Part shown: one piece after another, positions 1 to 64,000 of the stretch
How the letters are laid out: every line of letters begins with the position of its first letter
How positions within the stretch are numbered: the stretch's first letter is position 1
Translations under genes and position numbers: made by a program
Notes under the pieces: generated by a model
The model's input: only the letters and a program-made list of their open reading frames with translations
Told to the model about the DNA's origin: nothing
The model's database searches: none
Assembly (NCBI GenBank): GCA_044224405.1
Contig: JBGAKN010000005.1
Location: 15,725-79,724 of the forward strand
DNA: 64,000 nucleotides
Source: Tagaea sp.
Lineage (GTDB): Bacteria > Pseudomonadota > Alphaproteobacteria > CACIAM-22H2
Reading direction: 5' to 3'

Positions 1-894
1 TACGCCGTGGGCGCGCCGAAAGTCGAATACGACTATGTGATGCGCACGAACAATCTCGGCTTTCCGCAGGCCCGCGATGTCGCATGCGGCGCCGGCACGC
101 TTGCGGTATTCGGCGATTCCTTCACCGAAGGCCAGGGTGCCGCCCCGTGGTTCACGCAGATCGAATCGTTACCCGTCGCGGGCAACCTTCAGCTTGCCAA
201 TCTCGGCTATGTCGGGACCGGAATGATCGACTGGTCGGCGGCCTACACCCACTACCGGCCGTGCCTTGCGCCGCGCAAGGCACTGTTCGTCTTCATCTCG
301 CACGACTGGTTCCGCCCGAGATATGTGATCGGTCCCGATCAGATCGACTGCGTGGAGCTGCGCGCGCCCTGCCGCGAACCCGATCACCTGTGGTTCGCGA
401 TGCCCGACGGCGCCACGCCGGACGACCTGATCGCCACGACGCGCGATCGCGAGCGTGCGCGCTGGGCCGGGCGCGATGGCTGGCGCGACCTGCTCTTGCG
501 CTGGGACTTGGTATTGAAGCGTGAATCCTACCTGTTCGCGTTGCTGCGGAATTCCGCCGTCGCGCTCTTCGGACTTGGCTACAACGTGCAATCCGACGCC
601 ACGCGCGCGACATTCGAACGCGCAAAAACCGTCTTCACGGCGATGGTCGCCGATATCGGGCGCGAAAACGTCGGACTGCTGCTGTTGCCGCAGGCCGAAG
701 AGACGGCCGCACATTCGCCCAATCCCCTGACGCGGGCCCTCGCCGACTGGCTCGCGCAGTCGGGCTTCGCGCCCGACCGCTGCGAACTCGCGAACGACGA
801 CTATCTGCCGAACGACCGGCATCCCAACGCGCGCGGTTACGCGAAGATCGCCGCCTGCGCGCGCCGGTCGATCGAAGCGCTCGCGGCGCGCTAG
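1..894 (+). CDS. SGNH/GDSL-family hydrolase, 5' truncated at window edge
   Basis: The reading frame is open from base 1. It carries a GDS motif (VFGDSFTEGQG) near the N-terminus and a DxxH-type motif (NDRHPNARGY) near the C-terminus, which fits an SGNH esterase/acyltransferase. Confidence 0.5.
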   Translation, partial: YAVGAPKVEYDYVMRTNNLGFPQARDVACGAGTLAVFGDSFTEGQGAAPWFTQIESLPVAGNLQLANLGYVGTGMIDWSAAYTHYRPCLAPRKALFVFISHDWFRPRYVIGPDQIDCVELRAPCREPDHLWFAMPDGATPDDLIATTRDRERARWAGRDGWRDLLLRWDLVLKRESYLFALLRNSAVALFGLGYNVQSDATRATFERAKTVFTAMVADIGRENVGLLLLPQAEETAAHSPNPLTRALADWLAQSGFAPDRCELANDDYLPNDRHPNARGYAKIAACARRSIEALAAR

Positions 895-904
895 ACGGCG
901 CCTT

Positions 905-2542
905 TCATCGCGCCGGCGCGATGGCCTTCAGCGCCCATTTGACCGAAACGCCCTGCGCGCTCGCGGTGCCGGCCGCGACGAGCTGCTCGGCGCGCCGGGC
1001 GCTTCCGCGCGCGGCGAACGACACGCTTTCGCCGATCTCGAGCGCGGCGCCCGCGACCTGCAGGCGCCAGGCCTGGCCGCTGTGCGTGCGCAGCAGGGCG
1101 GCCGCGCCGTTCTGGATCACGGACGCCTGCAGGTCGGGATGGAGATGGAAGCGGATGGCGAAGCGTGCCGAAGGCGCGGTGGGCGCACCGGGTGCGGGAA
1201 CCAGCGTGTCCTCGCCGCGCACGTCGCGCCCGTCACCGGCGACGAACAGGCGGCGCACATGCAGGAATCCGAACAGCGGCACGTAGCCGTCGTGGCTCGC
1301 CTCGAGCCAGACGTTGCCGTCGGCTTCGTCGCGCGCGATCTTCACGTTGGGCGGCCGGCGCATCAGCTTGCCCGGAACGGGCTCGGACGAGCTCGTGTCT
1401 TCGAGCGTCAGCGTCGAGTGCGCGGCCGTCGCGCGCAGCGCCAGCGACCATTCGGAATCGTCGCCGGGGCCGGCACCGCAATTGACGATGATGCGTTCGC
1501 GCCCGCACGAGACCTCGATCGACAGCGTGCCGGCATGCGCGTTCGCGTCGTAGCCGGGCGCTGGCGGATCGCCCGCATCGAGCAGCAGCAGCGTGCGGTC
1601 GGCGGCGACGCGCTCGAATCCGGCCTTGGTCGCGCGCTCGGGTGCTGGCGTGGGGCATTGCGCGCGCGCCAGGACTTCGTCGATCGCGCGCGCGTCCTCG
1701 ATATTGGAATTCTCGAAAAGCGCCAGCCCGCCGTCGCCGTGGCGGAAGAAACGCAAGGCCGGCGCCAGACGCTCGATCGCGCGATGCAGCGTTTCGGGAA
1801 CGACTGCCTGCGCGGACTCGAGCGCCAGGCGCGCGTCGGCAAGAACGGCCAGCGCCGAATACTGCGCGCTGGCGCCACGCGCGGCATGGAACCCGTCGTC
1901 GAGAAGCTGGGCCTGCGCTTCGGCACCGAGCGTACGCGCCACGGCCGCCAGCTTCGATTCCGGCAGCAGGCCGCAGGCATGCGCATAGAGAAGCCCCTTC
2001 AGGGCCGCGAGCCGCGGCACGCCCTGCGGCGCGTTCGCCCAGCTGCGCGCCAGATGGCGTGCCTGCCGGCTGGCGGAGTCGAGCAGCATGGGCCCGAGCC
2101 GGTCGCCGTCGCCGCGCGACAGGAAGGGCGCGTGCGACAGCCAGCCCGCGATGCGCCGGCCGGTCTGCTCGGGATCCCACGGACCGGCCTGCCATTTGGG
2201 GTTGGCGGCGATCCAGTCTTCGACCAGCGCGCGGCTGCGCGTCTGCGCCTGCTCGTTGCCGACGGCCGCGAGATCGTCGAGCCAGCCGAACGAATTGAGT
2301 TCGATACGCGCGGCCTCGGAAAGTTCGCGCGCGGTCCAATCCGGCCGCTCCGCCAGAAGGGCGCGGCCCGCGCAGACGAGCTTGCCCGCCACGATCGCTT
2401 CGCCCCGCGCGCGCAGGCCGGGCAACGGAGGCGGCGCCAGGCGCGTGAGACGCGCGGGTGCACGACCGCCGATCAGGAAGGAATAGAACGGCGAGCCGTT
2501 CCAGAAATCCCGCAGGCGGGAGCGGCGCGCGCGGGCTGCCAT
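905..2542 (-). CDS. heparinase II/III-like family protein
   Basis: 545-aa ORF with global similarity to alphaproteobacterial heparinase II/III-like proteins that typically lie next to rpe. The exact start is uncertain. Confidence 0.55.
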   Translation of the reverse strand: MAARARRSRLRDFWNGSPFYSFLIGGRAPARLTRLAPPPLPGLRARGEAIVAGKLVCAGRALLAERPDWTARELSEAARIELNSFGWLDDLAAVGNEQAQTRSRALVEDWIAANPKWQAGPWDPEQTGRRIAGWLSHAPFLSRGDGDRLGPMLLDSASRQARHLARSWANAPQGVPRLAALKGLLYAHACGLLPESKLAAVARTLGAEAQAQLLDDGFHAARGASAQYSALAVLADARLALESAQAVVPETLHRAIERLAPALRFFRHGDGGLALFENSNIEDARAIDEVLARAQCPTPAPERATKAGFERVAADRTLLLLDAGDPPAPGYDANAHAGTLSIEVSCGRERIIVNCGAGPGDDSEWSLALRATAAHSTLTLEDTSSSEPVPGKLMRRPPNVKIARDEADGNVWLEASHDGYVPLFGFLHVRRLFVAGDGRDVRGEDTLVPAPGAPTAPSARFAIRFHLHPDLQASVIQNGAAALLRTHSGQAWRLQVAGAALEIGESVSFAARGSARRAEQLVAAGTASAQGVSVKWALKAIAPAR

Positions 2543-2545
2543 GCC

Positions 2546-3219
2546 TCAGGTCCCGCGCAGACGCCGCATGTTTTCGGCGTATTTCGAGGGGCCGCCCGCG
2601 AAACCGGCAGTGCCGGCGACGAACACGTCGGCCCCGGCGGCGCGTGCGCGCGGGCCAGTCGAAAGATTGATGCCGCCGTCGACTTCCAGGTCGATGCGAC
2701 GGTCGCCGCCCGCGACGGTCGCGTCGATGCGCGTGCGCAGTGCCGCGATCTTGGAAAGCGCGCCCTCGATGAAGCTCTGGCCGCCGAAGCCGGGGTTGAC
2801 CGACATCACGAGCACGAGATCGAGATCGGCGAGCAGCGGATCGACCGCCTCGACCGGCGTACCGGGATTGAGCGACAGCCCCGCCTTCTTGCCGAGGCTT
2901 CGGATCAGCTGGATCGTGCGGTGGACATGCGGCCCCGCCTCGGGATGGACGGTGAGGATGTCGGCGCCCGCGTCGGCGAATTCCTTCACGTATGGATCGA
3001 CCGGCGAGATCATCAGGTGCACGTCGAGCGGCAGCTTGGTGTGCGGGCGGATCGCCCGCACGATGGCCGGGCCGATCGTGATGTTGGGGACGAAGTGCCC
3101 GTCCATCACGTCGACGTGGATATAGTCGGCACCGGCCGCTTCCATCGCGCGGACTTCCGCGCCGAGCGACGCGAAATCGGCGGAAAGGATCGACGGGGCG
3201 ATGCGAAGGGGCTGCTGCA
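2546..3219 (-). CDS. rpe: ribulose-phosphate 3-epimerase
   Basis: Hallmark Rpe segments are present ([45 protein letters not shown]). A probable TTG start lies at 3219, because the ORF-track M is far upstream in Arg-rich sequence. Confidence 0.85.
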
Positions 3220-3382
3220 AGGCACCACTCGGGGGCTTATTCGAAAGGATGGGTTTGGTGTAACAGGTCGCGGGACACCCCGGCAAGGGATGGTAGGTCG
3301 CGGTGTCCCGGCCCCCGAAATGCGCGATTTGTGCAGTCAAATCGGTCGCATTTATCCAATGGAAAGCGAGAGCCTCGTCGCT

Positions 3383-3388
3383 ATAATC
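3383..3388 (+). promoter_or_regulatory. candidate -10 hexamer (TATAAT) for lptD
   Basis: An exact TATAAT sits about 50 nt upstream of the lptD ATG in the rpe/lptD divergent intergenic region. No strong -35 was found. Confidence 0.25.
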
Positions 3389-3437
3389 GCCGTCCTTTCG
3401 GGGTAAGCGCCTCGAAAGCCCACGCAATTTTCGATCT

Positions 3438-5663
3438 TTGGCGACCTCGACGAAGCGACGAATGGCCCTGCCGACCTCCCGGAATGCGATTGGCGGCGCC
3501 TTTGGCGCGGGCATTCTTGCGCTCGCCCTGCTGTGGGCCACCGGCTCGCATGCGCAGACCCGCGCGGCGGCCGCCGAGCTGCCTGCCCTGTTGACCGCCG
3601 ACGAAGTGGTGGTGGACGAGGATCTGGGCCTCGTGACGGCCCAGGGCCATGTCGAGATCTCGCAAGGCCAGCGCATGCTCAAGGCCGACGCGCTGACCTA
3701 CAACCGGCGGACCAATGTCGTCACCGCGTCGGGCGACGTCAGCATCGTCGAGCCGACCGGCGAGGTCGTCTTCGCCGACTTCGTCGAGCTGACAAGCGAT
3801 CTGCGCGACGGCGCGCTGCGCAACCTGCGCCTGCTCATCGCCGACCAGTCTCGCTTCGCGGCCGTCACCGCGCGCCGCGCGGACGGCAGCAAGACAGTGA
3901 TGCGCAAGGCGACCTACAGCCCTTGCGAACCCTGCCGCGAAGACCCGACGAAAGCGCCGATCTGGCAGATCCGCGCGCAGCGGATCACGCACGATCAGGA
4001 GAAAAAGGAAGTCGTCTACGACAACGCCTGGCTGGAGATCGCCGGCGTGCCGGTCGCGTATACGCCCTATCTCTCGCACCCCGACGGGACCGAGCAGCGC
4101 AAGTCGGGCTTCCTGATGCCCGACGTCTCGACGTCGTCGCGCAATGGCACGATGGTCGCGACGCCCTATTACTGGGCGATCAACCCGACATCCGACCTGA
4201 CGGTCACGCCCGTCGCGATATCGAACGATTATCCGATGATGATCGGCGAATACCGCGAACGCACCCGATCGGGTGCACTCTCGTTCGACGGCTCGATCCT
4301 GCGCACCAAGCGCGAAGGCGAAGGCTTTCCGCAGATCCGCGGCCACGCGCGCGGCATGGGGCGCTTCGACATCGACGATACATGGCGCTGGGGCTACGAC
4401 CTGTCGCGCGCATCCGACAAGACGTTCGTCGACCGCTACCGCATCCGCCAGCGCTTCCGCTTTCTCGAACAGGATGCGCTGGAAAGCCGGGTCTTCACCG
4501 AAGGATTCCGCGACCGCGGTTACGCTTCGCTCAACGCGCTGGCGTTCCAGGGACTGCGACCGGAAGACGATCCCGGCCTTACGCCGCTCGTCCTGCCGGC
4601 GGCCAGCTACAGCTGGGTCGGGGAGCCCGGCGCGATGGGCGGCCGCTACACGCTCGACGCGTCGGCCGTCTCGATCTATCGCGATCGCGACATGCGCACT
4701 CAGCGCGGCACGGTGACCGGCGGCTGGGCGCTGCCCTATACGACGATGTCGGGGGAGATCTATACGCTGTCGGCCGCGCTACAGACGGACGTCTTCAACA
4801 CCAGCAACAGCCTGCCGGGCCGCGACACGTTCCAGCCGTCGGAGAATGGCACGGCGACGCGCGCGGTGCCTCAGGTCGGCCTCTCGTGGCGGCTGCCGAT
4901 GATGCGGCGCGACGGCAATTTCCGAACGATCATCGAGCCGATCGCGGCGGTCTATGCGGCGCCCAACGCCGGCAGCCAGCGTGACCTGCCCAACGAAGAC
5001 AGCCGCGGCCTCACCTTCGACGACACGAACCTGTTCCGCATGAACCGCTTCACCGGCAACGACCGCATCGATTCCGGACAGCGGTTCGTCGTCGGCGCCA
5101 ACACGGATTTCCAGAACGGCAACGGACAGCGGCTCAACGTCTTCGTCGGCCAACAATATCGTACCAACGCCGACCCCGCCCTCCGCACTGGCTCGGGTGC
5201 CGATACGCGGTTTTCCGATTTCGTCGGCCGCGTGATCGCGATCCCGCACGAATGGTTTCAGACCAGCCACCGTTTCCAGTTCGACAGCACGAACCGCGAG
5301 TTGCTGCGCTCGATCTCGGGCGTGACGTTGGGGCCCAATGCGCTGCGCTACGGCCTCTCGCACGCGAAGGTCGACCGCTCGGTGCAGCCGACGGCACGCA
5401 GTTCGATCAACCAGATCTCGCAGACGCTGTCTGCCCGCATGTCGGAGAACTGGCGGATAAACGGCCGCATCGTCAACGCGCTCGGCGCCGACAACGGCAT
5501 CCTTCTCGCCGGAGCGACGCTGATCTACGAGGACGACTGCTTCTTGTGGGGGGTCGATCTCACTCGCCGGAACATCGGTCGCGCGGATATTCCGCCCGAT
5601 ACCGCCCTGCTGTTCCGCTTCGGCTTCCGCAATCTCGGCGAGCTTGCGGTGCGCGGCCTCTAG
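3438..5663 (+). CDS. lptD: LPS-assembly protein LptD (OstA/Imp)
   Basis: 741-aa protein with a signal peptide ([13 protein letters not shown]), an OstA N-terminal region and a C-terminal beta-barrel with the conserved CxC pair (YSPCEPC), typical of alphaproteobacterial LptD. Confidence 0.9.
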
Positions 5664-6158
5664 CTATCGCGTGCGGAAATGCGCCGCGAGCTGGCCCCGG
5701 ATGTCGTCGCCGACGAGTTCGAGGACGCGATCACGCGCACTCTGCTGCGAGACGAGCGTCGCGTATTCCGAACTCGTGATCTCGTAGTCGGTCGAGAAGC
5801 TGGAAACGCCGGTCGTCACGCGCTTGTTCGAACCGTCGAGAAGCTCGTAGGACGCCGTCGCCGAATATCCGGCACGACTGATCACGTCATCCCGGCGCAG
5901 GGCCAGCGTCTGGCGCGGTTCGATCAGGCGGATGACAAGCGTGTAGCGGCTGGACGGCGACTGCCCGAGCGGCGTCAGCCGGTCGAGAAGATAGTTGCGC
6001 AGGATCTGGCCGGATCGATCGGGGATCGGCACGACGCGGATAGCTGCCAACTCGCCCGACACTTCGCTGCCCGGCCACGAGGCATGGATCGGTTCGAACC
6101 CGCACGACGGCAGGGAAAACAGAGCGAGAGCAAGGAAAAGAGCGCGACGGTCGGGCAT
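5664..6158 (-). CDS. lptE: LPS-assembly lipoprotein LptE-like
   Basis: 164-aa protein with a signal peptide followed by a Cys (LFSLPSCG) and LptE-like length and composition. The lipobox is atypical, with Pro at -2. The gene is convergent with lptD and abuts it with 0 nt between the two stop codons. Confidence 0.5.
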   Translation of the reverse strand: MPDRRALFLALALFSLPSCGFEPIHASWPGSEVSGELAAIRVVPIPDRSGQILRNYLLDRLTPLGQSPSSRYTLVIRLIEPRQTLALRRDDVISRAGYSATASYELLDGSNKRVTTGVSSFSTDYEITSSEYATLVSQQSARDRVLELVGDDIRGQLAAHFRTR

Positions 6159-6214
6159 GCGAGGACAACCTAGCAGGCGGATATGGTCGAGGCCAAGCGT
6201 TCGAAGGCCGGGAT

Positions 6215-7078
6215 TCAGGGGTTCCGCTCGACGACGAATGCCCAGAAAAGCGGGTGCCGCGCAGGTGCACCGTCATCGGCCGCCAGAGCCTGGGCCAGCG
6301 CCGCTCGATACGCGTCGGGCTCGGCGTTTCGCCGGTCAGCCCGACCGCGCAGCAGCGGCCATGTGATCCAGCGCCAGTGGAGCGCAACCGACGCCGGGCC
6401 GCCAAGCGCGACGGCCGTGCAGCGTGTGCCGGGCGCCTGCAGCGCCGCGATATCCGCCAGCGCGCCGGCCGGGTACTGCCGGAATCCATGGAACAGATAG
6501 AGCCGCAGGCACGCCGGCGACGGCAGATAGTGGATCTGCAGTGTCGGCCCTGACGCCTTCGCACAGGCGCGCGCGACGGCGGAAAAATAATCGAGATCGG
6601 CCGGGATGTGTTCCGCCGCCGACTGAGAGAAGAAGAAATTGTCGACCGGCGAAATCGTGGCGGCGAAATCACGACCATCGAAGACCAACATGTGTGCGCC
6701 ATCCATGGGCTCGGTCCACGTCGCATTCGCACGGACGTCGAATCCGCGATAGGCGATCGGTATGCCGGCCGCCGCCGCGACCAGCCGGCCCGCACGGCCC
6801 GAGCCGCAGCCCATCTCGTGCATCCGGATCCCGCCGGCCGACCGCGCGAACGCCGCCCAGCCGAAAGCCGCGAGGTGGCGTTCACAGAGCACGCGCGACG
6901 GCGACGGCGTGCCAGTGATGGTGCCAGACGGTGCGCCGTCGAATCGTGCGCGGGCAAGCGCGCCCGATCCGCCGGCAAGTGCGTTGCGCGCCGCGTTGGC
7001 ACCGAGATAGGCGAGCTTCGCGAAGCGGCCGAGCGGGCGGTCACCGTCGATTGCGATCGGCGAAGTGGAACGGTTCAT
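6215..7078 (-). CDS. class I SAM-dependent methyltransferase
   Basis: Motif I HEMGCGSGRAG is present. The start was taken at MNRSTSP, which gives a 4-nt overlap with the upstream GT2 stop. Confidence 0.5.
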   Translation of the reverse strand: MNRSTSPIAIDGDRPLGRFAKLAYLGANAARNALAGGSGALARARFDGAPSGTITGTPSPSRVLCERHLAAFGWAAFARSAGGIRMHEMGCGSGRAGRLVAAAAGIPIAYRGFDVRANATWTEPMDGAHMLVFDGRDFAATISPVDNFFFSQSAAEHIPADLDYFSAVARACAKASGPTLQIHYLPSPACLRLYLFHGFRQYPAGALADIAALQAPGTRCTAVALGGPASVALHWRWITWPLLRGRADRRNAEPDAYRAALAQALAADDGAPARHPLFWAFVVERNP

Positions 7079-8112
7079 CCCGTCACGCGGCGGCGCAGGA
7101 CACCGGCGATCTGGGGCACCAGCAGGCAAGCGGCATCGAGCGGCGCACGCACCGACAGGTGCAGGATCCGTCCGAGTAGCGCGAACCGCGCCGCCCCCAT
7201 CGGACGCACCAGCCAGGTGCGAAACGCCAGCGCGCCTGCCGCACGGCGCGCACTCGCCGCATCGGGCCGACGCGCGAGATAGGCATCCGTCAGGTCAAGC
7301 AGCACGCGCAATGCATGCGCGGGTGCGACGGGCTTCGTGTCGCACACGATCCGCGAACCGTGCACGGCCGCGTATATGCCCGCGAGCTCTTCCGGCGTGA
7401 CACGAACACCCGTCTCAGTCGCCACGCGGCGCGCGCCGAAACGCAGGCTCATCGCCTGCTGTTCGCCCAGCCGCAGGACCGAGATGTTGTTGCCGTGCAC
7501 GCGATAGGCAACCATGTCGGCAGCGAGGTTGGCGATCTGCGAATGCGCGAGCAGGCGGTCCCACAGATCGTAATCCTGATTGGCGCCGTACTGCTCGTCG
7601 AAATAATGGCCGGTGCGCTCGATCACGTCGCGCCGCAGCGTCACGGCCGGGTGATGGAACGGGTTGCGCGTCATGCTGAGCCAGCGCAGCGCCGCATCGT
7701 CCGTCGGCAGCGGCGAGCGTTCGAGGGCGCGCCCCACGCCGTCGATCATGCGCACCGAACCGCCGACGATGCCCACATCGGGATTCGCATCGAGGAAGGC
7801 GACCTGCCGGCGGAAACGGCCCGGCAGGCAGAGATCGTCGGCATCGAGGCGCGCGATATAGGTGCCGCGGCACAGGCGCAGGCCGATATTGAGCGAGGGC
7901 GTCTGCCCGCGATTGCGTTCGTTGACGTGCAGGCGGATGCGCGGATCGCCGACCGCGCGCACGACGTCGACGCTGCCGTCGCTCGATCCGTCGTCCACGA
8001 TCACGAACTCGAAATCGGTGAAATCCTGCGCGAGCACGCTGTCAATCGCGGGGCGTAGGTAGGCGCCGCCGTTGTAGACCGTCATCAGGACGCTGAGCAC
8101 GGGCGATTTCAT
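7075..8112 (-). CDS. glycosyltransferase family 2
   Basis: N-terminus SVLMTVYNGGAYL...FEFVIVDDGSSDGS and DxD region ARLDADD are present. Start MKSPV at 8112 overlaps the upstream stop. Confidence 0.7.
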   Translation of the reverse strand: MKSPVLSVLMTVYNGGAYLRPAIDSVLAQDFTDFEFVIVDDGSSDGSVDVVRAVGDPRIRLHVNERNRGQTPSLNIGLRLCRGTYIARLDADDLCLPGRFRRQVAFLDANPDVGIVGGSVRMIDGVGRALERSPLPTDDAALRWLSMTRNPFHHPAVTLRRDVIERTGHYFDEQYGANQDYDLWDRLLAHSQIANLAADMVAYRVHGNNISVLRLGEQQAMSLRFGARRVATETGVRVTPEELAGIYAAVHGSRIVCDTKPVAPAHALRVLLDLTDAYLARRPDAASARRAAGALAFRTWLVRPMGAARFALLGRILHLSVRAPLDAACLLVPQIAGVLRRRVTG

Positions 8113-8840
8113 TTCGGCTCCAGCACGGCCCAGATCTCGCCCCAGCGCAGCTGGATCTCGCGCACGTGCATGCCGGCAGCGGCGGCCTCGGCCTCGAACT
8201 CGACCTGGGTGTGCTCGGTCTCGTGCGTCGAATCCGAACGCCATTCGATCCCGAGTTCCTTCTTCAGCGGCACCGTCCAGTCACGCTCGAAGTTCGGGAC
8301 GCGGATCAGGAGGCGGCGCGCATTCGTCTCAATCGCGAGGCGGCGCAGCAGCGCGGATCGGTCGGGCAGATGTTCCAGCACGTTCGACATCGCGACGACG
8401 TCGAAACCGCCTCCGGGAATCGCGCGCAGGATGTCGCCCGTCTCGAACGTGACGGCGGGATGCGCATGCAGGCGGCGCGCCTTCTCGATGTTCGCAGGCA
8501 CGATATCCACGCCCACGACCGTGGCGCCGCCATCCGCCGCCATCCGCTGCGCGAGATAGCCGTTGCCGCAGCCGACATCCAGTACGCGCTCGCCGGCCGA
8601 GACTCGTGCGATGAAGAAATCGTGATAGCGCATGTGCCGGTGCTTGGGATGCACGCCATCGCCGTAGCGCACCGCCTCATGGGCAAGCGCGTTGTCGAGG
8701 CGTGCCTGGATCGCGAACAGGAAGCGCAATCCCATGTCCGGCGGCAGTCCGCGCGCGCGCGCGGCCGCGACAAGCCCGATTGCCCGTGCCAGCAGGCCGG
8801 CCGGCACGATGCGCAGCAGCAGTTCGAGCGCGCGCATCAT
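8109..8840 (-). CDS. class I SAM-dependent methyltransferase
   Basis: Motif VLDVGCGNGYL and the post-I acidic motif are present. Start MMRAL at 8840 overlaps the upstream stop by 4 nt. Confidence 0.65.
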   Translation of the reverse strand: MMRALELLLRIVPAGLLARAIGLVAAARARGLPPDMGLRFLFAIQARLDNALAHEAVRYGDGVHPKHRHMRYHDFFIARVSAGERVLDVGCGNGYLAQRMAADGGATVVGVDIVPANIEKARRLHAHPAVTFETGDILRAIPGGGFDVVAMSNVLEHLPDRSALLRRLAIETNARRLLIRVPNFERDWTVPLKKELGIEWRSDSTHETEHTQVEFEAEAAAAGMHVREIQLRWGEIWAVLEPK

Positions 8841-10018
8841 GCCGCGACCGCCGAGAGCACGCGCAGTTCGCGTTCGAGCGTGAGGTCGAGCGAGTCGTTC
8901 GCGACCACATACGCGCGCGCCGCCGTACCGAGGCGTGCCGCGAGAGCGCCTTCCCCGAGAACGCGGGCGAGCGTTGCCCGGATCGCCGCGGCGTCGGTTC
9001 CGCAAAGAAGGCCGGTTTCGCCGTCGCGCAGGACTTCGCGGATGCCGGGGCTGTCGGCACCCACCGATGGGAGTCCGCAGGACATGGCTTCGAGCAACGC
9101 CTTGGGATGGCCTTCGAAATGCGAGGGCAGGACGAACGCGTCCGCCGCCGCGAAGACGGATGGCAGGGTGCCATGCGGCACGTTGCCTAGGAACCGCACG
9201 TCGACGCCCGTGCGCGCGGCGAGTTCCGCCATCCCGGCGCGCAGGCTCCCCTCGCCCACCACGGTCAGCGTCGCGTCGATGCCGGCCATCGCCTCGACCA
9301 GTGCCAGCGGATTCTTCTGCGTTTCGAGCCGCCCGAGAAACAGCACGTTCGGGCGCGTACCCGCGGCACGCGCGACACGTTGGGGGCGAAGCAGATCGGT
9401 ATCGACAAAATTGGGAATGACCGAGCATCTCGACGGCACGACGCCGTGCGTCTCGACCGCCAGTCGCCAGATTTCCGGCGTGGAGCCCACGACATGCGCC
9501 GCCGCGCGGAACGCCGTCCGTTCGGTGCGCAGGGCGCGGCGGGTGCGTGCGTCATCCGGCCCGTATTCGCGCGTGCAGAATGTCGACCACGGATACCCGC
9601 AGCGCGCGACCAGCGGCGCGCGCGCGCGCCAGGCCAGCTTCAATATATGCTGTGCACCGCTCAACTGGTTGGTCTTGACGATGCAGGAACCGGGAAAGAC
9701 GTACGGAAACGTCGCGAACAGCCAGGCCATCCAGACAGGCCAGCTCCAGCCCTGCCGGTTGTGGACGAGGCTGATTCCACCGAGCCGTTCGCGGAATTGC
9801 TCGTCGCCGCCGCGCGACCATGTCGCGATCGTTATCCGTCCGAAATGGCCGAGCAGCCGGCGATAGAGCGCCAGCTCGCGATCGAGCATGCCGATCTTGT
9901 CGTAGAGCTCCAGCGTCGAGGCATATTCGAGAAACAATACGAGATGACGGTCCTTCAGCCGTTGCATATCCGGCGGCGGCAGGGCGTTCTCGGGCAGAAG
10001 TCCGACGGGAAACGACAT
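8837..10018 (-). CDS. glycosyltransferase family 4 (GT-B)
   Basis: C-terminal GT4 signature is present (EGHPKALLEAMSCGLPSVGADSPGIREVL..GETGLL). Confidence 0.7.
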   Translation of the reverse strand: MSFPVGLLPENALPPPDMQRLKDRHLVLFLEYASTLELYDKIGMLDRELALYRRLLGHFGRITIATWSRGGDEQFRERLGGISLVHNRQGWSWPVWMAWLFATFPYVFPGSCIVKTNQLSGAQHILKLAWRARAPLVARCGYPWSTFCTREYGPDDARTRRALRTERTAFRAAAHVVGSTPEIWRLAVETHGVVPSRCSVIPNFVDTDLLRPQRVARAAGTRPNVLFLGRLETQKNPLALVEAMAGIDATLTVVGEGSLRAGMAELAARTGVDVRFLGNVPHGTLPSVFAAADAFVLPSHFEGHPKALLEAMSCGLPSVGADSPGIREVLRDGETGLLCGTDAAAIRATLARVLGEGALAARLGTAARAYVVANDSLDLTLERELRVLSAVAA

Positions 10019-10020
10019 CC

Positions 10021-11010
10021 TCAGCCGACGTTCCGGCGCGTCCGATACCAGCGCCACGCGGTACCGATAATCGTATCGATGTCGGAGTGCTTCGGGACGA
10101 ACCCAAGTTCGGCGCGCGCACGCGACGCGTCGGCGACGAGCGCCGGCGGATCGCCGGGCCGACGTGGCCCGATCCGGGTGGGAACCGCACGGCCCGTCAC
10201 ACGCCGGACCGCGTTGACAATCTGGTGGACCGAAAGCCCCGTGCCCGTGCCCAGATTGAAGGCACCGGATTCGCCGCCGCGCTCCAGCCGGCGCAACGAG
10301 GCAACATGCGCATCCGCGAGATCCGCGACATGGATATAGTCGCGCACGCAGGTTCCGTCGGGCGTAGGCCAGTCCTCGCCGAACATGTCGAGATGCTCGA
10401 TCTCGCCGGCGGCGGCCATCAGCGCGCGCGGAATGAGGTGCGGCTCGGGATCATGCAGTTCACCCGTCTCGCCGCCGGGATCGGCGCCGCAGGCGTTGAA
10501 ATAGCGCAGCGCCGTCCAGTCGAGCCCGTAAGCACGTCCGGCATCGGCGAGGATCCGTTCCACCATCAGCTTGGATTCGCCGTAGGCGTTGACAGGCGAA
10601 ACGGGCGTTGTTTCCGGAATCGGCGGCTTCATGACGTTGCCGTAGACAGCGCAAGTACTGGAGAATACCAGCCGCTTCACGTCCGCGGCCCGCATCGCCT
10701 CCAGCAGCGTCAGCGTGCCGGCAACATTGTTACGGTAATAGAGATAGGGGTCCGCAACCGATTCCGGCACGAAGGCGAACGCCGCGAAATGCACGACGGC
10801 GACCGGCCGGTGGGCGGCGAACACCGCGTCGAGCGCACGCCTGTCACCCAGATCGCCCTTGACGAGCGGCCCCCACTTTACAAGTTCGGCATGGCCGCGC
10901 GACAGGTTGTCAAAGACGACTGGCCGCAGGCCGACGCCCGCAAGCGCCTTGCAGGCGTGACTTCCGACATAGCCGGCACCACCGGTGACGATGACGTTGG
11001 GTTCACCCAT
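10021..11010 (-). CDS. galE: UDP-glucose/UDP-GlcNAc 4-epimerase
   Basis: Full-length SDR epimerase with NAD motif TGGAGYVGSH, catalytic YGESK, and the GalE-typical PTPDGTCVRDYIHVxDLAxAH segment. Confidence 0.8.
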   Translation of the reverse strand: MGEPNVIVTGGAGYVGSHACKALAGVGLRPVVFDNLSRGHAELVKWGPLVKGDLGDRRALDAVFAAHRPVAVVHFAAFAFVPESVADPYLYYRNNVAGTLTLLEAMRAADVKRLVFSSTCAVYGNVMKPPIPETTPVSPVNAYGESKLMVERILADAGRAYGLDWTALRYFNACGADPGGETGELHDPEPHLIPRALMAAAGEIEHLDMFGEDWPTPDGTCVRDYIHVADLADAHVASLRRLERGGESGAFNLGTGTGLSVHQIVNAVRRVTGRAVPTRIGPRRPGDPPALVADASRARAELGFVPKHSDIDTIIGTAWRWYRTRRNVG

Positions 11011-11052
11011 GGATTTTCTATAGTCCCGTGGATTTGCGGATTTTGATGCCGG

Positions 11053-12909
11053 TCATTTCGATCCAGCCGGAGCCTGGTCGAGCCCTTGGACCAGTGCCAT
11101 CTGCTGGTAGGTGGGCGATGCACGCAGGAGCTCTTCGTGCGTCCCGTGCGCGATAAGCTCGCCTTGCTCGATGTGCCAGATCTCGTCGCTGGAAAGTATG
11201 GTCGACAGGCGATGGGCGATCACGATCAGCGTCACCTTGCCGCGCAGCCGCGAGATCGACCGCACGACCTCCTGCTCGCTCAGGCTGTCGAGCGCGCTCG
11301 TCGCCTCGTCGAGCACGAGAATATCGACGTCGCGGTAGAGCGCCCGCGCGATCGCGACGCGCTGGCGCTGTCCGCCGGAAAGCAGGATGCCGCGCTCGCC
11401 AAGGTCTGTTGCAAGCCCGTCGGGGAGGTCGGCAACGAGTTCGTCGAGCATCGCGGCACTGACGACCGCCTCCAGTCGCGAAAGATCGACGTCCTTGCCC
11501 GCCGTTCCGAGCGTGATGTTGTCGGCAAGCGATGCCGCCAGCAGGAACGGCGACTGCGACACGTATCCCACGCGCCCAGGCCAGTCCTTCCGGTTGTTGT
11601 CGGACAGCAATTCACCGTCGACTCTGACTTCGCCGATGGTAGGCGCGAGCAAGCCCGAAAGGATATCCACGAGGGTCGTCTTGCCCGAACCAGACGTTCC
11701 AACGATTCCGTAGGCGCGTCCACGCACAATCGATGCCGAGAGTTCGGCCAGCGAAGGCCGGTCCTTCGACGGATACGTATAGGAAACGCGGTCGATCTCG
11801 ATCTTCTGCCAGTTACGGAACCGTTCCTGGTCGATGAGATCCGCATGGACGCTCCGGGTCTGGTCCAGCATGACCTTCATCTCGTCGACCAGCGGTGCGA
11901 CATCCATCACGCCGGTGATGGACGACACGATGGAGGCGGCGATCGGAAGCAGCCGGATCGCGGCGAGCACATAGAGCGCCAGCAGCGCCGCGACATCGCC
12001 GCGCGACTGGTCGGAGAAGATGGCGATCAGCGCCACCGCGATCATCGTCAGGTATGCGATGACCTCGAAGCCGATGCGGGGCGCGTTGCGCCACAGCAGC
12101 GAGCGCCAGTCCGCCTGCGCATACTGCTCGAAATGGCGGGTGAAGAGCGCGAGGAACTGCGGCCCGGCCGCCGCCATCCGGACATCCTTGGCGCCGCTTA
12201 GCGCCTCGGCACAGACGAGCGTCGAGCTGCGCGAGGCCTGCTGCTTCAACTGGGTAAGGCGCGCTTGCACCGGCTGTGACGCGCGAAGGAACATCGCCGC
12301 AAGTCCGCCAGCGACGATCGCGGCGGCAAGGCCGCCGATCGGGCTCGCCACGATGAGGGTGCCGACGGCCAACAGCGCGAAGACGACATCGCTGGCAAGC
12401 TGGAGGCTGCCGCGGATGACGCGGCGCGACCACTGGACGGTGTTGTGGAGGACAATGTCGCGCAGGACGACGCTGTTGGTCGAAAGCGTCCACGCATAGG
12501 GCGCCTCGAGGAAGCGGCGGAACAGGTCGGCCGCCAGGCGGCGTTCGCAGCCGGCCGCAAAGCGTCCCATCACGTCGACGTGATACCAGGAAACCGTGCT
12601 TTTCAGCAGGACAACGCCGACAACGCCGGCGCAAAAAAGCGCAAAGACCTCCTTGGGCGTCGCAAGCCCGAGGAAATCTGCGACGACACGCACCGATTTC
12701 ATCGTGGTCAGCGCTTCGGGCTCGAGAATGAAGCGCACCAGCGGCAGGATCATCACCATGGCGACGGTCTGGATGATGGCGTTCGCCAGAGTCACGAGCA
12801 CGAGCAGCGGCGCAGTGTGTCTCTCCGCCTTGTTCATCAGGCGGATCGAATCGACAAGCAGGTCGTAGAAGCGCGGCGAGACGCTCGTGGAATTGGCCGG
12901 TTTGGTCAA
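11053..12909 (-). CDS. ABC exporter, fused permease/ATP-binding (MsbA/PglK-like)
   Basis: N-terminal six-helix TMD plus C-terminal NBD with Walker A GTSGSGKTT, signature LSGGQRQR and Walker B ILVLDEATSALD. Confidence 0.8.
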   Translation of the reverse strand: MTKPANSTSVSPRFYDLLVDSIRLMNKAERHTAPLLVLVTLANAIIQTVAMVMILPLVRFILEPEALTTMKSVRVVADFLGLATPKEVFALFCAGVVGVVLLKSTVSWYHVDVMGRFAAGCERRLAADLFRRFLEAPYAWTLSTNSVVLRDIVLHNTVQWSRRVIRGSLQLASDVVFALLAVGTLIVASPIGGLAAAIVAGGLAAMFLRASQPVQARLTQLKQQASRSSTLVCAEALSGAKDVRMAAAGPQFLALFTRHFEQYAQADWRSLLWRNAPRIGFEVIAYLTMIAVALIAIFSDQSRGDVAALLALYVLAAIRLLPIAASIVSSITGVMDVAPLVDEMKVMLDQTRSVHADLIDQERFRNWQKIEIDRVSYTYPSKDRPSLAELSASIVRGRAYGIVGTSGSGKTTLVDILSGLLAPTIGEVRVDGELLSDNNRKDWPGRVGYVSQSPFLLAASLADNITLGTAGKDVDLSRLEAVVSAAMLDELVADLPDGLATDLGERGILLSGGQRQRVAIARALYRDVDILVLDEATSALDSLSEQEVVRSISRLRGKVTLIVIAHRLSTILSSDEIWHIEQGELIAHGTHEELLRASPTYQQMALVQGLDQAPAGSK

Positions 12910-12921
12910 TACGGAAGTTCC

Positions 12922-13674
12922 TTAACTGGCGGCGAGGTCGCGCAGGGCGAGACACGCACGCGTCATGTCGGCGTGAGCAAGGCAGAAGTCAACGATCTTC
13001 CGGGCCCCGAAGGCGGAGTCGGCCGGATGGAGCGTTTCGTAGGCAAGGCGGATGAGATCGTAATCCGCCCGATAGTCGAGACTGATCCACACCCGGCGAC
13101 TCAGCTCGTCAGGGAAGAATTCGACGAAGGTCGGATTGTAGAGGCCGGCATTCGCGGGCGCATAGAACGGCCGCGACACGTGTTCGCGGTCCTCCGGATC
13201 GTTCGTTGTCTGTGCGATCCGATGAAGGGCGCCGGCATCGAACACCTGCACGTCGAGACCGTGCGGCGCGCCAAGGCGCGGGCCCGTCGTATTGGCGACG
13301 TAGCGCGTACCGTCCGCCCGCTGCCGGTAGGTGCCGATGCAGCTGGAAACTATTGCAGGATCCACGAGCGGACAATCGCCCGTGATCTCGACGCAGATGC
13401 CGGCATTCGCGGCGACAAGTGCGCCACTGACCCGCCCAAGGACATCTTCTTCCGAGCCTCGGAATGCCGAGACGCCGCTCGCCGCGGCGAGTGCGGCAAC
13501 GGGATCGTCGGTGGCATTCGTCGTCGTCGCGACGACGATCTCGTCGAGTTCCGGAACCAACTTTAACCGGTCGATCAGGATCGCGAGCATCGGCTTGCCG
13601 CCGGCCGGCATCAACACCTTGCCGGGCAGGCGCGAGCTCGTCATGCGCGCTTCAATGGTCGCTACGGTCTTCAT
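12922..13674 (-). CDS. cytidylyltransferase, CTP_transf_3 family (SpsF/PseF-like)
   Basis: N-terminus IEARMTSSRLPGKVL is typical of the acylneuraminate cytidylyltransferase-like family. Confidence 0.6.
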   Translation of the reverse strand: MKTVATIEARMTSSRLPGKVLMPAGGKPMLAILIDRLKLVPELDEIVVATTTNATDDPVAALAAASGVSAFRGSEEDVLGRVSGALVAANAGICVEITGDCPLVDPAIVSSCIGTYRQRADGTRYVANTTGPRLGAPHGLDVQVFDAGALHRIAQTTNDPEDREHVSRPFYAPANAGLYNPTFVEFFPDELSRRVWISLDYRADYDLIRLAYETLHPADSAFGARKIVDFCLAHADMTRACLALRDLAAS

Positions 13675-14678
13675 CGCCCGGCTTCGCCGGCAATCCGGTC
13701 CGCGATCTGCGAATAAAGGTCATACGAAGCCAACATTTTACTGCCTTCGGCACGCAAGGGCGCATTCTCCAGCAGGTGATCGGCGACATTCGACCAGAGG
13801 CGCGCCATCAGGGATGGCGGATCGTCGCGCCATTCGAGGGTCGGTCGAAGTTCCGGCGCATAGCCCGGTACCGGAGCGGCATTGGCTTGCAACAGCTTGA
13901 GGCGGACGCCCAATCGGTCATCGATGACGATCCGCGCGCGCTCGAACCGCATATCGACATCGAATACGGTCTGTTCGGATGGATCGACCGCAGCATAGAG
14001 AAGCGTCGCCGGGCCGGATCGACCGGTGATTTCCGCGACAAAGGAGGCCGTCGGATCGGCCGCGCCGCCGAAAGACGACGGGCGCACGAGATGCACCGGG
14101 CCGCATTGCAGCCGACCCAGCATCGCGGTCAGCAGGTCGATTGCATGGATGCCATTATGCAGAAGACCGCCGCTGCAATGGACAACGCAGGTCACCGGGC
14201 GGCCGAATTCGCCGCGGGCTACGCGGGCTGCAAGCGGGTCGATCCCGGGAATCTGCCGACGCAGATGGTTGATCACGACCGCGGCACCTCCCGCCTGAAG
14301 GGCGGCGACCGCTTCCGCGCGGCCGCGGGCGACCGTTCCTGCCGGCTTTTCGCAGACGACGGCACGCCATTTCCCCGCACGGGCATCCGCGAGGAACCCG
14401 GCGTGCGTCGGATCCGGGGTGGCGATGCACAATGCATCGCCACCCCGCGCAACGATCGATTCGGGCTGTACTATTTCAGCATCGAGATTCCAGCGTTCGC
14501 GCACCTGGCGGGCGCGCACGGGATCGGAATCGCTGATCCGCTCGATCCGCCACCTCGGATCGGCAAGACAAGCCTTAATATGCGTCGAGATCGCCGCGCC
14601 GGCAGGCGAATCGAAACCTTCCGCGATCCGTCCAAGACCGACGATCGAGACGCCGAGGCTATGGGCGCGGGGCGGCAT
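13671..14678 (-). CDS. Gfo/Idh/MocA-family NAD(P)-dependent oxidoreductase
   Basis: N-terminal Rossmann fold (VSIVGLGRIA) and a conserved EKP motif (VVCEKPAG). Confidence 0.6.
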   Translation of the reverse strand: MPPRAHSLGVSIVGLGRIAEGFDSPAGAAISTHIKACLADPRWRIERISDSDPVRARQVRERWNLDAEIVQPESIVARGGDALCIATPDPTHAGFLADARAGKWRAVVCEKPAGTVARGRAEAVAALQAGGAAVVINHLRRQIPGIDPLAARVARGEFGRPVTCVVHCSGGLLHNGIHAIDLLTAMLGRLQCGPVHLVRPSSFGGAADPTASFVAEITGRSGPATLLYAAVDPSEQTVFDVDMRFERARIVIDDRLGVRLKLLQANAAPVPGYAPELRPTLEWRDDPPSLMARLWSNVADHLLENAPLRAEGSKMLASYDLYSQIADRIAGEAGR

Positions 14679-14680
14679 GC

Positions 14681-15958
14681 CTAGTCGAGCGCCGAAAGCT
14701 CGCGACGTGCGTCGTAGACCTTCGCGAACGCCCGTTTCACGCCGTCGAGTTCAGGCCGGTCCAACTGGTACGAGCAGACATGAACCTCGAGAACCTCGTG
14801 CTCGTACATCTGCTCGGCGACCGGGCACAGCGCGCCCTCGTAGTTCCGGTTGCTCAGGCTGAACGGCCAACCCTCGCGGCCAATGCCGATGCGCCGGCGG
14901 AAGGCCGGCAGCCGGTAGAGCGGCGCCACATATCCCAGCGAGATCGGCACGCCTTCGGCTTCGAGCGCACGCGCGAACGCGGCCCGGCTGACGCCGAGCT
15001 TTGCCGCATCGATCCGCGCCGTCCAGACATAATAGACGTGCCGGCAGCCTGCCCGCACCGCGGGTGCCGTGATCCCGTCCATGCCCGCGACCATATCCGT
15101 GATCTCGTTGGCGATCGACTCGCGCACCGCGACGAGATTCGGCGCCTTCTTGAGCTGCTCGATGCCGATCGCGGCACCGAGTTCGGTAAGACGGAAATTG
15201 AAACCGACCAGATTCGAGATGTCGTCGATGGCGAGCGGCTCGACAATGTTCTCGCCGTGATTCCGGATCGCCCGCAGACGCAACGCGAGACGGTCGTCGT
15301 CCGTCACGCACACGCCGCCTTCGCCCGTGTGGATGTGCTTGTGATAGTTGAGGCTGAAGACGCCGATATGGCCGATCGTTCCCGACATCCGGCCATTCTC
15401 GTGCGCGAGCGGCGACTGGGCGGCATCCTCGACCAACGCCACGCCACGGCTGTCGGCCAGCGCCCGCAGGCGGGCGAGTTCGGCGGGGTGCCCGAAGATA
15501 TTGACCGCCAGGATCGCCCGCGTGCGCGAACCGATCGCCGCGGCGACCTTCTTGACATCCAGGCAGAACGTCGACGGCTCGATGTCGACGAAGACAGGGA
15601 TACCGCCGTAGATCAGCGGCGCCATGACAGTGGCCGACATGGTGTACGGCGGAACGATAACCTCGTCGCCTGGCCCCACGCCGACGGCACCCATTGCCGC
15701 GATCAGGCCCGACGTGTTCGAGTTGACCGCGATCGCGTGACGCGAACCGAACGCGCCGGCCCACGCGCGCTCGAACTCCTGCACCACCGGGCCGCCGTCG
15801 AACTGCGGGCACCATGCGCCGACATAACCCGACAGGTTCCCGGTGCGCATGACTTCAGCCACCGCCACCTGCTCCTCGATGCCGATCGAGCGGTAGGGGA
15901 CGAGCGGAGCGGAAATCTCGGGCCGCCCGCCGAATATCGCGAGTTTTGAAGTCGACAT
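14681..15958 (-). CDS. DegT/DnrJ/EryC1/StrS-family PLP-dependent sugar aminotransferase
   Basis: Family-wide similarity. The PLP-lysine region is SLNYHKHIHTGEGG. Confidence 0.7.
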   Translation of the reverse strand: MSTSKLAIFGGRPEISAPLVPYRSIGIEEQVAVAEVMRTGNLSGYVGAWCPQFDGGPVVQEFERAWAGAFGSRHAIAVNSNTSGLIAAMGAVGVGPGDEVIVPPYTMSATVMAPLIYGGIPVFVDIEPSTFCLDVKKVAAAIGSRTRAILAVNIFGHPAELARLRALADSRGVALVEDAAQSPLAHENGRMSGTIGHIGVFSLNYHKHIHTGEGGVCVTDDDRLALRLRAIRNHGENIVEPLAIDDISNLVGFNFRLTELGAAIGIEQLKKAPNLVAVRESIANEITDMVAGMDGITAPAVRAGCRHVYYVWTARIDAAKLGVSRAAFARALEAEGVPISLGYVAPLYRLPAFRRRIGIGREGWPFSLSNRNYEGALCPVAEQMYEHEVLEVHVCSYQLDRPELDGVKRAFAKVYDARRELSALD

Positions 15959-15967
15959 CTAGCGTAC

Positions 15968-16609
15968 CTATCCTGCCCGCTTTTCGAAAAGCCACCAGGT
16001 GAGATTGTCGAGACCGGTCAGCGGCTTCCAGAAGAAGCCGTAGTCGACGATCTGCAGGTCGGGGAAGTTCTCGAGATAGAACGAGCCGAAATCCCGCTTG
16101 AACAGGAAGCCCTTCTCGCCGCGATAGATGATGTCTTCGGGGTTCGGCGAGAAATATTCGGCACAGGCGATATAGCGTCGGGAGACGCGGTGTATCTGCC
16201 GGCACGCGGCCAGCAGGTTCGCCGGCGCGATATGGATCAGCACACCGCTCGTGAACGCCATGTCGAAGGCGCCGTCCGGCGCCTTGATGTCCTCGGCGGA
16301 GCCCATCACGATCCGGTCCTGCGGGACGATCCCGTCGGCGACGAGGCGTGCGCGCGCCTTCTCGAATGGTTCAAGCGCCGAAAGCTTCGCGCGCGTCAAG
16401 CAGCCGAGCGCACGAAGGTTGTTGCCAACATTTGCACCGACTTCAAGGAAGCTTTCCGGCGGCCGGTGCGCAAGCGGCGACAGCATGCGCGCCCACATCG
16501 CCGTCCGCGACTGGAGCAATTCGGCCGACGGCGCGTTGCGGTCGACATAACCGTCCCCAAAGCTGCCCTTCCAGAATCTGAGTTGATCGGTTTCCATGCT
16601 CTCCGCCAT
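15968..16609 (-). CDS. class I SAM-dependent methyltransferase (pseudaminic-acid-biosynthesis-associated methylase-like)
   Basis: Motif LEVGANVGNNL is present. It sits inside the nonulosonate gene block. Start taken at MAESMETDQ. Confidence 0.45.
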   Translation of the reverse strand: MAESMETDQLRFWKGSFGDGYVDRNAPSAELLQSRTAMWARMLSPLAHRPPESFLEVGANVGNNLRALGCLTRAKLSALEPFEKARARLVADGIVPQDRIVMGSAEDIKAPDGAFDMAFTSGVLIHIAPANLLAACRQIHRVSRRYIACAEYFSPNPEDIIYRGEKGFLFKRDFGSFYLENFPDLQIVDYGFFWKPLTGLDNLTWWLFEKRAG

Positions 16610-16613
16610 TTTT

Positions 16614-17369
16614 CTAGCCGTTGGTCCTGCCAATACGCTTCGTGTCCCGGTGCGCCGCGTTGATCTGCGCGATCTCCGGTCTCGATTCGAGAATGCGGCA
16701 GATATTCCGCCAGTCGTCGCCGCTACCGTCTGCGGGAAGGATCGCGAACAGCGCCCTGAAAAACTCCAGGTCCGCCGGATAGTCCAGCGTCCATCTGTGC
16801 TCGACCCGGACGCCACCTGGCCCCTTCAGCGCCGCACGCCGGATGCCGGGTTCGCGCCGCAACCACGGGGTAACATGCTCCCGGTCTTCGGATGCCGTCG
16901 CGTGCCGCGCCGCCTGTTCCAGCGCGTCGCGGGTCATCGCTTCGCAGTCCAGTCCGTGCGGGAATCCCGGCGGCATGTTGTTCGCCGCGTAGTCGGCCGA
17001 TTCGGCGCGACGCAAGGCCAGTACCTCGCCGCAGAGCTGCGGATCGATAAGTGGGCAGTCGGACGTCACGCGCAGGACCTCCTCCGCATCGAAGGCCGCG
17101 GCTGCAAGCCGGTAACGCTCGAGCACGTCGGCGGTCGGCCCGCGCACGACGGTGGCACCGGCGCGCGCGGCTTCCGCAGCGACTGGATCGTCGGCCGGCG
17201 CATCGGCGACAGCACAGCAGACGGCCGTTGCGCTCGGTATCCGCGCACAGCGTGCCAGCACTTCGGCAAGAACCGTGCGTGCGCCGAGACGCTCGAGCAC
17301 CTTGCCCGGCAACCGCGTCGATCCGAAGCGCGCCTGCACGACGATCAGCGTTCTCGGGGCCGCACTCAT
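16614..17369 (-). CDS. cytidylyltransferase, CTP_transf_3 family (second SpsF/PseF-like copy)
   Basis: Motif QARFGSTRLPGKVL is present. It is a paralog of 12922-13674. Confidence 0.6.
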   Translation of the reverse strand: MSAAPRTLIVVQARFGSTRLPGKVLERLGARTVLAEVLARCARIPSATAVCCAVADAPADDPVAAEAARAGATVVRGPTADVLERYRLAAAAFDAEEVLRVTSDCPLIDPQLCGEVLALRRAESADYAANNMPPGFPHGLDCEAMTRDALEQAARHATASEDREHVTPWLRREPGIRRAALKGPGGVRVEHRWTLDYPADLEFFRALFAILPADGSGDDWRNICRILESRPEIAQINAAHRDTKRIGRTNG

Positions 17370-18124
17370 GTCCGCCGAACCGGAAGGCCGGCTTCGCGCA
17401 GAGCCTCGCGAACCTCGCGTGGCGTCGTTTCGGTAAACTGGAATATCGCGCCCGCCGCGACGCTCGATGCCCCGCCGTCGCGCACGGCGGCGACGAAATC
17501 GGCCGCACAGCTTGCCCCGCCTGACGCAATCACTGGGATCCGGACCGCGCGCGCCACCTGGCCGATCAGCTCGGTGTCGTAACCGCACATTGCCCCGTCG
17601 CGTTCGACGGATGTGAGCAGGATTTCGCCGGCGCCGCGCGCCTCAGCCTCACGGGCCCACGCAACAGGATCGCGTCCGGTCGGGCGCGTCGCCGAATGGG
17701 AATGGACCTCGTAGCCCGACGGTGTGCGACGCACGTCGATCGCCACGACGATGCACTGGACGCCGAAGCGCAGCGCCCCCTCCTCGATAAGCGACGGCTG
17801 GGCAAGTGCGGCGGTATTGATGCTGACCTTGTCGGCGCCGACCATCAGCAGTTTCTCGATGTCGCCAACGTCGCGCACGCCGCCGCCCACGGTCAGCGGC
17901 ATGCTGCAATCGTCGGCCAGTTCGTCGATCAGGCCGAAATCCGGCGCGCGGCCGTCGCGGGTGGCGGCGATGTCGAGGAAAAGCAGTTCGTCGACATCGC
18001 GCAGGTTGAAGACGCGGACCGCCTGGGCGGCCGTGCCGATCCGACGGTCGGCGGCGAAGCCGACGCCTTTGACGAGACCGACATCGCGATGAAGCAGCGT
18101 CGGGATGATGCGGATCTTCAGCAT
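17366..18124 (-). CDS. imidazole glycerol phosphate synthase cyclase-subunit paralog (HisF/WbuZ-like)
   Basis: Start MLKIRIIPTLL.. and (beta/alpha)8 HisF motifs are present. It is embedded in the glycan locus next to HisH and amidotransferase paralogs. Confidence 0.75.
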   Translation of the reverse strand: MLKIRIIPTLLHRDVGLVKGVGFAADRRIGTAAQAVRVFNLRDVDELLFLDIAATRDGRAPDFGLIDELADDCSMPLTVGGGVRDVGDIEKLLMVGADKVSINTAALAQPSLIEEGALRFGVQCIVVAIDVRRTPSGYEVHSHSATRPTGRDPVAWAREAEARGAGEILLTSVERDGAMCGYDTELIGQVARAVRIPVIASGGASCAADFVAAVRDGGASSVAAGAIFQFTETTPREVREALREAGLPVRRT

Positions 18125-18747
18125 CAGGACTGCCCGATCGCCAGGAAATTGCGCAGCACGCGCTGGCCCGGCTTCTGGCTCTTTTCGGGATGGAATTGGG
18201 TCCCGTAGATGTTTTCCCTGCGGACCGACGAGACGATCCCGCCGCAAGCCGGCGTCCTTGCCGCGACATTCCCGGCCGGACAGGCAAAATGATAGGAGTG
18301 CACGAAATAAAAATCGGTACCCGGCTCGATTCCTTCAAACAGCGGCGAACCGGGGAGCGCAACGACCGCGTTCCAACCCACATGCGGGACGCGCTCGTCC
18401 GGCGAGCCCGGCTCCAGTTTGCGCACCTCACCCGGCACGAGTCCGAGGCCTGCGACCGCTTCATGCTCGTGGCCGATCTCGGCAAGAAGCTGCATCCCCA
18501 GACAGATCCCGAGCATCGGCACATGTCGGCGTGCGAGTTCCCCACGCAGTTCGTCCGCCAGTCCGCTTTCGACGAGATTGCGCATGGCCGCCGGAAAGGC
18601 GCCGACGCCGGGCAGGACAATGTGGCTTGCCGCCGACAGCCGGCCGGCCGTGCGCACGAGATCGACCGTCGCGCCCTGCTTGACGATCGCGCGCGCGATC
18701 GAATCGATATTGCACAGGCGGTAGTCGATGATGGCGACTTCAGGCAT
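18124..18747 (-). CDS. glutamine amidotransferase HisH paralog (WbuY-like)
   Basis: Class I GATase catalytic Cys region GICLGMQLL and a C-terminal HPEKS segment. Start MPEVAIIDY. Confidence 0.75.
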   Translation of the reverse strand: MPEVAIIDYRLCNIDSIARAIVKQGATVDLVRTAGRLSAASHIVLPGVGAFPAAMRNLVESGLADELRGELARRHVPMLGICLGMQLLAEIGHEHEAVAGLGLVPGEVRKLEPGSPDERVPHVGWNAVVALPGSPLFEGIEPGTDFYFVHSYHFACPAGNVAARTPACGGIVSSVRRENIYGTQFHPEKSQKPGQRVLRNFLAIGQS

Positions 18748-18764
18748 CGGTATGGGCCACTGCC

Positions 18765-19910
18765 TCAGGTTACCGGCGCGACCCGGATCGGCCTGCCGGT
18801 CGCGTCCTTCAGCAGCTTGCCGGCGGCATCCGACTTGAAGATCTTCTTGTTCGTGAAGCGATCGCAGATCGCGACGAACTCGTCGGTGGTCATTCCGATC
18901 TCGGCGAGGATCTCGGCGAGCGGCCGGCCGAGATAGGTGGCAGGGAACGCACCGTCGTGCCGCCGGACGATCTCGAGACCGTCGCGCCGCGTCAGGCGGC
19001 CCCGCCGGACATGGTTGTTGACGATGTCGGTGGCGCGGCCGAACCCGAATTTCAGGTATTTGAAATAGTCGTGGATGCCGGTCTGGTAGTTGTCGAGATT
19101 CTCGTAATTGACGCTTGCGCCCTCGACGGTCTGCGGGAACGTCTCGAAACCGAACGCCTGGGAGATGAGCGCGTTCTGGTAGCCGTCCCACGGGAAATAG
19201 TAGCCGAGGAAGAGGCCCGTGACGCCCACGCGCTTGAGTTCGGCATCGGACGGATACTGGTATTGGATGAGGTATTTGGAATCGATCTGCGCCTCTGCTG
19301 CCAGATCGGCGACGCGCAGGCCGAGAAGCCCGCCGAACTCCTCGAGCCAGCGTCGGTCGAGCGTGCTGCTTTCCTGGTTGGTTGCAGGGCCGCCATACTC
19401 GTTCTGCGGGTTCTCGCCCCAGACGATGAGCCGGATTCCCATCTGCACGGCCACGCGCACGGGGATCGTGAAGATCGTCACGTGTTCAGGCCACGAGATG
19501 TCGCCGACCTCGCGCAAGGCAAGGCGGTTGAGCTGGCGGCGGATCACCGGGTTGACCGTGACCTCGACATAGTCGACGCCAAGCCGCTTGATGTTCTCGA
19601 TGTTCCGCCGGCCGAGATCCGACAGCGAGTCCGTCGTCGCCGTGACGCAGAGCGGGTTCAGACCCTGCTGGAGGAGACGGATCACCTGGTAGGTGCTGTC
19701 CTTGCCGCCGGAAACCGGAACGATGCAGTCGTAGTTGGAACGGTCGGCGCTACGGTGGCGATCAAAAATCTTGGTGAATTCTTCCTGCCGCCGGTCCCAG
19801 TCGATCTCCGTGCGACGCGAGAACGCAGCGCAGGCCGCGCACACGCCGTTCGAATCGAATGTCAGATCCGGCTTGGAGTCGGGATAGAGGCAGGATTTGC
19901 AGTGACGCAT
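18765..19910 (-). CDS. N-acetyl sugar amidotransferase (PP-loop ATP pyrophosphatase; WbuX/PseA-like)
   Basis: N-terminal Cys cluster (CKSCLYPD...CAACAAF) and PP-loop SGGKDS. Start taken at MRHCKSC. Confidence 0.7.
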   Translation of the reverse strand: MRHCKSCLYPDSKPDLTFDSNGVCAACAAFSRRTEIDWDRRQEEFTKIFDRHRSADRSNYDCIVPVSGGKDSTYQVIRLLQQGLNPLCVTATTDSLSDLGRRNIENIKRLGVDYVEVTVNPVIRRQLNRLALREVGDISWPEHVTIFTIPVRVAVQMGIRLIVWGENPQNEYGGPATNQESSTLDRRWLEEFGGLLGLRVADLAAEAQIDSKYLIQYQYPSDAELKRVGVTGLFLGYYFPWDGYQNALISQAFGFETFPQTVEGASVNYENLDNYQTGIHDYFKYLKFGFGRATDIVNNHVRRGRLTRRDGLEIVRRHDGAFPATYLGRPLAEILAEIGMTTDEFVAICDRFTNKKIFKSDAAGKLLKDATGRPIRVAPVT

Positions 19911-19947
19911 CGCGAAGACCCCGTGAGGTGTTGGACGTTGTCGGCCG

Positions 19948-21138
19948 TCAGCCGAAGAGCGTGCTGCGCAGTGCCGCGACCGTCCACTCGACGTCGGCAT
20001 CCGACATCATCGGGAAGATCGGCAGCGAAAGGCAGCGCCGGTAATAGGCTTCCGCGCCCGGCAGGCTGATCTCGCCGTACCGGTCGCGATAATAGGGCTG
20101 CCAGTACAGCGGAATGTAGTGGACCTGCGTGCCGATCCCCTTCGCGCGCAGGGCGCGCATGACCGCGGCACGGTGCGTCTTCAACGCGTCGAAATCGATC
20201 AGGACGGCATAGAGGTGCCAGCCATGCAGGGAACCCGCGCGCCGGGTGATCGGCCGCAGGGCCGGAGCCAGCGGGCGCAGCAACTCGTCATAGAGCGCCG
20301 CGATCTCGCAGCGACGTCGGTAGAAGCCTTCAAGCTTGCGAAGCTGCGACTGACCCAGAGCGCAGAGCAGGTCCGGAAGCCGGTAACCCCAGCCGATTTC
20401 GGGCATCTCGTGATACCAGGGGTTGGGCTCCCCGTCCGGTCCGAAGGCGAGATCCCGGTTGCGCAGACGTGCCGGATCGCGCTCGATCCCGTGTGCGCGG
20501 ATCATGCGCATGCGGCGGGCGAGATCGGCGTCGGCGGTCGTGGCGACGCCGCCTTCGGCCGTCGCGATTGCCTTGACCGGATGGGTCGAGAAGATCGCCG
20601 CCCGGCTGTGCGGCGTGCTGCCGATGCCCGGCGCGCCCAAGCTGTGGCACGCATCTTCGACGATCGCCAGCGAATGGCGCTGCGTCGCTGCGGCCACTGC
20701 GGCGACATCCACCGTCTGCCCGTTGAGATGGACCGGGAAGACGGCGCGCGGACGCCCGAGTTTCGCGGCGCGCGGGAGCGCCGCCTCGACGGTCTCCGCG
20801 GTCGCAAGACCGGTCTCGGGGTCAACGTCGCAGAAAGCGACTTCCGCCTCGCAGTAACGCGAGGCGTTGGCCGTCGCGAGGAAAGTGATGGCCGGCACAA
20901 TGCTGACATCGCCCTGCCCCAGGCCGATGCCCTGTGCCGCGATATGAAGTGCCGCCGTACCGGTGCTGCAGGCCACGGCATTCCGGCTCGAGACCGCAAT
21001 GGCAAAATCGTGCTCGTAGGCCTCCACGCGCGGACCGGCGGTAAGGAAGTCGTCCTTCAGCGCCGCGGTGACGACGGCGATGTCGTCGTCGTCGATCGTC
21101 TGGCGTCCGTACGGCAGAAATCCGGAAGCGTTCGTCAT
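19948..21138 (-). CDS. pseC: UDP-4-amino-4,6-dideoxy-N-acetyl-beta-L-altrosamine transaminase
   Basis: DegT-family enzyme with the PseC-typical N-terminus FLPYGRQTIDDDDI. Confidence 0.7.
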   Translation of the reverse strand: MTNASGFLPYGRQTIDDDDIAVVTAALKDDFLTAGPRVEAYEHDFAIAVSSRNAVACSTGTAALHIAAQGIGLGQGDVSIVPAITFLATANASRYCEAEVAFCDVDPETGLATAETVEAALPRAAKLGRPRAVFPVHLNGQTVDVAAVAAATQRHSLAIVEDACHSLGAPGIGSTPHSRAAIFSTHPVKAIATAEGGVATTADADLARRMRMIRAHGIERDPARLRNRDLAFGPDGEPNPWYHEMPEIGWGYRLPDLLCALGQSQLRKLEGFYRRRCEIAALYDELLRPLAPALRPITRRAGSLHGWHLYAVLIDFDALKTHRAAVMRALRAKGIGTQVHYIPLYWQPYYRDRYGEISLPGAEAYYRRCLSLPIFPMMSDADVEWTVAALRSTLFG

Positions 21139-21168
21139 CTTGCGTGGCCGTTTCCCGTCTTGTCCGGT

Positions 21169-22221
21169 TCAGTCGATCAGGTCGAACGACAGCGGTGTGC
21201 CGCGCGCGAGATCCCGGCGCGCCTTGCGGCCGAGCACGTTTGCGGCATGGCGCGGCGCAAGCCCGTATCCCGGACGGATCGCCCGCACATTGCGCGTCGT
21301 CAGGGCTTCGCCCGCCCGGATATTCTCGACGACATAGAGCGACCTGCGCAGATCGCGCTGTGGTGCTTCGCTTTCGCTGACCGCGTAGTCGATGCGACCG
21401 AGCGCCATATGCGCGTTTCGGGTCGCCACGACGAGCCGTTCGAGTTCGTGCGGCTCGAGCGAGAAGGCCGAGTCCGGCCCGCCGTCGGCGCGGCGCAGCG
21501 TCACGTGCTTCTCGATCAGGGTGGCTCCCAGTGCCGTCGCCGCGACCGAAACCTCGATGTCGATCGTGTGGTCCGATAGGCCGATCGGCACGCCCAGCAG
21601 GTCTCGCATATGCGGGATCGTGCGCAGATTCATGGCTTCGGGCGGCGCCGGATAGGCGCTGATGCAGTGCAGGACGACGAGCTCGCGCCCGCCCGCAGCA
21701 TGGAACGCATCGACAGCCTCCATCATCTCGGCCACGCTCGCGAGGCCGGTCGACATGATCGTCGGCTTGCCGGTGTGTGCGATGCGCTCGATGAGCGGGA
21801 TGTCGACGAGTTCGAAGGACGCGACCTTGTAGGCCGGCGCGCCGAGGCTTTCGAGCAGGTCGACCGCGGCCGGATCGAAGGGCGTGCTGAACACAGTGAT
21901 GCCGAGCCGCCGGCCGATGGCAAACAGCTCGGGATGCCATTCATAGGGTGTCATCGCCTCGCCGTAGAGCTCGTAGAGGCGGCGCCCTTTCCACAACCCC
22001 GCCTCCAGCGCGAAGCCCGGTCCGTCGTGGTCGATCGTCATCGAGTCCGGCGTATAGGTCTGCAGCTTGATTGCGTCGGCACCCGCGCGGGCGGCGGCCT
22101 CCATGATCTCTCGCGCGCGGCCGAGATCGCCGTTGTGGTTCGCCGAAAGCTCCGCGACGATATACGGGCGATGGCCATCGCCGATCTTGCGGCCGGCAAT
22201 CGTGATTTCGCGTTTCTTCAT
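21169..22221 (-). CDS. pseI: pseudaminic acid synthase (NeuB family)
   Basis: NeuB-family N-terminus (PYIVAELSANHNGDL), TIM barrel and a C-terminal SAF/AFP-like domain. The 350-aa length is typical of PseI. Confidence 0.75.
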   Translation of the reverse strand: MKKREITIAGRKIGDGHRPYIVAELSANHNGDLGRAREIMEAAARAGADAIKLQTYTPDSMTIDHDGPGFALEAGLWKGRRLYELYGEAMTPYEWHPELFAIGRRLGITVFSTPFDPAAVDLLESLGAPAYKVASFELVDIPLIERIAHTGKPTIMSTGLASVAEMMEAVDAFHAAGGRELVVLHCISAYPAPPEAMNLRTIPHMRDLLGVPIGLSDHTIDIEVSVAATALGATLIEKHVTLRRADGGPDSAFSLEPHELERLVVATRNAHMALGRIDYAVSESEAPQRDLRRSLYVVENIRAGEALTTRNVRAIRPGYGLAPRHAANVLGRKARRDLARGTPLSFDLID

Positions 22222-22258
22222 CGTGTCCTCGCCAAGCTTCCGTGCGCCTGCGGTCCGA

Positions 22259-23296
22259 TCAGCGCGTCTGCTCGATTACGTCGGCCAGCTGCGCGTCGCT
22301 GAACCATTCCGTGTTGTTGTCGCTGCCGTAGCGGAACGTGTCGGGAACCGCACGGGCACCGGCTTCCTTGAGATGCTTGTCGGTCCACGGCCCGATCGTC
22401 GGGCAGATAACATAACGGTCGTCGAGTTCGAGCGTGGTGCGGGCCTCGTCCTCGGGAATCATGACCTCGTGCAGCTTCTCGCCGGGGCGGATGCCGACCG
22501 TCCGCTGCGGCAGGTTCGGCGCAAGCGTGCGCGCGACGTCGGTCACGCGCACCGACGGGATCTTCGGCACGAAGATCTCGCCGCCACGCATCGTCGCCAG
22601 AGACGAGAGGACAAACGCCACGCCCTGATCGAGCGTGATCCAGAAGCGGGTCATGCGCGGATCGGTGATCGGCAGCTCGCGCGCGCCGCCCGCGATCATG
22701 TCGCGGAAGACCGGGACGACGCTTCCACGCGAACCGAGCACGTTGCCGTACCGAACGACGGAGAAACGCGGGCCCGACTTGCCGCCCAGATTGTTCGCGG
22801 CGATGAAGATCTTGTCGGAAGCGAGCTTGGACGCGCCGTAGAGGTTGATCGGATTCGCGGCTTTGTCGGTCGAAAGGGCAATGATCCGCCGCACGTTGCA
22901 GCGCAGCGCCGCCTTGACGACGTTTTCGGCGCCATGGACGTTCGTCATGATGCATTCGAACGGGTTGTACTCCGCCGTCGGCACGATCTTCAGTGCCGCA
23001 GCGTGGACGACGACGTCTACTTCCCGCATGGCAAGCTGCAGCCGATCGCAGTCACGCACATCGCCGATGAAGTAGCGGATATGCGGGAACTCGTTTTCGG
23101 GGAACTGGCGCGACATGTCGTGCTGTTTCTGCTCGTCGCGCGAGAAGATGATCACCTTCGATGGCTTGTGCTTGGCGAGCACGTTCCGGGCGAAGGCCTT
23201 TCCGAAGGAGCCCGTTCCGCCGGTGATGAGGATTGAAGCTCCATCGAGATCCGGGACGGGATTCTCGAAGCTGCGCATGGGCGATGCTGCTTTCAT
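22259..23296 (-). CDS. pseB: UDP-N-acetylglucosamine 4,6-dehydratase (inverting)
   Basis: Motif ILITGGTGSFGK and the PseB/FlaA1-type extended SDR with catalytic YGASK. Confidence 0.8.
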   Translation of the reverse strand: MKAASPMRSFENPVPDLDGASILITGGTGSFGKAFARNVLAKHKPSKVIIFSRDEQKQHDMSRQFPENEFPHIRYFIGDVRDCDRLQLAMREVDVVVHAAALKIVPTAEYNPFECIMTNVHGAENVVKAALRCNVRRIIALSTDKAANPINLYGASKLASDKIFIAANNLGGKSGPRFSVVRYGNVLGSRGSVVPVFRDMIAGGARELPITDPRMTRFWITLDQGVAFVLSSLATMRGGEIFVPKIPSVRVTDVARTLAPNLPQRTVGIRPGEKLHEVMIPEDEARTTLELDDRYVICPTIGPWTDKHLKEAGARAVPDTFRYGSDNNTEWFSDAQLADVIEQTR

Positions 23297-23321
23297 GTCG
23301 GTTCCGATTCCGTTGTTGCCG

Positions 23322-24389
23322 TCAGGCGATCAGTGTTCCGGCGAGAATGCCGGCGGTAATCCTGTCGATCGCGTCGCCGTGCGCCGCGCGCACGGATCGC
23401 GCGACCTTCGGCGCTTCCGGTGCTGCGATCCAATCGGCTAGTCCGACTTCGTCGCGGATGACCGCGATGCCGAACTCGCTTTCGTTGAGGCAGAAATAGC
23501 TCGGGTTGGCGCCTGCCGGCCGGAACGACGCCGCCGGCACGCCGGCAATCGCGAGCTCGATCAACATCATCGAGGAAAGGCCGACTGCCATGCGCGTGGT
23601 CTCCGGGCAGACCCACGACGGATCGGCGTCGAGACGCACGTCCTGGGCACGATTGGCGAAGACGAAGCGCCGCCACCCCTCCGAATCGTCCTGAGGATGG
23701 GGGCGGATGACGACCGGAAGCGCCGGCCTCACTTTGTCGCGCGCGACGATCACCGACTTGGCGACGTCAAATTCGTGCACGTGAGCGTCCGGAAAAAGGG
23801 CGTTTGCCGGCTCGGAGATGAAACGCAGATCGCTGCCCCTGCCCGACACTGCATTGCGGGCGAGCAGGTCGGCGAAATGCGGATTGCCCGTGACCGTCGC
23901 GCGCACGCGCCCGTCGAAGGTCGTCCGGATATCGTCCGCCATGCGCTCATCCACGACGAGCATATGGTCGATGAGAAGTTCGCCGTCCCGCCCCTCGAGC
24001 CGGCGCCTATACTCGGTCCACATGTCGCAGATCGCCGCACAAGGAATGCCGCGCGCGCGAGCAAGCCTCCACGTGGTCTTCTCCATGGTGCTGACCGCGC
24101 TCGTGCCCGTCAGTACGCAGTCCCAGCCGCCGTCCGCGAGCAGGGCGTCGAGCTCCGCCTCGTCCAGATCCCATGCGAGCGCGCGCGTCGGCAGCACGGG
24201 CCGCCGCACGGGCGGAAGCCCGCTCGCGCGCGCCAGCATTTCGCCGACCTCGTATTCGACGACGGGCGTTCCCAGGAACGACGCTTCAATGCCGGTTCCG
24301 GGCGCACTCCACCGGCGCAGCAGCGGCACCAGCAGGTTGGTGCCACCGCGATCGTGGCCGACGAGAAGGACGCGGCGCGCTGCAGTCAT
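23322..24389 (-). CDS. hypothetical protein, possible GT-B-like (carries a beta-strand-HP motif, VVIRPHP)
   Basis: No confident family assignment. An HP motif after a hydrophobic strand is shared with three other locus proteins. Confidence 0.3.
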   Translation of the reverse strand: MTAARRVLLVGHDRGGTNLLVPLLRRWSAPGTGIEASFLGTPVVEYEVGEMLARASGLPPVRRPVLPTRALAWDLDEAELDALLADGGWDCVLTGTSAVSTMEKTTWRLARARGIPCAAICDMWTEYRRRLEGRDGELLIDHMLVVDERMADDIRTTFDGRVRATVTGNPHFADLLARNAVSGRGSDLRFISEPANALFPDAHVHEFDVAKSVIVARDKVRPALPVVIRPHPQDDSEGWRRFVFANRAQDVRLDADPSWVCPETTRMAVGLSSMMLIELAIAGVPAASFRPAGANPSYFCLNESEFGIAVIRDEVGLADWIAAPEAPKVARSVRAAHGDAIDRITAGILAGTLIA

Positions 24390-25738
24390 GCCGAAGCCAG
24401 TACGAGAAGGTCGGCCGAAACGAGCGCTTCGAGCGGACGCACAAGCGTCCAGACAGGGACGCCCATCCGATCAGCGATCGACAAAAGGTCGTGCTCGCCG
24501 TCGCCGAAGTTGAGAAGATTCAGGATCTTCACCTGGAAATCGGGAATGCCGGCGGAGACATACTGCGAGTAGAGGCCGCGCTTGCCGAGCTGCGGCTCGC
24601 ACATCGGGTTCGTCCGGATCGGACGACAGTTGGTCTCAATGGCCTGCACGAGGCGCAAATAGGCCTCAAGCGAGCCCTGCATCCCGGCTTCGCTGACGAA
24701 GTCGAGATTGTCCTTCGAGGTGTGATACTCGGCGAACTCGCCGTAACGCGACCGCATCAGCGATCCGACCGGCAAGTTGAGTCCCGGCGAGCAGTACTGG
24801 CGCTCGTCGCTGCCGACCGGGTCGAAGTCGCGCAGCAGGCAGGTCCGGCCTTTCGCCGCAGCCATGTGTCGCGCAACGTGCTCGCCCGCGCGGTCAATGA
24901 TCGTGCCGGCACGGCGCGAACGCAGGAACGTGAAAGGGCCGTCGTCACCGACGCAAGTAACGACGCTGCCTGCGATCATGTTGCGACTGAGCGCTTCGTG
25001 ATGCTGCGACAGGAACGCGATGGCGCCGATCGTCTCCGGCACGAACACGGCCCGGAAGCCGTAGGGCGCACCGGGGATTGCGCGCAGTGTCTCCATCAGC
25101 GCGGCCAGAAGAACGATGCCAGAAAGCTGGTCGTTGGCGAGTGAGGGGTGGCAGATATAGGTCGAGAAGAATATCTCGCCCGGGCTCTCCCCGGGCAGAC
25201 GGAGTTGCGCATAGTCGAGCGCACCCGGCGCGAGCGTGCTGTCGACCACCACTTCGTACTCGCCCTCGGGAAGCGCTTCGCGCTGGCGATGGGTGAGGCA
25301 GAAGCCCCAGTTCTCGTTGTAGTAGCTCGCGCGATAGGGAATCGCGTCGGGATAATCGGGCAGCGAATGCAGTTGCGGCTGCAGTTCGGCCAGCGTCATC
25401 TTGCGCCGCACCGGGCAGCTGTAGCTGACGAGATGGAGATTATTCGCCTTGAAATCGATGATGCGCCGGCCCGCAGCGTCCTTGATGTAAGCGTCGCGGA
25501 TATTCCACTCGTTTGGCACGCGCCAATCGAAGCAGGCGGTACCCGTCGGAACGCGGATGCGCTCGAGCTGCAGCGTCTCGCCGACCACGTCGAGTGTGTC
25601 GCGCACGCCGGCACCGGTGATGCTGCGGCAAAGCGGGAACAGCCGGTGCATGCGCGGCATCAAGGCCGGCAGACCGTCGGCGATCGCCTGCTCAATCGCG
25701 GCGGCGCGGGTGAAATGTCTGGAGGGTTCGAGGCTCAT
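24386..25738 (-). CDS. hypothetical protein, DUF4910/M28-peptidase-fold-like
   Basis: 450-aa protein resembling aminopeptidase-like domain proteins found in glycan and antibiotic clusters. This is a weak call. Confidence 0.3.
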   Translation of the reverse strand: MSLEPSRHFTRAAAIEQAIADGLPALMPRMHRLFPLCRSITGAGVRDTLDVVGETLQLERIRVPTGTACFDWRVPNEWNIRDAYIKDAAGRRIIDFKANNLHLVSYSCPVRRKMTLAELQPQLHSLPDYPDAIPYRASYYNENWGFCLTHRQREALPEGEYEVVVDSTLAPGALDYAQLRLPGESPGEIFFSTYICHPSLANDQLSGIVLLAALMETLRAIPGAPYGFRAVFVPETIGAIAFLSQHHEALSRNMIAGSVVTCVGDDGPFTFLRSRRAGTIIDRAGEHVARHMAAAKGRTCLLRDFDPVGSDERQYCSPGLNLPVGSLMRSRYGEFAEYHTSKDNLDFVSEAGMQGSLEAYLRLVQAIETNCRPIRTNPMCEPQLGKRGLYSQYVSAGIPDFQVKILNLLNFGDGEHDLLSIADRMGVPVWTLVRPLEALVSADLLVLASA

Positions 25739-25749
25739 CTGGGCTGCCG

Positions 25750-26574
25750 TCAGAGGAACGAATAGTCTTTGGTCGGGTCCGGCAGGCGGAAGCCCTCGCG
25801 GCTACGGAACTCCTTGAGATGGGCATTGCCCGGTACGGAGTACATGTAGTCGAGATAGGCCTGCAGGTTCGTCGGATTGGACGCGGCGATCGTGAAGAAG
25901 ATCGCATACTTGCCACCCGGCGGCATCTGCACGCCCGGCGCCTGGGGCGTCGCGCAATGGATCATGCGCATGTCCCACAGCACGCAATCGCCGGCGCGCG
26001 TCTCGATGGCCCGCGCGCGCGGATGATCGCGCATCTTCTTGTCCCAGTCGAAGATCCGGCCACCGCTGAAACGATGAAGAAGACGTCGCCACCACGAGTT
26101 GCGAACGAGCTTGCGCAGCGCGGCCTTTTCCGCCGTCAGCTTCACGTAAGGATCCGGTTCGAGATGCGAACCCGGCACCAGACTGATGCCACCGCCTCCG
26201 AAATTGTCCTGCAGATAGATCACCACAGTGACGATCCGGAAATCCGGCAACCGGTGGAAGCCGTTTCCACTCATCTCAGCGCCAGTCGTGTCGGTATGGA
26301 AAGCACCGAAGCCGTGCCGCGCGATCGAATGGTGCGGCACGAGAACGAAAGGGCTTCCCAGAACTTCGGCGAGACACTCGCGGAGCTGCGGCACGTCGAT
26401 GAGCTCGCGTACGCGCGGATAGGTGATGGCCGTCTCGTTGATGACGGTCCCGCCGAACTTGTCGAACTCGGCGGTTACGAAGTCGCGCCATTCGGCCATC
26501 CGCGCCTGCGGAATGACGCCGGGAACGACGAGATAGCCGTCGCGTCCGTACTGCTCGCGGTGGGACTGGGTCAT
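25750..26574 (-). CDS. phytanoyl-CoA dioxygenase (PhyH)-family Fe(II)/2-oxoglutarate oxygenase
   Basis: PhyH-like length and a HxD...H arrangement (HTDT...H). Start taken at MTQSHREQYGRDGY. Confidence 0.55.
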   Translation of the reverse strand: MTQSHREQYGRDGYLVVPGVIPQARMAEWRDFVTAEFDKFGGTVINETAITYPRVRELIDVPQLRECLAEVLGSPFVLVPHHSIARHGFGAFHTDTTGAEMSGNGFHRLPDFRIVTVVIYLQDNFGGGGISLVPGSHLEPDPYVKLTAEKAALRKLVRNSWWRRLLHRFSGGRIFDWDKKMRDHPRARAIETRAGDCVLWDMRMIHCATPQAPGVQMPPGGKYAIFFTIAASNPTNLQAYLDYMYSVPGNAHLKEFRSREGFRLPDPTKDYSFL

Positions 26575-28349
26575 GCGGAATGGCTCTCCGTTGCCGAACC
26601 CCGGCGCGAACTGGACCGGGCCTTGAGATCGTGGACGACCAGATCGAGAAGCTGGCGGATGTCCTGCACGCCCATCGCTGCTTCGTCGGAAAGACGCACG
26701 TCGAACATGTCCTCGACCATCGCCAGGAGCTGGACGTGGCCCAGCGAATCCCACTGCGCGATCGCCGTGCGCGGCGTGTCGAGCGAGATTTCGACCGGCG
26801 GAACCGCGAATAGCTGCGCGATCGAAGCGGTCAGCTTCGCGCCGATCGCGGCAACGTCGACGCCGCGCCCCGTCGTACGGCTGGCGACATAGAGCTCGAC
26901 GAGCCGGTCACGCACGACCTTGCCGAGCTTGTTGACCGGCAGCGCATCGATCTGAAGGATCTGTGTCGGCACCTTGTACGAGGCGACCCGCGAGCGGAGC
27001 GCGCCGAGCAGGCGCGGCGGCTCGATCGGCGCGTCGGAGGTCACGTAGGCGACGACGTCTTGGCCTAGGATCGGATGCGGCACGCCGACCGCGGCCGCCG
27101 ACCTGATCCCGGGAATCGCGCACAGCGCCTCCTCGATCTCCAGAGGGAAGATCTTGTACGCGCCGCGGCTGATCACCGTCTTCGCACGCCCGACAAGAAC
27201 GATGTTGCCGTCCGGATCGATGCGCCCGAGATCGCCGGTCTGCAGCCAGCCGTCGACGAAGCTGGGCGGTTCCGTGCCGATGAAGCGGCTCGCGACGTTG
27301 GGGCCCGTGACCTGGAGCTCCCCCACTTCGCCCACGTCCATCTCGATGCCGGCCGCATCGACGATGCGGACGCGGTTGACGTCGAGCGGAAGCCCCGCCA
27401 CGCCGGGCCGCCGGATCTTCGGATCGAGGCTGTTGAGCGCGATGCCGCACGTGCATTCCGTAAGGCCATAGCCCTGGAGCAGCGGGATTCCGAAACGCGT
27501 CTCAAAGGCGGCCTGGTCCGCAGGCGGAAGATAAGCCGAGGCAGTGCCTATGAAGCCCAGATGCGTACGCGTCGACGGCGCCGGCTCGGCGGGCGACCGG
27601 TTGAGGATCGCGACGTGGCTAGGCACGAGCTGGACGAACTCGATCTTGCCGTCCGCGATATCACGCCAGAACGTCTGCGGATCGAGCTTGCGGCGCATGT
27701 GGATCGTGCCGCCGGTCAGCAGCGGCATCAGCAGGCTGCGATAGAGGCCGGAAACATGCGCGTAGGTCAGGATCGACCCGTGCTGCATCGGGCGATCGAA
27801 AGCATAGGCGCGCAGCATCGAATCGAGTTCCGCGAGGATGTTCGCGTGCGTGTGGACGACGCCCTTGGGTTGGCCGGTCGTGCCGGAGGAGAAGATCGCG
27901 AAGGCCGGCGATTGGGCCGTGCTGTCCGGAGTGCGGCGCGTTGCATGCCCCGGCGTAGCCGACAGGTCGATGTTGCGCACGCCGTCGATATGCATGGTGC
28001 GTCGCACGACGGCTTCCGGACCGACAAGACGCACATAGTCGGCAAGCTGGGCGTCGGGAATCTCGGCGTCGAGCAGCGCAAGGCACGCACCCTGCCAAAG
28101 GCCGGCAAGGATCAGGGCGGCGAGCCGGCTCGAATTCTCCATACACACGAGCAGCGTCGCGCCGGGTCCGAGGCCCGCCCGGGAAAGTTCCTCGCGCACG
28201 GCGGCAACGTTCCCGTCCAACTCGGCATAAGTAAGCGTCGCCCCGGTGTCGAGATCGCGAAAGGCAACGCGCGCGCCATGCGCGTCGAAGGACTGCGCGA
28301 GCGCGGCGGCGACATTGGCGTATGACGTGATGCGTTGGTTCGATGCCAT
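26571..28349 (-). CDS. acyl-/aminoacyl-AMP ligase (adenylation domain) fused to an acyl-carrier-protein domain
   Basis: AMP-binding motifs (SSGTTGQPKGV, YGLTE, GDLGRIDPDGNI, GRAK) are followed by a C-terminal carrier domain with the phosphopantetheinylation motif DSLGHVQL. Confidence 0.7.
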   Translation of the reverse strand: MASNQRITSYANVAAALAQSFDAHGARVAFRDLDTGATLTYAELDGNVAAVREELSRAGLGPGATLLVCMENSSRLAALILAGLWQGACLALLDAEIPDAQLADYVRLVGPEAVVRRTMHIDGVRNIDLSATPGHATRRTPDSTAQSPAFAIFSSGTTGQPKGVVHTHANILAELDSMLRAYAFDRPMQHGSILTYAHVSGLYRSLLMPLLTGGTIHMRRKLDPQTFWRDIADGKIEFVQLVPSHVAILNRSPAEPAPSTRTHLGFIGTASAYLPPADQAAFETRFGIPLLQGYGLTECTCGIALNSLDPKIRRPGVAGLPLDVNRVRIVDAAGIEMDVGEVGELQVTGPNVASRFIGTEPPSFVDGWLQTGDLGRIDPDGNIVLVGRAKTVISRGAYKIFPLEIEEALCAIPGIRSAAAVGVPHPILGQDVVAYVTSDAPIEPPRLLGALRSRVASYKVPTQILQIDALPVNKLGKVVRDRLVELYVASRTTGRGVDVAAIGAKLTASIAQLFAVPPVEISLDTPRTAIAQWDSLGHVQLLAMVEDMFDVRLSDEAAMGVQDIRQLLDLVVHDLKARSSSRRGSATESHSA

Positions 28350-28378
28350 GATTCTCGTTCCGGTCGGGCGGCCGCTTG

Positions 28379-29176
28379 TTAGCGCGCCCAGGGACGGCGC
28401 TGTGGCGGTGCCGCCAGCAGGCCGTATATGTTCCGCTTCAGGATTGCCATCGTCGATTCGTACATGGCCGCCGCGCGATAGCACCACACGCCGCTGTCGC
28501 CGAGCGCCTCGAAGGCGACTTCGCCTCGATTCGTCATGCGATCGACCAGGCGGTTGGTATCCCACTCGATGTCGGAATCCCTCCATTTCACGTGGTGAAA
28601 ATAGGGGCCCGGCTGCACGCGGCTGCCGACGACGACGGGGATCGACAGTTCTTTACTGTAGCGGTAGGGCACGCCCGCGAAGACTTCGGCGAGGTGGATG
28701 AAGAACCCGCCGCGATGGGGCGAGCGGCCGATACTGACGACGAGCGCATCGCCCTCGACAAGCCGGTGCGTGACCGACCCGTAGCCGTAGGAATGCGCGG
28801 CAGCATTCTCGCAGAGTTCCTTCGCGCGCGGCCCTATGGCGGCAAACGAGAACACCGGATGCACCGACCGGCTGGCACCGGTCCGGACACGCAAATGCTC
28901 GCTGACCGCGCCGGTTTCCGAAGCACTCGTCTCGTGCACGTAGGGACTGTCCGGACCGGTACGGTGATAGGTGAACGTCGGCGCGCAAAGCGTCACGCCA
29001 TCACCCGCCGCCTCGTTAAGCGCGTCGTAGAGAGCGGCCACGCCGGCCCGCTCCCCCGCCCCCGCCCCGCGGCCAAGCGCGGCAAGGTCCGTGATGACGA
29101 CGACATATCGTTGGCCGGCCACGCCGAGACGTCCGAAAAGCGAGCGGATTTCACCGATGTCGACGCCTGCGAACAT
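28379..29176 (-). CDS. AAC(3)-family (Antibiotic_NAT-like) N-acyltransferase
   Basis: 265-aa protein with AAC(3)-like features (GVTLCAPTFTY, HLAEV). Confidence 0.45.
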   Translation of the reverse strand: MFAGVDIGEIRSLFGRLGVAGQRYVVVITDLAALGRGAGAGERAGVAALYDALNEAAGDGVTLCAPTFTYHRTGPDSPYVHETSASETGAVSEHLRVRTGASRSVHPVFSFAAIGPRAKELCENAAAHSYGYGSVTHRLVEGDALVVSIGRSPHRGGFFIHLAEVFAGVPYRYSKELSIPVVVGSRVQPGPYFHHVKWRDSDIEWDTNRLVDRMTNRGEVAFEALGDSGVWCYRAAAMYESTMAILKRNIYGLLAAPPQRRPWAR

Positions 29177-29186
29177 CCCTCTCGGC

Positions 29187-30032
29187 CTAGCGCTTCTTGA
29201 ACGCGCACACGAGCGAGCGCGACGCTTCGCCGAAGGGCTCGAGCGCGAACGACCCGTGGAAGGACGCCTCGAATCCGAGCGCCTGCGCGATCGCGGAGAG
29301 CTCGCGTACTGAGAAAAACTTGTAAAGCTCGCGCTTCTCGCGGGCGCCGCCGCCGGCGCGTGGCAGGTAGATCGACAGGTTCTGCACGACCATGTGCGCC
29401 CAATCGACTATCGTCGTCTCGTAGAGCGCGTAGACGAACGCATCGCGGTCATCGCCCTTGTGCCAGGTTCGCGTGCGCGTATCCCGCCGTAGCGCGTCGA
29501 GCTGGGTCGGCGAAAGCACGTCGAACTCCATCAGCAGGAGCCCGCCGGGCACGAGAACTCTGGCCGCCTCGGCCGCGATTCGCCGGGGCAACGCCACGTC
29601 GCAGGGATAGAGATAGGACAGCGCGCCGTCGATCGCGATCGCGAGATCGAGCGGCCGATCGGGCCATGCGAACGCGCCGGCCGACATGTTGACGTTCCGC
29701 ACGCGCGTTGCGCCGAGGGCTAATCCCCACTCCTGCGCGAAACGGTGCCGCGAGGCCGAGACCTCGACCCCCGTGCCGCTTCCGAGCATACCCGCCGCGT
29801 CCAGCGCGTAGAGAAGCCTGCCGCTTCCAGCGCAGAGTTCGAGCACGTCTAGGCGGCGGCCGGCCGGCGCGAGCTTGCGGATCGCGTCCACGGCATCGGC
29901 CGACTTCCGCAGCAGCAGCGAACGATATGCCTCGAGTGCCGCGACGTCGGGATAGTTCGACGCGGCCTCGACCTCGGCATAGGCGGCCTCGTTGACCTTC
30001 GGGTCCCAGGTGATCGGCGGATACGGTTCCAT
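29187..30032 (-). CDS. class I SAM-dependent methyltransferase
   Basis: Motif LELCAGSGRLL is present. Start taken at MEPYPPITW to avoid a 56-nt overlap with the upstream gene. Confidence 0.5.
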   Translation of the reverse strand: MEPYPPITWDPKVNEAAYAEVEAASNYPDVAALEAYRSLLLRKSADAVDAIRKLAPAGRRLDVLELCAGSGRLLYALDAAGMLGSGTGVEVSASRHRFAQEWGLALGATRVRNVNMSAGAFAWPDRPLDLAIAIDGALSYLYPCDVALPRRIAAEAARVLVPGGLLLMEFDVLSPTQLDALRRDTRTRTWHKGDDRDAFVYALYETTIVDWAHMVVQNLSIYLPRAGGGAREKRELYKFFSVRELSAIAQALGFEASFHGSFALEPFGEASRSLVCAFKKR

Positions 30033-30045
30033 CTTCTGTACGTCC

Positions 30046-31737
30046 TCAGGCCTTTGCGGCTTCGATCCGCTTGAGAATGCGCTCGGCAGAAAGGAAATCA
30101 CCCATCCTCGCCTCGAAGGTCGGCGCGTCCATGACGATCAGGTCGATGTAGGTAAGAAACTGCGCCATGTCGTCGCCCGACAACTGTTCGAAAACCGACC
30201 GCTGCGCCACATAGGTCGGCTTGTCGTACGGATACGGATACTGGGCCACCCAGTGGTAGACGAAATAGAACAGCAGCGCGAGATCGCGGCGACGCTCGTC
30301 GAGCGACCCCGCCGCCGCGACGGCCGGCAGGCTCTTCAGATGGTCGAAATACTCCTGCCGAGTCTTCGCGTCGTACGTGAAGCCGCGATGCGAATAGACG
30401 ACGTCGCTGGCGACGGCCACGTGCTTTCCCATGGTAGCCATCTCGAGCCCCGTCGAGGACGAGAAAACGACGCCGTAGAGGCAGCGCTCCATCAGCCGAT
30501 AGGTGTTCACCTTGGCTTGGCCGGGGATGATCACGAGCCGCTCACCCGGCGAGATTCCCGACGTCGCGAGCAACTGGTGGACCGGATCCCTGCCGCCCCA
30601 CCAGAGCCCCTCGCCGGGGTGCGCTCGCACGACGACGACTTCGTCGGTCTCGCGCAGCAGGTATTCGACCGTCTGCACGAGCCATTCGCGCATGGTCGGA
30701 AACAGGTTCGTGATCTTCCCATACCCCGCGTCGAACACGACGTTCGGGCAGACGAGGACGAACGGGCGTTCGGGGTCGATACCCGCGGTGCGGAACGCCT
30801 CGGCGGTTGATTGGTCGACCGCGCGTTGGAGCTCCCAGAGCCATGTTTCGGTTGAATTCTGCGACCGCGCGCGAATCGACCCCAAAGCCTGCGCAACGAA
30901 GCGCGAGAAATACGGCTCGGCCGTGTAGCCCAGCTCCTCGCGCTTGCGCCAGATGGCACCAATGTCATCTCCGGCCAGGAAATGGTCGCCGTGGTTGATG
31001 ACCCGCACGCCCCGGAAGGCGAACTTCTCGGTGCCGTTGACCTCGTGCCCGAACTCGCGCAGGACCCGACAGGCGTGCGATCCCTCAAACGTTGTGCCGT
31101 TGCCGACGATGCAAATGTCGTATCGGTGCTTCGAGAAATGGTTCCGGAGCGCGATCTGGGCCGTGCGGCCTGCCGCGTTCATGTGATCCAGCAGCGCCCG
31201 GATGGCCGGATCCTGCATGTCGATATTCTCGCGCTGCAGGGCCATGACCATGTCATAGCGTGCCTGCTTCTCGACCGCGGTCTCGTCGAACGCGACGGGC
31301 GCCAGATCGTCTGACAGGTCGATCGTGCGGATCGCGCCGCGGCTGAGGCGCTCGACCTGCGCCAGCGCCGCCTTGAGATAGGGCTTCGCGGTCGGCGAAT
31401 CGGCCAGCGGTTGCTTGTTCGGGCTCTGCAGCTTTGGCAGGTAACCGAGCGTGATCCGATGCCCGCGCCAGGCGAGCATCACGGCCAGCAACAGATGCGA
31501 CGTGAACACGCCGCGATAAGCCACGAATATGAAGACATGGCGCGACGGCGGCAGCGGTTCGCGGCGAGGCGCGGCGAGGCCGTCGATCCACGCCGGCACC
31601 ATCACGTGCAGGTTCCACTTGTCGTTCGGTAGCAACTGGCGCACCAGCGGCGACAGCAGCGAGATCACCGCACGCCCGACCGGCCCCGGATGCCGATGCG
31701 CATAGAACCGGCCGAAGATCCCGTCGACGAGCCCCAT
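30046..31737 (-). CDS. capsule-polysaccharide-biosynthesis (KpsS/KpsC-like, Capsule_synth) family protein, candidate CMP-ulosonate transferase
   Basis: GT-B-like C-terminus with VVVRAHPGEG and SSSTGLEMATMGKHV. It is a paralog of 31776-33374. Start taken at MGLVDGI. Confidence 0.45.
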   Translation of the reverse strand: MGLVDGIFGRFYAHRHPGPVGRAVISLLSPLVRQLLPNDKWNLHVMVPAWIDGLAAPRREPLPPSRHVFIFVAYRGVFTSHLLLAVMLAWRGHRITLGYLPKLQSPNKQPLADSPTAKPYLKAALAQVERLSRGAIRTIDLSDDLAPVAFDETAVEKQARYDMVMALQRENIDMQDPAIRALLDHMNAAGRTAQIALRNHFSKHRYDICIVGNGTTFEGSHACRVLREFGHEVNGTEKFAFRGVRVINHGDHFLAGDDIGAIWRKREELGYTAEPYFSRFVAQALGSIRARSQNSTETWLWELQRAVDQSTAEAFRTAGIDPERPFVLVCPNVVFDAGYGKITNLFPTMREWLVQTVEYLLRETDEVVVVRAHPGEGLWWGGRDPVHQLLATSGISPGERLVIIPGQAKVNTYRLMERCLYGVVFSSSTGLEMATMGKHVAVASDVVYSHRGFTYDAKTRQEYFDHLKSLPAVAAAGSLDERRRDLALLFYFVYHWVAQYPYPYDKPTYVAQRSVFEQLSGDDMAQFLTYIDLIVMDAPTFEARMGDFLSAERILKRIEAAKA

Positions 31738-31775
31738 GGACCGCCATTTCAGGACCTCGCGGATGCGCCGGAGAA

Positions 31776-33374
31776 TCACGCCCGCCCCCCCAGGCAGCCG
31801 CGCACGACCCGCCAGACGTTGTAGCTGTCGATCGACGCCCCGAGCCATTCGCGTATCAGCTCGACCTCGTCGTACAGCGCCGGGCGCGCGGCAAGAAGCT
31901 GGCGCGCCACCGCCGGATGCAGGCTGCCGTCGAGAACCCGCGTGTCGCAGGTGAGTGTCAGCGTGTCCGCGCCGGCCGGCGGCGCCAGCGCGGTCGCCGC
32001 GAATGCGAAGGCGCGCTCGCTCTGCTCGGCCGTGGGCGGTGCCAGATCGGCGATTCCGCGCAGCAGGCGCTCGTAATCCTCGCGCGAGGTCGCACAGTGG
32101 GTGAAGCCCCAGTCGGTGTACATGCTCCGATCGGCGCACAGCACGGGCTTGCCCATCGCGGCCGCCTCGATGCCGATCGAACCATGGATCGTGACGAAGA
32201 CGTCGGCCGCTTCCTGCATGGCCAGCGAATCGGTCCGCTCGGGTACGATGCGGATATTGGGCGGCAGCTTGCCAATCAGGTCGGAAATCCGGAGGTCGTC
32301 GTACCAGAGGTCGCACGGATGCGGCTTGATAGCCCAGTTGAGATGCGTGAGCGGGCGGATGGTCTCGATCGTATGGAGCAGCCAGTCCAGCGGCTCGGTG
32401 AAATTGCGCATCGCCTGCGTGTGGGGGAAGTCATACCACGCATGGGAATAGACGACGGCGAGCTTGCGCGAGGGATCGAAACCGAATTCGCGGAGGAACT
32501 GCTCGCGCGAACGGCCGCGCTGTTCGGCATGGACCGAATAGCGCAGCACGACGAAATCGGATCGCCCGGCGTAACGCTCGTCGAGATATTCGCGGCCGCG
32601 CGCGACCAGCGCGGCACGCGCTTCGACCGGCAGCGCCTGATACTCGTCAAAACGCAGATGCTCGTTGGGCGCGCGGTAGTCGTCCGGCCGGCGCATGCGG
32701 CGAATACGGATGCTGCCGTAGTGGGCCGTCATGTAGAAAAACGGGACGCTGCGCCGGATCGCTTGCCAGCACAGCGCAGCCCACTCGTTCTTCCAGGCAT
32801 GGCTCGACACGACCCCGGTGACGCGATTGTCGGCGAACAGGCCGGAATAGAAGTCCGACCAGCGCAGGAGGTCGGCGACGGTCTCGCGCCATACCGGATT
32901 GCCTTCGACGGTCGGCTGCGGATGCCGCAGTCGCTTGAGCGCGGTATCGACGAAGACATAAGCCGGCATCTCGTCCGGGAGCTCAAGCGACAGCAGGTCG
33001 CGCAGCGTCCGCGGCCGGCCCAAGATCTCGTCCGCACGGCGCAGATGGCCTTCTTCGGTCGGCGCAGGATGCTCGAAGCGCACGACGCCCAGCGCCTCGA
33101 GATTCCGCCGGCTGTCCGCATAGATGGCCGACGTCGGCTCCTGCATCACGGCAACGACATCGGCCGGACGATCCTTGAGCGCGGCATGAAGGAACATCCA
33201 CAGCCGCAGCCAGTGATTCGGATTCGACCACATGCCCTCGACGACCAGCGTGTCGCGTGCGCCGTGGCTGATCGGCGGACGGCTGGCGCGCAGAAGCGCG
33301 CGGATCGCCCACATCCAGAGGCCATCACGCGTGCGCCGAACGACGGCGCGGAGTCTTTCGTGGAATCGGGACAT
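31776..33374 (-). CDS. capsule-polysaccharide-biosynthesis (Capsule_synth) family protein, candidate CMP-ulosonate transferase
   Basis: Contains WAIKPHP and HGSIGIEAAAMGKPV, paralogous to 30046-31737. Confidence 0.45.
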   Translation of the reverse strand: MSRFHERLRAVVRRTRDGLWMWAIRALLRASRPPISHGARDTLVVEGMWSNPNHWLRLWMFLHAALKDRPADVVAVMQEPTSAIYADSRRNLEALGVVRFEHPAPTEEGHLRRADEILGRPRTLRDLLSLELPDEMPAYVFVDTALKRLRHPQPTVEGNPVWRETVADLLRWSDFYSGLFADNRVTGVVSSHAWKNEWAALCWQAIRRSVPFFYMTAHYGSIRIRRMRRPDDYRAPNEHLRFDEYQALPVEARAALVARGREYLDERYAGRSDFVVLRYSVHAEQRGRSREQFLREFGFDPSRKLAVVYSHAWYDFPHTQAMRNFTEPLDWLLHTIETIRPLTHLNWAIKPHPCDLWYDDLRISDLIGKLPPNIRIVPERTDSLAMQEAADVFVTIHGSIGIEAAAMGKPVLCADRSMYTDWGFTHCATSREDYERLLRGIADLAPPTAEQSERAFAFAATALAPPAGADTLTLTCDTRVLDGSLHPAVARQLLAARPALYDEVELIREWLGASIDSYNVWRVVRGCLGGRA

Positions 33375-33378
33375 CGCT

Positions 33379-33957
33379 CTATGCGGCGCGGATCGCGCCC
33401 TCGAAACGGGTGCGGATATGCGCCTTGGAAAGCGGGATCACGCCGACGCCGTCGGGCATGCCCACCGCAGTACGGACGACAATAACGTGCGGTCCGACGG
33501 TCCCGAAAGCATCAGCGAGCGCCTGTCGCGCTTCGCCGGGCCGCTCCACGGTCCGCACGCTGTCGATGCCTGCTGCGCGCGCAACCGCATCGAGGCGCAG
33601 GCGGCCGGCGGTGAAAGACGGCTGGAAGCCGGTCGAGCCGTTGGCGGCGTTGTCGATGATTATCTGGACGAGGTTTCCCGGCCGAAGGTGCCCCAGCGTC
33701 GCGAAGGCGCCCATGTTCATCGTGACCGACGCATCCCCGTCGATCGCCACGACGGGCCGCGCGGTCGACAGGGCCACGCCCAGCGCCACGCTCGTCGCCA
33801 GCCCCATCGAACCGAGCATGTAGAAGTTCTGGGCGCGGTCGCGGATCCTGAAGAGTTCCTGCGCCGGATGGCCCAGATTGCACACGACCAGGGCATCGCC
33901 GAAAGCTTCGGCCAGTTCCTGGAGCGCCTCGTAGCGCCGATAAGGATTGGTCTTCAC
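33379..33957 (-). CDS. thiamine-diphosphate-dependent decarboxylase, beta subunit (ComE / phosphonopyruvate-decarboxylase-like)
   Basis: 192-aa ThDP-binding C-terminal-type domain (GSMGLATSVALG, GDAS..MN). Confidence 0.6.
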   Translation of the reverse strand: MKTNPYRRYEALQELAEAFGDALVVCNLGHPAQELFRIRDRAQNFYMLGSMGLATSVALGVALSTARPVVAIDGDASVTMNMGAFATLGHLRPGNLVQIIIDNAANGSTGFQPSFTAGRLRLDAVARAAGIDSVRTVERPGEARQALADAFGTVGPHVIVVRTAVGMPDGVGVIPLSKAHIRTRFEGAIRAA

Positions 33958-34520
33958 TTCGCGACCCTCCAGTACGAGAACGGCAGCAGGATCGCCAGCG
34001 AGCTCGCCGCAAGCGCGCTCTCGCGCAACGCGTCGGCGACCAGCGGCAGATCGGAAACGGCACCGGCCGTCGCGTGCCGGATACCCACCAAATCAAAAAG
34101 CGACTGGGTGATGCCGCCCATCATCCTCTGCGCTTCGATCGGCTCGCCATCGCTGCCGCGATGGCTGACGATGAACGTCATCGGCATCGCGTAGTAGTTG
34201 ACCAGAGCCATGATGGCGTTGATCGAATTTCCGAGCCCCGAATTCTGCATCACGATCGCCGGCCGCTTTCCGGCGAGGCCGGCGCCGAACGCGATGCCCA
34301 GCCCTTCTTCCTCGCGCGAAACCGGGCTGTGAAAAACCGCCTGGTCCGTGGCCAAGCGGTCGATGAGGTCGCTGAGAAGCTTGCAAGGCACGGAAACGAA
34401 GAAATCGAGCTTCGCCGCGCGCAGCACGTCATAGAGCGCCGCCGTCGGGTCGGCGGCAACCGGCGCGCTCGGCCTTTGCATAACCATATTCCTGTCACTC
34501 ATGCCTGGTTCACCTCCCAA
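33954..34520 (-). CDS. thiamine-diphosphate-dependent decarboxylase, alpha subunit (ComD / phosphonopyruvate-decarboxylase-like)
   Basis: 188-aa ThDP-enzyme N-terminal pyrimidine-binding-type domain. It overlaps the beta-subunit start by 4 nt. Confidence 0.6.
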   Translation of the reverse strand: MGGEPGMSDRNMVMQRPSAPVAADPTAALYDVLRAAKLDFFVSVPCKLLSDLIDRLATDQAVFHSPVSREEEGLGIAFGAGLAGKRPAIVMQNSGLGNSINAIMALVNYYAMPMTFIVSHRGSDGEPIEAQRMMGGITQSLFDLVGIRHATAGAVSDLPLVADALRESALAASSLAILLPFSYWRVAK

Positions 34521-34524
34521 AAAT

Positions 34525-35904
34525 TCACGCAGCCGCGCGCGATTCGACGAAATCGGCCAACCGGAGCGCGTATGGCGCTTCGAACGGCGTCACGAAAAAC
34601 TCGGTTGCCCGTTTCAACTGGGCGGCAAAGCCGACGTCGCGCGAACGCGCGACGATCTCGGCGACGCCGGCCGCGAGTTCGCCGCGCCCGCTGGCGATCG
34701 CGAATTCAGGCCGCTCGAAAAAGTCGCCGAAATGCACGAATTCCCGATTGATCGACAAGAACCAATTGCCGACATCGGCATCGTCCACGAAACAGAGCGG
34801 CGGCTTGCCGTTCATCGCGGCCTCGAGAAGGATCGTCGAAAGCGGCGAGACGACCGCATCGACGCTGGCCAGCACGTCCCGCGTGTGGCGATAGTCGGGC
34901 GTGGTGATGCCTTGTCGGCCGGCGCCGGCACGTCGGACATACTCGGCCATCGTCGTTTCGAAGGCGACATGCTTCCAGGCGCGGGCCGCGATCCGGCCGC
35001 CATCACGCCCGCAATTGCCCCATGGATGCGGCCGGTAGACGATCGACACGCCGGCGAGCCGGCCGCTTTCGACCTCGCGTTCGAGCACGTCAAGATCCGC
35101 GTACTCGTCGCACCCCTTGCTTGAGCCGGCGTAGAGCACGACGGTGCGCGCCGGATCAATGGCGTGCCGCCGGCAGAACTCGTCACGATCCATCGACGGT
35201 GGCGAACGATAGACTTCGAACTGCGCCGCACCGAACTCGACGACCGATTCGGACGGCATGCCCGCGAACCGCAGCGCATGGGCGCGCGTCTGGGGGCCCC
35301 AGACCAGCAGCCGATCCGGGTGGCCCACCATCGCCCTTTTGGTCGAGGGGTTGTCCCACGAATTCATGATCGCCACGAGCGGCGTGTGCCGACGCCCGAG
35401 GACGTCGACGAGATCGTTCAGATAGAGGCCCGAGAGGACCGTCGGATGCACCACCGCGTCCGGACGCTCCGCTTCGAGCAGGGCCTCGAGCGCCGCGCAT
35501 CCCACGCGCAAGGCCTTCGCCAGCAGTATCCGCCGATAGACGGGCCACACGAACGGTAGGCCGTAGAACCGGTAGATGCGTGCCGTCCATTCGCCGATCG
35601 CGTTGGCGTGGTGGCGCGCCACTGCCGAAGTGTGCGGGTCAAGCCTCCCGCGCAGGCTGTCGATCTGGAACATCCGCTGCCAGATCGCGTTGCGCTCAGC
35701 TGATTCCGGAAGGCGGATCAGGCGGTCGGCAGGCAGCATCGAGATGTCGAGCTCGCGAATGCGCTTGTGGCCTTCCGGAAGGGTCACGTAGCGCACATCG
35801 TGCCGGGACTCGATCTCCGCGAACGCGCCCGACGCGACGAAATGCCGGACGATGATCGGATGATCGAGAAAGACGAGGACCTTGAGGCGTCGGGACACGC
35901 TCAA
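34525..35904 (-). CDS. hypothetical GT-B-like protein (HP motif SIVYRPHPWG)
   Basis: 459 aa. No confident family; an HP motif is shared with 23322, 30046 and 31776. Confidence 0.3.
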   Translation of the reverse strand: MSVSRRLKVLVFLDHPIIVRHFVASGAFAEIESRHDVRYVTLPEGHKRIRELDISMLPADRLIRLPESAERNAIWQRMFQIDSLRGRLDPHTSAVARHHANAIGEWTARIYRFYGLPFVWPVYRRILLAKALRVGCAALEALLEAERPDAVVHPTVLSGLYLNDLVDVLGRRHTPLVAIMNSWDNPSTKRAMVGHPDRLLVWGPQTRAHALRFAGMPSESVVEFGAAQFEVYRSPPSMDRDEFCRRHAIDPARTVVLYAGSSKGCDEYADLDVLEREVESGRLAGVSIVYRPHPWGNCGRDGGRIAARAWKHVAFETTMAEYVRRAGAGRQGITTPDYRHTRDVLASVDAVVSPLSTILLEAAMNGKPPLCFVDDADVGNWFLSINREFVHFGDFFERPEFAIASGRGELAAGVAEIVARSRDVGFAAQLKRATEFFVTPFEAPYALRLADFVESRAAA

Positions 35905-36620
35905 CCGCTCCGTTCGCCCGACGCGAGCAACACCTTCTCGACTGCGGCAAAATCGTCTTCGGTGTCGATCGAGACCGCCGGGCCGTGCGCCACGACCGCG
36001 CCGCTGCGCGCGCCCATGATTGCGCCATGCTCAAGAAGGCAGGTGCGCGAGAACGCGTAACTCAATCCGTTCCGGTAATAGACCGGCACGAGCTGCTGGC
36101 GCGCGATGATCTGGCCGCCTTCGGGGTCCCAATAACGGAGACTGCCGCCCTCGCCCACCACGAGCGCCTTCATCGGATGGTACTTGATGTCGGCAGGCGA
36201 CACGGTCCACACCGCATCGAGCCCCTCGTCGACCAGCTTGACGAAGGTCGCTCGGACAAGGTCGGCGGTCCGCAGCGGCGAGGTCGGCTGCAGCATGAGC
36301 ACCACGTCGTACCGTACGCCGTCGATGCGCTCGCATTCGTGCAGCGCATGGCGCAGGACCTCAAGATCGCCGATGCGGTCGCCCGAAAGATGTTCCGGGC
36401 GACGGAACGGCGCCGCCAGCCCCGATGCCTCGGCGACTTTCACGATCTCCTCGTGATCGGTCGACACCACGGCACGATCGATATCGGCGATCGAGCGCAC
36501 CAGATGGCCGACGCGGGCCACGATCGGCACGCCCAGCACGGTACGGAGGTTCTTGAGCTTGACGCCCTTGCTGCCCCCGCGGGCCGGGCATACCGCCAGA
36601 ATGCGCGCGTTCTTGTACAT
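35901..36620 (-). CDS. N-acylneuraminate (nonulosonate) cytidylyltransferase, NeuA/KdsB-like
   Basis: Canonical N-terminus AVCPARGGSKGVKLKNL of CMP-sialic/ulosonic acid synthetases. Confidence 0.75.
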   Translation of the reverse strand: MYKNARILAVCPARGGSKGVKLKNLRTVLGVPIVARVGHLVRSIADIDRAVVSTDHEEIVKVAEASGLAAPFRRPEHLSGDRIGDLEVLRHALHECERIDGVRYDVVLMLQPTSPLRTADLVRATFVKLVDEGLDAVWTVSPADIKYHPMKALVVGEGGSLRYWDPEGGQIIARQQLVPVYYRNGLSYAFSRTCLLEHGAIMGARSGAVVAHGPAVSIDTEDDFAAVEKVLLASGERSG

Positions 36621-36627
36621 CGGTCGA

Positions 36628-37386
36628 TCAGCGCGACTTGCCGATCACAAAGCCCTTCTGGCGGATCGAATAGTAGATGCCGGGCTTCTCGCCGCCCGAG
36701 GCGATGAAAGCCGTGCGAACGCGCGCAAGCGCGCGGCTCTGCCGATAATGGCAATCCGACTCACGGATGTCGGTGAACCCTGCGATCGCCAGCCAGCTCG
36801 CGATCGCCTTGCGCGACGGAACGTGCGTGACGTTCGAGCTGATATGGTACTTGCGCTTCGTCTCGCCGGTCGGCGACGGATACCAGATCTCGACGCAGTT
36901 CTCGTCCCGCAACCCGCGACGGCGCGCGATGCTGCTTTCGATCGCCAGCAGCCCGTCGGGCTTCGTCAGATCGAAAAGCTTGGTGATCATCCGAAGCTGC
37001 TCGGGATTGTGGTAGAGCACGCCCGTGCACCAGACGAGATCGAACGGCTCGAGCTCCTCGACCCACGGCTCGTACATCATGTTTCCGTAGCGAAGCTCCA
37101 CGCTCGGCCGCGCGATCTTCGAGTACCAGCCGTCTAGATTGTCCTTCTTGTCTTCAAGCTCGATCAGCAGCAGGTGCTCCGGCTCGAGCGTCAGCAGGCG
37201 CGCGGTGTCGCGGCCGTCCTTCGGGCCGATCTCGAGAATGCGCAGCGGCCGTTTTCCACCCAGACGCGCGACGACATCCTCGAACAGCAGAGTTCGATAG
37301 TCCTTCACCGACCAGCCCATGATCCGGCGAATGACATGTTTCGCCGAATCCGGCACCAGGCTACGCAGCATCTGCAATGCGGTCAT
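36628..37386 (-). CDS. class I SAM-dependent methyltransferase
   Basis: Motif ILEIGPKDGRD is present. It overlaps the HAD gene start by 4 nt. Confidence 0.45.
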   Translation of the reverse strand: MTALQMLRSLVPDSAKHVIRRIMGWSVKDYRTLLFEDVVARLGGKRPLRILEIGPKDGRDTARLLTLEPEHLLLIELEDKKDNLDGWYSKIARPSVELRYGNMMYEPWVEELEPFDLVWCTGVLYHNPEQLRMITKLFDLTKPDGLLAIESSIARRRGLRDENCVEIWYPSPTGETKRKYHISSNVTHVPSRKAIASWLAIAGFTDIRESDCHYRQSRALARVRTAFIASGGEKPGIYYSIRQKGFVIGKSR

Positions 37387-38018
37387 CTTGTTCCGACGGG
37401 TTGGAGAAATTTCTGGGGGATCCGGGCTTCAACCCAGTCGGCTGCAGCCACCGGCGATCGACGGAAAAGCGCGCTCGGGCCGTCGTCCACCCTGGCGAAC
37501 GCGCAGCCGCAAGCCGCGGCCGAACGATCGTCGTCGTCACCGTCGCCCACGACAAGGGCGCCAGACGCAGACTCCGCGGCAAGGATCGCGCGGAGATTCT
37601 CGACCTTCATCTCGAAGCCACCACGCGAACCGCGCAGGCGATCGGCAAGTCCAGCCGCCGCAAGGATGGCCTGCAGCTCGTCCGCCGGCGTGGCCGAGCT
37701 GACATGGACGGCGTGGGCGCGCGCGGCGAGCTCGGCAAGAAACTTCCGCGCCCACCCGTCAGCCAGGCGGACGAGGATCGCCTCGCGCACGATCCGCGTG
37801 TAGCGGCCGGCGAATTCGCCCGCTAGCTCCGGCCGCCCGAGGGCCTCGGCAACGCGCGCCATCGTCGTGAACCGATCGCCACGGCCGCCGGCCGCGAAAA
37901 ACCGGTCGAGCGCCGCCGGCGCACCGGGAACGTCGCGCACCGCATCATGGTAAGCGTCGCGCTTCACACCGTTCGAATCGACGAGCGTGCCGTCGAAGTC
38001 GAATACGAGGACCGCCAT
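37383..38018 (-). CDS. HAD-superfamily phosphatase
   Basis: HAD motif I VLVFDFDGTLVDS and C-terminal GDGDDD. Start taken at MAVLVFDFDG. Confidence 0.6.
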   Translation of the reverse strand: MAVLVFDFDGTLVDSNGVKRDAYHDAVRDVPGAPAALDRFFAAGGRGDRFTTMARVAEALGRPELAGEFAGRYTRIVREAILVRLADGWARKFLAELAARAHAVHVSSATPADELQAILAAAGLADRLRGSRGGFEMKVENLRAILAAESASGALVVGDGDDDDRSAAACGCAFARVDDGPSALFRRSPVAAADWVEARIPQKFLQPVGTR

Positions 38019-38026
38019 CGGCGCGA

Positions 38027-39562
38027 TCAGAGCTGGTAGCGGCCCCAGTGGTCGACCACGGTCTTCCGCTGCTCGCGCGTCAGCGCCTGGATCGCGGCTT
38101 CCTGATAGACCGAATCGTTGTTGTAGTGGGTCGAGGAAACCTCCTCGACGACCGCGCCGGTCTCGCTCCAGAAACGATGCCACACCCCGGGAAGGACGAG
38201 CTGGGTTTCACCGGCGCGCAGCGTGCGCACGCGCCCGTCGACTTCGACCGTCAGCTCGCCCGAAAGCACCTGGAAGGTCTCTTCCTTGCGCTTGTGAAAA
38301 TGCAGCGGATGGCGCTGACCAGGAAGCTGGATCAGCAGCTTCTTGCAATATTCGCGATTGACGCAGGTGATCAGCGTCGTGCCGACCTCGCGGAACTTCT
38401 CGATGCCGTAATGATGCGAAAATTCGACCTGGAAGCTCGTATCGAGCGCCACCTGGGATTCGGCGAGCATCGCCTTGACGTCGTGGATCGCGTGCTTGAG
38501 GAGCAGCACGCCTCCGTCGGCCGGCCGGCTGGCTGCGGCGACGTCGATCGCGCCGTCGCGCGCGATGGCGCGGGTCACGACGATGCCTTCGCGCCAACTG
38601 CCGCTGTCGAGCTGACTGTCGGCGCACGGCATCGCGAAATAGACCATGTCGCGCGTCAACGGCGTGTCGGCCTTCACGGGAACGCGCGCGAAGACCCCGC
38701 GCCGCAGGCTGACGATCGACGCCGCTTCGACCGCGGTCGCCGGCGGCCGGCTGGCGCCGCCGCATATCGTGCGCGCCTTGCCGTAGGCCGAGAACCATAC
38801 GTCGAGCTGGGCGGGCGTCGACGAATAGGCGTTGAGCTTGATCGTGTCCGTCGTCACGCCGACATGGCGCTCGAACATCCGCGCGCCCTTCGCCACGGCG
38901 ATCGCCACCGGCATCGTGTCGTCGGGATTTTCGTGTGTCGACCAGCCGATCGTCACGCCCGGATAGCGCCGACGCAGCGCGTCGATCTGGTTGAGCTGCA
39001 TGTCGCTGTCAGGCGTCGGGTAGATCGAGACGCAGTGCATCAGCGCGAAACGCGCAGCGCGATTCGAGAAGAAGCTGACGAGATTGTCGATATCGGCGAT
39101 CGTGAGGCCGCCCGTCGAAGCGACGATCGGGAGACCGGCCGTCGTCGCCTTCTCGAGCAGCGGCCAGTCGGCGGCCGAGCAGCTCGCGATCTTCAGTACA
39201 TCGAACCCCATTTCGCGGATGAGGTCGACCGAGGCCTCGTCGAACGGCGTGCACATCGAAATCATTTCCTGCGCGCGAACCTCGTCGAGCAGCGCCTGGA
39301 ACCCGGCGCGATCAAGGCGCGTCGAGAGGAAGCGGCCAACATGCTTGTTGTCGCTCGACGCGCGATGGGCCGAATGGATGAACGTGTCGAGGTCGCGGAA
39401 CTGGAATTTCATAGCGGCGCGCACGCCGTGCTTGCGCGCGGCGGCAGCGCATTCCGAGATGATGCGCCGCCCGTGGGCGACGTCTCCTTGGTGGTTGTTG
39501 GCGACATCCAGGACGAAGAGATCATCGAACAGGAAGCTCGGCTTGATCAGGCTCGGTTGCAT
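38027..39562 (-). CDS. NeuB-family ulosonic acid (phospho)synthase fused to a C-terminal type-II PMI-like cupin
   Basis: NeuB N-terminus FVLDVANNHQGD plus a SAF-like middle region. The C-terminal cupin (HFHKRKEETFQVLSGELTVEVDGRVRTLRAGETQLVLPGVWHRFW...EEVSS) matches the mannose-6-phosphate-isomerase cupin of ManC/AlgA-type enzymes. Confidence 0.6.
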   Translation of the reverse strand: MQPSLIKPSFLFDDLFVLDVANNHQGDVAHGRRIISECAAAARKHGVRAAMKFQFRDLDTFIHSAHRASSDNKHVGRFLSTRLDRAGFQALLDEVRAQEMISMCTPFDEASVDLIREMGFDVLKIASCSAADWPLLEKATTAGLPIVASTGGLTIADIDNLVSFFSNRAARFALMHCVSIYPTPDSDMQLNQIDALRRRYPGVTIGWSTHENPDDTMPVAIAVAKGARMFERHVGVTTDTIKLNAYSSTPAQLDVWFSAYGKARTICGGASRPPATAVEAASIVSLRRGVFARVPVKADTPLTRDMVYFAMPCADSQLDSGSWREGIVVTRAIARDGAIDVAAASRPADGGVLLLKHAIHDVKAMLAESQVALDTSFQVEFSHHYGIEKFREVGTTLITCVNREYCKKLLIQLPGQRHPLHFHKRKEETFQVLSGELTVEVDGRVRTLRAGETQLVLPGVWHRFWSETGAVVEEVSSTHYNNDSVYQEAAIQALTREQRKTVVDHWGRYQL

Positions 39563-39613
39563 GGCAGGTTTCCGGAAAGGGGCGGGAAGGTTTTGCGGGG
39601 CGGCCGGTTACGT

Positions 39614-40708
39614 TCAGCCGGAGATCGCGCCCGGACCGGGCGGGGCCGCGTGGTCGATCCGCACGCGCCGGCCGGTGCGCGCGGATTCGTGCGCTGCCGC
39701 GATCACCAGCATGGTCTCGACGCCGCGAGCGAGCGCGAGCGGCGATTCCTGGGGCTTGCCGCCGGCCAAGGCCGCCTCGATATGCTGGAGTTCGCGGATG
39801 AAGTCGTCCGGCCTGGTCTTGGCAACGTCCTCGGAACCTTCGCGACCCGGCTGGGTCCACCAGCGCACGACATCGAAGCCCGGACGCACGCCGCACGCCC
39901 ATTCGAGCGAGCCGCGCTCGCCCTGGACCCGCGCCCACTTGCGGTGCGGCACGGTCACGACGTCCTGCACCACACGGCCTGCGAGGCCGCCCTCGGTGCG
40001 GAGATTCAGCAGCGCGATGCGGTCGTAATCGACCTTGCCGTCGTTCACGTAGTCGAGCGTCGCCTGGACCTCGACGACGCGTCCGACGCCCGTCACGTGC
40101 GCGAGGAACTGCCAGAAATTGATCGCGTGCGAATGCTCGCCGGTGGCGCCCCCACCGCGCTTCCAGAAGCCCAGATAGCTGTCGTGCGGACCGGCGAGCC
40201 AGGGATGCGCGGCAAAGATGCCACCCCAATGCTCGCGGAATTCGACGTCGATCGTCTGCATGCGGCCAAGATCGCCGCCCGCCAGCCGCTTTTGCGCGAG
40301 CTCCGCGGCAAGTCCCACGACATGATCGTAGCCCACGAACACGGCCGTTCCCTGGGCGCGCGCCTTGTCGACGAGGGCCGCGAGCCCTGCGAGATCGGGC
40401 ATGCACAGCGGCTTCTCTACCTGCAGGGCGCGCGGCTTTTCATCGAGCGCGGCCATCGCGAGGGCAAGATGGTGGTCGGGCGGCGTTCCGACGCAGATCA
40501 GATCGTAGCCGCCTTTGGGGGCTTTGGCCGGTTCGTGCAGGCCGATTGCCGGATCCCATTTGCCGTAGCGGCCGGGATAGAGCGATTCGCGCGTGCGCAC
40601 GAGAGCCGCCGGATCGACGTCGCAGATGTCGACCGACCAACCCAGTCGACGCGAAGCGTTGGCGAGATGATTGCCGATCGAGCCGGCGCCATGGATTTTG
40701 ACGCGCAT
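39614..40708 (-). CDS. Gfo/Idh/MocA-like NAD-binding oxidoreductase
   Basis: N-terminal Rossmann fold RVKIHGAGSIGNH and a conserved EKP (QVEKPLC). Confidence 0.5.
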   Translation of the reverse strand: MRVKIHGAGSIGNHLANASRRLGWSVDICDVDPAALVRTRESLYPGRYGKWDPAIGLHEPAKAPKGGYDLICVGTPPDHHLALAMAALDEKPRALQVEKPLCMPDLAGLAALVDKARAQGTAVFVGYDHVVGLAAELAQKRLAGGDLGRMQTIDVEFREHWGGIFAAHPWLAGPHDSYLGFWKRGGGATGEHSHAINFWQFLAHVTGVGRVVEVQATLDYVNDGKVDYDRIALLNLRTEGGLAGRVVQDVVTVPHRKWARVQGERGSLEWACGVRPGFDVVRWWTQPGREGSEDVAKTRPDDFIRELQHIEAALAGGKPQESPLALARGVETMLVIAAAHESARTGRRVRIDHAAPPGPGAISG

Positions 40709-40889
40709 TTTCCTGGTCGTGAGCTGGTGGAGGGGACGGTTGGCGGGGCCTGGAAAGCTACCGCACAGCGGGTGCAGGCAGAGCCTGCAGGCCGACAGGA
40801 GACGGGCGAGGCAGCCCGCGTTCCGAAGACGTCTGGAGGGACGTTGTTCGTGGCGTGAACATAGAGGGCAAGACCCTCCCGGTCAAGAC

Positions 40890-41030
40890 GCCGCATGCTA
40901 CCGCGACGGCTTTACAAAAATTCATATAATATATTGATAAACAAATAAATAATACGATTTTCCCGCAGCAAACAGGTACGATGTTTTGGGGTATTTAAAT
41001 ACCGTTATTTTGATCGGCATGCGACTCGAC
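40890..41030. promoter_or_regulatory. AT-rich island inside the 404-nt gap that interrupts the minus-strand gene array
   Basis: Contains tttacaaaaattcatataatatattgataaacaaataaataatacgatttt and ggggtatttaaataccgttattttgatc. Several TATAAT/TTGATA-like hexamers occur in a genome that is otherwise about 70% GC. Confidence 0.4.
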
Positions 41031-41112
41031 GAAAGGCACGCCCCCTCTCGTGGATATGCCATTGCCGGCGTGTCCATATCGTGTCGCCAGGGCATGAGAC
41101 GCCTCGCCGAAA

Positions 41113-41802
41113 TCAAGAAATCTCGCGCAGCACCGCAAACGCTTCGGCCGCCCGATAGCCGCATTGAGCCCCTCGGAGAGCGGCGAGCGCTCGGACCGCC
41201 TCGAGCGACCGCGCATGCGGGAACGGCCGCATCTCGGACCGATAGGCTTCGAGCGCCGCGATCTTTGCCGATAGATGCGCTTCGACCGACACCCATCGGT
41301 TCGGAACGAAAGGCGGCGCAAGCGAAGCGGGAACCCATTCGGTGCTCGAGAGCACTTCGAAAGCGTAGATCGCGCGCACCGACGCGCCGGGCAACGGCCG
41401 GCACGCCGTCAAGACGGCTCCTGCGACGACGCGATGGTCGACGTTGAGATCGCCGGGATGATGGGTATAGACGACCGTGGGGCGCAGGCGCGAAACCAGC
41501 TCTTCCACGCTCTTCACGACGTCGAGCAGCGGCACCGTATCCATCCGGTTGTCGGGAAAACCGGCCATGAAAGGTTCCGGCACGCCGAGTGCCGCCGCCG
41601 CAGCGCGCGCATCGGTCTTGAGCCGATCAAGCTCCTGCGAACGCGCGCCGGCATCGCGGCGCATGTCGCGCGACGTGACACCCTCCGCCATGATTGCGAT
41701 ATGCACCGACGCGCCTTCGCTCGCATACCGGGCGAGCGTGGCGCCACAACCGAGAACTTCGTCGTCGGGATGGGCAGCGACTGCGAGGACAACCTCTTTC
41801 AT
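41113..41802 (-). CDS. PIG-L/LmbE-family N-acetyl-sugar deacetylase
   Basis: Motifs AHPDDEVLGCG and a HxxH region are present. Confidence 0.7.
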   Translation of the reverse strand: MKEVVLAVAAHPDDEVLGCGATLARYASEGASVHIAIMAEGVTSRDMRRDAGARSQELDRLKTDARAAAAALGVPEPFMAGFPDNRMDTVPLLDVVKSVEELVSRLRPTVVYTHHPGDLNVDHRVVAGAVLTACRPLPGASVRAIYAFEVLSSTEWVPASLAPPFVPNRWVSVEAHLSAKIAALEAYRSEMRPFPHARSLEAVRALAALRGAQCGYRAAEAFAVLREIS

Positions 41803-41805
41803 GTC

Positions 41806-42489
41806 CTATTCGTCCTTTCGCGGAAGAAACTCGACCCGTGCCGAAAGACGGCCGTCGACGAGTTCGGCATCTGTAAACTCGAGTCGCAGCGGGCCCCGAT
41901 CGACGAACGCCTTCGGGTACCCCTCGGCGTCAAGCATGCGTATGTGGTCATAAAGCGCCTGCGTCGTCGCGTCGGCGGGCAGCGCGCTCTGTGCGGGCGT
42001 ACGACGCGTGAAAACGACTGCTTCGCCCTGCTGGGGAACAGCCACCGGCTCGCGTGCGACGATCTCGGCGATCATGTCGTAAACCAGATCGGCCGCCCGT
42101 TCGAAGATGGCTTGCGCCGAACCGGCGAGATCGAGCGGCCGCTTCATGTAGACGGGTCCGGCATCGAGCTCGCGCTCCATGCGCAGGGCGGTCAGCTTCG
42201 TCGCGGCGTGTCCGCGTAAGATGAGATTCTGCAACGGGCTGCCGCCGCGTCCGTAAGGAACGTCGGTCATATGGAAGCAGACGGACTCCCACCTGCTCCA
42301 CACGGTTTCGGGGACGAGCCAGTTCCAGTGCGGAAAGAAGACGTAGCGTGGATCAAGCTTCTCCAGCAGGCGCAGGTCGAGCTCCTCGCGCCGAGAGACG
42401 AAGTGCCATTCGCCCGGCAGGCGGCCGACATGCCGCTCGAAGGCAGCGTGGTTCCACGCGTGCCGTGCTGCAACGAGATAGCGCTTCAT
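41806..42489 (-). CDS. sugar N-formyltransferase (Fmt/ArnA-N-terminal-like formyl_transferase domain)
   Basis: Formyltransferase-fold motifs (FFPHWNWLVP, SLxN, HxTD-like). Start MKRYLVAA at 42489 overlaps the upstream stop. Confidence 0.6.
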   Translation of the reverse strand: MKRYLVAARHAWNHAAFERHVGRLPGEWHFVSRREELDLRLLEKLDPRYVFFPHWNWLVPETVWSRWESVCFHMTDVPYGRGGSPLQNLILRGHAATKLTALRMERELDAGPVYMKRPLDLAGSAQAIFERAADLVYDMIAEIVAREPVAVPQQGEAVVFTRRTPAQSALPADATTQALYDHIRMLDAEGYPKAFVDRGPLRLEFTDAELVDGRLSARVEFLPRKDE

Positions 42490-43931
42490 GCCGAAACCTC
42501 CCGCGCGTACCGGTCCGGGCCGACTTGACGATAGCCGGCCGCATGAAACATGCGTCGCGAAGCTTCGTTCGCCGGCGCGACTTCGGCAAGCAGCCGTTCG
42601 CGCGGCATCAATTCGTCCAGAAGCCCGAGCGCGATCCGCCCGATGCCGCGACCGACGAGCTCGGGCGCCACGAGGATCGAGATTTCCCACCCGTCGGTCC
42701 CGCGATCTGCGCGCAACACGCCCGCCGGACGGCGGCCCGACTCGATGATCTGAAAGACGCAATCCGTGCGCGCGAGGCGCCGTTCGAACCACGCCACGTG
42801 CTCCTCCCACGCCGGAGCGGCGGGGTTACGGAAGTGCCGGCGCACATCGGGATCGCACTGCCATGAAAATAGCGTCTTGCAATCCGTCCGCACGGCCGGG
42901 CGCAGATAAACCGGCACGCCGGCGCGATCCGGCGGCGGAGCGATCGCGCGCGCGACCCGCCGGGCACCTTGTCCGTCGCACAGCGATCGCGCGCTGTCCG
43001 CCATCGCGGCGTAGCGGGCGGGATCCTCCAGCAGATCCCGCGCTTCGCGCGCCAAACGACCCGGCTCGAGTTCGGAAAGCGCGCCCAGGACGATTCCCGC
43101 ACCCGCGCCCGCGATCGATGCCGCGTTCGCGCGCTGGTTGTCGGCCGTGATAACGGCCAAGCCCGGCACACCGAGGCAGCACCGCTCCCAGATCGTGCCA
43201 CCGGCGGCGCTGACGACCAGATCGGCGCCGGCGATCTCGTCGGCAAGATCGGTCCAGTCCTGGACGAGATCCACGCCGCTTGGCGCCGGCGCCGACCAGT
43301 CGGCAGCGCCAATCGCACGCACGGCGACGCCGGCGACGCCGGCGAGTTCGCTGGCCAGCGCGACGACCTGCGCCGTCGGGGTCGAGGCGCCGAGCGTGAC
43401 GAGCACGCGTTTACGTCCTGGCGCAAGCCGGCGCGGCGGGCCGCGACGGGCCGCGAATGCAGGCCGCAACAGTGCATAGGCAGGGCCGACGAGCGCATGC
43501 GCAGGCGCATACACGCCCGCTGTCGCTTCCGGCGCCGGATTGACGACGATATCGCCGGCGAGCGAAGCCGCACCCATGTCGTCGAAGCGTACAAGAAGGC
43601 GCGCTGAGGTACGTACCGACGTGGCAAAGGCATCGCCCAGCTCATACTGGTCGACGATCGCGGCGTCCGCCTGCCCGCCGCAGCCCGCCAGCGCGATCCC
43701 GACATGTCGGTCGGGCGGTCCGTCGAGCGCGATCACGTCCGCGGTTTCCGCGACGATGCGCCGGACCATCTCAAGCCCGTCGCGCGCAGAAGCGAAAACG
43801 CAACGCCAGCCCAGCGATGCCAGTGCGTCGGCAAGCGCCGCGCAACGCGTCAAATGGCCGGCCCCGATCCGGCTGTCGCCGTCAGCACGGAAAAGGGCCG
43901 TCGGCGGGTTCATGCGCAACCTGCCCGACAT
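42486..43931 (-). CDS. pseG: UDP-2,4-diacetamido-2,4,6-trideoxy-beta-L-altropyranose hydrolase (PseG) fused to a GNAT acetyltransferase (PseH-like)
   Basis: N-terminal FRADGDSRIGAGHLTRC and a MurG-like GT-B fold, with a C-terminal roughly 160-aa GNAT domain (YLRPAVRTD...GIGRIALGLL). Confidence 0.65.
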   Translation of the reverse strand: MSGRLRMNPPTALFRADGDSRIGAGHLTRCAALADALASLGWRCVFASARDGLEMVRRIVAETADVIALDGPPDRHVGIALAGCGGQADAAIVDQYELGDAFATSVRTSARLLVRFDDMGAASLAGDIVVNPAPEATAGVYAPAHALVGPAYALLRPAFAARRGPPRRLAPGRKRVLVTLGASTPTAQVVALASELAGVAGVAVRAIGAADWSAPAPSGVDLVQDWTDLADEIAGADLVVSAAGGTIWERCCLGVPGLAVITADNQRANAASIAGAGAGIVLGALSELEPGRLAREARDLLEDPARYAAMADSARSLCDGQGARRVARAIAPPPDRAGVPVYLRPAVRTDCKTLFSWQCDPDVRRHFRNPAAPAWEEHVAWFERRLARTDCVFQIIESGRRPAGVLRADRGTDGWEISILVAPELVGRGIGRIALGLLDELMPRERLLAEVAPANEASRRMFHAAGYRQVGPDRYAREVSA

Positions 43932-44025
43932 ATGCGGCCGCTGGAAACGCTGATCAATTTCCGGCTCTCGCTATGCTGCCCAAGTTGTTGGGAAGAAAAA
44001 AGAAACGTCGACAATTCGGCTCGAC

Positions 44026-44040
44026 GTTCACTGAGTGAAC
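44026..44040. promoter_or_regulatory. perfect palindrome GTTCAC-tga-GTGAAC, candidate operator
   Basis: 6-3-6 dyad located 10 nt upstream of the GT9 ATG. The same half-sites recur at 52208-52222. Confidence 0.4.
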
Positions 44041-44049
44041 ATATAGATT

Positions 44050-45099
44050 ATGGAGCTTCCAAGTGTCAAGAACACCGTCAACGACGGCGGCGGGCGAAAG
44101 CGGATGGGACTAGGCGGAAACCTGATGTGGACCGGCGTCATCGCGGTGATGGCCCGCGACCGCCGTCCCCTGATGCTCGTCAAGCAGCCCAAGCTCAGCG
44201 ACCTGCTGACCGGCCGCTTCCACGACGCCGAGGGCGACCTCTCAGGGGACCCGGTTTTCGAAGGCAATCCCCACGTTCGCTTCCTGCCGGCGAAACCGAA
44301 GGCCGCGCTCGCGCGGCGGGTCGACATGCTGTTCCTGGCGGCGCTCGAAAAGTTCGGAGTCCGCCAGATTTGGGAGCGCATGCTGCATCGTCGCGCGCTG
44401 GCCCGGCCGGGGCCGCTCCACGTGTTCGTGGACATGGAGATCCACTCCTACGCGGCCGGCCAGTCCGGTCCGCCCGGACGACGGCGGTTCCATTGGAAAG
44501 CCGGCGGCCATGCCATCGGCACGATGCTTGCCGGCTTTGCACCCGGCCGCGCGCCGGCACCGCCCGAAATGCATCTGTCTGCGTCGGATCGAGCGCGCGC
44601 CGCCGATGTGCTGCGCGCCGCCGGCATCGAGGGCGCGTTCGTCGCAATCGAGCCCGAGACGAATCCCGAATTCTTCGGCGACCTTCGCGCCTGGCCGTTC
44701 GACCGGTGGCAGGCCGTCGTCGACGCGCTCGCCGCCGACGGAGTCCGCGTCGTGCAGCTTGGTCTTGCCAATGCGCGCGCGCTGCGCAACGCCGACGACC
44801 TGCGCGGCCAGACCGACTTCCGCGCCGCCTGCGCCGTGCTCGAACGCGCACGGCTGTTCCTCGGAACCGAAAGCGGCCTCATGCATGCCGCGCGCGCGAT
44901 GCGGACCGACGCCGTCATCGTATGGGGCGGCGTGACGCTGCCCGATTTCGCTGGGTATCAGGATTTCCATGACGTCGTCCATCAACGCGTCGCCTGTGCG
45001 CCCTGCGGCAATCAGGGTTGGTGCGACAACGGGCGCATCTGCATGCTGGAGATACAGGCTGACGCCGTGATCGCGCGCGCGCGCGCGCGCCTCGGGTAA
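44050..45099 (+). CDS. glycosyltransferase family 9 (heptosyltransferase-like)
   Basis: GT9 C-terminal motifs LFLGTESGLMHAARAM and AVIVWGG are present. Confidence 0.65.
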   Translation: MELPSVKNTVNDGGGRKRMGLGGNLMWTGVIAVMARDRRPLMLVKQPKLSDLLTGRFHDAEGDLSGDPVFEGNPHVRFLPAKPKAALARRVDMLFLAALEKFGVRQIWERMLHRRALARPGPLHVFVDMEIHSYAAGQSGPPGRRRFHWKAGGHAIGTMLAGFAPGRAPAPPEMHLSASDRARAADVLRAAGIEGAFVAIEPETNPEFFGDLRAWPFDRWQAVVDALAADGVRVVQLGLANARALRNADDLRGQTDFRAACAVLERARLFLGTESGLMHAARAMRTDAVIVWGGVTLPDFAGYQDFHDVVHQRVACAPCGNQGWCDNGRICMLEIQADAVIARARARLG

Positions 45100-45178
45100 C
45101 GGCCAACCTATCTTGCTATTGTAGAAAACACGCGGTTTTTGCCATACTGCTTTACGGGTTCGGGGAAAAGGGTTCGCT

Positions 45179-46120
45179 GTGCAGTTGAACATTCTCAACG
45201 ACGTCGTTCGCGACGTCGGCCGCATCATTGCAGAGCCGGGTCGTTACGTTGCTCGCCGACGCCATACCCGCGATCTTCCGCCGCCGAAGCTCCATATCGA
45301 TCCGGCGCTCGGCTACCATTTGACCACCGCCGACAAGTTTGCCGGCCTGCCCGCCCTGCTCGACCAGATGCGTGCCCTCGCGCGCACGCGCCTCGCGCAC
45401 CTCGACCGCTCCGCCTTCGACGCAGGCATCGAGAGCAAGTCACTCAAGCCGTTCTACTTCAATCTCATCAGCCGTCAGGATGTGGTCGACAACCCCGGCA
45501 TCATGTCCTTCGCGCTGAATCGCGAGCTGCTTGCGATCCTCGCGGACTATTACGGCATGCTGCCCGAGCTCAGCCATGTCGCGCTTTTCTACTCCGGCTT
45601 CTCGACTCCGTTCGTGCCCGGCGAGACCAAGCCGGTGGGCACGCAGCGCTTCCACTGGGACAATCACGACCGCCGTCACGTCAAGGTGTTCTGCTATCTC
45701 GAGGACGTCACCGAGCGCGACGGGCCGCTCACGCTGCTGCCAGCCGCCAAGGCCTACGAGTTCCGCCAGCGTACGGGACGCGGTCTGCGCACTCGCCCGG
45801 TCAAGGACGACGCGGAGATGTTCGAGCATTTCTCGCCCAAGGACCTCGTGCCGATCGTCGGGCCGGCGGGAACGGTTGCGATTGTCGACACGACGCGCTG
45901 CCTGCACGCCGGAAGCCGCTGCCTCGACGGCGGCGCGCGCAAGACTCTCGTCATCCACTACGCGCTGTTCTCGCAGTACTCGACGACGCGTACGCTCGAC
46001 TTCCAGGATCTCAACGTGGCGACGTCGCCCGAACTCCTGCCCACGTTCGAGGCCAACGCGCTCAACGACCTGATTTTCCGTCTCGCGCCGGAGTACCGGC
46101 CGGACGCGCGCCGGCCTTAA
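45179..46120 (+). CDS. hypothetical protein, possible PhyH-like Fe(II)/2OG oxygenase
   Basis: Motifs HWDNHD ... HAGS are present. It is the only recognisable ORF among the alternative frames here. Confidence 0.35.
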   Translation: MQLNILNDVVRDVGRIIAEPGRYVARRRHTRDLPPPKLHIDPALGYHLTTADKFAGLPALLDQMRALARTRLAHLDRSAFDAGIESKSLKPFYFNLISRQDVVDNPGIMSFALNRELLAILADYYGMLPELSHVALFYSGFSTPFVPGETKPVGTQRFHWDNHDRRHVKVFCYLEDVTERDGPLTLLPAAKAYEFRQRTGRGLRTRPVKDDAEMFEHFSPKDLVPIVGPAGTVAIVDTTRCLHAGSRCLDGGARKTLVIHYALFSQYSTTRTLDFQDLNVATSPELLPTFEANALNDLIFRLAPEYRPDARRP

Positions 46121-46887
46121 TCCGGCTTCCGGGCGATCGCCAGCAGCATGTGCGCGACGGCGGTGCCCGGCACGAACGGCGTCAGCAGTCGGGCCACCGG
46201 CGGCGCGAACCGCCCGAGCCGACGCAGCGCGCGCTGAAGCCCGCTCGTCTTGCCGATCGGCCGGATCGATTCCACCTCGAAGCCGGCCATCGACAGTTCG
46301 CGAGCGAGCTCCCGCCGATTGAGCCGCCATTGGTAGAAGCGGAGATTCTGGCCGGCCGGCTCGGGGCCGGGATAGGCCGTGTCGGAAACGGCATGGCGCA
46401 GATTGTCGAACGGCACGGAGATCGCCAGCCGTCGCCCCGGGCGCAGCATACGCCACGCCTCGCGCAGGCAGGACTGCTGGCCATCCTCGAAATGCTCGAA
46501 CACGCCCCACGAGAAATAGAAATCGATGCTGGAGTCTGGCAGCCCCGTCGCGCGGATATCGCCCACGCGGAACGAAGCGCCGCCAAAGAGACGGTTGAGT
46601 TCGGCGACCGTTTCCTCGGCGATGTCGAGACCGATCGCCTCAAAGCCGCGACGGCGCATATGCTGTGTCCAAGCGCCGAGTCCGCATCCCCCGTCGAGAA
46701 CGCGCGCGCCGGCCGGCAGCGCGTCGAGGACATGCGCGATTCCCCGGTACTCCTCGCAGCGCGTGACGTCGGCGATCGCGTTCTCCGGCCCGCCTTCGCG
46801 CCGCCAAATCGCGGCCCAATGATCGGCGATGAAGCGTGTTTCGTCCCGATCTTCGCCCCGCCGGACGACCATGTGATCCTTGCGCAT
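46117..46887 (-). CDS. class I SAM-dependent methyltransferase
   Basis: Motif VLDGGCGLGAW is present. Confidence 0.6.
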   Translation of the reverse strand: MRKDHMVVRRGEDRDETRFIADHWAAIWRREGGPENAIADVTRCEEYRGIAHVLDALPAGARVLDGGCGLGAWTQHMRRRGFEAIGLDIAEETVAELNRLFGGASFRVGDIRATGLPDSSIDFYFSWGVFEHFEDGQQSCLREAWRMLRPGRRLAISVPFDNLRHAVSDTAYPGPEPAGQNLRFYQWRLNRRELARELSMAGFEVESIRPIGKTSGLQRALRRLGRFAPPVARLLTPFVPGTAVAHMLLAIARKPD

Positions 46888-46889
46888 CC

Positions 46890-47882
46890 CTACCTCCCGC
46901 GAAACCGCCAGCGCACGCGCGCGGCGGCAAGCAATCCTGGCCGTCGGGCCTCGAGACGGCCGGCCCGCCGCATATCGACAAGTTCGCGCGCGAAGGCGTC
47001 ATAGTCGTCGGCGATCGTGCCGATGCTAGGAACGCTTATCCCCGCATGGAACGTCTCGTACTCGCGCGCGACGCATTCCAAAAGGCCGGGGATCTCCGCG
47101 TGATCGGCGAACAGCAGCCCGCCCCCACCCATCAGCTCGGGATGCCCGCCATCGGCGCGCGCCACCGCCGGCAAGCCGATCGTGAGCGCCTCGATCAGGC
47201 TGTTCGAACACGGATCCTTGCGCGACGCCGTAAGAAAGACGTCGTGGGCGCCGAGCTCGGCGGCAAGTCCCGGCGAGTCCATTGGCGCAAGCGAGCGGAT
47301 GGACGCGAAACCGACAGGCGAGTTTCCCACGAATGTCATCTCGAAACGCGCGAAGTCGAGATTGCTGTCGAGCCACGAATAGGCGTCGAATCCCTTGTTC
47401 GGATTCGACGACCAGCTTGTCGCGATGACCCGCACACGTCCGGCCGGCAGCCGCGCCGCTCGGCGCCGGAACACATTCGGGTCGGCCGCATTGCCGATCA
47501 CCGCCTCAGGCCCGCTCGCCGCCCATCCGAGTTCGCGGTTCGCCTCGCGGCACCAGCGTGTCTGGAAAACCGTCGCGTCGGCGATGAGCGCGTTCGCCTC
47601 CATCGCCAACCCGTCGCGCGGATCGTCAGGCCGGTTGTAGAGGCGCATCGGACCATCGACCCGATGGACGAAGACCGCGTCCGGATTCGCCCGGCGCAGC
47701 GTCACGGCGGCAGGTACCTCCTGATAGCTGTTGAACAGCACGACATCGGCGCGCGCGCCGTCCGCCGCGATCTGGCCGCGACGGCCAAGTTCGCGTCCGA
47801 GCGCGCGCAGGAACTGATTGCCGCCGCCCGTCGGCGCGTCGGTCGTCGGAAACGCGATATGAAAGAGCGGTGGCTGACTCAT
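46890..47882 (-). CDS. glycosyltransferase family 4
   Basis: Start MSQPPLFHIAFP..GGGNQF and a C-terminal LIEALTIGLP segment. Confidence 0.55.
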   Translation of the reverse strand: MSQPPLFHIAFPTTDAPTGGGNQFLRALGRELGRRGQIAADGARADVVLFNSYQEVPAAVTLRRANPDAVFVHRVDGPMRLYNRPDDPRDGLAMEANALIADATVFQTRWCREANRELGWAASGPEAVIGNAADPNVFRRRAARLPAGRVRVIATSWSSNPNKGFDAYSWLDSNLDFARFEMTFVGNSPVGFASIRSLAPMDSPGLAAELGAHDVFLTASRKDPCSNSLIEALTIGLPAVARADGGHPELMGGGGLLFADHAEIPGLLECVAREYETFHAGISVPSIGTIADDYDAFARELVDMRRAGRLEARRPGLLAAARVRWRFRGR

Positions 47883-48625
47883 GGGCGGCGCAGCGTCAAC
47901 GCCTGCTGCGTGTGGATCGACCAGGAAGGTCGCCGCCAGAGGAATGGGTTGGCGCCGCGCGAAGCGGCGAGATTGACGGCAAGGCGCATGAGCCGGCCCC
48001 AACGGCTGCCCGAGGTGCGGTAGATCTCGAACCATATCGCGGGATGGGTCGCCCGGCTTGCGGCGACAGGGCCGAAATGTCGCTCGCAGAGCGCGGCGAA
48101 TTCCTCGCCGAACCACTCCTGCACGTGCATGGGATCGAACGGCCGTTCACTCACGCGCAGCGGCGTCGTTACCACCAGCGCGCCGCCGGGACGCACCAGG
48201 CGCCGCGCCTCGGCGAGAAGCCGTTCGGGCTGCCGCACGTGCTCGATGACGTCGGCCGATACGGCGGCGTCGAACGAGCCGTCCACCAGACCGGTCGCGT
48301 AGGCGTCCGAGACTTCGAAATCCCCTTCCCATCCGCGCTCGGCAAAGCAGCGCCGCGCGAGCGCGACGGCGTCCGCGCTGGGATCGATGCCCACGACGCG
48401 CGCGCCGAGCCGGCTGCGGATAAGGCCGGTAAGCGCGCCGTCGCCACAGCCGATGTCGAGAAGTCGCGCGCCCGGCCCCACGCCCGCCGCGCGCAGGCAA
48501 TCGATGGCGAGATCGTAGCGACCCATCGTATAGGCGTTGAGCGAACCCACCGGCCCTTCGATCTCGCGCCAGTGATAGGCACCTTTCTTCGCATACTTGT
48601 CGAAGGCGATTTCGGGCGCGTTCAA
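47879..48625 (-). CDS. class I SAM-dependent methyltransferase
   Basis: Motif LLDIGCGDGAL is present. A TTG start at 48625 overlaps the upstream TGA (TTGA); an alternative ATG start lies at 48526. Confidence 0.55.
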   Translation of the reverse strand: MNAPEIAFDKYAKKGAYHWREIEGPVGSLNAYTMGRYDLAIDCLRAAGVGPGARLLDIGCGDGALTGLIRSRLGARVVGIDPSADAVALARRCFAERGWEGDFEVSDAYATGLVDGSFDAAVSADVIEHVRQPERLLAEARRLVRPGGALVVTTPLRVSERPFDPMHVQEWFGEEFAALCERHFGPVAASRATHPAIWFEIYRTSGSRWGRLMRLAVNLAASRGANPFLWRRPSWSIHTQQALTLRRP

Positions 48626-49755
48626 GCGACTCTCCTGTCCGAACCGGGCATCGGCGTTTCGAGGATCGCGTCGAGCGCGTCGCCCATGCGATCGGAGTTG
48701 AAATGGGTCTCGACCAGCCGACGCGCCGTCCGGCCGACCGCGGCACGCCCTTCGTCGTCGCGAAGCGTCGCACGCACGCGTGCGCCGAGCGCGGCAGGAT
48801 CCTCCGGCGGGACGAGATAGCAGGACTCGCCGTCGCGCAGCCGCCCCCGGTCCCATAATCCTTCGATGTCGGAGATCAGGACCGGCCTGCCGCAAGCCAT
48901 CGCCTGCAGGCAGGCGCTCTGGCCAGATGGCTGGATCGTGGGGCGGATCGGCAGCACGACGAGTGCTGCCCCGCGATAGAGATCGCGGACCTGCTCGTCG
49001 CTCAGCGCACCGGCATGCCAATCGCCGCGCAGATGCTCGACATTGGCCGGGAGCGCCGGAAGCCGATGATTCGTGACGATCCGCAGATTCGGAAGGTCGG
49101 GGCCCCAAGCCGCGATCAAGGTGGACCAGTCGCGCTGGAGATCATTTCCGATTGCCAGAACATATGGCGCGCCGGCCGTCGCGCCGGGTTCCGCCGGCGA
49201 CCAGAAGCGCGCGTCGACGCCGAAAGGTATGTCGCTCACGCCCGGATGCCCCGGAAGACGTGCGCGAAGGAAACCCGCTTCGGCCGTCGACAGGGTGACG
49301 ATTTCGGCATGCCGCAACAGCATGGCGAACAAGGCACGCTGCGGCTGCGGCAGGCTGTCAGCGAGAATTCCCATGGCTATGACGACGACGCGCGCGTCGA
49401 GCCGGCCTGTCGCCTTCAGCGTCGCGAGCGCATAGGCGATTCCCGTCGTCGTCGCGACGACTGTCCCCGCCGCCTCCAGCCGCGCCCGCACGGCACGAGC
49501 GGAGAAATGCGACGCGATGATGCTCGGGAAACCAGGCAGCACGGCTGCGATCGGCGCACGCGCGACTCGCCACGCCCAGCCGCGCGCCGCGCCGACGCTT
49601 TGCGCGCCGGCCAGTCGGGCGACGTCGTCGGCATCGAGCACATCGACATGGCGGCCGAGCCGCGCGAGTCGCGCGGCACCGTAGAAGAATTCGTCTGGCC
49701 CCGCCGGACGCTCGGGCGTCCCGCGCCGGCCGGACTTGTAGAGGAAGAGCGTCAT
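48622..49755 (-). CDS. glycosyltransferase family 4 / GT-B
   Basis: C-terminal GT-B EX7E-like region (SGQSACLQAMACGRPVLISD). Confidence 0.55.
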   Translation of the reverse strand: MTLFLYKSGRRGTPERPAGPDEFFYGAARLARLGRHVDVLDADDVARLAGAQSVGAARGWAWRVARAPIAAVLPGFPSIIASHFSARAVRARLEAAGTVVATTTGIAYALATLKATGRLDARVVVIAMGILADSLPQPQRALFAMLLRHAEIVTLSTAEAGFLRARLPGHPGVSDIPFGVDARFWSPAEPGATAGAPYVLAIGNDLQRDWSTLIAAWGPDLPNLRIVTNHRLPALPANVEHLRGDWHAGALSDEQVRDLYRGAALVVLPIRPTIQPSGQSACLQAMACGRPVLISDIEGLWDRGRLRDGESCYLVPPEDPAALGARVRATLRDDEGRAAVGRTARRLVETHFNSDRMGDALDAILETPMPGSDRRVA

Positions 49756-49782
49756 CTCCTCACTGCGGCCGTCAGGCCTCTC

Positions 49783-50928
49783 CTAGCCGGCGAGGGCCGC
49801 GCGCAGCGCGCCCGCAACCCGGTCGATTTCGGCGTCCTCGAGATAAGCGTGCATCGGCAGGCTCAGCACTTCCTGCGACAGCCGATCGCTGACGGGCAAG
49901 CCGTTTCCCGCGACCGGATAGTGCGCGTACGCCGTCTGCCGGTGCATCGGCCGCATGTAATAGATCGCTGTCGGGATTCCCGCCTTCTTCAACGTCTCGA
50001 CGGCATGCGCGCGGCGTTCGGATGCAACGCGTACCGTGTACTGCGCCCAGGTCGATACACAGCCTTCGGCGACCTTCGGCACGACGCAGCAATCACCGAG
50101 GGCTGCGCCATAACGCGCCGCAACGCGCTGGCGCATGACGATCTCGTCCTCGAATATCGCGAGCTTGTGCAACAGAACGGCGGCCTGCAGGGTGTCGAGG
50201 CGCCCGTTCATGCCGATGCGGACATTGTCGTATTTGTCCTCACCTTGGCCGTGGACACGAATGCTTTCGAGCACCGCACGCTGTTCGGCATCGTGGATGA
50301 AGATCGCGCCGCCATCCCCGTAGCAGCCGAGCGGCTTGGCCGGGAAGAAGCTCGTTGCCGCGAAGTCGCCCAATCCACCCACGCGACGGCCCTTGTAGGT
50401 ACCGCCGAAGCCCTGCGCGCAATCCGCCAGCAGCCACATCGAATTGGCCCGCGTAATCGGCAGAAGCGCATCGTAATCGACCGGATGCCCGAAAAGATCG
50501 ACGGAGATCACGCCTACCGGACGCAGACCGAGCTTGCGCGCGGTGGCGATGCCCGCCTCCAGCGAGGTCGGGCTCATGCAAAAAGATGCTTCATCTACAT
50601 CGACGAAAACGGGCGTGGCGTTCAGCCATGCGGCGACTTCGCCTGTCGCAGCGAAGGTGAAGGAAGGAACCAGCACCGCGTCGCCCGGCCCGATCCCCTT
50701 CATCATCAGGAGCATGCCAAGCGCATCGGTGCCATTCGCACAGGCAAGCGCGTGGGGCGCCCCGCAGAATGCCGCGAGCTTCGACTCGAGTTCGCCCACT
50801 TCCCTGCCGAGGATATACTGGCCCGACCGCACAACATCGATGATCGACTTCTCGAGCGCGGCTCCAAGCCTTGCGCGCTGCCGGTGCAGGTCGATGAACG
50901 GCATCGGTCCGTTCGAGATTGCGTTCAT
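49783..50928 (-). CDS. DegT/DnrJ/EryC1/StrS-family sugar aminotransferase
   Basis: Family similarity. The PLP Lys region is SFFPAKPLG. Confidence 0.7.
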   Translation of the reverse strand: MNAISNGPMPFIDLHRQRARLGAALEKSIIDVVRSGQYILGREVGELESKLAAFCGAPHALACANGTDALGMLLMMKGIGPGDAVLVPSFTFAATGEVAAWLNATPVFVDVDEASFCMSPTSLEAGIATARKLGLRPVGVISVDLFGHPVDYDALLPITRANSMWLLADCAQGFGGTYKGRRVGGLGDFAATSFFPAKPLGCYGDGGAIFIHDAEQRAVLESIRVHGQGEDKYDNVRIGMNGRLDTLQAAVLLHKLAIFEDEIVMRQRVAARYGAALGDCCVVPKVAEGCVSTWAQYTVRVASERRAHAVETLKKAGIPTAIYYMRPMHRQTAYAHYPVAGNGLPVSDRLSQEVLSLPMHAYLEDAEIDRVAGALRAALAG

Positions 50929-50967
50929 GGTCGGTATGCTTTCGGGTCGGGTGTTGATGCGGCCGCT

Positions 50968-51468
50968 TCAGGCGGGAACGACAGTGTCACGAGGCAGGCG
51001 CATTCGGACTTCGCGGCCCAGCAGTTCGAGAAGCAGGACGACGCGCTCGCCGTCGGCGGCCGACTGAAGACGGCCAACGAGATCGGCGAACGGTCCCTTC
51101 AGGATGCGGACCGGGTCGCCGATGCGCGCGCCCGAAAGCTGGTCAGTCGCATCGAAGGCGCGTCCGGACTCGCCCGCGCGGATTTCCTCGATCACGCCCT
51201 CGGGCAGGGGCGTCGGCACGTCACCGTTGCGCACCAGGTCGCACACGCCGAAAGTCGACAGGATCGGGCGCCAGCGCGTGAACATGGTATCGAGCGCGAC
51301 GAACAGGTAACGCGGGAAAAGCGGGCGCTCGACGACGTCTGTCTTGCGCGCGTGCGTGCGGCGCCGACGGTAGCGCGGAAGATAGACTTCGTACCCCTGG
51401 CGCAGCAGATTCGCGCGCGCGCGTGATTCCCCGTTGGGCTGGGTATAGACGACGTACCAGCCGCTCAC
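50968..51468 (-). CDS. NusG-family transcription antiterminator paralog (RfaH/UpxY-like)
   Basis: NGN domain (WYVVYTQPNGESRA..L...GYEVYLP) and a C-terminal KOW motif (GDPVRILKGPFADLVGRL). Confidence 0.65.
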   Translation of the reverse strand: MSGWYVVYTQPNGESRARANLLRQGYEVYLPRYRRRRTHARKTDVVERPLFPRYLFVALDTMFTRWRPILSTFGVCDLVRNGDVPTPLPEGVIEEIRAGESGRAFDATDQLSGARIGDPVRILKGPFADLVGRLQSAADGERVVLLLELLGREVRMRLPRDTVVPA

Positions 51469-52133
51469 GTGATTTCCGCCGCGCGGCGCGCGGCCCTCTG
51501 GCCCAGACGGAGAAGCGCCGGCGCCACGATGTCGGCCGGATCGAAGCCCAGGCGCGTGGCCGACGACAGCGCGGCTTCATAGACGCCCAGCGGATCGCGC
51601 ATGTCGCAAACGGCGAGCGCGTCGGCATGGCCGGCGAACCCATCCGCGTCGACGGCCACGGGCAACCCCAGGAAGCCTTCGCCCGCGCGAGCCGCATCGA
51701 CGATGCCGACGACTTCTATACCCACCTCGCGTGCGGACAGCGTGGCCGCTTCCGATAGCTCGGAAACGCCGAGCAGGACGACGCGGCTGCGCCCCCCGGC
51801 ACGCAGCGTCTGGAAAAGCGTGCTGTACTGGCTGCGCGCGTCGCGAAACAGGTCGAAAGAAAAGCGCAGGTACTCGACGGTCAGTCGGCTTTTTTCAGCG
51901 AATCCCGACGGCGTCAGGTAGTAGGCATACCTGTTAAGCGGTGCGGTCGAGATCTTGATCAGCCCTTTGCGCACGCAGCGCCGCAGCACCGCGTTAGCGA
52001 GGCCGAGCGCGATGCCGAGCTGACTCGACAGGCCGCGCTGGGTGACACGCGCATCGCCCTCGACGACGGAAAGTACGTCGAGCAGAAGCGTGGTGTCTTC
52101 CCGGTCGATCTTCGAGCTCTGGACGTCGGCCAT
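51465..52133 (-). CDS. winged-helix transcriptional regulator with a C-terminal CoA-binding/Rossmann-like domain
   Basis: N-terminal wHTH (RVTQRGLSSQLGIALGLANAVLRRCVRKGLI) and C-terminal RVVLLGVSE...GIEVVGIVD resembling the N-terminal domains of WbaP/CapD-type proteins. It overlaps the NusG paralog start by 4 nt. Confidence 0.4.
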   Translation of the reverse strand: MADVQSSKIDREDTTLLLDVLSVVEGDARVTQRGLSSQLGIALGLANAVLRRCVRKGLIKISTAPLNRYAYYLTPSGFAEKSRLTVEYLRFSFDLFRDARSQYSTLFQTLRAGGRSRVVLLGVSELSEAATLSAREVGIEVVGIVDAARAGEGFLGLPVAVDADGFAGHADALAVCDMRDPLGVYEAALSSATRLGFDPADIVAPALLRLGQRAARRAAEIT

Positions 52134-52207
52134 GGGCAGGGTTCGGAAAGTTTCGGAGCGCGGTCCGGCGATTCGAGTTGATTGCATTGTCCCGAATGTT
52201 CTAGCTT

Positions 52208-52222
52208 GTTCACGATGTGAAC
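52208..52222. promoter_or_regulatory. perfect palindrome GTTCAC-gat-GTGAAC, candidate operator in a divergent promoter
   Basis: Lies between the regulator/NusG operon (minus) and asnB (plus). The half-sites are identical to those at 44026-44040. Confidence 0.4.
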
Positions 52223-52308
52223 GTCAACCGTTGTTAGCCTCCGGTTTTTTCTGACATATCAACCCATTATGCTCACCCCTGCGACATCGAACCAGAACCG
52301 GAGCGCCC

Positions 52309-54222
52309 ATGTGCGGCATTGCCGGCCTCGTTGACCGCCGCCGTCGGCTGACCGACGAGCGCCTGCGCGGGACGGTCGCGGCGATGACAGACGCCATCGC
52401 CCATCGCGGCCCCGACGGCGACGGGCTCTGGGCCGATGCGGAGGCCGGAGTAGGCTTCGGTCACCGGCGCCTGGCGATCATCGACGTGTCCCCGCTTGGC
52501 GCACAACCGATGCAATCGGCCTGCGGGCGCTACGTCGCGACCTATAACGGCGAGATCTACAATTTCGCCGAACTGCGCGCGGACCTCGCCGCCGCCGGCG
52601 TTTCCTTCCGCGGCGGTTCCGATACCGAAGTGGTCCTCGAAGGTTTCGTCCGCTGGGGTGTCGAGGCGACGATCGCGCGATGCGTAGGCATGTTCGCCTT
52701 CGCGCTGTGGGATCGCAAGACGCGCACGCTGCGCCTGATCCGCGACCGCATGGGCGTCAAGCCGCTCTACTATGCCCATTTCGACACGCGCCTTCTGTTC
52801 GGCTCCGAGCTGAAGGCACTGCGCGCCGTCGCCGACTGGCAGCCGACGCTCGACCGCGATGCACTTGTCGGCTACGTGCGACACGGCTACGTCGCGGCGC
52901 CGAACACGATCTATGCCCAGGCGAAAAAGCTGCCCCCCGGCCATATCCTGACGTGGGAAGAAGGCAGCGAACCGCAGATAGCGCCCTACTGGGACGCGCG
53001 CGAGGCGGCCCTGCGCGGCCGCGCGCGCTGGGAAGAGGCCATCGATCCGGCCGAAACGCTCGACCGGCTTGAGACATTGCTCAAGGACGCGGTCGCCAAG
53101 CGCATGGTCTCCGACGTTCCGCTCGGCGCGTTCCTGTCGGGCGGCATCGATTCGTCACTCGTCGTCGCGCTGATGCAGGCGCAGAGCACGCGTCCGGTAA
53201 AAACCTTCACGATTGGCTTCGAAGAGGCCGGCTACGACGAGGCGACGCACGCCAAGGCCGTCGCCGCGCATCTCGGCACCGAGCACACGGAACTCTACGT
53301 CGAGCCGCGCCACGCGCTCGACGTGGTGCCGAAGCTCGCCGACATGTACGACGAGCCGTTCGCCGACTCGTCGCAGATTCCCACGTTCCTCGTCTCGCAG
53401 ATGACGCGCCGGCACGTGACCGTCGCGCTGTCGGGTGACGGCGGCGACGAGCTGTTCGCGGGCTACAACCGCTATGTCTGGGCCGAAACGCTTTGGTCGT
53501 GGATCGCGAAGGCTCCGACACCGCTACGCCGCATGGCCGCGGCGGCAGCCGAGCGCGTGCCCGGTGGTCTCGCGCGCCTGCTTCCCGTCGTCCGTCCGCA
53601 CGAGAAGCTCGCCAAGCTCGCCGAGATCCTGCGCCTTGACGGCATCGACGCTGTCTATCGTCGGCTGGTCAGCCAATGGCCCGAGCCAGCGGCGCTGGCA
53701 CGCACCGGCCGCGAGCCGCACAGGCCACTATTCGACGGAAGCCTCGCTGCCGCCTGCCCCGAGCCTGTCGCGCGCATGCAGCTGGTCGATACGCTCACCT
53801 ACCTGCCCGACGATATCCTCGCCAAGGTCGACCGCGCGACGATGGCAGTCGGGCTCGAAGGACGCGAACCGCTGCTCGACCACCGACTCTACGAGTTCGC
53901 GTGGACACTGCCGCCGTCGTTCAAGCTGAACGCGGGTGAAGGCAAGTGGCCGCTGCGCCGCGTACTCGAGCGCTACGTGCCGCGCGCGCTGTTCGAGCGG
54001 CCGAAGATGGGATTCGGCGTGCCGATCGATGCCTGGCTGCGCGGTCCGTTGCGCGACTGGGCGGAAGATTTGCTCGACGCCGGGACGCTTGCGGCCGACG
54101 GGCTGTTCGATCCGGCCCCCGTGCGCGCGGCATGGGATGCGCATCTGGCCGGCAAGCGCGAGATGCACTACCCGCTGTGGGTCGTGCTGATGTTCCAGTC
54201 CTGGAAGCGGCGCTGGGCCTAG
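52309..54222 (+). CDS. asnB: asparagine synthase (glutamine-hydrolysing) family amidotransferase (WbpS-like)
   Basis: N-terminal MCGIAG Ntn nucleophile, a PP-loop SGGIDSS and 637-aa length. Confidence 0.85.
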   Translation: MCGIAGLVDRRRRLTDERLRGTVAAMTDAIAHRGPDGDGLWADAEAGVGFGHRRLAIIDVSPLGAQPMQSACGRYVATYNGEIYNFAELRADLAAAGVSFRGGSDTEVVLEGFVRWGVEATIARCVGMFAFALWDRKTRTLRLIRDRMGVKPLYYAHFDTRLLFGSELKALRAVADWQPTLDRDALVGYVRHGYVAAPNTIYAQAKKLPPGHILTWEEGSEPQIAPYWDAREAALRGRARWEEAIDPAETLDRLETLLKDAVAKRMVSDVPLGAFLSGGIDSSLVVALMQAQSTRPVKTFTIGFEEAGYDEATHAKAVAAHLGTEHTELYVEPRHALDVVPKLADMYDEPFADSSQIPTFLVSQMTRRHVTVALSGDGGDELFAGYNRYVWAETLWSWIAKAPTPLRRMAAAAAERVPGGLARLLPVVRPHEKLAKLAEILRLDGIDAVYRRLVSQWPEPAALARTGREPHRPLFDGSLAAACPEPVARMQLVDTLTYLPDDILAKVDRATMAVGLEGREPLLDHRLYEFAWTLPPSFKLNAGEGKWPLRRVLERYVPRALFERPKMGFGVPIDAWLRGPLRDWAEDLLDAGTLAADGLFDPAPVRAAWDAHLAGKREMHYPLWVVLMFQSWKRRWA

Positions 54223-54226
54223 GCCG

Positions 54227-54958
54227 TCAGCCGACCGAACGCACGACCAGGGCCACTTGCTGGTGCGAGAACGCGAAATAGTCGGCGATGACGCCCGCCC
54301 GTTCGGCGAACTCGCGCCATGCTTTGTGCTCGCCCTGGCGCCAGCCGCGATAGCCGAAATATTCGTCGAAGACGATCACCGTACCCGGCACGATACGCGA
54401 GCCGATCTCGGCAAGCGCGGCGCGCGCCGCGGGATACGTGTCGCAGTCGATATGCACGAAGGCGAACGGGCCCGGGTTCTCCGACAGGAACCCGGGAAGC
54501 GTCGCGTCGAACCAGCCTTTGACCAGCGTCACGTTCGGCCCGACGGGCGGCAGCGTGCCGCCACGGTCGAACGTGCCCTTCGGGCAGCCGGCGCCCGCCC
54601 AGTCCTCCTGAAGCCCTTCGAAGCTGTCGAACCCGAAGATGCGTCGCGCGCCGAGCCGCCGCGCGAAATGATTGATCGACTGGCCGTTCCACACGCCGAA
54701 CTCGGCACACAGGCCCTGGATCGGCGCGCGGGCGAGCGCGAAATCCCACAACGCCTCGCGCGACTTGAACGTCAGCGCGCCGGACATGTGCGCGGCCGCA
54801 TAGTCGGCGCTGTCGGCGATCGATCTTTGATGCAGTTCATCGACGACCGAGTGGCCGGTCGCCGTACGCATCTTCAGAAACGCGACCAGCGGCACGAGCG
54901 TGCGGTCCAGCACGCGTACGACCATTGACCGAAATCCGCCACCACCGATCTGTGCCAT
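54227..54958 (-). CDS. TylF/MycF-family O-methyltransferase
   Basis: Motifs LCAEFGVWNGQS and FVHIDCDTY are present. Confidence 0.55.
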   Translation of the reverse strand: MAQIGGGGFRSMVVRVLDRTLVPLVAFLKMRTATGHSVVDELHQRSIADSADYAAAHMSGALTFKSREALWDFALARAPIQGLCAEFGVWNGQSINHFARRLGARRIFGFDSFEGLQEDWAGAGCPKGTFDRGGTLPPVGPNVTLVKGWFDATLPGFLSENPGPFAFVHIDCDTYPAARAALAEIGSRIVPGTVIVFDEYFGYRGWRQGEHKAWREFAERAGVIADYFAFSHQQVALVVRSVG

Positions 54959-54964
54959 CGTCCC

Positions 54965-56821
54965 CTAGCTCCCACCTGAAGTGCCGCAGTCCGGCGCCGA
55001 CAGACGCAGCGCCCGCACCATACCCGCAAAACCAATCGGCGCGCCGGCAAGTCCGAAATCGCCGGCTGGCGCCCTTCGCTCAAGTTCGACCGATTCGGCG
55101 CGTTCGGCAAATCCCGCCGGTCGCGCGATGCCAAATCCGATCACCGCGACGGAGCGGCCGGCCTCGCCGGCGACATCAATCCGCCAGTCCTGCGGCGCTT
55201 GCGCGTTGCCCACGCCGACACAGATCGGCGCCGCGCATGTCGCCGCGACACGGCGCGCCATCGCCTCGGCTGATGGCCGGTCGGCCTTCTCGATCACGCG
55301 GCCGCCGGTATCGACCGCGGTCCGCGCGATGCAGCGACCGCCAGTGCGCGCGAAATATCCCCCGTCGATCACGCCGGCGCGCCAGAACAAGATATTGCGC
55401 AACGGAACCGCTGCCGGATCGACGATCGCGGCGACCACCGCTTCGACCTCGGGTGCCGCACCCCCGATTGCCGCGCGCACCACGCCGCCCGCCCCCATGA
55501 TACCGGCATCCGGATAGCGGAAGCCGACCACGTCGGTCCCTTCGCGTACCGTCAGAAGCTCACCCGGACCCGGCACCGGAACGCGCCAGACATAGATCCA
55601 GGCGCCGGCAGCCGAGCCGGCGATCCACAGCACGCCGGCCAGACAGGCGATCGCGCGCCGGCCCCGGGCGGCCAACCTGGAGAGTCCGGACGCGAGTAGC
55701 GCGACGCCCGGCGCCAGCAGATAGATCGGATAGCCGATCATCGGCATCGCCTGGCTGCCCGTCGAGGGCCCGGAGAAGAAAAGGAAGATCGCGCCGAATC
55801 CGGCCAGCGCCGAACCGGCCCAGACGACCAGAAGCATTTGGGCACGCAGGTCTGCGCGGAGCGACGACATGCGCAGCGCACCCGCCAGAGCAGCCGGAAC
55901 GGCCGCGAGCACGCCGAGGCCAAAAAGCAGCAAGAGAATCCGCGCGCGATCGACCCACATCCATCCCAGCGCCCCGACCGACGGCGCCTGACCCGGCAAG
56001 CCGACGATGTATTGCGCAAAAGGATATGCGAACAGGACGACGTCGGATGGATGCGTCACGCCGCGCGCGAAGACATAGATATTGATCGCGACGATCCATG
56101 CGCAGCACGCCGCCGGCAGCAGCATCCAGCGCGAGCCGAACATCCGCCGCAGGTCGCCCGGCGCATCGCGGCTGGCGACTGCAATCCCGGCGAGGAGCGC
56201 CGCGATTCCAAATGGCGCCAGCACATCCGACACCAGCAGGTTCCCAAGTGCCGCAGCGAGCAGTGCCGGACCATTGCGCCGTCCTTCGAGCGCGCGCTGG
56301 GCAGCCCAGAGCGCGAAAGCCTGGCCGAAGACGACAGCCACCAGCCACGAAGCACCAAACCCGCGCGACAGTGCGAGCCAAACCGGTGAAGCGCACAGCG
56401 CGAGCCCGCCGAGAACCGACAGGCCTGCCGGAAGGCCGGCGCCGCGCAGCGTGGCCGTGAACGCGAGGGCACCCAGGACATAGAAAAGACCGGCGGACGC
56501 CAGATACGGTCCGACACCGGTGGTGCCGAGTACGCTTTCGGCCAGATCCAGGAAGATCGCCTGCAGCAGTGGCGGTAGTGGGCCGTGAAAATAGAAGGAG
56601 AGATTCGCGAACCAGAACGCCGCCTGCAGGGTTGCCTGCGCAGGGTCGGCAAGGTCCCAGCGCCACGGCGCCAATTCGCGCAGTGCCTCGACCTGGCGCA
56701 GCATGTAGACGTCGTTTTCGGAGGCAAAATGACGGTTGGGGTCGATAGCGAGCGCCAGAACGGCGACCGTCGCGACGACGAAATAGATCCAGATATCCGA
56801 TCGCGGATGCACGACTGGCAT
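54965..56821 (-). CDS. polytopic inner-membrane protein (possible polymerase / ArnT-PMT-like transferase) with a C-terminal soluble domain
   Basis: At least 10 predicted TM helices precede a roughly 200-aa Gly/Ala-rich tail. The start is uncertain, with alternatives at 56842 and 56881. Confidence 0.35.
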   Translation of the reverse strand: MPVVHPRSDIWIYFVVATVAVLALAIDPNRHFASENDVYMLRQVEALRELAPWRWDLADPAQATLQAAFWFANLSFYFHGPLPPLLQAIFLDLAESVLGTTGVGPYLASAGLFYVLGALAFTATLRGAGLPAGLSVLGGLALCASPVWLALSRGFGASWLVAVVFGQAFALWAAQRALEGRRNGPALLAAALGNLLVSDVLAPFGIAALLAGIAVASRDAPGDLRRMFGSRWMLLPAACCAWIVAINIYVFARGVTHPSDVVLFAYPFAQYIVGLPGQAPSVGALGWMWVDRARILLLLFGLGVLAAVPAALAGALRMSSLRADLRAQMLLVVWAGSALAGFGAIFLFFSGPSTGSQAMPMIGYPIYLLAPGVALLASGLSRLAARGRRAIACLAGVLWIAGSAAGAWIYVWRVPVPGPGELLTVREGTDVVGFRYPDAGIMGAGGVVRAAIGGAAPEVEAVVAAIVDPAAVPLRNILFWRAGVIDGGYFARTGGRCIARTAVDTGGRVIEKADRPSAEAMARRVAATCAAPICVGVGNAQAPQDWRIDVAGEAGRSVAVIGFGIARPAGFAERAESVELERRAPAGDFGLAGAPIGFAGMVRALRLSAPDCGTSGGS

Positions 56822-56822
56822 T

Positions 56823-57938
56823 CTAACGCGCGGCAATGCCATGCGGCGATGGAAGCGCCGCGAGCCATCCTGCAACCGCACGGCCGGCGGTCAGATGCCC
56901 GAACCTCGACAGATGGCCGTTGCCTTCGAGCAGACCCTTCTTCGCGTCCCATTGCAGCAGATACAGCGCCTGTCCGGCATCGGGGATCGCTGCAAAGACC
57001 GGTTCGAGATCCAGGAACGGAAATCCGAACTCGGCACTGAGACGTCGCGCGACGGGCGCCGTCGTGGGACGTACGTCTGCGACGATGGAGTCGTAGCTCG
57101 GTATCGAAACGACGGCGACGGGAATGCCGGCGGCGACGGCGGTCTGCGCGAAGGCGCGGAAGTCGCCTTCGTACGCGGCGACGTAGCGCGCGGTTTCGGC
57201 CCCGGAATCCGGGTGAACCAACGCCGCATCGCCTTCACCCCGCCGCAGGTTGATGCCCGACGCTTGCAGCAGTGCTGCCCGCTTGATCGCGGAGGCGATG
57301 TTGTAAAGCGCTGAATTCTGCCAGAGCGCAATGCGCAGGCGCGCGATCCATTCGCTCGGCCCGCCGCCGGCCACGGCGCCGGAAATCCGGGTCGCGTTGC
57401 CGGTCAGCACGCGGCGATAGTCGAAGACATCGTTTTCAAAGACGCCAAGCACGATCAGGTCCGGCTTGAACGGCACCCCCTTGTCGCGCAGCCAGGCAAG
57501 CTCGTCGTAGATCGTGTAGCCGGATACGCCGGCGTTGAAGACTTGAACCAGCTTGGCGTCCGGGCGGCGGCGCAACTCGGACTGGGTCCATGCCGACCAC
57601 GTGTCTTCGCTGGCGACATAGGGACCGAATGTCTGCGAATCGCCGATGACGACAATCTTGCGCGCGCCGTCGATCGGCTCTTCGGCCGTCCGGAATCCCT
57701 GGCTGTTGGTTTCGACGTGATAGGGGCGGCGCCACCAGATGACCCAGTGACCATCCTGGCGCGCGACGAGATCGCTAGGCCCGTCGAAATTGAAACCGTA
57801 GCGCTCGGTTCCGAGCGTATCGCCGGCGTTGTCGGTCGCCGCGGGTGCGCGCCACATCCAAATTCGTGCCGCAGTCTCGGCAAGCAGGATCGTCGCCATG
57901 ACGATGACAGAATAGACGATCAGATCGCGTCGACGCAC
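56823..57938 (-). CDS. membrane-anchored SGNH/GDSL hydrolase (AlgX/AlgJ/PatB-like candidate O-acetyl esterase/transferase)
   Basis: N-terminal TM helix, GDS motif IVVIGDSQTFG and a C-terminal GxxH. The GTG start is preceded by GGAGG. Confidence 0.5.
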   Translation of the reverse strand: MRRRDLIVYSVIVMATILLAETAARIWMWRAPAATDNAGDTLGTERYGFNFDGPSDLVARQDGHWVIWWRRPYHVETNSQGFRTAEEPIDGARKIVVIGDSQTFGPYVASEDTWSAWTQSELRRRPDAKLVQVFNAGVSGYTIYDELAWLRDKGVPFKPDLIVLGVFENDVFDYRRVLTGNATRISGAVAGGGPSEWIARLRIALWQNSALYNIASAIKRAALLQASGINLRRGEGDAALVHPDSGAETARYVAAYEGDFRAFAQTAVAAGIPVAVVSIPSYDSIVADVRPTTAPVARRLSAEFGFPFLDLEPVFAAIPDAGQALYLLQWDAKKGLLEGNGHLSRFGHLTAGRAVAGWLAALPSPHGIAAR

Positions 57939-57957
57939 GCCATGCCTCCAGATTGAC

Positions 57958-57990
57958 AGTCATTGTAATGACTAAGGCCGAACTTGCCAA
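57958..57990 (-). promoter_or_regulatory. sigma70-like promoter (TTGGCA-17-TACAAT) overlapped by a 16-bp palindrome AGTCATTGTAATGACT
   Basis: On the minus strand the -35 maps to 57990-57985 and the -10 to 57967-57962, with GGAGG and the GTG start about 20 nt downstream. The palindrome at 57958-57973 covers the -10. Confidence 0.4.
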
Positions 57991-58017
57991 ATGCACATCG
58001 GCGCTTTTGCCGACCGC

Positions 58018-59175
58018 TCATGCGCCGGCACTGGCAAGCGAACGATACAGGCGCGCATATGCCGCCGCACAGATCTGCGCGTTGAACTCCGCCGTCGCGC
58101 GTGCGCGGCCGGCAGCACCCATCGCGCCACGCAGCACCAGATCTGCGCCGACGGCGGCAAGCGCGGACAACAGCGAGACCGGGTCGTGCGGGGCCACGAG
58201 CAGACCCGTCGTCCCGTCGTCGACCGCATCCGGAATGCCGCCCGTGCGCGTCGCGACGACGGGCAGGCCGGCCGCCATCGCCTCGATGACGGCGTTCGGG
58301 AATCCTTCCTCGTGGCTTGCCAGCACGCCGATATCGGCTGCAGCCAGAATATCCGGCACGTCGCCGCGCGGTCCCAGCCAGCGCACGCGCCCGGCGATGC
58401 CGGCCGCTTCGGCCTGCGCCTGCAACGCGGGGCCGATGCCGTCATCGCGGCCCGCACACCACAGTTCCCATGCCGGCAGGCCACGCGCGGCGGCGAGTGC
58501 GGCGAGCAGGTCGGCGTGTCCCTTGTAGGCGATCAGATTGGCGACGCAGACGAAGACCAGCGTATCGGGCGCGGTGCCGATCGCGGCACGTACCGCCGCG
58601 CGTGGCGCCGGAGCGGCAAACCTCGAAAGATCTATTCCGTTGCGGATCAGATGCAGGCGATCGCGCGGTGCGCCTTCCGCAACGAGATCGTCGAGAACGG
58701 CCTGGCTGTTTCCGAGCAGTGCGTGCATGCGTCCATGCAAGGCCCGTTCGACGCGCGCCAGTAACGGCCACTTCGCCTGATAGTCGTTGAGCGAGCGCCG
58801 GCTCATCACGCGCCGGGCACCGCTCGTCAGCAGCGCCACCGGCGCGCCCGCCAGATAGGCCTCGGGCAGGAAGAAGTGGACGATGGCCGGCCGCCAGCGT
58901 CGCAAGAACGCGGCGAGAGAAAGGCCGGCACGCATAGCGCGCAGCGCCCGGCCGGCGAAGCCGCCGGCACGCGAACCCGCTTCGCTGCCGGGCGGCGCGA
59001 TCACGCGGATGCCCGCCGCCTCGAACCTGTCGGCGAGCGCGCCGCGCCCCGTAAGCGTGTGGACCGCAATCTCGAAGCCCGATGCGGCGATCGCGGGCAA
59101 CACCTGCAGCAGATGCATCTCCGCCCCACCGACATCGAGGCTGCCGATCACGATCAGCACGCGCGGGCGGTTCAT
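58018..59175 (-). CDS. glycosyltransferase family 4
   Basis: Start MNRPRVLIVIGSLDVGGAE and a C-terminal EGFPNAVIEAMAAGLPVVAT...GTTGLL. Confidence 0.7.
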   Translation of the reverse strand: MNRPRVLIVIGSLDVGGAEMHLLQVLPAIAASGFEIAVHTLTGRGALADRFEAAGIRVIAPPGSEAGSRAGGFAGRALRAMRAGLSLAAFLRRWRPAIVHFFLPEAYLAGAPVALLTSGARRVMSRRSLNDYQAKWPLLARVERALHGRMHALLGNSQAVLDDLVAEGAPRDRLHLIRNGIDLSRFAAPAPRAAVRAAIGTAPDTLVFVCVANLIAYKGHADLLAALAAARGLPAWELWCAGRDDGIGPALQAQAEAAGIAGRVRWLGPRGDVPDILAAADIGVLASHEEGFPNAVIEAMAAGLPVVATRTGGIPDAVDDGTTGLLVAPHDPVSLLSALAAVGADLVLRGAMGAAGRARATAEFNAQICAAAYARLYRSLASAGA

Positions 59176-60206
59176 GCCGTCCCCCGCATCCGAAGCGCGA
59201 GTAGGGCCGGCCCGAGCACGGGCACCTTGCGCGCGAAACGGCGCCACGGATGAAGCGCATGCTCGCGACGTGCTTCGATCACGCGGCGCGCCAGATCGCC
59301 CGCGGCAAATTCCGGCGTCGGGCCGAAGCGGCGCCAGAAGGCACGATCGGCCCATGCGTCGTACCCTACGATGGCTTTCGCATTGAAATCGACAATGGCC
59401 TGACGCTGCCCGTCGGCCGCCATCAAGGCCGCCGCGCGCGAGAAGCTGGAATTGCACAGCGCCAGCATGTCCGCTTCGCGCATCGCGACGAGATCGTCGA
59501 GCACCGCGCCAAGGCCGGTATCAGGTGCCGCCAACGGCGCATAGTCCGCGAATTCGGCGGTGATCGACGCACGATCGTCGGTCGCGAGATAGAGGCGCGG
59601 GTTCGGCAGCGCCGGCCAGATACGCGCAAGCCAGTCGCGGTACCACGCGACAGGCGCAATTCGGAAATGCGGATTTGCCACCGGGTCGAAGGAAGCGAAA
59701 TCACCGCGACGCACATGGATGGCGACCAGCGTCGTGCCGGAAGGCGCATGCGCCGCCCGCCATGCCGCGACTTTCGCTTCGACATCCGGGCGCAGGCGCA
59801 GCAGCCGGCGCGCGTGACCGCGGTGGCGTGTCCAGCTTTCCGGGATTTCCTGGAAATAGCCGTCGAAATCCATATCGACCGGCGGATCGTCGGCGTTCCA
59901 CAGGGCGAGTGCCGCACGATCCTCGAACGGGCCGAAGCGCATGACGGGGAGGTCACCCTTGCGCAGCTTCGCGGCCGGCGGCGGCACTTCGAGGGCTTTG
60001 CCTTCCGGCCATTCCGGCATCGCGACGGACAGGCCGTTGCGCAGCGCATAGAAATTAAGAAACAGGTACTGAATGAGCCGATTGCCCAGCCGCCCGTTCT
60101 GGCCGAAATTCGACATCGCGACGATGCCGCGCACGGCGTTGCCGGTCGGCAGCAATCCAGCGTCGAAATCCCGGCGACGCGCGGCGATGGCAGCGATGTC
60201 GGTCAT
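59172..60206 (-). CDS. hypothetical glycosyltransferase, GT11 (alpha-1,2-fucosyltransferase)-like
   Basis: An N-terminal GNRLIQY and an HVRRGDF motif resemble GT11/GT23-type signatures. The real start may be MSNFGQ at 60116. Confidence 0.35.
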   Translation of the reverse strand: MTDIAAIAARRRDFDAGLLPTGNAVRGIVAMSNFGQNGRLGNRLIQYLFLNFYALRNGLSVAMPEWPEGKALEVPPPAAKLRKGDLPVMRFGPFEDRAALALWNADDPPVDMDFDGYFQEIPESWTRHRGHARRLLRLRPDVEAKVAAWRAAHAPSGTTLVAIHVRRGDFASFDPVANPHFRIAPVAWYRDWLARIWPALPNPRLYLATDDRASITAEFADYAPLAAPDTGLGAVLDDLVAMREADMLALCNSSFSRAAALMAADGQRQAIVDFNAKAIVGYDAWADRAFWRRFGPTPEFAAGDLARRVIEARREHALHPWRRFARKVPVLGPALLALRMRGTA

Positions 60207-60247
60207 CGGCTAGTCTAGTCGCACGAACGAAACGGAGCCCGCAACCC

Positions 60248-60931
60248 TTGTCGCTGCTTTCGCGTCTCTTCGGCCGCAAGGCCAAGCCCGCCGGACCCCC
60301 GCCGCTGCTCGATCTCGCCGACCTCGCCCGGACTCACGGGCTGGCGATCGAGGGGGTCGTGCATGTCGGCGCCAATCACGGCGGCGAGGTTGCGACTTAC
60401 AAGGCGCTGGGTGCCCGGCGCATCGTGCTGGTCGAGGCGAACCCCGAACTTGCCCGCGCACTCGAAAAGACGTTCGCGGGCGATCCCGCGATCACCATCG
60501 CATCCGTCGCGGCCGGCGAAGCGGACGGCGAGGCGGATTTCCACCTGACCTCGTTCGACCAGTCGAGCTCGCTGCTGAAGCTCAAGCGTCACGCCAACAT
60601 CTATCCCGAGATCGTCGCGTCCGGCACGATCCGCGTGCCCGTGCGCCGGCTCGACGGCGTGCTTGCCAGGCGCGGGCTCGATGGCGCGCGCTTCGACCTG
60701 CTGTCGCTCGATATTCAGGGCGCCGAGCTGATGGCGCTGCGCGGATGCCCCGATTTGCTCGCGCGCGTTTCGGCCGTGAGCTGCGAACTCTGCTTCGAGG
60801 AACTCTACGAGGGTTGCGCGCTCGCATCCGACATCGACGCGCATCTCGCGAAATCCGGTTTCGTGCGCGTCGCCACGACGACTCCCTACCATTCGAGCTG
60901 GGGCGACGGTTTTTACGTGCGAAAGGGCTGA
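60248..60931 (+). CDS. FkbM-family methyltransferase
   Basis: Motifs VVHVGANHGGE and RFDLLSLDIQGAEL are present. Confidence 0.6.
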   Translation: MSLLSRLFGRKAKPAGPPPLLDLADLARTHGLAIEGVVHVGANHGGEVATYKALGARRIVLVEANPELARALEKTFAGDPAITIASVAAGEADGEADFHLTSFDQSSSLLKLKRHANIYPEIVASGTIRVPVRRLDGVLARRGLDGARFDLLSLDIQGAELMALRGCPDLLARVSAVSCELCFEELYEGCALASDIDAHLAKSGFVRVATTTPYHSSWGDGFYVRKG

Positions 60932-60940
60932 CGGACGACG

Positions 60941-61630
60941 ATGGGCGCGATTGATTTCGGTATTCCCAAGCAACTGGCGCTGCTGCTGCGCGACAAGCTG
61001 GCGCTGAAGCTGTTCGTCGAGACGGGCACGTTCCGCGGCGATACCGCCCAGTGGGCGGCCGGTCAGTTCGCCAAGGTATGGACCGTGGAGGCCAACGCCG
61101 ATCTGTTCACATCCACGCGCGAGCGCCTCAAAGGCACGACCAACATCGTGTGCGTGCAGGGCGACAGCCGGGCGGGCCTGCGCGAGATCGTCCCGCAGCT
61201 CGACGCCCCTGCCCTGTTCTGGCTAGACGCGCATTGGTGCGGCGCCGACCAGACCGATACGGCAGGTGCGGAAGACCAATGCCCGCTGATCGACGAGATC
61301 GCCATCATCAACGCCAGCCCGCACGAGCATGTCGTGCTGGTCGACGACGCGCGCTATTTCCTCGCCCCGCCGCCGTCGCCCAACCGGCTCGAAATGTGGC
61401 CCGATACCGAGGCGACGGTCGCCGCATTGAAAGCCGGCCGCAGCGACCGCTACGTCGCCGTCATCGACGACGTGTTCATCCGAGTGCCGATGGCAATGCG
61501 CGGCGAGGTGCAGGGCCATGTCGACCGGCTGACCGCGCATCGCGAAGCCCGTGCGCGCAAGCGCGACGCGCGCCCGTTGCGCCGCTTCAAACGCTTCCTA
61601 AAAGCCCTAGTGCTGTATCTTAAGATCTGA
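60941..61630 (+). CDS. hypothetical protein, class-I-MTase-like (TylF/CmcI-like fold)
   Basis: Motifs FVETGTFRGDTAQWAA and FWLDAHW are present. This is a weak call. Confidence 0.3.
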   Translation: MGAIDFGIPKQLALLLRDKLALKLFVETGTFRGDTAQWAAGQFAKVWTVEANADLFTSTRERLKGTTNIVCVQGDSRAGLREIVPQLDAPALFWLDAHWCGADQTDTAGAEDQCPLIDEIAIINASPHEHVVLVDDARYFLAPPPSPNRLEMWPDTEATVAALKAGRSDRYVAVIDDVFIRVPMAMRGEVQGHVDRLTAHREARARKRDARPLRRFKRFLKALVLYLKI

Positions 61631-61675
61631 AGTCTGGTACTGGGAGTGGGCAGCTACGTCTTTCGACCATCGGTT

Positions 61676-61972
61676 CTATTTATTTTTCAACCTATAATAC
61701 TCAAGCGGTAACGCCATAAGGAACAGCTTGGAAAGCGATGGCACGAAAAACATTACAATCGCGGTTTTGATCAGGAAATTATTCGAATCAACCGATTCCT
61801 CGACACTCAAGCCGCGCAGCAGTACGTCGACGTATATCAAGGTCATCGACAGCAGTGACGGAAAATACCAGAAACAGACCTCGGCAAGATAAAAGCGCCG
61901 TTCGGCCTTGGACAAAAGAATATCTGTTTCGATCTCATGCAGGTCGTGGATTTTATTGCTCTCTTTTGACAT
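61676..61972 (-). CDS. hypothetical small hydrophobic protein inside a low-GC island
   Basis: 98 aa with two hydrophobic segments. Its AT-rich codon usage is unlike the rest of the window, and it may not be expressed. Confidence 0.2.
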   Translation of the reverse strand: MSKESNKIHDLHEIETDILLSKAERRFYLAEVCFWYFPSLLSMTLIYVDVLLRGLSVEESVDSNNFLIKTAIVMFFVPSLSKLFLMALPLEYYRLKNK

Positions 61973-62041
61973 GGGCTTTCTCGAACAACTAATCTACGCA
62001 AGCGACATCATGCCAGAAGTCAAATATTTCCGCATGAGGAA

Positions 62042-63012
62042 TCAGATGTCGCGCCTACGGGTATTCGCAAGCCGAATTTTTTGCTTCAGTTTGGCGCCTT
62101 TCACCCCGCCACCAGCGCGATAGATCGCAAGCGTCGCTTCGATCAATTCCTCGTGCCGCCACAGGATCCCCGCCTTCGCCTGCAGATAGGCGAAGTGCGC
62201 GAGGCTCAGCGGGCCGACGCCGAACAGTTTGCGCCCACGCTTCCACGCGCGGTCAGCACAGCGGCGGAACGCAGCAAGACGCGGCGCGGTCCCGAGATCG
62301 GGATGGTCGCGCAGGAAGTTGAGCGCTGTCAGCGTTTCGTCGTGCAGGATCTGCGCGTCGTTCTTCATCAGTCGGCCGGGCTCGTCGGCTGGCCCGAGGC
62401 AGACGACCGCGTCGAACACGCCGATGCGTGCGCCCGGAACGGCCGCCACGCGCGGACAGATGCCCTGATCCTGGATGAATACCCGCTCGTCGCAGCCGCC
62501 AGCCGCGAGAAACAGCTCGCGTCGCACGAGTAGGTTCGAAGCACCCGACTGGCAGGTCGTCAATGCATCGCACACCGGATCGTCGAACACACGCGTGTGC
62601 GGGTCGGCGGGCAATGGCAAAAAATGCGGGCCTTCCGGCCCGTACCAGCCCATCCCGCCATAGACGAGGCCGAGCCCGTGGCGCTCGGCCTCGCCAAGCA
62701 GCAGGCGCACGGCACCGGGGGCGAGAAGGTCGTCGGCATCGACGAGCTTCAGCCACGTGCCCGTCGCCATGCGTGCGCCGGCGTTGGTGGCGGGCCCCGG
62801 CCCGGCATTCTCCTGGATCAGTATCCGCACGTTCGACGCATTGCGTGCGGCGATGTGCTTGCGCAGCAGTTCGGCCGAATTGTCGGTCGAACCGTCGTCG
62901 ACGAAGACGATCTCGGTCGCGCCGAGCCCCTCCTGCGCAAGGATGGCGTCGAGACACGCGGCCAGATAGGGCGCCTTGTTGTAGACCGTGACGACGAACG
63001 AGACGTCCGTCA
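62042..63012 (-). CDS. glycosyltransferase family 2
   Basis: Start MTDVSFVVTVYNKAPYL ... IVFVDDGSTDNS ... VDADD. Confidence 0.7.
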
Positions 63013-63816
63013 TCCGCCGACCTGCGCCACCGCCGGCGCGATGTCGGCGCGAACGAAAGTGAGCTGGCCCGCATGCCGCGCGGCGATGCGCCCAGCCCAC
63101 AGCGCATGCGTCGGCTCGAACATCGCCTGGATCGCACGCCGGTCGGGTTCGGAGTGGAACTCCAGATGCACGATCCGGATCGCAGGAAGGAATGGCGCAA
63201 GCGAGGAGAGGATCGGCAGTTCCGCGCCTTCCGTGTCGATCTTCAGGAGATCGATGGACGCAACGCCGGCCGCTGCCAGTGCGGGCCCGGCGGCGCGGAT
63301 CACGACCTCGCTGGCGACGGCATCGGTCATGTGGTGCCGGTACAGCGAGGCCGTCACGCTCGAATCGCGACCCATATAGAGCGGCAGGCGCGCGTCGCCG
63401 GCACCGAGTCCGAAGGCGAAAAGCTCGGCGCCCGCCACCGCGGCATTGCGCGACAGGAACGAGAGGGCCGCCGGGTTCGGCTCGAAACACAGGATGCGCG
63501 CCGAAGGATAGGCCAACCGCAGCCGCGCCGCCGCGATGCCGACGTTGGCGCCGATGTCGACGATGGTGGAGATGCCGCCGATGCCGGGGATCGTCGGGTA
63601 GCAATCTTCGCCGAGCACCTCGTGCGCGACATAGGCGATGCCCGGATCGTTCGGCACGTCGAGCGCCAGCGTCCGCCCGTCGCCGCCGTGCACGACGATC
63701 CGGCGCGCGGTCCCGGCCGACGCGCCGAACAGGCGCGCAAGCTTGCGGTCGAGCCGTTCGCCGAGGCTGCGTCTGCGGCGCGCGCCGTCGAGCCAGAATT
63801 CGTCGTTTGAGACCAT
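63010..63816 (-). CDS. FkbM-family methyltransferase
   Basis: Motifs IVDIGANVGI and LLKIDTEGAEL are present. Start taken at MVSNDEF. Confidence 0.55.
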   Translation of the reverse strand: MVSNDEFWLDGARRRRSLGERLDRKLARLFGASAGTARRIVVHGGDGRTLALDVPNDPGIAYVAHEVLGEDCYPTIPGIGGISTIVDIGANVGIAAARLRLAYPSARILCFEPNPAALSFLSRNAAVAGAELFAFGLGAGDARLPLYMGRDSSVTASLYRHHMTDAVASEVVIRAAGPALAAAGVASIDLLKIDTEGAELPILSSLAPFLPAIRIVHLEFHSEPDRRAIQAMFEPTHALWAGRIAARHAGQLTFVRADIAPAVAQVGG

Positions 63817-63922
63817 TGAAGCCCCTCGATAGCGGGGCGGGGCGCAAAGGGCAAGGACGACGCTGGGCTGCGCTATTGTATCGTCGCCTGCCGCCCGATT
63901 CGCTATCCTGCCGCCGCTCACA

Positions 63923-64000
63923 TGAAGATCTGCCAGCTCTGCGCCGTCGATTTCACGCTCTATCATTTCCTGCTGCCGCTGATGCGCGCGTTGCGCGATG
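63923..64000 (+). CDS. 5' fragment of a putative GT-B glycosyltransferase (runs off the window)
   Basis: MKICQLCAVDFTLYHFLLPLMRALRD resembles the N-terminus of group-1 glycosyltransferases. Confidence 0.3.

Follow-up and report, generated by a model that had tools for sequence, protein, structure and literature searches.

The window analysed here, a stretch of 64,000 nucleotides from the MAG of an uncultured alphaproteobacterium, Tagaea sp., contains a region of ~58 kb in which the initial annotation had counted about 11 methyltransferases (MTs), a density it called exceptional, and from which it predicted a heavily methylated glycan with near one-to-one pairing of glycosyl transfer and methylation steps. 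The question raised by this locus is whether these genes all encode MTs and whether they serve the assembly of one glycan bearing many methyl groups.

Eleven methyltransferase genes in a surface-glycan island

The eleven MT coordinates correspond to real ORFs, each read in the frame whose third codon positions are richest in GC (11/11). Two longest-ORF calls, 8109-9428 and 47879-49108, were over-extended, the true genes being 8109-8840 and 47879-48625, respectively. The curated Pfam gathering thresholds for MT families were passed by 9 of the 11 ORFs, and glycine-rich SAM loops were read in all 11. On the reverse strand, class I SAM methyltransferases were assigned to MT_B (8109..8840, 243 aa, Methyltransf_25 61.7 bits, motif I VLDVGCGNG), MT_D (29187..30032, Methyltransf_25 35.3 bits, motif I VLELCAGSGRL, with a likely ATG at 30032, 14 nt past the upstream stop codon), MT_E (36628..37386, 252 aa, Methyltransf_23 42.1 bits), MT_F (46117..46887, 256 aa, Methyltransf_23 64.9 bits) and MT_G (47879..48625, 248 aa, Methyltransf_11 81.8 bits, TTG start). 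MT_C (15968..16609, reverse strand, 213 aa) was detected as a pseudaminic acid biosynthesis-associated methylase (TIGR03587 166.4 bits for a cutoff of 112; Methyltransf_11 30.7 bits). MT_H (54227..54958, reverse strand, 243 aa) is of the TylF/Methyltransf_24 type (44.8 and 49.0 bits, respectively), its nearest solved relative being the TDP-rhamnose 3'-O-MT CalS11 (E 6.2e-7). The FkbM family comprises MT_I (60248..60931, forward strand, 227 aa, PF05050 66.5 bits, TIGR01444 71.1 bits) and MT_K (63010..63966, reverse strand, PF05050 42.4 bits, TIGR01444 69 bits). The length of MT_K is at most 318 aa, its N-terminus being uncertain; its homologue in locus L020 has 268 aa.

The two remaining proteins gave no Pfam or NCBIfam match and were counted as MT folds because they combine conserved glycine-rich SAM loops with confident AlphaFold models matching MTs in the PDB. 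MT_A (6215..7078, reverse strand, 287 aa) is a divergent class I SAM methyltransferase whose motifs HEMGCGSGR, YxGxD and SQSAAEH are invariant in 19 homologues, two of which (P0022 and P0023) have Pfam MT domains. A profile search against the PDB ranked MTs on top (E 8e-4), and of the 50 Foldseek PDB matches listed for the AF2 model (pLDDT 87.5), with a best E of 1.5e-6, almost all were class I MTs, either solved or putative. MT_J (60941..61630, forward strand, 229 aa) belongs to a large family without Pfam model (Pfam domains in 0 of 1016 homologues), in which the loop VETGT.RG.T is found and D96, D135 and D136 are invariant. Its model (pLDDT 90.1) matched only MTs among the 50 Foldseek matches listed, the best being the cation-dependent O-MT-like structures 3tfw, 3ntv and TrmR (E 2e-7). 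Judging from sequences and models, all 11 are SAM-methyltransferase-fold proteins; the initial count holds, nine by Pfam and two by fold and SAM loop, as do its FkbM (60248, 63010), TylF-type (54227) and "MTase-like" (60941) assignments.

These single-domain proteins (213 to 318 aa) represent at least 7 unrelated MT families, and none of the 11 has a characterised close homologue. Identities of 32-41% were found only among MT_B, MT_F and MT_G, and only across the SAM core. The 11 MTs are not recent duplicates.

The island surrounding them is a surface-polysaccharide locus of about 55 genes, with about 12 glycosyltransferases (GTs) including GT2, GT4 and GT9 genes, the latter alongside KpsS/KpsC-like proteins. 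For 11 MTs out of ~55 genes, the binomial P(>=11) is 1e-8 if 2% of all genes are assumed to encode MTs and 8e-5 if 5% do, the assumed range of 1-5% of a genome being a general rate and not one derived from this genome. The density is therefore far above background. It is not unprecedented: a relative shares the MT-bearing blocks, other glycan loci, both related and unrelated, reach 3-5 MTs in 20 kb, with MTs and GTs intermingled in distant loci of other phyla, and the phenolic glycolipid locus of Mycobacterium tuberculosis is locally denser in MTs, with 4 sugar O-MTs and 3 GTs for PGL-tb within Rv2954c-Rv2962c (PMC3594219). The island is an unusually rich case of a known kind of locus, not a new kind.

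Coupling of methyltransferases to glycosyltransferases

Five of the 11 MTs (MT_A, MT_B, MT_F, MT_G and MT_K) are gene-coupled to GTs, all on the reverse strand. The first block (10018-6215) has the ordering GT4-MT-GT2-MT: it starts with a GT4-family gene (8837..10018, 393 aa, Glycos_transf_1 109.6 bits), followed by MT_B, a GT2-family gene (7075..8112, 345 aa, Glycos_transf_2 111 bits) and MT_A, joined by three ATGA overlaps at 8840/8837, 8112/8109 and 7078/7075. In the second block (49755-46117, GT-MT-GT-MT), the GT1/GT4-like genes GTc (48622..49755, 377 aa, Glyco_trans_1_4 47.1 bits) and GTb (46890..47882, 330 aa, Glyco_trans_1_4 28.4 bits) alternate with MT_G and MT_F. There the TTG start of MT_G lies on the GTc stop codon in a TTGA overlap (48625/48622) with GGAGAG upstream, GTb overlaps the MT_G stop codon by an ATGA (47882/47879), and the ATG of MT_F, preceded by GGGAGG, stands 2 nt past the GTb stop codon (46887/46890 gap). 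The third unit (63966-62042) is an FkbM-GT2 pair, in which MT_K is followed by a GT2-family gene (62042..63013, 323 aa, Glycos_transf_2 98 bits) with an ATGA overlap at 63013/63010. Stop and start codons overlap at seven junctions in all. Through these 4-nt overlaps, the five coupled MTs are co-transcribed and translationally coupled with the GT genes, as the initial annotation had proposed for the alternating blocks.

The same blocks, GT-MT pairs included, are retained in a 76%-identical relative, where GT4-MT-GT2-MT and TylF...FkbM-MT_J-GT2-FkbM are both syntenic on a 4.45-Mb contig. The gene calls of the 345-aa GT2 and the 393-aa GT4 recur in loci L002 and L006. The MT_B family adjoins a GT1-family GT in five loci: L006, L015 and three from further genomes (L021, L022 and L023), in which the homologues have 55-59% identity and a 4-nt overlap with the GT occurs twice. 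Both L013 and L018, from Rhodospirillales and Magnetovibrio MAGs, keep the GTb-MT_F pair (E 4e-77 and 9e-78). Conservation of the pairs in the relative, and of the MT_B and MT_F families also in distant bacteria, speaks for a functional pairing, and a methylated glycan becomes the sensible prediction.

The best 120 MT_B homologues included no GT-MT fusion protein, so that the pairing is without Rosetta-stone support; the family has at least 846 stand-alone members. Overlap or adjacency of genes is in itself evidence of co-expression, not of a substrate relation.

Methyltransferases in sugar-precursor neighbourhoods

The proposed near one-to-one pairing is supported in part: only five of the 11 MTs are coupled, and at least 3 others (MT_C, MT_E and MT_H) lie in a sugar-precursor or tailoring context and not next to a GT. 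The island encodes a pseudaminic acid pathway and a second NeuB-type pathway, with 2 NeuB genes and 3 CMP-type cytidylyltransferases. The pseudaminic acid core and acetamidino module (17366..23296, reverse strand, also among the L001 gene calls) consists of HisF (17366-18127) and HisH (18124-18747), both detected by His_biosynth/GATase Pfam matches, WbuX (18765-19910, 319 bits), and PseC (19948-21138), PseI (21169-22221) and PseB (22259-23296), with 430.8, 480.2 and 514 bits, respectively, all above equivalog cutoffs. MT_C belongs to the same run, together with a CMP-type cytidylyltransferase, and adjoins the WbuX/HisH/HisF amidino module. It would probably act on a pseudaminic acid derivative and could possibly N-methylate its acetamidino group, the reaction that PtmH and Legionella ORF8 carry out on legionaminic acid; N-methylation of acetimidoyl-Leg provides the precedent (PMC3766260).

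MT_E lies between a HAD phosphatase, whose stop codon it overlaps by an ATGA, and a PseF-like cytidylyltransferase (CTP_transf_3), near a NeuB+cupin fusion (38027-39562) and a GFO/IDH/MocA gene. Its probable substrate is the second nonulosonic acid, either ahead of CMP activation or following it. This second pathway is possibly Kdn-like; a Sinorhizobium fredii polysaccharide with 5-O-methyl-Kdn is among the work cited in PMC9000132. MT_H, like CalS11 and TylF, would probably act on a nucleotide-6-deoxyhexose or on a sugar residue. Finally, MT_D is flanked by a KpsS/KpsC-like protein and an Antibiotic_NAT-type acetyltransferase, in the vicinity of an adenylation/carrier protein, a PhyH-type oxygenase and an N-acetyltransferase.

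Assembly of a methylated glycan and alternative readings

We consider it likely that a single large surface-glycan island of the LPS O-antigen or capsule type spans the sequence from 6215 to past 63966, working as an assembly line towards a glycan with many methyl groups. Each coupled MT would methylate the sugar just added by its partner GT, or the acceptor that this GT needs, and the non-coupled MTs would act earlier or later than the GT steps. The mycobacterial PGL, GPL and MMP loci offer a parallel, with position-specific, sequential O-MTs beside GTs, as described for PGL-tb (PMC3594219) and for MMP with ManT, MeT1 and MeT3 (PMC9883506). From its gene content, the island product is probably a heavily methylated glycan; MT genes and methyl groups may differ in number, three cluster MTs of Tannerella forsythia yielding only two such groups (PMC6120980).

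The density could also result from the clustering of several independent glycan systems (O-antigen, nonulosonic-acid capsule, core or other decoration) with 1-4 MTs each, which we regard as possible but doubtful. The genes are organised in several transcription units on both strands, some of them divergent, and an HTH and NusG-like regulator pair (50968-52187) sits mid-island; more than one glycan is thus possible, and the methyl load per glycan could be modest. The two NeuB pathways, the three cytidylyltransferases, the KpsS/KpsC-like proteins with their GT9 gene and a Wzy_C protein at the distal end of the relative's island point the same way, as does the island middle, which differs between window and relative while both end blocks are kept. 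However, the window holds a single exporter candidate, an ABC gene (11053-12909), the two end blocks share one stretch of ~61 kb in the relative too, and the parts of a three-way split would each stay MT-rich, with four MTs counted over 6215-16609 and 29187 together, and six in 46117-63966. That one or more GT-coupled MTs are instead chain-terminating enzymes, which set polymer length or mark export without methylating every repeat, seems rather unlikely. WbdD makes such a methyl cap in Escherichia coli O8/O9a. An ABC exporter is present while no Wzx flippase was detected within the window, MT_A and MT_F are terminal in the two operon blocks, and the reducing end of MMP is blocked by the 1-O-methyl group added by MeT1 (PMC9883506). 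Yet the exporter candidate, with TMD and NBD fused in one half-transporter (ABC_membrane type), is not a Wzm/Wzt pair and showed no carbohydrate-binding extension, a WbdD-like kinase or coiled-coil domain is absent from all 11 MTs, and five caps would go far beyond need.

Several of the proteins might, lastly, not be sugar MTs at all, but inactive scaffolds, enzymes of other chemistry or MTs for non-glycan substrates (lipid, protein, or a pseudaminic acid acyl side chain). Non-MT enzymes, CmcI-type proteins for example, are members of the Methyltransf_24 clan, MT_A and MT_J are missed by all curated family models and have only moderate structural matches (TM-scores ~0.4-0.55), and the neighbours of MT_D suggest acyl or aminoacyl side-chain tailoring. 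We hold this to be improbable, given the conserved or invariant SAM loops and downstream acidic residues in MT_A and MT_J homologues, the nine proteins above curated thresholds and the location of all 11 within the glycan island.

Besides the assigned GTs, an ORF divergent from the MT_I/MT_J pair (59172..60206, reverse strand, 344 aa) gave no Pfam or NCBIfam match and carries the motif HVRRGDF, which we take to resemble motif I of alpha-1,2/1,6-fucosyltransferases; it is a probable GT11/GT23-like, fucosyl-type transferase. Locus L020 retains this candidate together with MT_H, adjacent MT_I and MT_J, and the GT2-MT_K pair.

Identity of the eleven methyltransferases

The initial annotation had counted 11 SAM-dependent methyltransferases (MT_A to MT_K) in the island of surface-glycan genes. 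Because the GC content of the window is 62-70%, long spurious ORFs are plentiful, and third-position GC was therefore used to choose frames. About 70 candidate ORFs selected in this way were scanned against Pfam and NCBIfam. Real genes were found at all 11 annotated coordinates. Spurious high-GC ORFs were ruled out, since each of the 11 lies in the frame of highest third-position GC and several are called identically in public assemblies. An origin of the methyltransferase number in recent duplications was also ruled out by an all-against-all BLASTP, in which identities of 32-41% were found among MT_B, MT_F and MT_G only, confined to some 100-150 residues of the SAM core.

Curated Pfam thresholds for methyltransferase families were exceeded by 9 of the 11 ORFs. 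MT_B (at 8109, 61.7 bits) and MT_D (at 29187, 35.3 bits) matched Methyltransf_25, MT_E (36628-37386, minus strand, 42.1 bits) and MT_F (46117-46887, minus strand, 64.9 bits) matched Methyltransf_23, and MT_C (15968-16609, 30.7 bits) and MT_G (47879-48625, minus strand, 81.8 bits) matched Methyltransf_11. MT_C was also recognised by the NCBIfam model TIGR03587, 'pseudaminic acid biosynthesis-associated methylase', with 166.4 bits for a cutoff of 112. The FkbM assignments proposed at 60248 and 63010 were confirmed, MT_I (60248-60931) and MT_K (63010-63966, minus strand) both scoring above the cutoffs of PF05050 (66.5 and 42.4 bits, respectively) and TIGR01444 (71.1 and 69 bits, respectively). 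MT_H (at 54227) matched TylF (PF05711) with 44.8 bits for a cutoff of 23, over an alignment limited to profile positions 172-251 of 264, and Methyltransf_24 (PF13578) with a higher score of 49.0 bits. Its nearest solved relative is CalS11, a TDP-rhamnose 3'-O-methyltransferase (E-value of 6e-7 over 73 residues); CalS11 and the TylF/MycF enzymes serve antibiotic pathways and not surface polysaccharide. The glycine-rich SAM-binding loop of motif I (E/DxGxGxG-like) was detected by pattern match in 9 ORFs and, by direct reading, as ILEIGPKDG in MT_E and VVHVGANHG in MT_I. No further methyltransferase was found with Pfam, NCBIfam or phmmer among the unannotated ORFs of the window.

The two other ORFs, MT_A (6215-7078) and MT_J (60941-61630), matched no family in Pfam or NCBIfam. 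Searching the PDB with either single sequence gave no meaningful matches, and profiles and structure predictions were needed. For MT_A, 22 homologues were found in addition to itself; they all come from uncultured bacteria, and those with a named origin are Alphaproteobacteria. Pfam methyltransferase domains are present in two of these homologues, with identities of 42% and 36%, and the HEMGCGSGR, YxGxD and SQSAAEH motifs are invariant in the alignment. The MT_A profile retrieved almost only methyltransferases from the PDB (best E-value of 8e-4). With its AlphaFold (AF2) model (pLDDT of 87.5), nearly all of the 50 PDB matches listed by Foldseek were class I SAM methyltransferases, with a best E-value of 1.5e-6 and a TM-score of about 0.45.

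The MT_J family numbers more than 1000 'hypothetical proteins' from many phyla, among them Bacteroidota, Planctomycetota, Chloroflexota, Deltaproteobacteria and Alphaproteobacteria; no member contains a Pfam domain, and neither Pfam nor NCBIfam has a model for the family. A VETGT.RG.T loop, D96, D135 and D136 are invariant among its homologues. The AF2 model (pLDDT of 90.1) retrieved methyltransferases in all 50 listed Foldseek matches to the PDB, the best being the cation-dependent O-methyltransferase-like proteins 3tfw, 3ntv and TrmR (E-values around 2e-7, best 2.4e-7); TM-scores of the matches of MT_A and MT_J were only 0.42-0.54. The MT_J profile gave marginal PDB matches (E-values of 0.005-0.06) to family-3 O-methyltransferases, restricted to the N-terminal 80 residues. 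MT_J was not filed as a member of the cation-dependent O-methyltransferase family 3 (CCoAOMT-like), to which the good resemblance of its predicted fold would liken it. We accepted MT_A and MT_J as methyltransferase-fold proteins placed in no named family, so that the count of 11 stands, with 9 ORFs above curated thresholds and 2 recognised by motifs, profiles and AF2 models. The MT_J family is further marked by invariant LDAHW, CP and DDAR motifs and by a long helical hairpin at the C-terminus.

Coupling to glycosyltransferases

The alternation of glycosyltransferase (GT) and methyltransferase genes and their translational coupling were verified using resolved true starts, and these gene boundaries agree with independent gene calls on public contigs carrying identical proteins. 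The longest-ORF versions of the genes at 8109 and 47879 run too far, into the upstream GT genes. On the minus strand, a GT4 gene (8837-10018), MT_B (8109-8840), a GT2 gene (7075-8112) and MT_A (6215-7078) follow one another, each overlapping the next by ATGA. In a second minus-strand block, the GT1/GT4-like gene GTc (48622-49755) overlaps MT_G (47879-48625) by TTGA, MT_G overlaps GTb (46890-47882), also GT1/GT4-like, by ATGA, and GTb is separated by a 2-nt gap from MT_F (46117-46887). The FkbM gene MT_K (63010-63966) overlaps a GT2 gene (62042-63013) by ATGA, and a HAD gene (37383-38183) overlaps MT_E (36628-37386) in the same way, all on the minus strand. From this arrangement, five methyltransferases (A, B, F, G and K) are predicted to be co-translated with GTs.

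These pairings are conserved. In a relative of the island, a 76%-identical locus on the 4.45-Mb contig ERZ25074234 ctg13298 whose two end blocks are both syntenic with ours, the order GT4-MT_B-GT2-MT_A is kept in one end block (L006) and the FkbM-GT2 pair in the other (L020). Among the loci of other genomes, one exhibits the order GT4-MT_B-MT_A-GT2 and two keep the GTb-MT_F pair. Homologues of MT_B (55-59% identity) directly adjoin GT1-family GTs in three more genomes, with a 4-nt overlap in two of them. More generally, 4-nt-overlapped pairs, such as a GT1-family GT and an MT_B-family gene or GTb and an MT_F-family gene, are found again in loci of Rhodospirillales, Magnetococcus/Magnetovibrio, Thermodesulfobacteriota and Patescibacteria. 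The Rosetta-stone test detected no GT-MT fusion among the best 120 MT_B homologues, all of which are stand-alone proteins of 225-290 aa. From the conservation of the pairings we argue that each coupled methyltransferase (A, B, F, G and K) would methylate the product or the acceptor of its partner GT. Mycobacterial PGL and the alternating model of MMP, both described below, serve as precedents.

The initial annotation had predicted a heavily methylated glycan with near one-to-one pairing of glycosyl transfer and methylation. The glycan is likely to be methylated and GTs are likely to be paired with methyltransferases, but strict one-to-one pairing was an overstatement, five methyltransferases being coupled to GTs while MT_C, MT_E and MT_H are assigned to precursor modules. 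Alternating glycosylation and methylation has been proposed for the elongation of the mycobacterial 3-O-methylmannose polysaccharide (MMP), encoded by the meT1, mmpH, pmeT3 and manT cluster (PMC9883506). Like the island, this cluster is compact, with a GT and methyltransferases cooperating, but MMP, an intracellular homopolymer, is the product of a single GT, two methyltransferases and a hydrolase, and the island has no gene equivalent to the mmpH hydrolase. ManT adds up to three mannoses without methylation, so that strict alternation is unproven even for MMP. In the island, an alternation of this kind may be suggested by the GT-MT-GT-MT gene order, the overlapping codons and their conservation. 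Read most boldly, the recurrent overlapped pairs would point to a widespread, uncharacterised 'methyl-gated' assembly, in which a GT could work only once the preceding transfer had been followed by a methylation; the product would be a nearly per-methylated hydrophobic surface polysaccharide of environmental bacteria, and the MT_A and MT_J families would be dedicated parts. We consider this reading improbable.

Another possible explanation is that the terminal methyltransferases of each block cap the chain. The domain make-up gives no support to a WbdD-type O-antigen chain terminator: the methyltransferases of the island are all single-domain proteins of 213-318 aa devoid of kinase or coiled-coil, and the only ABC protein among the scanned ORFs is a half-transporter with fused ABC_membrane and ABC_tran domains, not a separate Wzm permease and a Wzt ATPase with a carbohydrate-binding module. 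Methylation of the product or acceptor of each partner GT is the preferred reading for the coupled enzymes.

Environmental glycan loci repeatedly contain runs of multiple methyltransferases. In a Thermodesulfobacteriota MAG (L009, 9860-12409), MT_A, MT_F and MT_B homologues are in direct tandem, and in another genome (L021, 9920-12375) a small unknown gene beside a polysaccharide deacetylase lies between two further class I methyltransferases.

Methyltransferase density and comparison with known loci

Between 6215 and 63966 we counted about 55 genes, including 11 methyltransferases (20%) and 11 to 13 GT-like genes. At genome-wide methyltransferase frequencies of 1-5%, estimated and not taken from this genome, the probability of finding at least 11 methyltransferases is 8e-12 to 8e-5. 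The relative has at least 8 methyltransferases and two radical-SAM genes in the 41 kb examined; no radical-SAM methylase was found in the window. More distant loci with MT_A homologues, from Thermodesulfobacteriota, Patescibacteria/Saccharibacteria, Rhodospirillales and Magnetovibrio, exhibit 3 to 5 recognisable methyltransferases per 20 kb, interleaved with GT4, GT2 and AsnB-like genes, in a sample biased by the choice of each locus for containing one methyltransferase.

The fair yardstick for this density is other glycan loci. In Mycobacterium tuberculosis, the PGL-tb genes Rv2954c-Rv2962c comprise four sugar O-methyltransferases and three GTs, disruption of the methyltransferase gene Rv2956 is polar on the GT gene Rv2957, and methylation is sequential, position-specific O-methyltransferases yielding multiply O-methylated deoxyhexoses (PMC3594219). 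The island resembles PGL-tb and the related GPL rmt/gtf genes, where position-specific SAM O-methyltransferases are interleaved and co-transcribed with GTs. Unlike the island product, PGL-tb is a Gram-positive-type glycolipid on a polyketide core, with 4 sugar methyltransferases against 11 and no nonulosonic acids, and the alternation of GT-MT-GT-MT with 4-nt overlaps is not described for it. As PGL-tb is locally denser than the island, the methyltransferase count is high in absolute terms but the phenomenon is already known. The density, first called exceptional, is thus far above the estimated background but was overstated in comparison with other methyltransferase-rich glycan loci, and the island is an unusually methyltransferase-rich case of a known kind of locus.

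Surface glycans become more hydrophobic when their sugars are methylated, and their recognition by antibodies, lectins and phages is altered; which enzyme methylates which position is rarely known beyond mycobacteria and a few pathogens. The island offers 11 candidate enzymes and five GT-MT pairs for in vitro work, and it brings to notice two methyltransferase-fold families missed by current family databases. Its value lies mainly in annotation and enzyme discovery and not in a new biological principle; as the host is uncultured, the predicted chemistry is hard to check.

Gene content of the island and roles of the other methyltransferases

The island adjoins lptD (3438-5663) on its left, and on its right it runs past the end of the window. 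In the relative, further GT4, epimerase, SDR, DegT, Wzy_C and GT4 genes follow, and purH marks the end of the island. The island is of the surface polysaccharide type, LPS O-antigen or capsule, and its product may be one glycan or several. PseB (514 bits), PseC (430.8 bits) and PseI (480.2 bits) all score above equivalog cutoffs. They are accompanied by a PseG-like protein (140 bits, below the PseG cutoff of 153.55) fused to a GNAT domain, itself a candidate PseH, a PseF-like gene (115 bits, below the cutoff of 205.7), the acetamidino-forming trio WbuX, HisH and HisF, three CMP-type cytidylyltransferases, three DegT aminotransferases, GT2, GT4 and GT9 genes and an AsnB-like amidotransferase. 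Neither Wza nor Wzc appeared in the window scans. The scans give no support for a flagellin-glycosylation island, as neither a flagellin nor a Maf (motility accessory factor) domain was detected in any scanned ORF.

MT_C lies within the run of the Pse module (PseB, PseC, PseI, WbuX), three genes from WbuX/HisH/HisF. Legionella pneumophila ORF8 and Campylobacter jejuni PtmH (Cj1325), which N-methylate acetimidoyl-legionaminic acid (PMC3766260), are likewise embedded in a nonulosonic-acid pathway that also makes the acetamidino group. By analogy, MT_C may N-methylate a Pse acetamidino group; the likeness is one of setting, as ORF8 and PtmH act on legionaminic acid whereas PseB/PseC/PseI point to a pseudaminic acid pathway. 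The 27-kb general protein O-glycosylation cluster of Tannerella forsythia also combines a Pse/Leg-type pathway with several GTs and methyltransferases, polycistronic there, but it belongs to Bacteroidota and lacks GT-MT alternation. Its three methyltransferases install two methyl groups on a protein-linked decasaccharide (PMC6120980), so that gene counts over-predict methyl counts.

A second nonulosonic-acid pathway is possibly encoded at 35901-40708 (minus strand), with a GFO/IDH/MocA protein, a divergent NeuB-cupin fusion (D-lyxose/mannose-isomerase-like), a HAD phosphatase, MT_E and the PseF-like cytidylyltransferase. MT_E stands between the phosphatase and the cytidylyltransferase, beside the NeuB-cupin gene, in a setting that resembles a Kdn-type pathway. 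This resemblance of the NeuB, HAD and CMP-transferase logic to Kdn synthesis suggests that the embedded MT_E may produce a methylated Kdn-like sugar; a 5-O-methyl-Kdn polysaccharide is cited in PMC9000132 as known from S. fredii. Two large paralogous proteins (30046-33374, minus strand, 25% identical) match Capsule_synth (KpsS/KpsC) at sub-threshold level only, and a 459-aa protein (34525-35904, minus strand) weakly matches the T. forsythia BFO_1060 GT family (26.9 bits; PMC6120980). These three proteins are candidate nonulosonic-acid transferases of poorly covered families. Between them, a split thiamine-diphosphate enzyme (33379-34520, minus strand) is encoded by two overlapping genes, one for TPP_enzyme_N and one for TPP_enzyme_C; as PEP mutase was not detected, a phosphonate role is not supported.

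MT_D is set among acyl-tailoring genes. The adjacent run at 24386-29176 (minus strand) comprises a DUF4910/DUF2172 aminopeptidase-like protein, a PhyH-type oxygenase, an adenylation enzyme with a carrier domain and an Antibiotic_NAT-type N-acetyltransferase, which hints at an amino sugar with an unusual acyl or aminoacyl side chain. The conserved pair of MT_I and MT_J is divergent from a gene whose protein exhibits an HVRRGDF motif, which we take to be reminiscent of fucosyltransferases. Directly upstream of the TylF-like MT_H, a 638-aa polytopic membrane protein (54965-56881, minus strand) with no family match could be a polymerase, a ligase or a GT-C-type enzyme. A 313-aa ORF at 45179-46120 (plus strand) has no family match either, and its HWDNHD...H pattern suggests a putative 2-oxoglutarate/Fe(II) oxygenase. 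The DegT-GT-MT-GT-MT operon is headed by genes for a 240-aa HTH protein and a 166-aa NusG-like paralogue at 50968-52187 (minus strand), a pair seemingly dedicated to antitermination or regulation of a long polysaccharide operon; in the relative (L020), the HTH gene is present and the NusG-like gene is absent. Close to the island but outside it, a heparinase II/III-like protein (905-2542, minus strand, 200 bits), flanked by a GDSL-like gene and by rpe/lptD, might be a polysaccharide lyase or an epimerase-type enzyme related to the island product.

Follow-up and report, generated by a model that had tools for sequence, protein, structure and literature searches.

A putative carrier-protein-dependent N-acyl tailoring module in a nonulosonic-acid locus of Tagaea sp.

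The window, a 64,000-nucleotide stretch of Tagaea sp. DNA, carries a tightly packed operon in which pseB, pseI and pseC are preceded by genes for an AAC(3)/FrbF-fold N-acyltransferase (NAT), an adenylation::carrier fusion (A-ACP), a PhyH-type dioxygenase, a DUF4910 protein and an orphan protein, in that order (Table 1). A first-pass annotation had assigned domains to the first four of these genes and proposed that they be checked by HMM search; all four assignments hold in Pfam. Gene prediction carried out separately on two further assemblies of this DNA gives identical gene limits. The four genes had also been described as translationally coupled and as lying directly between pseB and the transferases. 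The operon is indeed tight, but stop and start codons overlap (ATGA) at two junctions only, where the PhyH gene begins within the A-ACP stop and the orphan gene within the DUF4910 stop; the remaining junctions have gaps of 29, 11 and 10 nt. Nor is the placement direct: the orphan gene stands between the four genes and pseB, which starts 25 nt downstream of it, and a methyltransferase gene stands between the cassette and the KpsC/S-like genes.

Table 1. Features of the locus, with positions in the window and the evidence for each assignment.
Feature	Position	Strand	Evidence or remark
WbuZ/HisF-like partner	17366-18247	minus	TIGR03572 266
WbuX-type N-acetyl-sugar amidotransferase	18765-20000	minus	TIGR03573 318.7 > 203
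pseB-pseI-pseC block	19948..23296		immediately downstream of orphan, in cassette operon
pseC	19948-21138	minus	NCBIfam equivalog PseC 431 > 423.5
pseI	21169-22221	minus	NCBIfam equivalog PseI 480 > 340
pseB	22259-23296	minus	NCBIfam equivalog PseB 514 > 408
Orphan protein (355 aa)	23322..24389	minus	predicted GT-B fold, NDP-sugar 2-epimerase/NeuC-like
Putative carrier-protein N-acyl module, four genes first noted	24386-29176	minus	tightly packed operon with pseB, pseI, pseC
DUF4910/DUF2172/HTH_47 protein (450 aa)	24386..25738	minus	Pfam 2e-89 / 2e-39 / 5e-18
PhyH-type Fe(II)/2-oxoglutarate dioxygenase (274 aa)	25750..26574	minus	PhyH 1e-9, 39.5 bits (cut-off 22 bits)
A-ACP fusion, whole gene	26571-28349	minus	AMP-binding 1e-58, AMP-binding_C 4e-12, PP-binding 23.9 bits
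Carrier-protein (PP-binding) domain, residues ~499-584	26598..26855	minus	PP-binding 23.9 bits (cut-off 20.8 bits)
Adenylation (ANL) domain, residues 1-~495	26865..28349	minus	AMP-binding 1e-58 + AMP-binding_C
AAC(3)/FrbF-fold N-acyltransferase (265 aa)	28379..29176	minus	Antibiotic_NAT E=2e-24, 86.9 bits (cut-off 25)
SAM-dependent methyltransferase (281 aa)	29187..30032	minus	Methyltransf_25/23/11
Two large paralogous proteins (577, 532 aa)	30046..33374	minus	weak KpsC/KpsS (Capsule_synth) similarity
ABC-GFO-NeuB::cupin-HAD-MTase-CTP_transf_3 set	35901-40708		second ulosonate pathway
PseG::GNAT (PseH-like) fusion	42486..43931	minus	Glyco_tran_28_C + Acetyltransf_3

The unit is larger than four genes: it is a rare, conserved and co-inherited set of five, of which the orphan, overlooked in the first pass, is the fifth member. 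Eight related loci, all metagenomic, carry the cassette, six in full order (L003, L005, L087, L088, L089, L092) and two in part (L006, L091). The orphan directly follows the DUF4910 gene in L003, L005, L087, L088, L091 and L092; in L089 a two-gene insert separates them. All nine cassette loci, the window included, are nonulosonate loci, which bears out the glycan context claimed at the outset, and in every relative NeuB, DegT and CTP_transf_3 genes lie alongside. In L005 and L088 the AAC(3)-like gene is immediately preceded by a DegT-CTP_transf_3-GFO trio, and both loci also hold a PseG::GNAT fusion in the gene string of the cassette. The NeuB::cupin set of Table 1 directly follows the cassette in L003, L089, L091 and L092. 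The KpsC/S-like pair, candidate ulosonate transferases with PF05159 matches below threshold (E about 5e-3), recurs in L003, L006, L087, L088, L089 and L092. The pair and the methyltransferase move as a unit, which in L088 is detached from the cassette; the methyltransferase probably belongs with these two upstream transferases and not with the acyl pathway.

The PP-binding match, the weakest of the four domain calls, was checked further. In an AlphaFold (AF2) model a four-helix carrier fold spans residues 499-584 (local pLDDT 86-92), with the phosphopantetheine serine, S535 (codon 26745-26747), at the N-terminus of helix II (535-549); W533-D534-S535-L536-(G)-H538 is invariant among 16 A-ACP orthologs. 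The adenylation motifs SSGTTGxPKG, GYGLTE, TGD and GR are invariant too, as is GK at the C-terminus. With a score of 174 the protein falls under the cut-off (317) of TIGR01733, the amino-acid adenylation model, and CoA ligases for oxalate, malonate and o-succinylbenzoate are its nearest solved relatives. Judged by its sequence, A-ACP lacks none of the catalytic motifs of an acyl-/aryl-acid-type adenylating enzyme, and its carrier domain is intact. Full-length orthologs are few (about 16 clusters and the window's own) before generic ligases follow, which indicates a dedicated enzyme.

In the dioxygenase the iron triad H93-x-D95...H206 is invariant among six orthologs, and the HxD motif marks a hydroxylase, as first proposed, and not a halogenase. 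Its subfamily has few members (13 representatives at E<=1e-30 in 1.84 billion); a profile search against the PDB returned EctD, SnoK, PhyH and GriE as best matches, with SnoN also among the solved relatives. For the NAT, the identity of a resistance enzyme was rejected, with scores far below every AAC(3) resistance-family cut-off (NCBIfam AAC_3 models, 62 vs 270). Its best solved relative is FrbF (3sma, 1.9e-9), followed by AAC(3)-IVa. The His-x-x-Glu motif of FrbF, presumably catalytic, is kept in the alignment, and H161-x-x-E164 is invariant among 26 DUF4910-linked homologs. We propose that it is a putative acyl-carrier-protein-to-sugar-amine acyltransferase; FrbF reportedly acetylates a CMP-linked amine, a parallel to a CMP- or NDP-sugar acceptor.

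The DUF4910 protein matches 3k9t, the structure of CA_C2195 from Clostridium acetobutylicum, at E=2e-115; the two share a three-domain architecture and a His/Asp/His zinc site (H197, D203 and H339, equivalent to H189/D195/H324 of 3k9t). Its sequence places it in the Cj1295/CA_C2195 family of mono-zinc M28-like enzymes. The single-zinc site is unlike that of di-zinc peptidases, and according to PMC4000134 it matches no known peptidase active site; in the subfamily that most frequently accompanies AAC(3)-like genes the zinc loop reads Asn-Asn-Glu, not Asn-Asp-Asn. The first-pass annotation assigned this protein no function, although among the members genetic evidence exists for it alone. In Campylobacter jejuni Cj1295, whose membership of the family we take from the papers and not from sequence comparison, is required for Pse5(2,3-di-O-methylglyceroyl)7Ac, and its loss leaves Pse5Ac7Ac in place of the di-O-methylglyceroyl sugar (PMC3068675). 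We propose a putative N-deacetylase or acyl-exchange enzyme. The orphan has no sequence match in Pfam, NCBIfam or the PDB, and its homologs form only 19 clusters in 5.8 billion proteins. As modelled (AF2, pLDDT 87.5, pTM 0.84), it has an NDP-sugar 2-epimerase/NeuC-like fold, the top Foldseek matches being UDP-GlcNAc 2-epimerases (2.5e-10) and NeuC.

A wider comparison covered 84 DUF4910 loci, 52 of them long. An AAC(3)-like gene occurs in the flanks of 24 of the 84, and directly upstream of DUF4910 on the same strand in 14-16. Of the 52 long loci, 16 have an AAC(3)-like gene, and 10 of these also encode an adenylating enzyme, against 1 of the 36 without (Fisher p=5e-6); for NeuB the counts are 9 of 16 and 6 of 36 (p=0.007). 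In other phyla the AAC(3)-like gene is closely preceded by genes for small DSF/DSL carrier proteins, and stand-alone carriers adjoin it in Vibrio coralliilyticus, Magnetospirillum sulfuroxidans and a Planctomycetota MAG. The proposed tie of adenylation and carrier genes to the AAC(3)-like gene is thereby supported. The other 60 loci lack that gene and many of them have a PIG-L deacetylase, so that DUF4910 is not obviously "the" deacetylase. Across phyla DUF4910 identity is 47-52%, that of the AAC(3)-like and adenylation proteins falls to 23-33%, and accessory enzymes vary (FabG, aldehyde dehydrogenase, radical SAM, HMGL-like, aminotransferase, PhyH). This pattern fits a constant sugar-side step served by an acyl-specific supply and transfer arm.

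The cassette operon has pseB, pseC and pseI and lacks pseH and pseG, for which the AAC(3)-like and epimerase-like genes may stand in. A PseG::GNAT fusion lies 19 kb off, with both domains under equivalog cut-offs (TIGR03590 PseG 140, cut-off 153.6; PseH weak); with it, the canonical di-N-acetyl route is probably still available. WbuX and its WbuZ/HisF-like partner are a predicted acetamidino-forming system. No flagellar genes occur in the window locus.

We lean, with modest confidence, towards reading the five co-inherited genes as a nonulosonic-acid N-acyl tailoring module for ACP-dependent N-acyl exchange on a nonulosonate precursor. Most likely, a hydroxylated, carrier-borne acyl group replaces the usual acetyl on a pseudaminic-acid-type surface sugar. 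The adenylation domain would activate a small carboxylic acid, not an alpha-amino acid, and load it as a thioester onto its own phosphopantetheine arm; the PhyH enzyme would hydroxylate the acyl group while it is carrier-bound or immediately before it is loaded. The DUF4910 protein would strip the UDP-GlcNAc-derived N-acetyl group, the role proposed for Cj1295 by Hitchen et al., and so bare a sugar amine to which the AAC(3)-like enzyme would move the acyl group from the carrier. The epimerase-like orphan may then take the nucleotide off the re-acylated NDP-hexose, which PseG may not accept, after which PseI and a cytidylyltransferase would convert the product to a CMP-activated derivative of pseudaminic acid with an N-(hydroxyacyl) group. 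An acetamidino group would probably also be added by the WbuX system; KpsC/S-like enzymes would build a polysaccharide from the modified sugar, for export by an ABC transporter. In this scheme we infer the identity of the acid, the target amine and the DUF4910 reaction. Counting against it are the altered zinc loop and the peptidase-unlike site of DUF4910, the 60 loci with no AAC(3)-like gene, the C. jejuni data on Cj1296/7 given below, and the free small molecules on which the closest PhyH relatives (EctD, GriE) act.

The first-pass choice of N5 or N7 of pseudaminic acid (Pse) as acceptor is not established, and both the DegT-GFO-cytidylyltransferase trio and the NeuB::cupin ulosonate pathway travel with the cassette. 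The same module may instead act on an amine that GFO/IDH/MocA and DegT enzymes provide on the second, NeuB::cupin-derived ulosonic acid or its CMP-derivative. This possibility, which we hold to be real though doubtful, draws on the position of the trio and of the NeuB::cupin set beside the cassette in relatives, on the presence of that set in the window, and on a fifth gene that is epimerase/NeuC-like and not PseG-like. However, the window cassette abuts pseB-pseI-pseC, the wider A/ACP/AAC(3)-like/DUF4910 module occurs in Pse-type loci of unrelated bacteria without the NeuB::cupin set (L016, L020, L062), and the sugar affected in C. jejuni is pseudaminic acid (PMC3068675). That the cassette serves a non-glycan pathway (siderophore, lipopeptide or lipid) and sits in a sugar locus by chance is scarcely credible. 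Generic AMP-binding homologs are ubiquitous, and one 44%-identical A-ACP protein (P0018), fused to a condensation domain, lies among kinase genes and not sugar genes; but P0018 is without NAT, PhyH, DUF4910 and orphan partners, every cassette locus is a nonulosonate locus, and the cassette is bound to its neighbours by stop/start overlaps and the short gap to pseB.

The absence of pseH and pseG from the operon, with the PseG::GNAT fusion at a distance, raises a somewhat more doubtful alternative: the AAC(3)-like and epimerase-like proteins might replace PseH and PseG in a parallel branch, acylating the C4 amine (Pse N7) without deacetylation, DUF4910 being accessory, non-hydrolytic or proofreading. 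N7 is the usual site of the non-acetyl groups known on Pse, and the orphan has an NDP-sugar-processing fold. Against this, DUF4910 shows the strongest conservation of all members and alone has been validated genetically (PMC3068675), the C. jejuni acyl group is on N5, where the GlcNAc-derived acetyl must be removed, and two relatives have PseG::GNAT in the cassette's own gene string. Unlikely, in our estimate, is an arrangement in which DUF4910, as a mono-zinc M28-fold transamidase (cf. glutaminyl cyclase), performs the acyl exchange using the carrier, while the AAC(3)-like protein is an acetyl-CoA N-acetyltransferase acting on a different amine. The single-zinc site, the His/Glu dyad that the AAC(3)-like protein keeps from acetyl-CoA-using relatives, and the term "putative transferase" for cj1295 in a 2026 paper (PMC13130089) are consistent with it. 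So are data on Cj1296/7, which adjoins Cj1295 and is annotated as an aminoglycoside N3'-acetyltransferase, with only 3.6% of reads in frame in the wild type (PMC3025981): the di-O-methylglyceroyl sugar is produced in C. jejuni when Cj1295 is ON and Cj1296/7 is out of frame (PMC3068675 Table 1), and for that reason the AAC(3)-like protein, named in the first pass as the acyl-transferring step, is not proven to be so. Set against an exchange by DUF4910 are the adenylation and carrier genes, which track the AAC(3)-like gene and not DUF4910 as such, and the high conservation of DUF4910 while acyl supply varies, which speaks against an acyl-specific role. A further N-acetyltransferase gene is presumably also present nearby in C. 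jejuni.

Taken whole, the earlier reading stands in its architecture, glycan context, adenylation-AAC(3) link and hydroxylase triad, and gives way on the role of DUF4910, the fifth gene and novelty. At gene level the combination had been described: DUF4910 belongs to the family of Cj1295 and CA_C2195, whose AAC(3)-like and ACP neighbours are published. The gene association has been seen before in Campylobacter and Clostridium, biochemically unsolved, and the window is a variant of it. In C. jejuni NCTC 11168 the Cj1295 and Cj1296/7 families likewise lie side by side, beside pseB/pseC. Carrier-protein and adenylation genes are, we take it from the genome annotation, present at that locus, but they are separate, whereas the window has the A-ACP fusion. 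Neither a PhyH dioxygenase nor an epimerase-like orphan is reported there, and the C. jejuni target is flagellin, as opposed to a predicted ABC-exported polysaccharide here. The unusual acyl group is reported already on the CMP-sugar (bioRxiv 10.64898/2026.04.20.719630).

The 2014 structure paper on CA_C2195 suggested a role in modified-carbohydrate biosynthesis, left the function open, and listed aminosugar N-acetyltransferase, acyl carrier protein, NeuB-type synthase and cytidylyltransferase genes as neighbours (PMC4000134). That neighbourhood differs from the window in having no adenylation::carrier fusion, PhyH or orphan GT-B protein, and its carrier is paired with an N-acetyltransferase::HAD protein. 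In group II of the Aeromonas polar-flagellin glycosylation islands, ACP, 3-oxoacyl-ACP reductase and AMP-dependent synthetase genes lie between pseBC and pseFGHI; they are annotated just as "fatty acid synthesis", luxC/luxE are present, and DUF4910 and AAC(3)-like genes are not reported (PMC7874193).

The same logic governs the butirosin side chain (BtrI, BtrJ, BtrO/V, BtrH), where an acid is assembled and oxidised while carrier-bound before it is passed to an aminosugar nitrogen. There, an ATP-grasp ligase loads and a flavin system oxidises. BtrH is, to our knowledge, the sole characterised ACP-to-aminosugar transferase; it is reportedly included in a classification of papain-like cysteine proteinases, and its fold is on that basis probably unlike AAC(3). 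FrbF and AAC(3) share with the window protein the Antibiotic_NAT fold family and the conserved H-x-x-E but use acetyl-CoA, whereas the window protein would take its acyl group from a carrier, a donor that we know for no AAC(3)-fold enzyme. SyrB2/CmaB-type halogenases and related hydroxylases, Fe(II)/2OG enzymes that we take to belong to the PhyH family in Pfam, work on acyl or aminoacyl substrates bound to carrier proteins; the window PhyH protein is of the HxD hydroxylase type and not a halogenase, with solved relatives that act on free substrates.

The pseudaminic and legionaminic acids of flagella, capsules and O-antigens carry N-acyl groups such as 3-hydroxybutanoyl, glyceroyl, di-O-methylglyceroyl, alanyl and formyl, and the N-acyl groups of nonulosonates shape antigenicity, phage recognition and charge. 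To our knowledge, essentially none of the enzymes that install N-acyl groups other than acetyl and acetamidino on nonulosonates have been assigned.

The first-pass annotation had described, at 24386-29176, four genes encoding an AAC(3)-like N-acyltransferase (NAT), an adenylation domain fused to a carrier protein (A-ACP), a PhyH-family dioxygenase and a DUF4910 protein. Pfam matches bear out all four, and a fifth, orphan gene overlaps the stop codon of the DUF4910 gene (Table). Gene limits are identical in independent calls on two other assemblies with identical proteins. The window has a G+C content of ~66%, and nearly all genes from ~40.7 kb down to 11 kb are minus-strand genes separated by very short gaps. 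From the NAT gene to the DUF4910 gene, the first junction is a gap of 29 nt, the second an ATGA overlap and the third a gap of 11 nt, and a second ATGA overlap leads into the orphan gene; the earlier description of the genes as translationally coupled thus fits the two ATGA junctions and, strictly, not the others. A promoter and terminator scan gave no signal above chance.

Features of the window and of comparison loci (positions are those of the window unless a numbered comparison locus is named; paired scores are score vs cut-off)
Feature	Position	Strand	Matches and remarks
AAC(3)-like protein (NAT), 265 aa	28379-29176	-	Pfam Antibiotic_NAT 2e-24
A-ACP fusion, 592 aa	26571-28349	-	AMP-binding 1e-58; AMP-binding_C; PP-binding 23.9 bits vs 20.8
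PhyH-family protein, 274 aa	25750-26574	-	Pfam PhyH 1e-9
DUF4910/DUF2172/HTH_47 protein, 450 aa	24386-25738	-	2e-89
Orphan protein, 355 aa	23322-24389	-	Start overlaps DUF4910 stop codon
DegT aminotransferase (425 aa, distinct from PseC), GFO-family oxidoreductase, KdsB-like cytidylyltransferase	12922-15958	-	Downstream of cassette
Methyltransferase	29187-30032	-	
Two large paralogous proteins	30046-33374	-	KpsC/KpsS likeness, sub-threshold
Two-subunit thiamine-diphosphate enzyme	33379-34520	-	Sulfopyruvate decarboxylase: alpha 147.2 vs 147.95, beta 183 vs 221.5
Protein, 459 aa	34525-35904	-	No Pfam match; weak, 26.9 bits vs 200 to BFO_1060 glycosyltransferase family
Second ulosonic-acid set: GFO/IDH/MocA oxidoreductase, NeuB::cupin fusion (511 aa), HAD phosphatase, methyltransferase, cytidylyltransferase	35901-40708	-	
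PseG::GNAT (PseH-like) fusion	42486-43931	-	PseG 140 vs 153.55; PseH match weak
V. coralliilyticus ATCC BAA-450 module	L062 5265-11242		HMGL-like, adenylating enzyme, cyclase, 77-aa carrier protein, AAC(3)-like, DUF4910
M. sulfuroxidans J10 module	L084 4809-11242		Radical SAM, adenylating enzyme, aldehyde dehydrogenase, 94-aa carrier protein, AAC(3)-like, DUF4910
ComA-like phosphosulfolactate synthase gene	L089 12859-13620		Inserted within cassette
P0018, 995 aa	L090 6716-9703		Adenylation, carrier and condensation domains

The order NAT, A-ACP, PhyH, DUF4910, orphan is repeated in related contigs, eight of which were inspected: it is present in L003, L005, L087, L088, L089 and L092, partly eroded in L006, and cut by the contig end in L091. 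NeuB, DegT, CTP_transf_3 and GFO genes stand beside the cassette in all eight, usually with an ABC exporter and the NeuB::cupin set next.

The carrier domain was examined further because it was the weakest of the domain calls. Residues W533-D534-S535-L536-(G)-H538 are invariant in 16 full-length A-ACP orthologs, as are the adenylation motifs A3 (SSGTTGxPKG), A5 (GYGLTE), A7 (TGD) and A8 (GR) and the A10 lysine. In an AlphaFold (AF2) model, carrier residues 499-584 form a four-helix bundle (helices 499-513, 535-549, 555-559 and 564-584), in which the phosphopantetheine serine, S535, opens the second helix; local pLDDT is ~86-92. The fusion does not pass the NRPS amino-acid adenylation model TIGR01733 (174 bits, cut-off 317), and the best solved relatives of its adenylation domain are oxalate-CoA, malonate-CoA and o-succinylbenzoate (OSB)-CoA ligases; NRPS amino-acid activation is ruled out on these grounds, and the substrate is probably a small carboxylic acid, not an alpha-amino acid. 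The stretch that follows A3, LTYAHVSGLY, is acyl-CoA-ligase-like by reading of the motif, and the Asp with which NRPS amino-acid adenylation domains bind the alpha-amino group was not recognized. Full-length orthologs are rare (~16 clusters beside the window's own protein, 42-51% identity), and beyond them the match list falls abruptly to generic ligases. The larger relative P0018 is 44% identical to the fusion over 76% of length and has Ser/Thr kinase and Fic genes as neighbors, with none of the cassette partner genes; the loading didomain therefore has NRPS-like relatives outside sugar loci. P0018 is the sole non-glycan relative that was found. The first-pass annotation had named homologs of the cassette consistently found in non-glycan contexts as evidence that would count against it, and the eight related cassette loci inspected are all nonulosonate loci.

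For the AAC(3)-like protein, the broad Antibiotic_NAT model of Pfam is the only one exceeded (86.9 bits, cut-off 25); the protein falls far short of every NCBIfam AAC(3) resistance model, the best being NF033082 (62.3 bits, cut-off 270). Among solved structures FrbF is closest (1.9e-9). Residues H161 and E164 match the HLAE stretch of FrbF, and this His-x-x-Glu, presumably catalytic, is invariant in 26 homologs. We know of no AAC(3)-fold enzyme with a carrier-protein donor. BtrH, the known ACP-to-aminosugar transferase, is reportedly classified with the papain-like cysteine proteinases; judged from the title of that paper its fold is probably different, and it was set aside as an analogue. The PhyH protein (39.5 bits, Pfam cut-off 22) has a 2-His-1-carboxylate triad, H93-x-D95...H206, invariant among the orthologs compared. 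An invariant HxD motif is of the hydroxylase type, and a halogenase reading is ruled out. Solved relatives are remote (EctD, SnoK/SnoN, PhyH and GriE), and few sequences belong to the subfamily: 13 representatives out of 1.84 billion at E<=1e-30.

The DUF4910 protein aligns end to end with CA_C2195 of Clostridium acetobutylicum (PDB 3k9t; E=2e-115). It has the same three-domain architecture (an M28-like DUF4910 domain with inserted DUF2172, and a C-terminal HTH_47; PIRSF015244), all three Pfam models being far above cut-off, and it keeps the single-zinc ligands of 3k9t (His189/Asp195/His324) as H197, D203 and H339. In the wider family the zinc-ligand Asp is replaced by Asn in 36 of 85 sequences, and the homologs (L003-L086) show two types of zinc-loop motif, CHPSxxNDNLSG (NDN) and CHPSxANNELSGP (NNE). 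An AAC(3)-like neighbor accompanies 4 of 48 loci of the NDN type, compared to 21 of 36 of the NNE type (Fisher p=8e-7). The clade of the window has a third form, NDQ: CHPSLANDQLSG (residues 194-208 of the DUF4910 protein).

Searching species-representative genomes with a DUF4910 alignment gave 80 loci from many phyla, all at 45-53% identity; the analysis of these wider loci used our own ORF predictions and iterated HMMs. Of 84 DUF4910 loci, 24 contain an AAC(3)-like gene, which is immediately upstream and on the same strand in 14-16; the other 60 have NDP-hexose genes instead. Where the flanks are long (52 loci), an adenylating enzyme occurs in 10 of the 16 loci that have an AAC(3)-like gene and in 1 of the 36 that lack one (p=5e-6), and NeuB in 9 of 16 and 6 of 36, respectively (p=0.007). 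A PIG-L deacetylase lies near DUF4910 in 18 loci overall. In Vibrio coralliilyticus, Magnetospirillum sulfuroxidans and a Planctomycetota MAG, a small carrier protein, located by position and a DSF/DSL motif, is encoded just ahead of the AAC(3)-like gene; one of these proteins scores 20.6 bits in Pfam, just below the cut-off, and an Escherichia coli AcpP seed failed to detect the small carrier proteins of the DUF4910 loci, which are too divergent. Accessory enzymes differ by locus: a FabG-type reductase (L015, L021, L048), an aldehyde dehydrogenase with radical SAM (L084), an HMGL-like enzyme with a cyclase (L062), a class I/II aminotransferase (L049), and PhyH in the clade of the window. Because DUF4910 remains ~50% identical throughout while the AAC(3)-like and adenylation proteins diverge down to 23-33%, and because the accessory enzymes differ, we read DUF4910 as a putative constant sugar-side step, joined to an acyl-specific arm of supply and transfer (adenylation, carrier, tailoring and AAC(3)-like enzymes).

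The orphan protein has no match in Pfam, NCBIfam or PDB sequences, profile search included, and its family comprises only 19 clusters in 5.8 billion proteins. Its AlphaFold model (pLDDT 87.5, pTM 0.84) shows the two-Rossmann GT-B fold of epimerase type, without membership in Pfam Epimerase_2, and the top 40 Foldseek matches are UDP-GlcNAc 2-epimerases and the hydrolyzing epimerase NeuC (E down to 2.5e-10, TM 0.55-0.66). On account of this resemblance the model identifies the orphan as a predicted nucleotide-sugar-processing type of protein from an unannotated family.

Downstream of the cassette the same operon holds pseB, pseI and pseC, a WbuX/WbuZ acetamidino system, a Pse-associated methylase (TIGR03587, 166 against a cut-off of 112), the DegT-GFO-cytidylyltransferase trio of the Table and a PglK/MsbA-like ABC exporter. 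PseB (514>407.75), PseC (430.8>423.5) and PseI (480.2>340.25) pass NCBIfam equivalog cut-offs; a PseF-like protein scores 115 against 205.7. Upstream lie a methyltransferase, two large KpsC/S-like proteins, the two-subunit thiamine enzyme and a second ulosonate set, which is kept beside the cassette in L003, L089, L091 and L092. The KpsC/S-like pair are candidate ulosonate polymerases. They travel as one unit with the methyltransferase, a possible chain-terminating methylase; this unit stands apart from the cassette in L088, and a role for the methyltransferase as acyl O-methylase was set aside for that reason. The 459-aa protein has a 457-aa counterpart at the same position on L001, another assembly of the same DNA, and L091 holds a similarly sized 456-aa product without Pfam match. 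The window also contains LptD and further glycosyltransferase genes; no flagellar genes, tRNAs or Rfam matches were found in its 64 kb. These genes mark a surface-polysaccharide region in a Gram-negative bacterium.

Our preferred reading is that the cassette most likely directs a carrier-protein-dependent swap, in which the N-acetyl group on a nonulosonate precursor is exchanged for a hydroxylated small acyl group. The DUF4910 protein would expose the amine, the AAC(3)-like enzyme would move the acyl group, and the orphan epimerase-like enzyme would handle the edited nucleotide sugar. We infer all of these enzymatic steps; the anatomy of the cassette, its conservation and the statistical linkage of its genes are observed. 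An alternative is that a missing pathway forced the cassette to take the place of PseH and PseG. This explanation is weakened by the PseG::GNAT fusion present in the window, and by L005 and L088, where the same fusion belongs to the same gene string as the cassette; the fusion also occurs in several unrelated DUF4910 loci (L016, L062). For the swap of acyl groups, the acceptor amine could belong to more than one sugar: the Pse genes abut the cassette, but the GFO/DegT pair and the second ulosonate pathway travel along with it. The DegT-GFO-cytidylyltransferase trio could create an extra sugar amine. In L005 and L088 this trio is found directly upstream of the AAC(3)-like gene.

As for the acid, the two subunits of the thiamine enzyme score best as sulfopyruvate decarboxylase, ahead of phosphonopyruvate decarboxylase, both being under cut-off. 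Together with the ComA-like gene of L089, these subunits hint at sulfonate chemistry in a nonulosonate locus. A small acid, sulfonated or dicarboxylic, may even be the one used, given the ComDE-like and ComA-like genes that accompany the cassette. Apart from L089, however, no locus has ComA, the window included, and the pieces do not make one pathway; a sulfonated acyl group is thus a lead only.

A broader proposal joins these elements, and we advance it tentatively, as possible yet somewhat short of probable: an AAC(3)-fold enzyme drawing on a carrier-protein donor (not a CoA thioester), together with a zinc enzyme of the family of Campylobacter jejuni Cj1295, would form a general, modular machine that de-acetylates and re-acylates, accounting for the many non-acetyl N-acyl groups of pseudaminic and legionaminic acids. 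In the present clade an oxygen-dependent PhyH enzyme would hydroxylate the acyl group on the carrier, and a previously unseen epimerase-like family would handle the edited nucleotide sugar. The pairing of DUF4910 and AAC(3)-like proteins with an adenylating enzyme and a carrier, across many phyla and with interchangeable acid-tailoring enzymes, provides a concrete candidate for the N-acyl machinery, and the general module is present in cultured, tractable strains (V. coralliilyticus ATCC BAA-450, M. sulfuroxidans J10, C. jejuni and C. acetobutylicum).

The first-pass annotation had taken the combination of genes to be undescribed. This proved incorrect at the gene level, as the association of DUF4910, AAC(3)-like and carrier proteins in Pse loci is already on record in the C. 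jejuni and CA_C2195 papers. Loss of Cj1295 yields Pse5Ac7Ac in place of a 2,3-di-O-methylglyceroyl pseudaminic acid derivative, and Hitchen et al. proposed that Cj1295 takes off the N5 acetyl group (PMC3068675); Cj1295 is the one DUF4910 family member with genetic evidence of being required for a nonulosonate with a non-acetyl N-acyl group (PMC3068675). Next to it lies the phase-variable Cj1296/7, which carries the annotation aminoglycoside N3'-acetyltransferase (PMC3025981), and the unusual sugar is produced with Cj1296/7 out of frame (PMC3068675, Table 1). On the CMP-sugar the unusual acyl group can already be seen (bioRxiv 10.64898/2026.04.20.719630), and cj1295 was still termed a putative transferase in 2026 (PMC13130089). 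Genes for an aminosugar N-acetyltransferase, an acyl carrier protein, a NeuB-type synthase and a cytidylyltransferase surround CA_C2195, and the authors of 3k9t proposed that CA_C2195 takes part in making modified carbohydrates (PMC4000134); Aeromonas Pse islands contain genes for an ACP, a ketoacyl-ACP reductase and an AMP-dependent synthetase (PMC7874193). Given these reports, the association is described at the level of genes and its biochemistry is not; our search of the literature found no biochemical assignment of the cassette enzymes. Compared to these known systems, the association of DUF4910, AAC(3)-like and carrier proteins in Pse loci is not new; what the window adds is a compact version in which A-ACP unites activation and carrier in one protein, an oxygenase replacing the usual ketoreductase, and a new orphan GT-B family of nucleotide-sugar enzymes.

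Follow-up and report, generated by a model that had tools for sequence, protein, structure and literature searches.

Two known enzyme lineages provide the nearest relatives of three of the four proteins considered here. KpsC and KpsS (GT107; Capsule_synth, PF05159) are retaining beta-Kdo transferases, and the KpsC-N peptide carries the QXXXD nucleophile motif as QTFND160 (PMC10148158). One KpsS homologue, KpsS1 of Acinetobacter baumannii, is described as a proven retaining Pse5Ac7Ac pseudaminyltransferase (GT118; cited in PMC12887879). The second lineage comprises TagF, TagB and TarL (PF04464); TarL has a W299-H300...K306 loop and needs H433 for activity (PMC10901376). TagB-like proteins with an HP motif include the genetically validated Pse/Leg transferases of Tannerella (BFO_1060 family, NF046086; PMC5420450). 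A counter-example is Bacillus subtilis SpsB, also TagB-like with HP motifs, which adjoins a legionaminic acid pathway and yet is dispensable for Leg transfer (PMC7439481). As for the sugars, Alphaproteobacteria are known to make K antigens and LPS containing pseudaminic acid (Pse) (PMC4881576), and a 5-O-methyl-Kdn polysaccharide is reported for Sinorhizobium fredii (cited in PMC9000132).

We analysed a stretch of 64,000 nucleotides from Tagaea sp. (hereafter the window), in which four minus-strand genes encode proteins A (23322-24389, 355 aa), B (30046-31737, 563 aa if started at ATG 31737, 577 aa if at GTG 31779), C (31776-33374, 532 aa) and D (34525-35904, 459 aa); all other features given below lie on the same strand. 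B, C and D are distant relatives of the two lineages above. We propose that they are divergent nonulosonate transferases, with C and B acting on CMP-Pse, D on a KDN-like donor and A as an outlier of uncertain role, a reading to which we incline with modest confidence.

The gene content supports production of CMP-pseudaminic acid by this locus. A block for pseudaminic acid biosynthesis at 18765-23296 encodes a WbuX-type amidotransferase (18765-20000), PseC (19948-21138), PseI (21169-22221) and PseB (22259-23296), the last three above NCBIfam equivalog cut-offs. At 42486-43970, a PseG domain just below its NCBIfam cut-off is fused to a GNAT acetyltransferase domain with a possible PseH role. A second ulosonate pathway comprises a NeuB-cupin fusion (38027-39562; an ulosonate synthase joined to a lyxose/mannose-isomerase-like cupin), a HAD protein and two CTP_transf_3 cytidylyltransferases, which bears out an earlier claim, made in the first-pass annotation, that the locus makes at least two CMP-activated ulosonic acids. 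One cytidylyltransferase (35901-36620), of CMP-ulosonate synthetase type and PseF-like below cut-off, is translationally coupled to D, whose TTG start overlaps its TGA stop (TTGA); the other (12922-13719) scores best, again below cut-off, against KdsB-type models. The NeuB-cupin fusion is our proposed source of the donor sugar of D. A tailoring block kept with A, B and C (24386-30101) encodes DUF4910, PhyH dioxygenase, AMP-binding-PCP, AAC(3)-like N-acyltransferase and methyltransferase proteins.

All four proteins share a strand-[R/K]-[P/A]-H-P element, and translation of the ORFs returns exactly the strings first reported: VVIRPHP in A (H231; 23694-23714), VVVRAHP in B (H373; 30616-30636), WAIKPHP in C (H352; 32316-32336) and SIVYRPHP, continuing as RPHPW, in D (H293; 35023-35046). 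AlphaFold2 models predict a GT-B fold for A and D, in which HP immediately follows a beta-strand in the C-terminal Rossmann domain (residues 226-229, pLDDT 87.3, in A; residues 286-291, pLDDT 92.5, in D). A scan of the window's 48 predicted proteins (18.6 kaa) for [hydrophobic]x3-[RK]-[PA]-H-P gives four occurrences, all in A-D, against 0.04 occurrences expected from residue shuffles, a figure that is descriptive only because the pattern was set after the data had been seen; HP dipeptides overall number 38. The His-Pro pair is invariant in the orthologue alignments of A (19/19), C (21/21), D (48/48) and B (48/48), the last at a mean identity of 28% and with W352, H373 and P374 as the sole invariant residues. 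In A the invariant stretch is RPHP, in D RPHPW. The reading of the four as GT-B-type proteins that each conserve an HP is supported. As a hallmark of sialyl- and Kdo transferases, HP is not diagnostic: the dipeptide is not specific to them, because the TagF-family phosphotransferase TarL has it (H433-P434), and the HP histidine also aligns with a conserved His of Escherichia coli UDP-GlcNAc 2-epimerase. The D/E-D/E-G sialyltransferase motif is conserved in none of A, B, C or D.

The proteins had been called paralogous or similar. They are two lineages and an outlier, not one paralogous set, and B and C are the only pair that is plainly homologous (BLASTP, 25% over 166 aa; hhalign, 99.3%, E 9e-21, 397 columns covering both domains). 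Other hhalign values descend from B-D (85.5%) through C-D (69%), A-D (57%) and A-B (33%) to A-C (1%, not significant). When the family profiles are compared pairwise, the HP motifs line up in five of six cases, A-C being the exception. The kinship of A shows at profile level only.

B and C are deep relatives of KpsC/KpsS that score below threshold, with superfamily membership visible at family level only. The first-pass annotation overstated the case in naming two clear Capsule_synth members: the gathering score is 20, and B reaches 16.8 bits and C 16.4 bits. Each of B, C and D stays below the curated cut-off of the family it resembles. The Capsule_synth model is nevertheless matched by 36 of 48 B relatives (best E 8.7e-10) and 16 of 21 C relatives. 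The B-family profile also matches KpsC crystal structures (E 6e-4 to 3e-3), placing RaHP over KVHP and aligning an S..G.E...G.PV...Y..G.T block. The QTFND160 peptide of KpsC-N aligns to NVVFD in B (D336; 30730-30744) and to H/Q-xxx-D in C, where the window protein reads HAWYD (D315; 32430-32444). B-family members retain N in 45/48 cases and D in 47/48; those of the C family open the motif with H (18/21) or Q (3/21), and D is retained in 21/21. The start of B may be GTG 31779 instead of ATG 31737, since this codon overlaps the C stop (GTGA), and the adjacent C-B pair is probably translationally coupled.

Synteny in other genomes ties C and B to pseudaminic acid genes and supports a link between D and the second pathway. 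In at least eight alphaproteobacterial genomes, among them cultured Magnetovibrio blakemorei MV-1 with the pse-C-B order, C lies directly after a complete pse operon (after pseI), and B is usually next. The order pseB-pseC-wbuX-cytidylyltransferase-pseG/H-pseI-C-B is kept in comparison loci L008-L013 and L015; L014 shows the same order as far as C, where the sequence ends. The cytidylyltransferase in the PseF position of these operons is a homologue of 12922-13719. C and B are also adjacent in L001, L002 and L007. The set GFO / NeuB-cupin / (HAD) / methyltransferase / CTP_transf_3 / D recurs in five contexts (the window, L001, L003, L004 and L024), and D-like proteins lie directly 3' of C in L016, L018 and L019; in L023 and L025, D has no adjoining cytidylyltransferase or NeuB gene. 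A co-occurs with the N-acyl tailoring block (acyl-activation, N-acyltransferase and DUF4910 genes) and, in the loci compared, never with the minimal pse-C-B arrangement. Synteny supports the idea of several distinct Pse/KDN-like transferases for C, B and D, and the assignment of A as a transferase is not established. C is the best candidate pseudaminyltransferase.

D itself has no match to Glyphos_transf (PF04464), a model matched by 20 of its 48 orthologues (best E 6.7e-7). By a local match of 67 residues (E 2.4e-6, 26.9 bits against a cut-off of 200), D appears weakly linked to the Tannerella family NF046086. H293 aligns with the leaving-group histidine H433 of TarL, and by motif resemblance we infer that the WDNPSTK loop (W183-D184; 35338-35358), invariant in 48/48, is the counterpart of W299-H300...K306, with Asp replacing the catalytic His. 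D is thus indeed TagF-like, an outcome once named as contrary to a transferase role along with loss of the HP, which is invariant in all four orthologue sets. A TagF-like D does not refute a nonulosonate role, because the validated Tannerella transferases are TagB-like proteins with HP.

A is the more remote GT-B protein, of uncertain role, either a transferase or a nucleotide-sugar-processing enzyme. Structure searches with A and D return generic GT-B enzymes, mostly UDP/TDP-dependent; UDP-GlcNAc 2-epimerases and hydrolysing NeuC lead TarL/TagF by a small margin and the GT38 polysialyltransferase by a wide one. For neither protein do the top 60 neighbours include KpsC or the sialyltransferases of GT52 and GT80, whose structures had been suggested for comparison.

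Our model proposes donors, an acceptor, a stereochemical course and a division of labour for these plausible new and very divergent nonulosonate transferases. We predict that three of the four most likely decorate a cell-surface glycan with two rare sialic-acid-like sugars, pseudaminic acid and a KDN-like one. All would be soluble or peripheral GT-B-fold enzymes in which the His of the strand-R/K-x-H-P element of the C-terminal Rossmann domain holds or protonates the phosphate of a cytidine-nucleotide donor. C and B, as very divergent KpsC/KpsS-like members of the superfamily of GT107, GT118 and GT99, would take CMP-pseudaminic acid from the adjoining pse genes by a retaining double displacement, as in that superfamily: the sugar would become covalently attached to the conserved Asp (D315 in C, D336 in B) as CMP leaves with help from the HP His, and an acceptor hydroxyl would then resolve this adduct. 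C would be the primary pseudaminyltransferase, with B adding a second residue or extending the chain. For D, the proposed sugar to be transferred is a KDN-like ulosonic acid, probably O-methylated, which the NeuB-cupin/HAD module would make and the product of the CTP_transf_3 gene overlapping the D start would activate. Transfer would take one step, Asp184 serving as the base and His293 contacting the CMP phosphate, in the manner of inverting bacterial sialyltransferases and of the TagB-like enzymes of Tannerella. A might transfer a tailored sugar or process a nucleotide-linked intermediate. Assembly of the glycan would take place on the inner side of the membrane, the acceptor being either lipid-linked or lipid A-core, and a PglK/MsbA-like ABC transporter would export it.

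Other readings account for parts of this evidence. B and C could be beta-Kdo transferases in the KpsS/KpsC role, supplying a short Kdo linker or Kdo residues and lying near pse genes only from serving the same polysaccharide; Capsule_synth/KpsC is their only family affinity, both the catalytic Asp and the HP found in retaining Kdo transferases are preserved, and the 12922-13719 enzyme leans towards KdsB-type models. We consider this improbable: no kpsF/kpsU-type paralogues were seen in the loci where pseI directly precedes C, the homologue of that same cytidylyltransferase stands in the PseF position there, no KpsM/T/E/D-type export genes were found among the annotated window genes, and KpsS1, as described in the citing paper, already provides a KpsS homologue that uses CMP-Pse. 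D could be a true TagF-like phosphotransferase, using a CDP-activated donor to add a polyol or sugar phosphate to the glycan, as do TagB/TagF/TarL and TagF-like capsule polymerases. The Glyphos_transf matches of its orthologues and the alignment of H293 with the TarL histidine favour this, and we still find it hard to credit, given that no TagD/TarI/IspD-type cytidylyltransferase or polyol-phosphate pathway adjoins D, its coupled neighbour belongs to a family making CMP-ulosonates, the inferred match to the catalytic W-H is an invariant W-D, and the Tannerella family is also matched.

The structure rankings and the syntenic company of A, with tailoring genes instead of the minimal pse-C-B unit, would suit an A (less likely a D) that is a nucleotide-sugar hydrolase or 2-epimerase-like enzyme, freeing or remodelling an intermediate such as the alternatively N-acylated UDP-sugar of the tailoring block by a step like that of PseG or NeuC. 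As the same epimerases also head the results for D, a protein with TagF-like sequence affinity, this ranking does not discriminate. Compared with E. coli WecB by hhalign, A reaches 0.5% and D 5.5%, far below A-D or B-D. The window's A matches no Pfam model at E up to 1 and bears no similarity to the PseG domain of the window, and Epimerase_2 is matched by 0/48 D-family members. We judge such an activity unlikely. Least credible, and in our opinion very improbable, is that the shared HP is generic or due to chance among four functionally unrelated glycosyltransferases using UDP, GDP or dTDP sugars. The abundance of HP dipeptides, the epimerase His at the same position and the UDP/TDP-dependent structural neighbours could be read in this way, but the extended motif is confined to A-D in the window, invariant across distant orthologues, in register between families and aligned with the functional HP of CMP/CDP-dependent KpsC and TarL.

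Several features set the four proteins apart from the closest known systems. A-D lack the conserved D/E-D/E-G of the GT38/GT52/GT80 sialyltransferases and any sequence-level match to them, and differ from UDP-GlcNAc 2-epimerases, including hydrolysing NeuC/LegG, in having H-P where the epimerase motif is H-L-N-P. Compared with TagF/TagB/TarL and their catalytic Trp-His, D has an invariant Trp-Asp at the putative equivalent position and an adjoining enzyme that makes CMP-sugars, not CDP-alcohols. Like Tanf_01245 / TFUB4_00887 / BFO_1060 of Tannerella forsythia (Pse-/Leg-derivative transferases), D is a TagB/TagF-like GT-B protein with HP encoded beside a nonulosonate pathway; it has neither D/E-D/E-G nor DXD as a conserved motif, originates in another phylum, and is partnered by a NeuB-cupin (KDN-like) pathway, not Pse or Leg. 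B and C share with KpsC the C-terminal-domain block, in which V-H-P and the S..G.E...G.PV...Y..G.T segment align, and a QXXXD Asp at a similar spacing from HP (37 residues, versus 34 in KpsC-N), though the motif opens with N in B and with H in C (Q in 3 of 21 C relatives). As with KpsS and KpsC, two related transferase units stand side by side; one KpsC module has ~325 aa against 530-580 aa for B and C, their partner is a pse operon instead of Kdo or kps export genes, and their predicted donor is CMP-Pse. KpsS1 is reported to be 30% identical to E. coli KpsS, from which B and C are far more remote, and is likened to them here by its description. It belongs to the same superfamily, is encoded beside Pse biosynthesis genes as B and C are, and offers a precedent for a KpsS-like enzyme acting on CMP-pseudaminic acid.

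Four minus-strand genes of the window encode proteins in which a His-Pro (HP) dipeptide follows a hydrophobic stretch. These are A (23322-24389; 355 aa, VVIRPHP), B (30046-31737; 563 aa, VVVRAHP), C (31776-33374; 532 aa, WAIKPHP), and D (34525-35904; 459 aa, SIVYRPHP); translation gives exactly the motif strings quoted in the first-pass annotation. The window has a G+C content of 64-69% and holds a single dense run of minus-strand genes from ~39.6 kb down to 18.8 kb. D and the cytidylyltransferase gene upstream of it overlap as TTGA, the TTG start of the one running into the TGA stop of the other. For B, either ATG 31737 or GTG 31779 can serve as start; the latter forms GTGA with the TGA stop codon of C and is probably the true start (577 aa), since the orthologue P0165 reaches ~26 residues past the ATG start. 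A 756-aa ORF (30046-32316) was rejected as the B gene because it over-extends into C. Very long antisense ORFs lie opposite real genes (31917-33485 and 38048-40858, plus strand, 522 and 936 aa, among others); their codon-position G+C marks them as artefacts of the G+C-rich sequence.

The HP observation is confirmed, and conservation weighs more in its favor than pattern counts. The 48 predicted proteins of the window hold 38 HP dipeptides. The extended element (3 hydrophobic residues, R/K, P/A, H, P) occurs 4 times, all in A to D, against 0.04 expected from shuffles; this pattern was chosen after the fact, and the expectation is descriptive only. His-Pro is invariant in 19 orthologues of A, 21 of C, and 48 of D. 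Across 48 diverse members of the B family (28% mean identity), the sole invariant columns are W352, H373, and P374. In AlphaFold2 models of A (pLDDT 87.3) and D (92.5), HP comes directly after a beta-strand of the C-terminal Rossmann domain. Variation of HP among orthologues was part of what the first-pass annotation named as speaking against its claim; the dipeptide is kept in all 4 families. The D/E-D/E-G motif of GT38/52/80 sialyltransferases has no conserved copy in any of the 4 proteins: their only [DE][DE]G, EEG107 of C, is retained in 1 of 21 orthologues.

The predicted gene content makes the window a surface glycan locus of the LPS or capsule type. PseB, PseC, and PseI of the pseudaminic acid (Pse) pathway exceed their cut-offs (514 bits vs 408, 431 vs 424, and 480 vs 340), and a PseG domain, fused to a GNAT domain, reaches 140 bits against a cut-off of 154. 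Also encoded are a WbuX-type amidotransferase, two CTP_transf_3 cytidylyltransferases (12922-13719 and 35901-36620), and a second NeuB synthase (38027-39562, minus strand) fused to a D-lyxose/D-mannose isomerase-like cupin, together with a HAD phosphatase-like protein, a GFO/IDH/MocA oxidoreductase, and several methyltransferases. A PglK/MsbA-like ABC transporter, LptD, and GT2, GT4, and GT9 enzymes complete the inventory. The premise that at least 2 CMP-activated ulosonic acids are made here holds. The predicted products are CMP-Pse, probably with an N-acyl modification, and a second CMP-ulosonate; the NeuB-cupin set may be a self-contained KDN-like pathway with a ketose as its start. A tailoring block (24386-30101, minus strand) comprises a DUF4910/DUF2172/HTH_47 protein, a PhyH dioxygenase, an AMP-binding-PCP protein, an AAC(3)-like N-acyltransferase, and a methyltransferase; it looks like a carrier-protein-dependent N-acylation/tailoring route for pseudaminic acid.

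Several further genes extend this picture. A split TPP enzyme pair lies between C and D (33379-34520, minus strand) and scores 147.2 bits vs 147.95 and 183 vs 221.5 against sulfopyruvate decarboxylase alpha and beta, with phosphonopyruvate decarboxylase lower; no PEP mutase was seen among the annotated genes. The same pair occurs just upstream of C-B in one related locus (L002, 5914-9766), where its neighbors on either side are a PALP enzyme and an aldehyde dehydrogenase; the nonulosonate may owe an unusual sulfo- or phosphono-acyl group to this pair. The PglK/MsbA-like transporter is a fused-type ABC exporter (11053-12921, minus strand) that matches PglK and MsbA best, below cut-offs, and recurs in L002, L004, L023, L024, and L025, beside both the C/B/A and the D modules, which hints that a lipid-linked glycan is flipped, in place of a KpsMT- or Wzx-type route. 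Two additional DegT-type aminotransferases (14681-15958; 49783-50967, minus strand) and an asparagine synthase-like amidotransferase (52255-54222, plus strand) are present, and more than 1 amino sugar is probably made in the 64-kb window. A NusG/RfaH-like protein is encoded at 50968-51576 (minus strand); the operon may be under RfaH-type antitermination.

The 4 proteins had been described as paralogous or similar. BLASTP links a single pair, B and C (25% over 166 aa), and profile-profile comparison of these two gives 99.3% (E 9e-21) over 397 columns and both domains. Values for the other pairs are 85.5% (B-D), 69% (C-D), 57% (A-D), 33% (A-B), and 1% (A-C). The HP element and the helix that follows (xxE-A/L-A-x-G-x-P) are in register in all pairs except the non-significant A-C. 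B and C are thus ancient paralogues within a single family, and A and D form separate families with a nucleotide-binding GT-B half in common with B/C; "four paralogues" is too strong.

B and C point to the capsule enzymes KpsC and KpsS. They score 16.8 and 16.4 bits against Pfam Capsule_synth (PF05159; KpsC/KpsS, GT107), below the gathering score of 20, so that calling them clear members was an overstatement. The affinity is real at the family level, as judged from relatives: 36/48 of B (best E 8.7e-10) and 16/21 of C (best E 5.5e-4) match the model. When the B-family profile was run against PDB sequences, KpsC crystal structures were the only significant matches (E 6e-4 to 3e-3), with RaHP of B aligned on KVHP of KpsC and the S..G.E...G.PV...Y..G.T block aligned as well. 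Only this profile helped: PDB searches with the profiles of A, C, and D gave no significant match, and single-sequence PDB searches were of no use for A, B, or D and reached just E 0.07 to KpsC for C. The KpsC/WbbB architecture of families GT99, GT107, and GT118 is a modified GT-B fold with a general-base Glu in the N-terminal domain; a conserved Glu in B (E218, 41/48) and C (E197, 21/21) is a candidate counterpart of the KpsC general base Glu66.

The beta-Kdo transferases KpsC and WbbB are retaining enzymes with a double-displacement mechanism, in which Kdo becomes covalently attached to the Asp of an invariant QXXXD and a His helps CMP to leave (PMC10148158). The KpsC-N peptide 148-192 printed in that paper includes QTFND160. 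We joined it to the profile-aligned stretch in a MAFFT fragment alignment, in which HP falls on HP; the correspondence rests on this alignment, as HMMER local alignment gave no extension from HP back to QXXXD. QTFND160 falls on NVVFD336 of B (N in 45/48 relatives, D in 47/48) and on HAWYD315 of C (H in 18/21, Q in 3/21, D in 21/21). The Asp is thus kept in both families and the Gln replaced in most members. Conservation of Asp and HP fits, without proving, retaining KpsC-type chemistry in B and C. KpsS1 of Acinetobacter baumannii, a KpsS homologue, is cited in PMC12887879 as a proven retaining pseudaminyltransferase and founder of GT118.

D leans toward a different scaffold. D itself has no Pfam match at E up to 1, Glyphos_transf (PF04464; TagF/TagB/TarL) included; that family is matched by 20/48 D orthologues at E up to 0.01 (best 6.7e-7). 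The D-family profile reaches just E 0.07 against TarL, with vvvYRPHPW on VVLFKMHPF and H293 aligned with H433. TagF-like phosphotransferases have two invariant catalytic His (H444/H584 in TagF, H300/H433 in TarL). In TarL, H433 touches the alpha-phosphate and activity depends on it, and the base of TagF/TarL is a His stacked on the preceding Trp in a loop after an N-domain strand (W299-H300...K306 in TarL; PMC10901376). D has an invariant loop, NSW183-D184-NPSTK189, after strand 176-180. By motif likeness, not alignment, we infer that Asp184 may replace the catalytic first His of TagF/TarL. Such an exchange is expected if the acceptor hydroxyl that D activates is to attack an anomeric carbon and not phosphorus.

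D also matches NCBIfam NF046086 (BFO_1060 family glycosyltransferase) with 26.9 bits (E 2.4e-6; cut-off 200), over residues 195-261 only. Tanf_01245 and TFUB4_00887, whose orthologue in strain 92A2 is BFO_1060, transfer Pse and Leg derivatives in Tannerella forsythia; their role was established by knockout and complementation, and they are TagB-like with an HP motif (PMC5420450). The first-pass annotation had taken a TagF-like fold as part of the grounds for dropping its idea. D literally has that affinity, yet the idea survives, since the Tannerella enzymes are TagB-like themselves; a TagF-like assignment does not exclude a nonulosonate transferase because the HP element marks CMP/CDP-dependent GT-B enzymes generally. 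Caution is nevertheless due: Bacillus subtilis SpsB, which is TagB-like, has HP motifs, and adjoins a legionaminic acid pathway, was not needed for Leg transfer (PMC7439481).

Structure comparison adds little for A and D. The D model finds NeuC and 2-epimerases (scores 20.5-21.8), TarL (20.1, 15% identity), TagF (17.8), Bcs3 (16.8), and a GT38 polysialyltransferase (16.2), and Foldseek gave the same picture. KpsC and the GT52 and GT80 sialyltransferases, whose structures were proposed earlier for comparison, are absent from the top 60 neighbors of A and D. The ranking is uninformative on function, since the same epimerases head both lists and yet the sequence affinity of D is TagF-like. An hhalign control against Escherichia coli WecB gave 0.5% for A and 5.5% for D, and Epimerase_2 has no Pfam match in A, in D, or in any of 48 D-family members; A or D as an epimerase was rejected as lacking sequence support, the structural likeness being high but generic. 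D H293 falls on the His of YPVHLNP in WecB, so GT-B enzymes generally have a His behind this strand; the form H-P is common to the CMP/CDP-dependent branches, KpsC and TagF/TarL and, per the literature, sialyltransferases. A PseG-like hydrolase was likewise rejected for A, which has no profile similarity to the PseG domain of the window. The match of A to NCBIfam TIGR04396 (surface carbohydrate biosynthesis protein; 17.4 bits, cut-off 125) covers only residues 220-241, the HP element.

Gene order in other genomes separates the 4 proteins by partner. We scanned one genome per species for relatives of C and read gene order by tblastn with the window proteins. The 17 loci with C relatives are mostly from Alphaproteobacteria (Rhodoplanes, Kiloniellaceae, Rhizobiaceae, Xanthobacteraceae, Devosia, Rhodospirillales, and the cultured Magnetovibrio blakemorei MV-1); outside this class are a Prochlorococcus single-cell genome and a Phycisphaerae MAG. 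The order pseB-pseC-wbuX-cytidylyltransferase-pseG/H-pseI-C-B is found in L008, L009, L010, L011 (without wbuX), L012, L013 (partial), and L015; L014 has the pse order of L008 as far as C, where the available sequence ends. Guilt by association with Pse is therefore strong for C and good for B. In L016, L018, and L019, a D-like protein (37-40% identical to D) follows C in place of B. In L016 (Prochlorococcus) and L018 (Phycisphaerae), the C-like and D-like genes adjoin, at 28-39% identity; the pairing of a KpsC-like with a TagF-like HP protein therefore recurs across phyla. Plasmid relatives, searched for a link to the Sinorhizobium rkp-3 region, were none for C and weak matches to hypothetical proteins for B and D.

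The order C-B-methyltransferase-N-acyltransferase-AMP/PCP-PhyH-DUF4910-A is kept in L002 and L007 and rearranged in L001 (the same locus as L006). A is found only where the tailoring block is found, and synteny therefore points away from a simple transferase role for it. In L001, an Alphaproteobacteria MAG locus, A and C are separated by an ABC-2-like transporter pair, and B is split at ~residue 289 into ORFs of 298 and 262 aa (11635-13310), through a frameshift, as a pseudogene, or by assembly error. The unit of GFO, NeuB-cupin, (HAD), methyltransferases, CTP_transf_3, and D is shared by the window, L001, L003, L004/L005, and L024, and its NeuB-cupin set is kept in at least 5 unrelated contigs. 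In L003 the NeuB-cupin/D unit adjoins LptD/LptE and GT9. NeuB-cupin/CTP_transf_3/D was not found in L023 or L025; the association of D with the second ulosonate is therefore good, though not universal.

From these lines we infer donors, acceptors, and stereochemistry for the mechanism that is most probable. C and B would belong to the KpsC/KpsS superfamily as pseudaminyltransferases that retain configuration by double displacement: C, whose gene is invariably attached to pseI, would act first, and B would add a further residue or extend the chain. D would transfer a KDN-like sugar in one step (inverting), Asp184 serving as base and His293 engaging the CMP phosphate. A is a GT-B enzyme of the tailoring branch and may act there as a transferase or in nucleotide-sugar processing. 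Alphaproteobacteria offer precedents in Pse-containing K antigens and LPS (PMC4881576) and in a 5-O-methyl-Kdn polysaccharide of Sinorhizobium fredii cited in PMC9000132. The most far-reaching form of the proposal, in which C initiates and B extends an oligo- or poly-Pse on lipid or lipid A-core and D is the first KDN-type transferase on a TagF scaffold, we regard as rather improbable.

The rival readings draw on the same affinities. The kinship of D with TagF and TarL would suit a true polyol- or sugar-phosphate transferase, which we consider unlikely: no CDP-alcohol pathway adjoins D, a CTP_transf_3 gene is coupled to it, and the loop reads Trp-Asp. It is about equally doubtful that B and C are Kdo transferases like KpsC itself, as their place directly after pseI is fixed and kps-type genes are absent among those annotated. 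For A, both synteny and the top structural matches favor a nucleotide-sugar hydrolase or epimerase-like enzyme; this reading comes without any sequence link, and we regard it as somewhat less improbable than the preceding two. A generic or chance origin of the shared HP motif has the generality of a His after this strand on its side and the invariance of His-Pro in 4 families against it; it is very improbable.

To our knowledge, very few transferases for bacterial nonulosonic acids beyond Neu5Ac have been characterized. The list consists of Maf and FlmG, which act on flagellin, of KpsS1 (GT118), and of the Tannerella enzymes defined by genetics; the literature consulted on other aspects of the locus describes no bacterial KDN transferase. 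The families of A to D are unnamed, have no characterized member, and fall below the cut-off of every curated model tested. Families C and B are both rare (~20 sequence clusters for C with its closest set, all called hypothetical), with 2,435 representatives of the B/C family at E up to 1e-3; the D family is common (>500 clusters, mostly environmental Alphaproteobacteria). As predictions, the 4 proteins are well-motivated, testable candidates in an enzyme class with few examples, and C and B are cheap pseudaminyltransferase targets because they lie directly behind complete pse operons. If the proposal is true, C/B would be the pseudaminic acid counterpart of KpsS/KpsC in Alphaproteobacteria, representing one or two new CAZy families, and D would show a phosphotransferase fold turned into a CMP-ulosonate glycosyltransferase by exchange of a catalytic His for Asp. 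Should D prove to move a KDN-like sugar, an LPS or capsule module of wide occurrence would gain an annotation, and glyco-engineering would gain new tools for placing Pse- or KDN-type sugars. For annotation, the lesson is to read the HP element as a sign of CMP/CDP-dependent GT-B enzymes in general. KpsS/KpsC-like ulosonate transferases, one of them a pseudaminyltransferase, and TagB-like nonulosonate transferases are already known; among the window proteins, B and C have another residue in place of the Gln of QXXXD, and D appears to have lost the catalytic His of its scaffold to a replacement.
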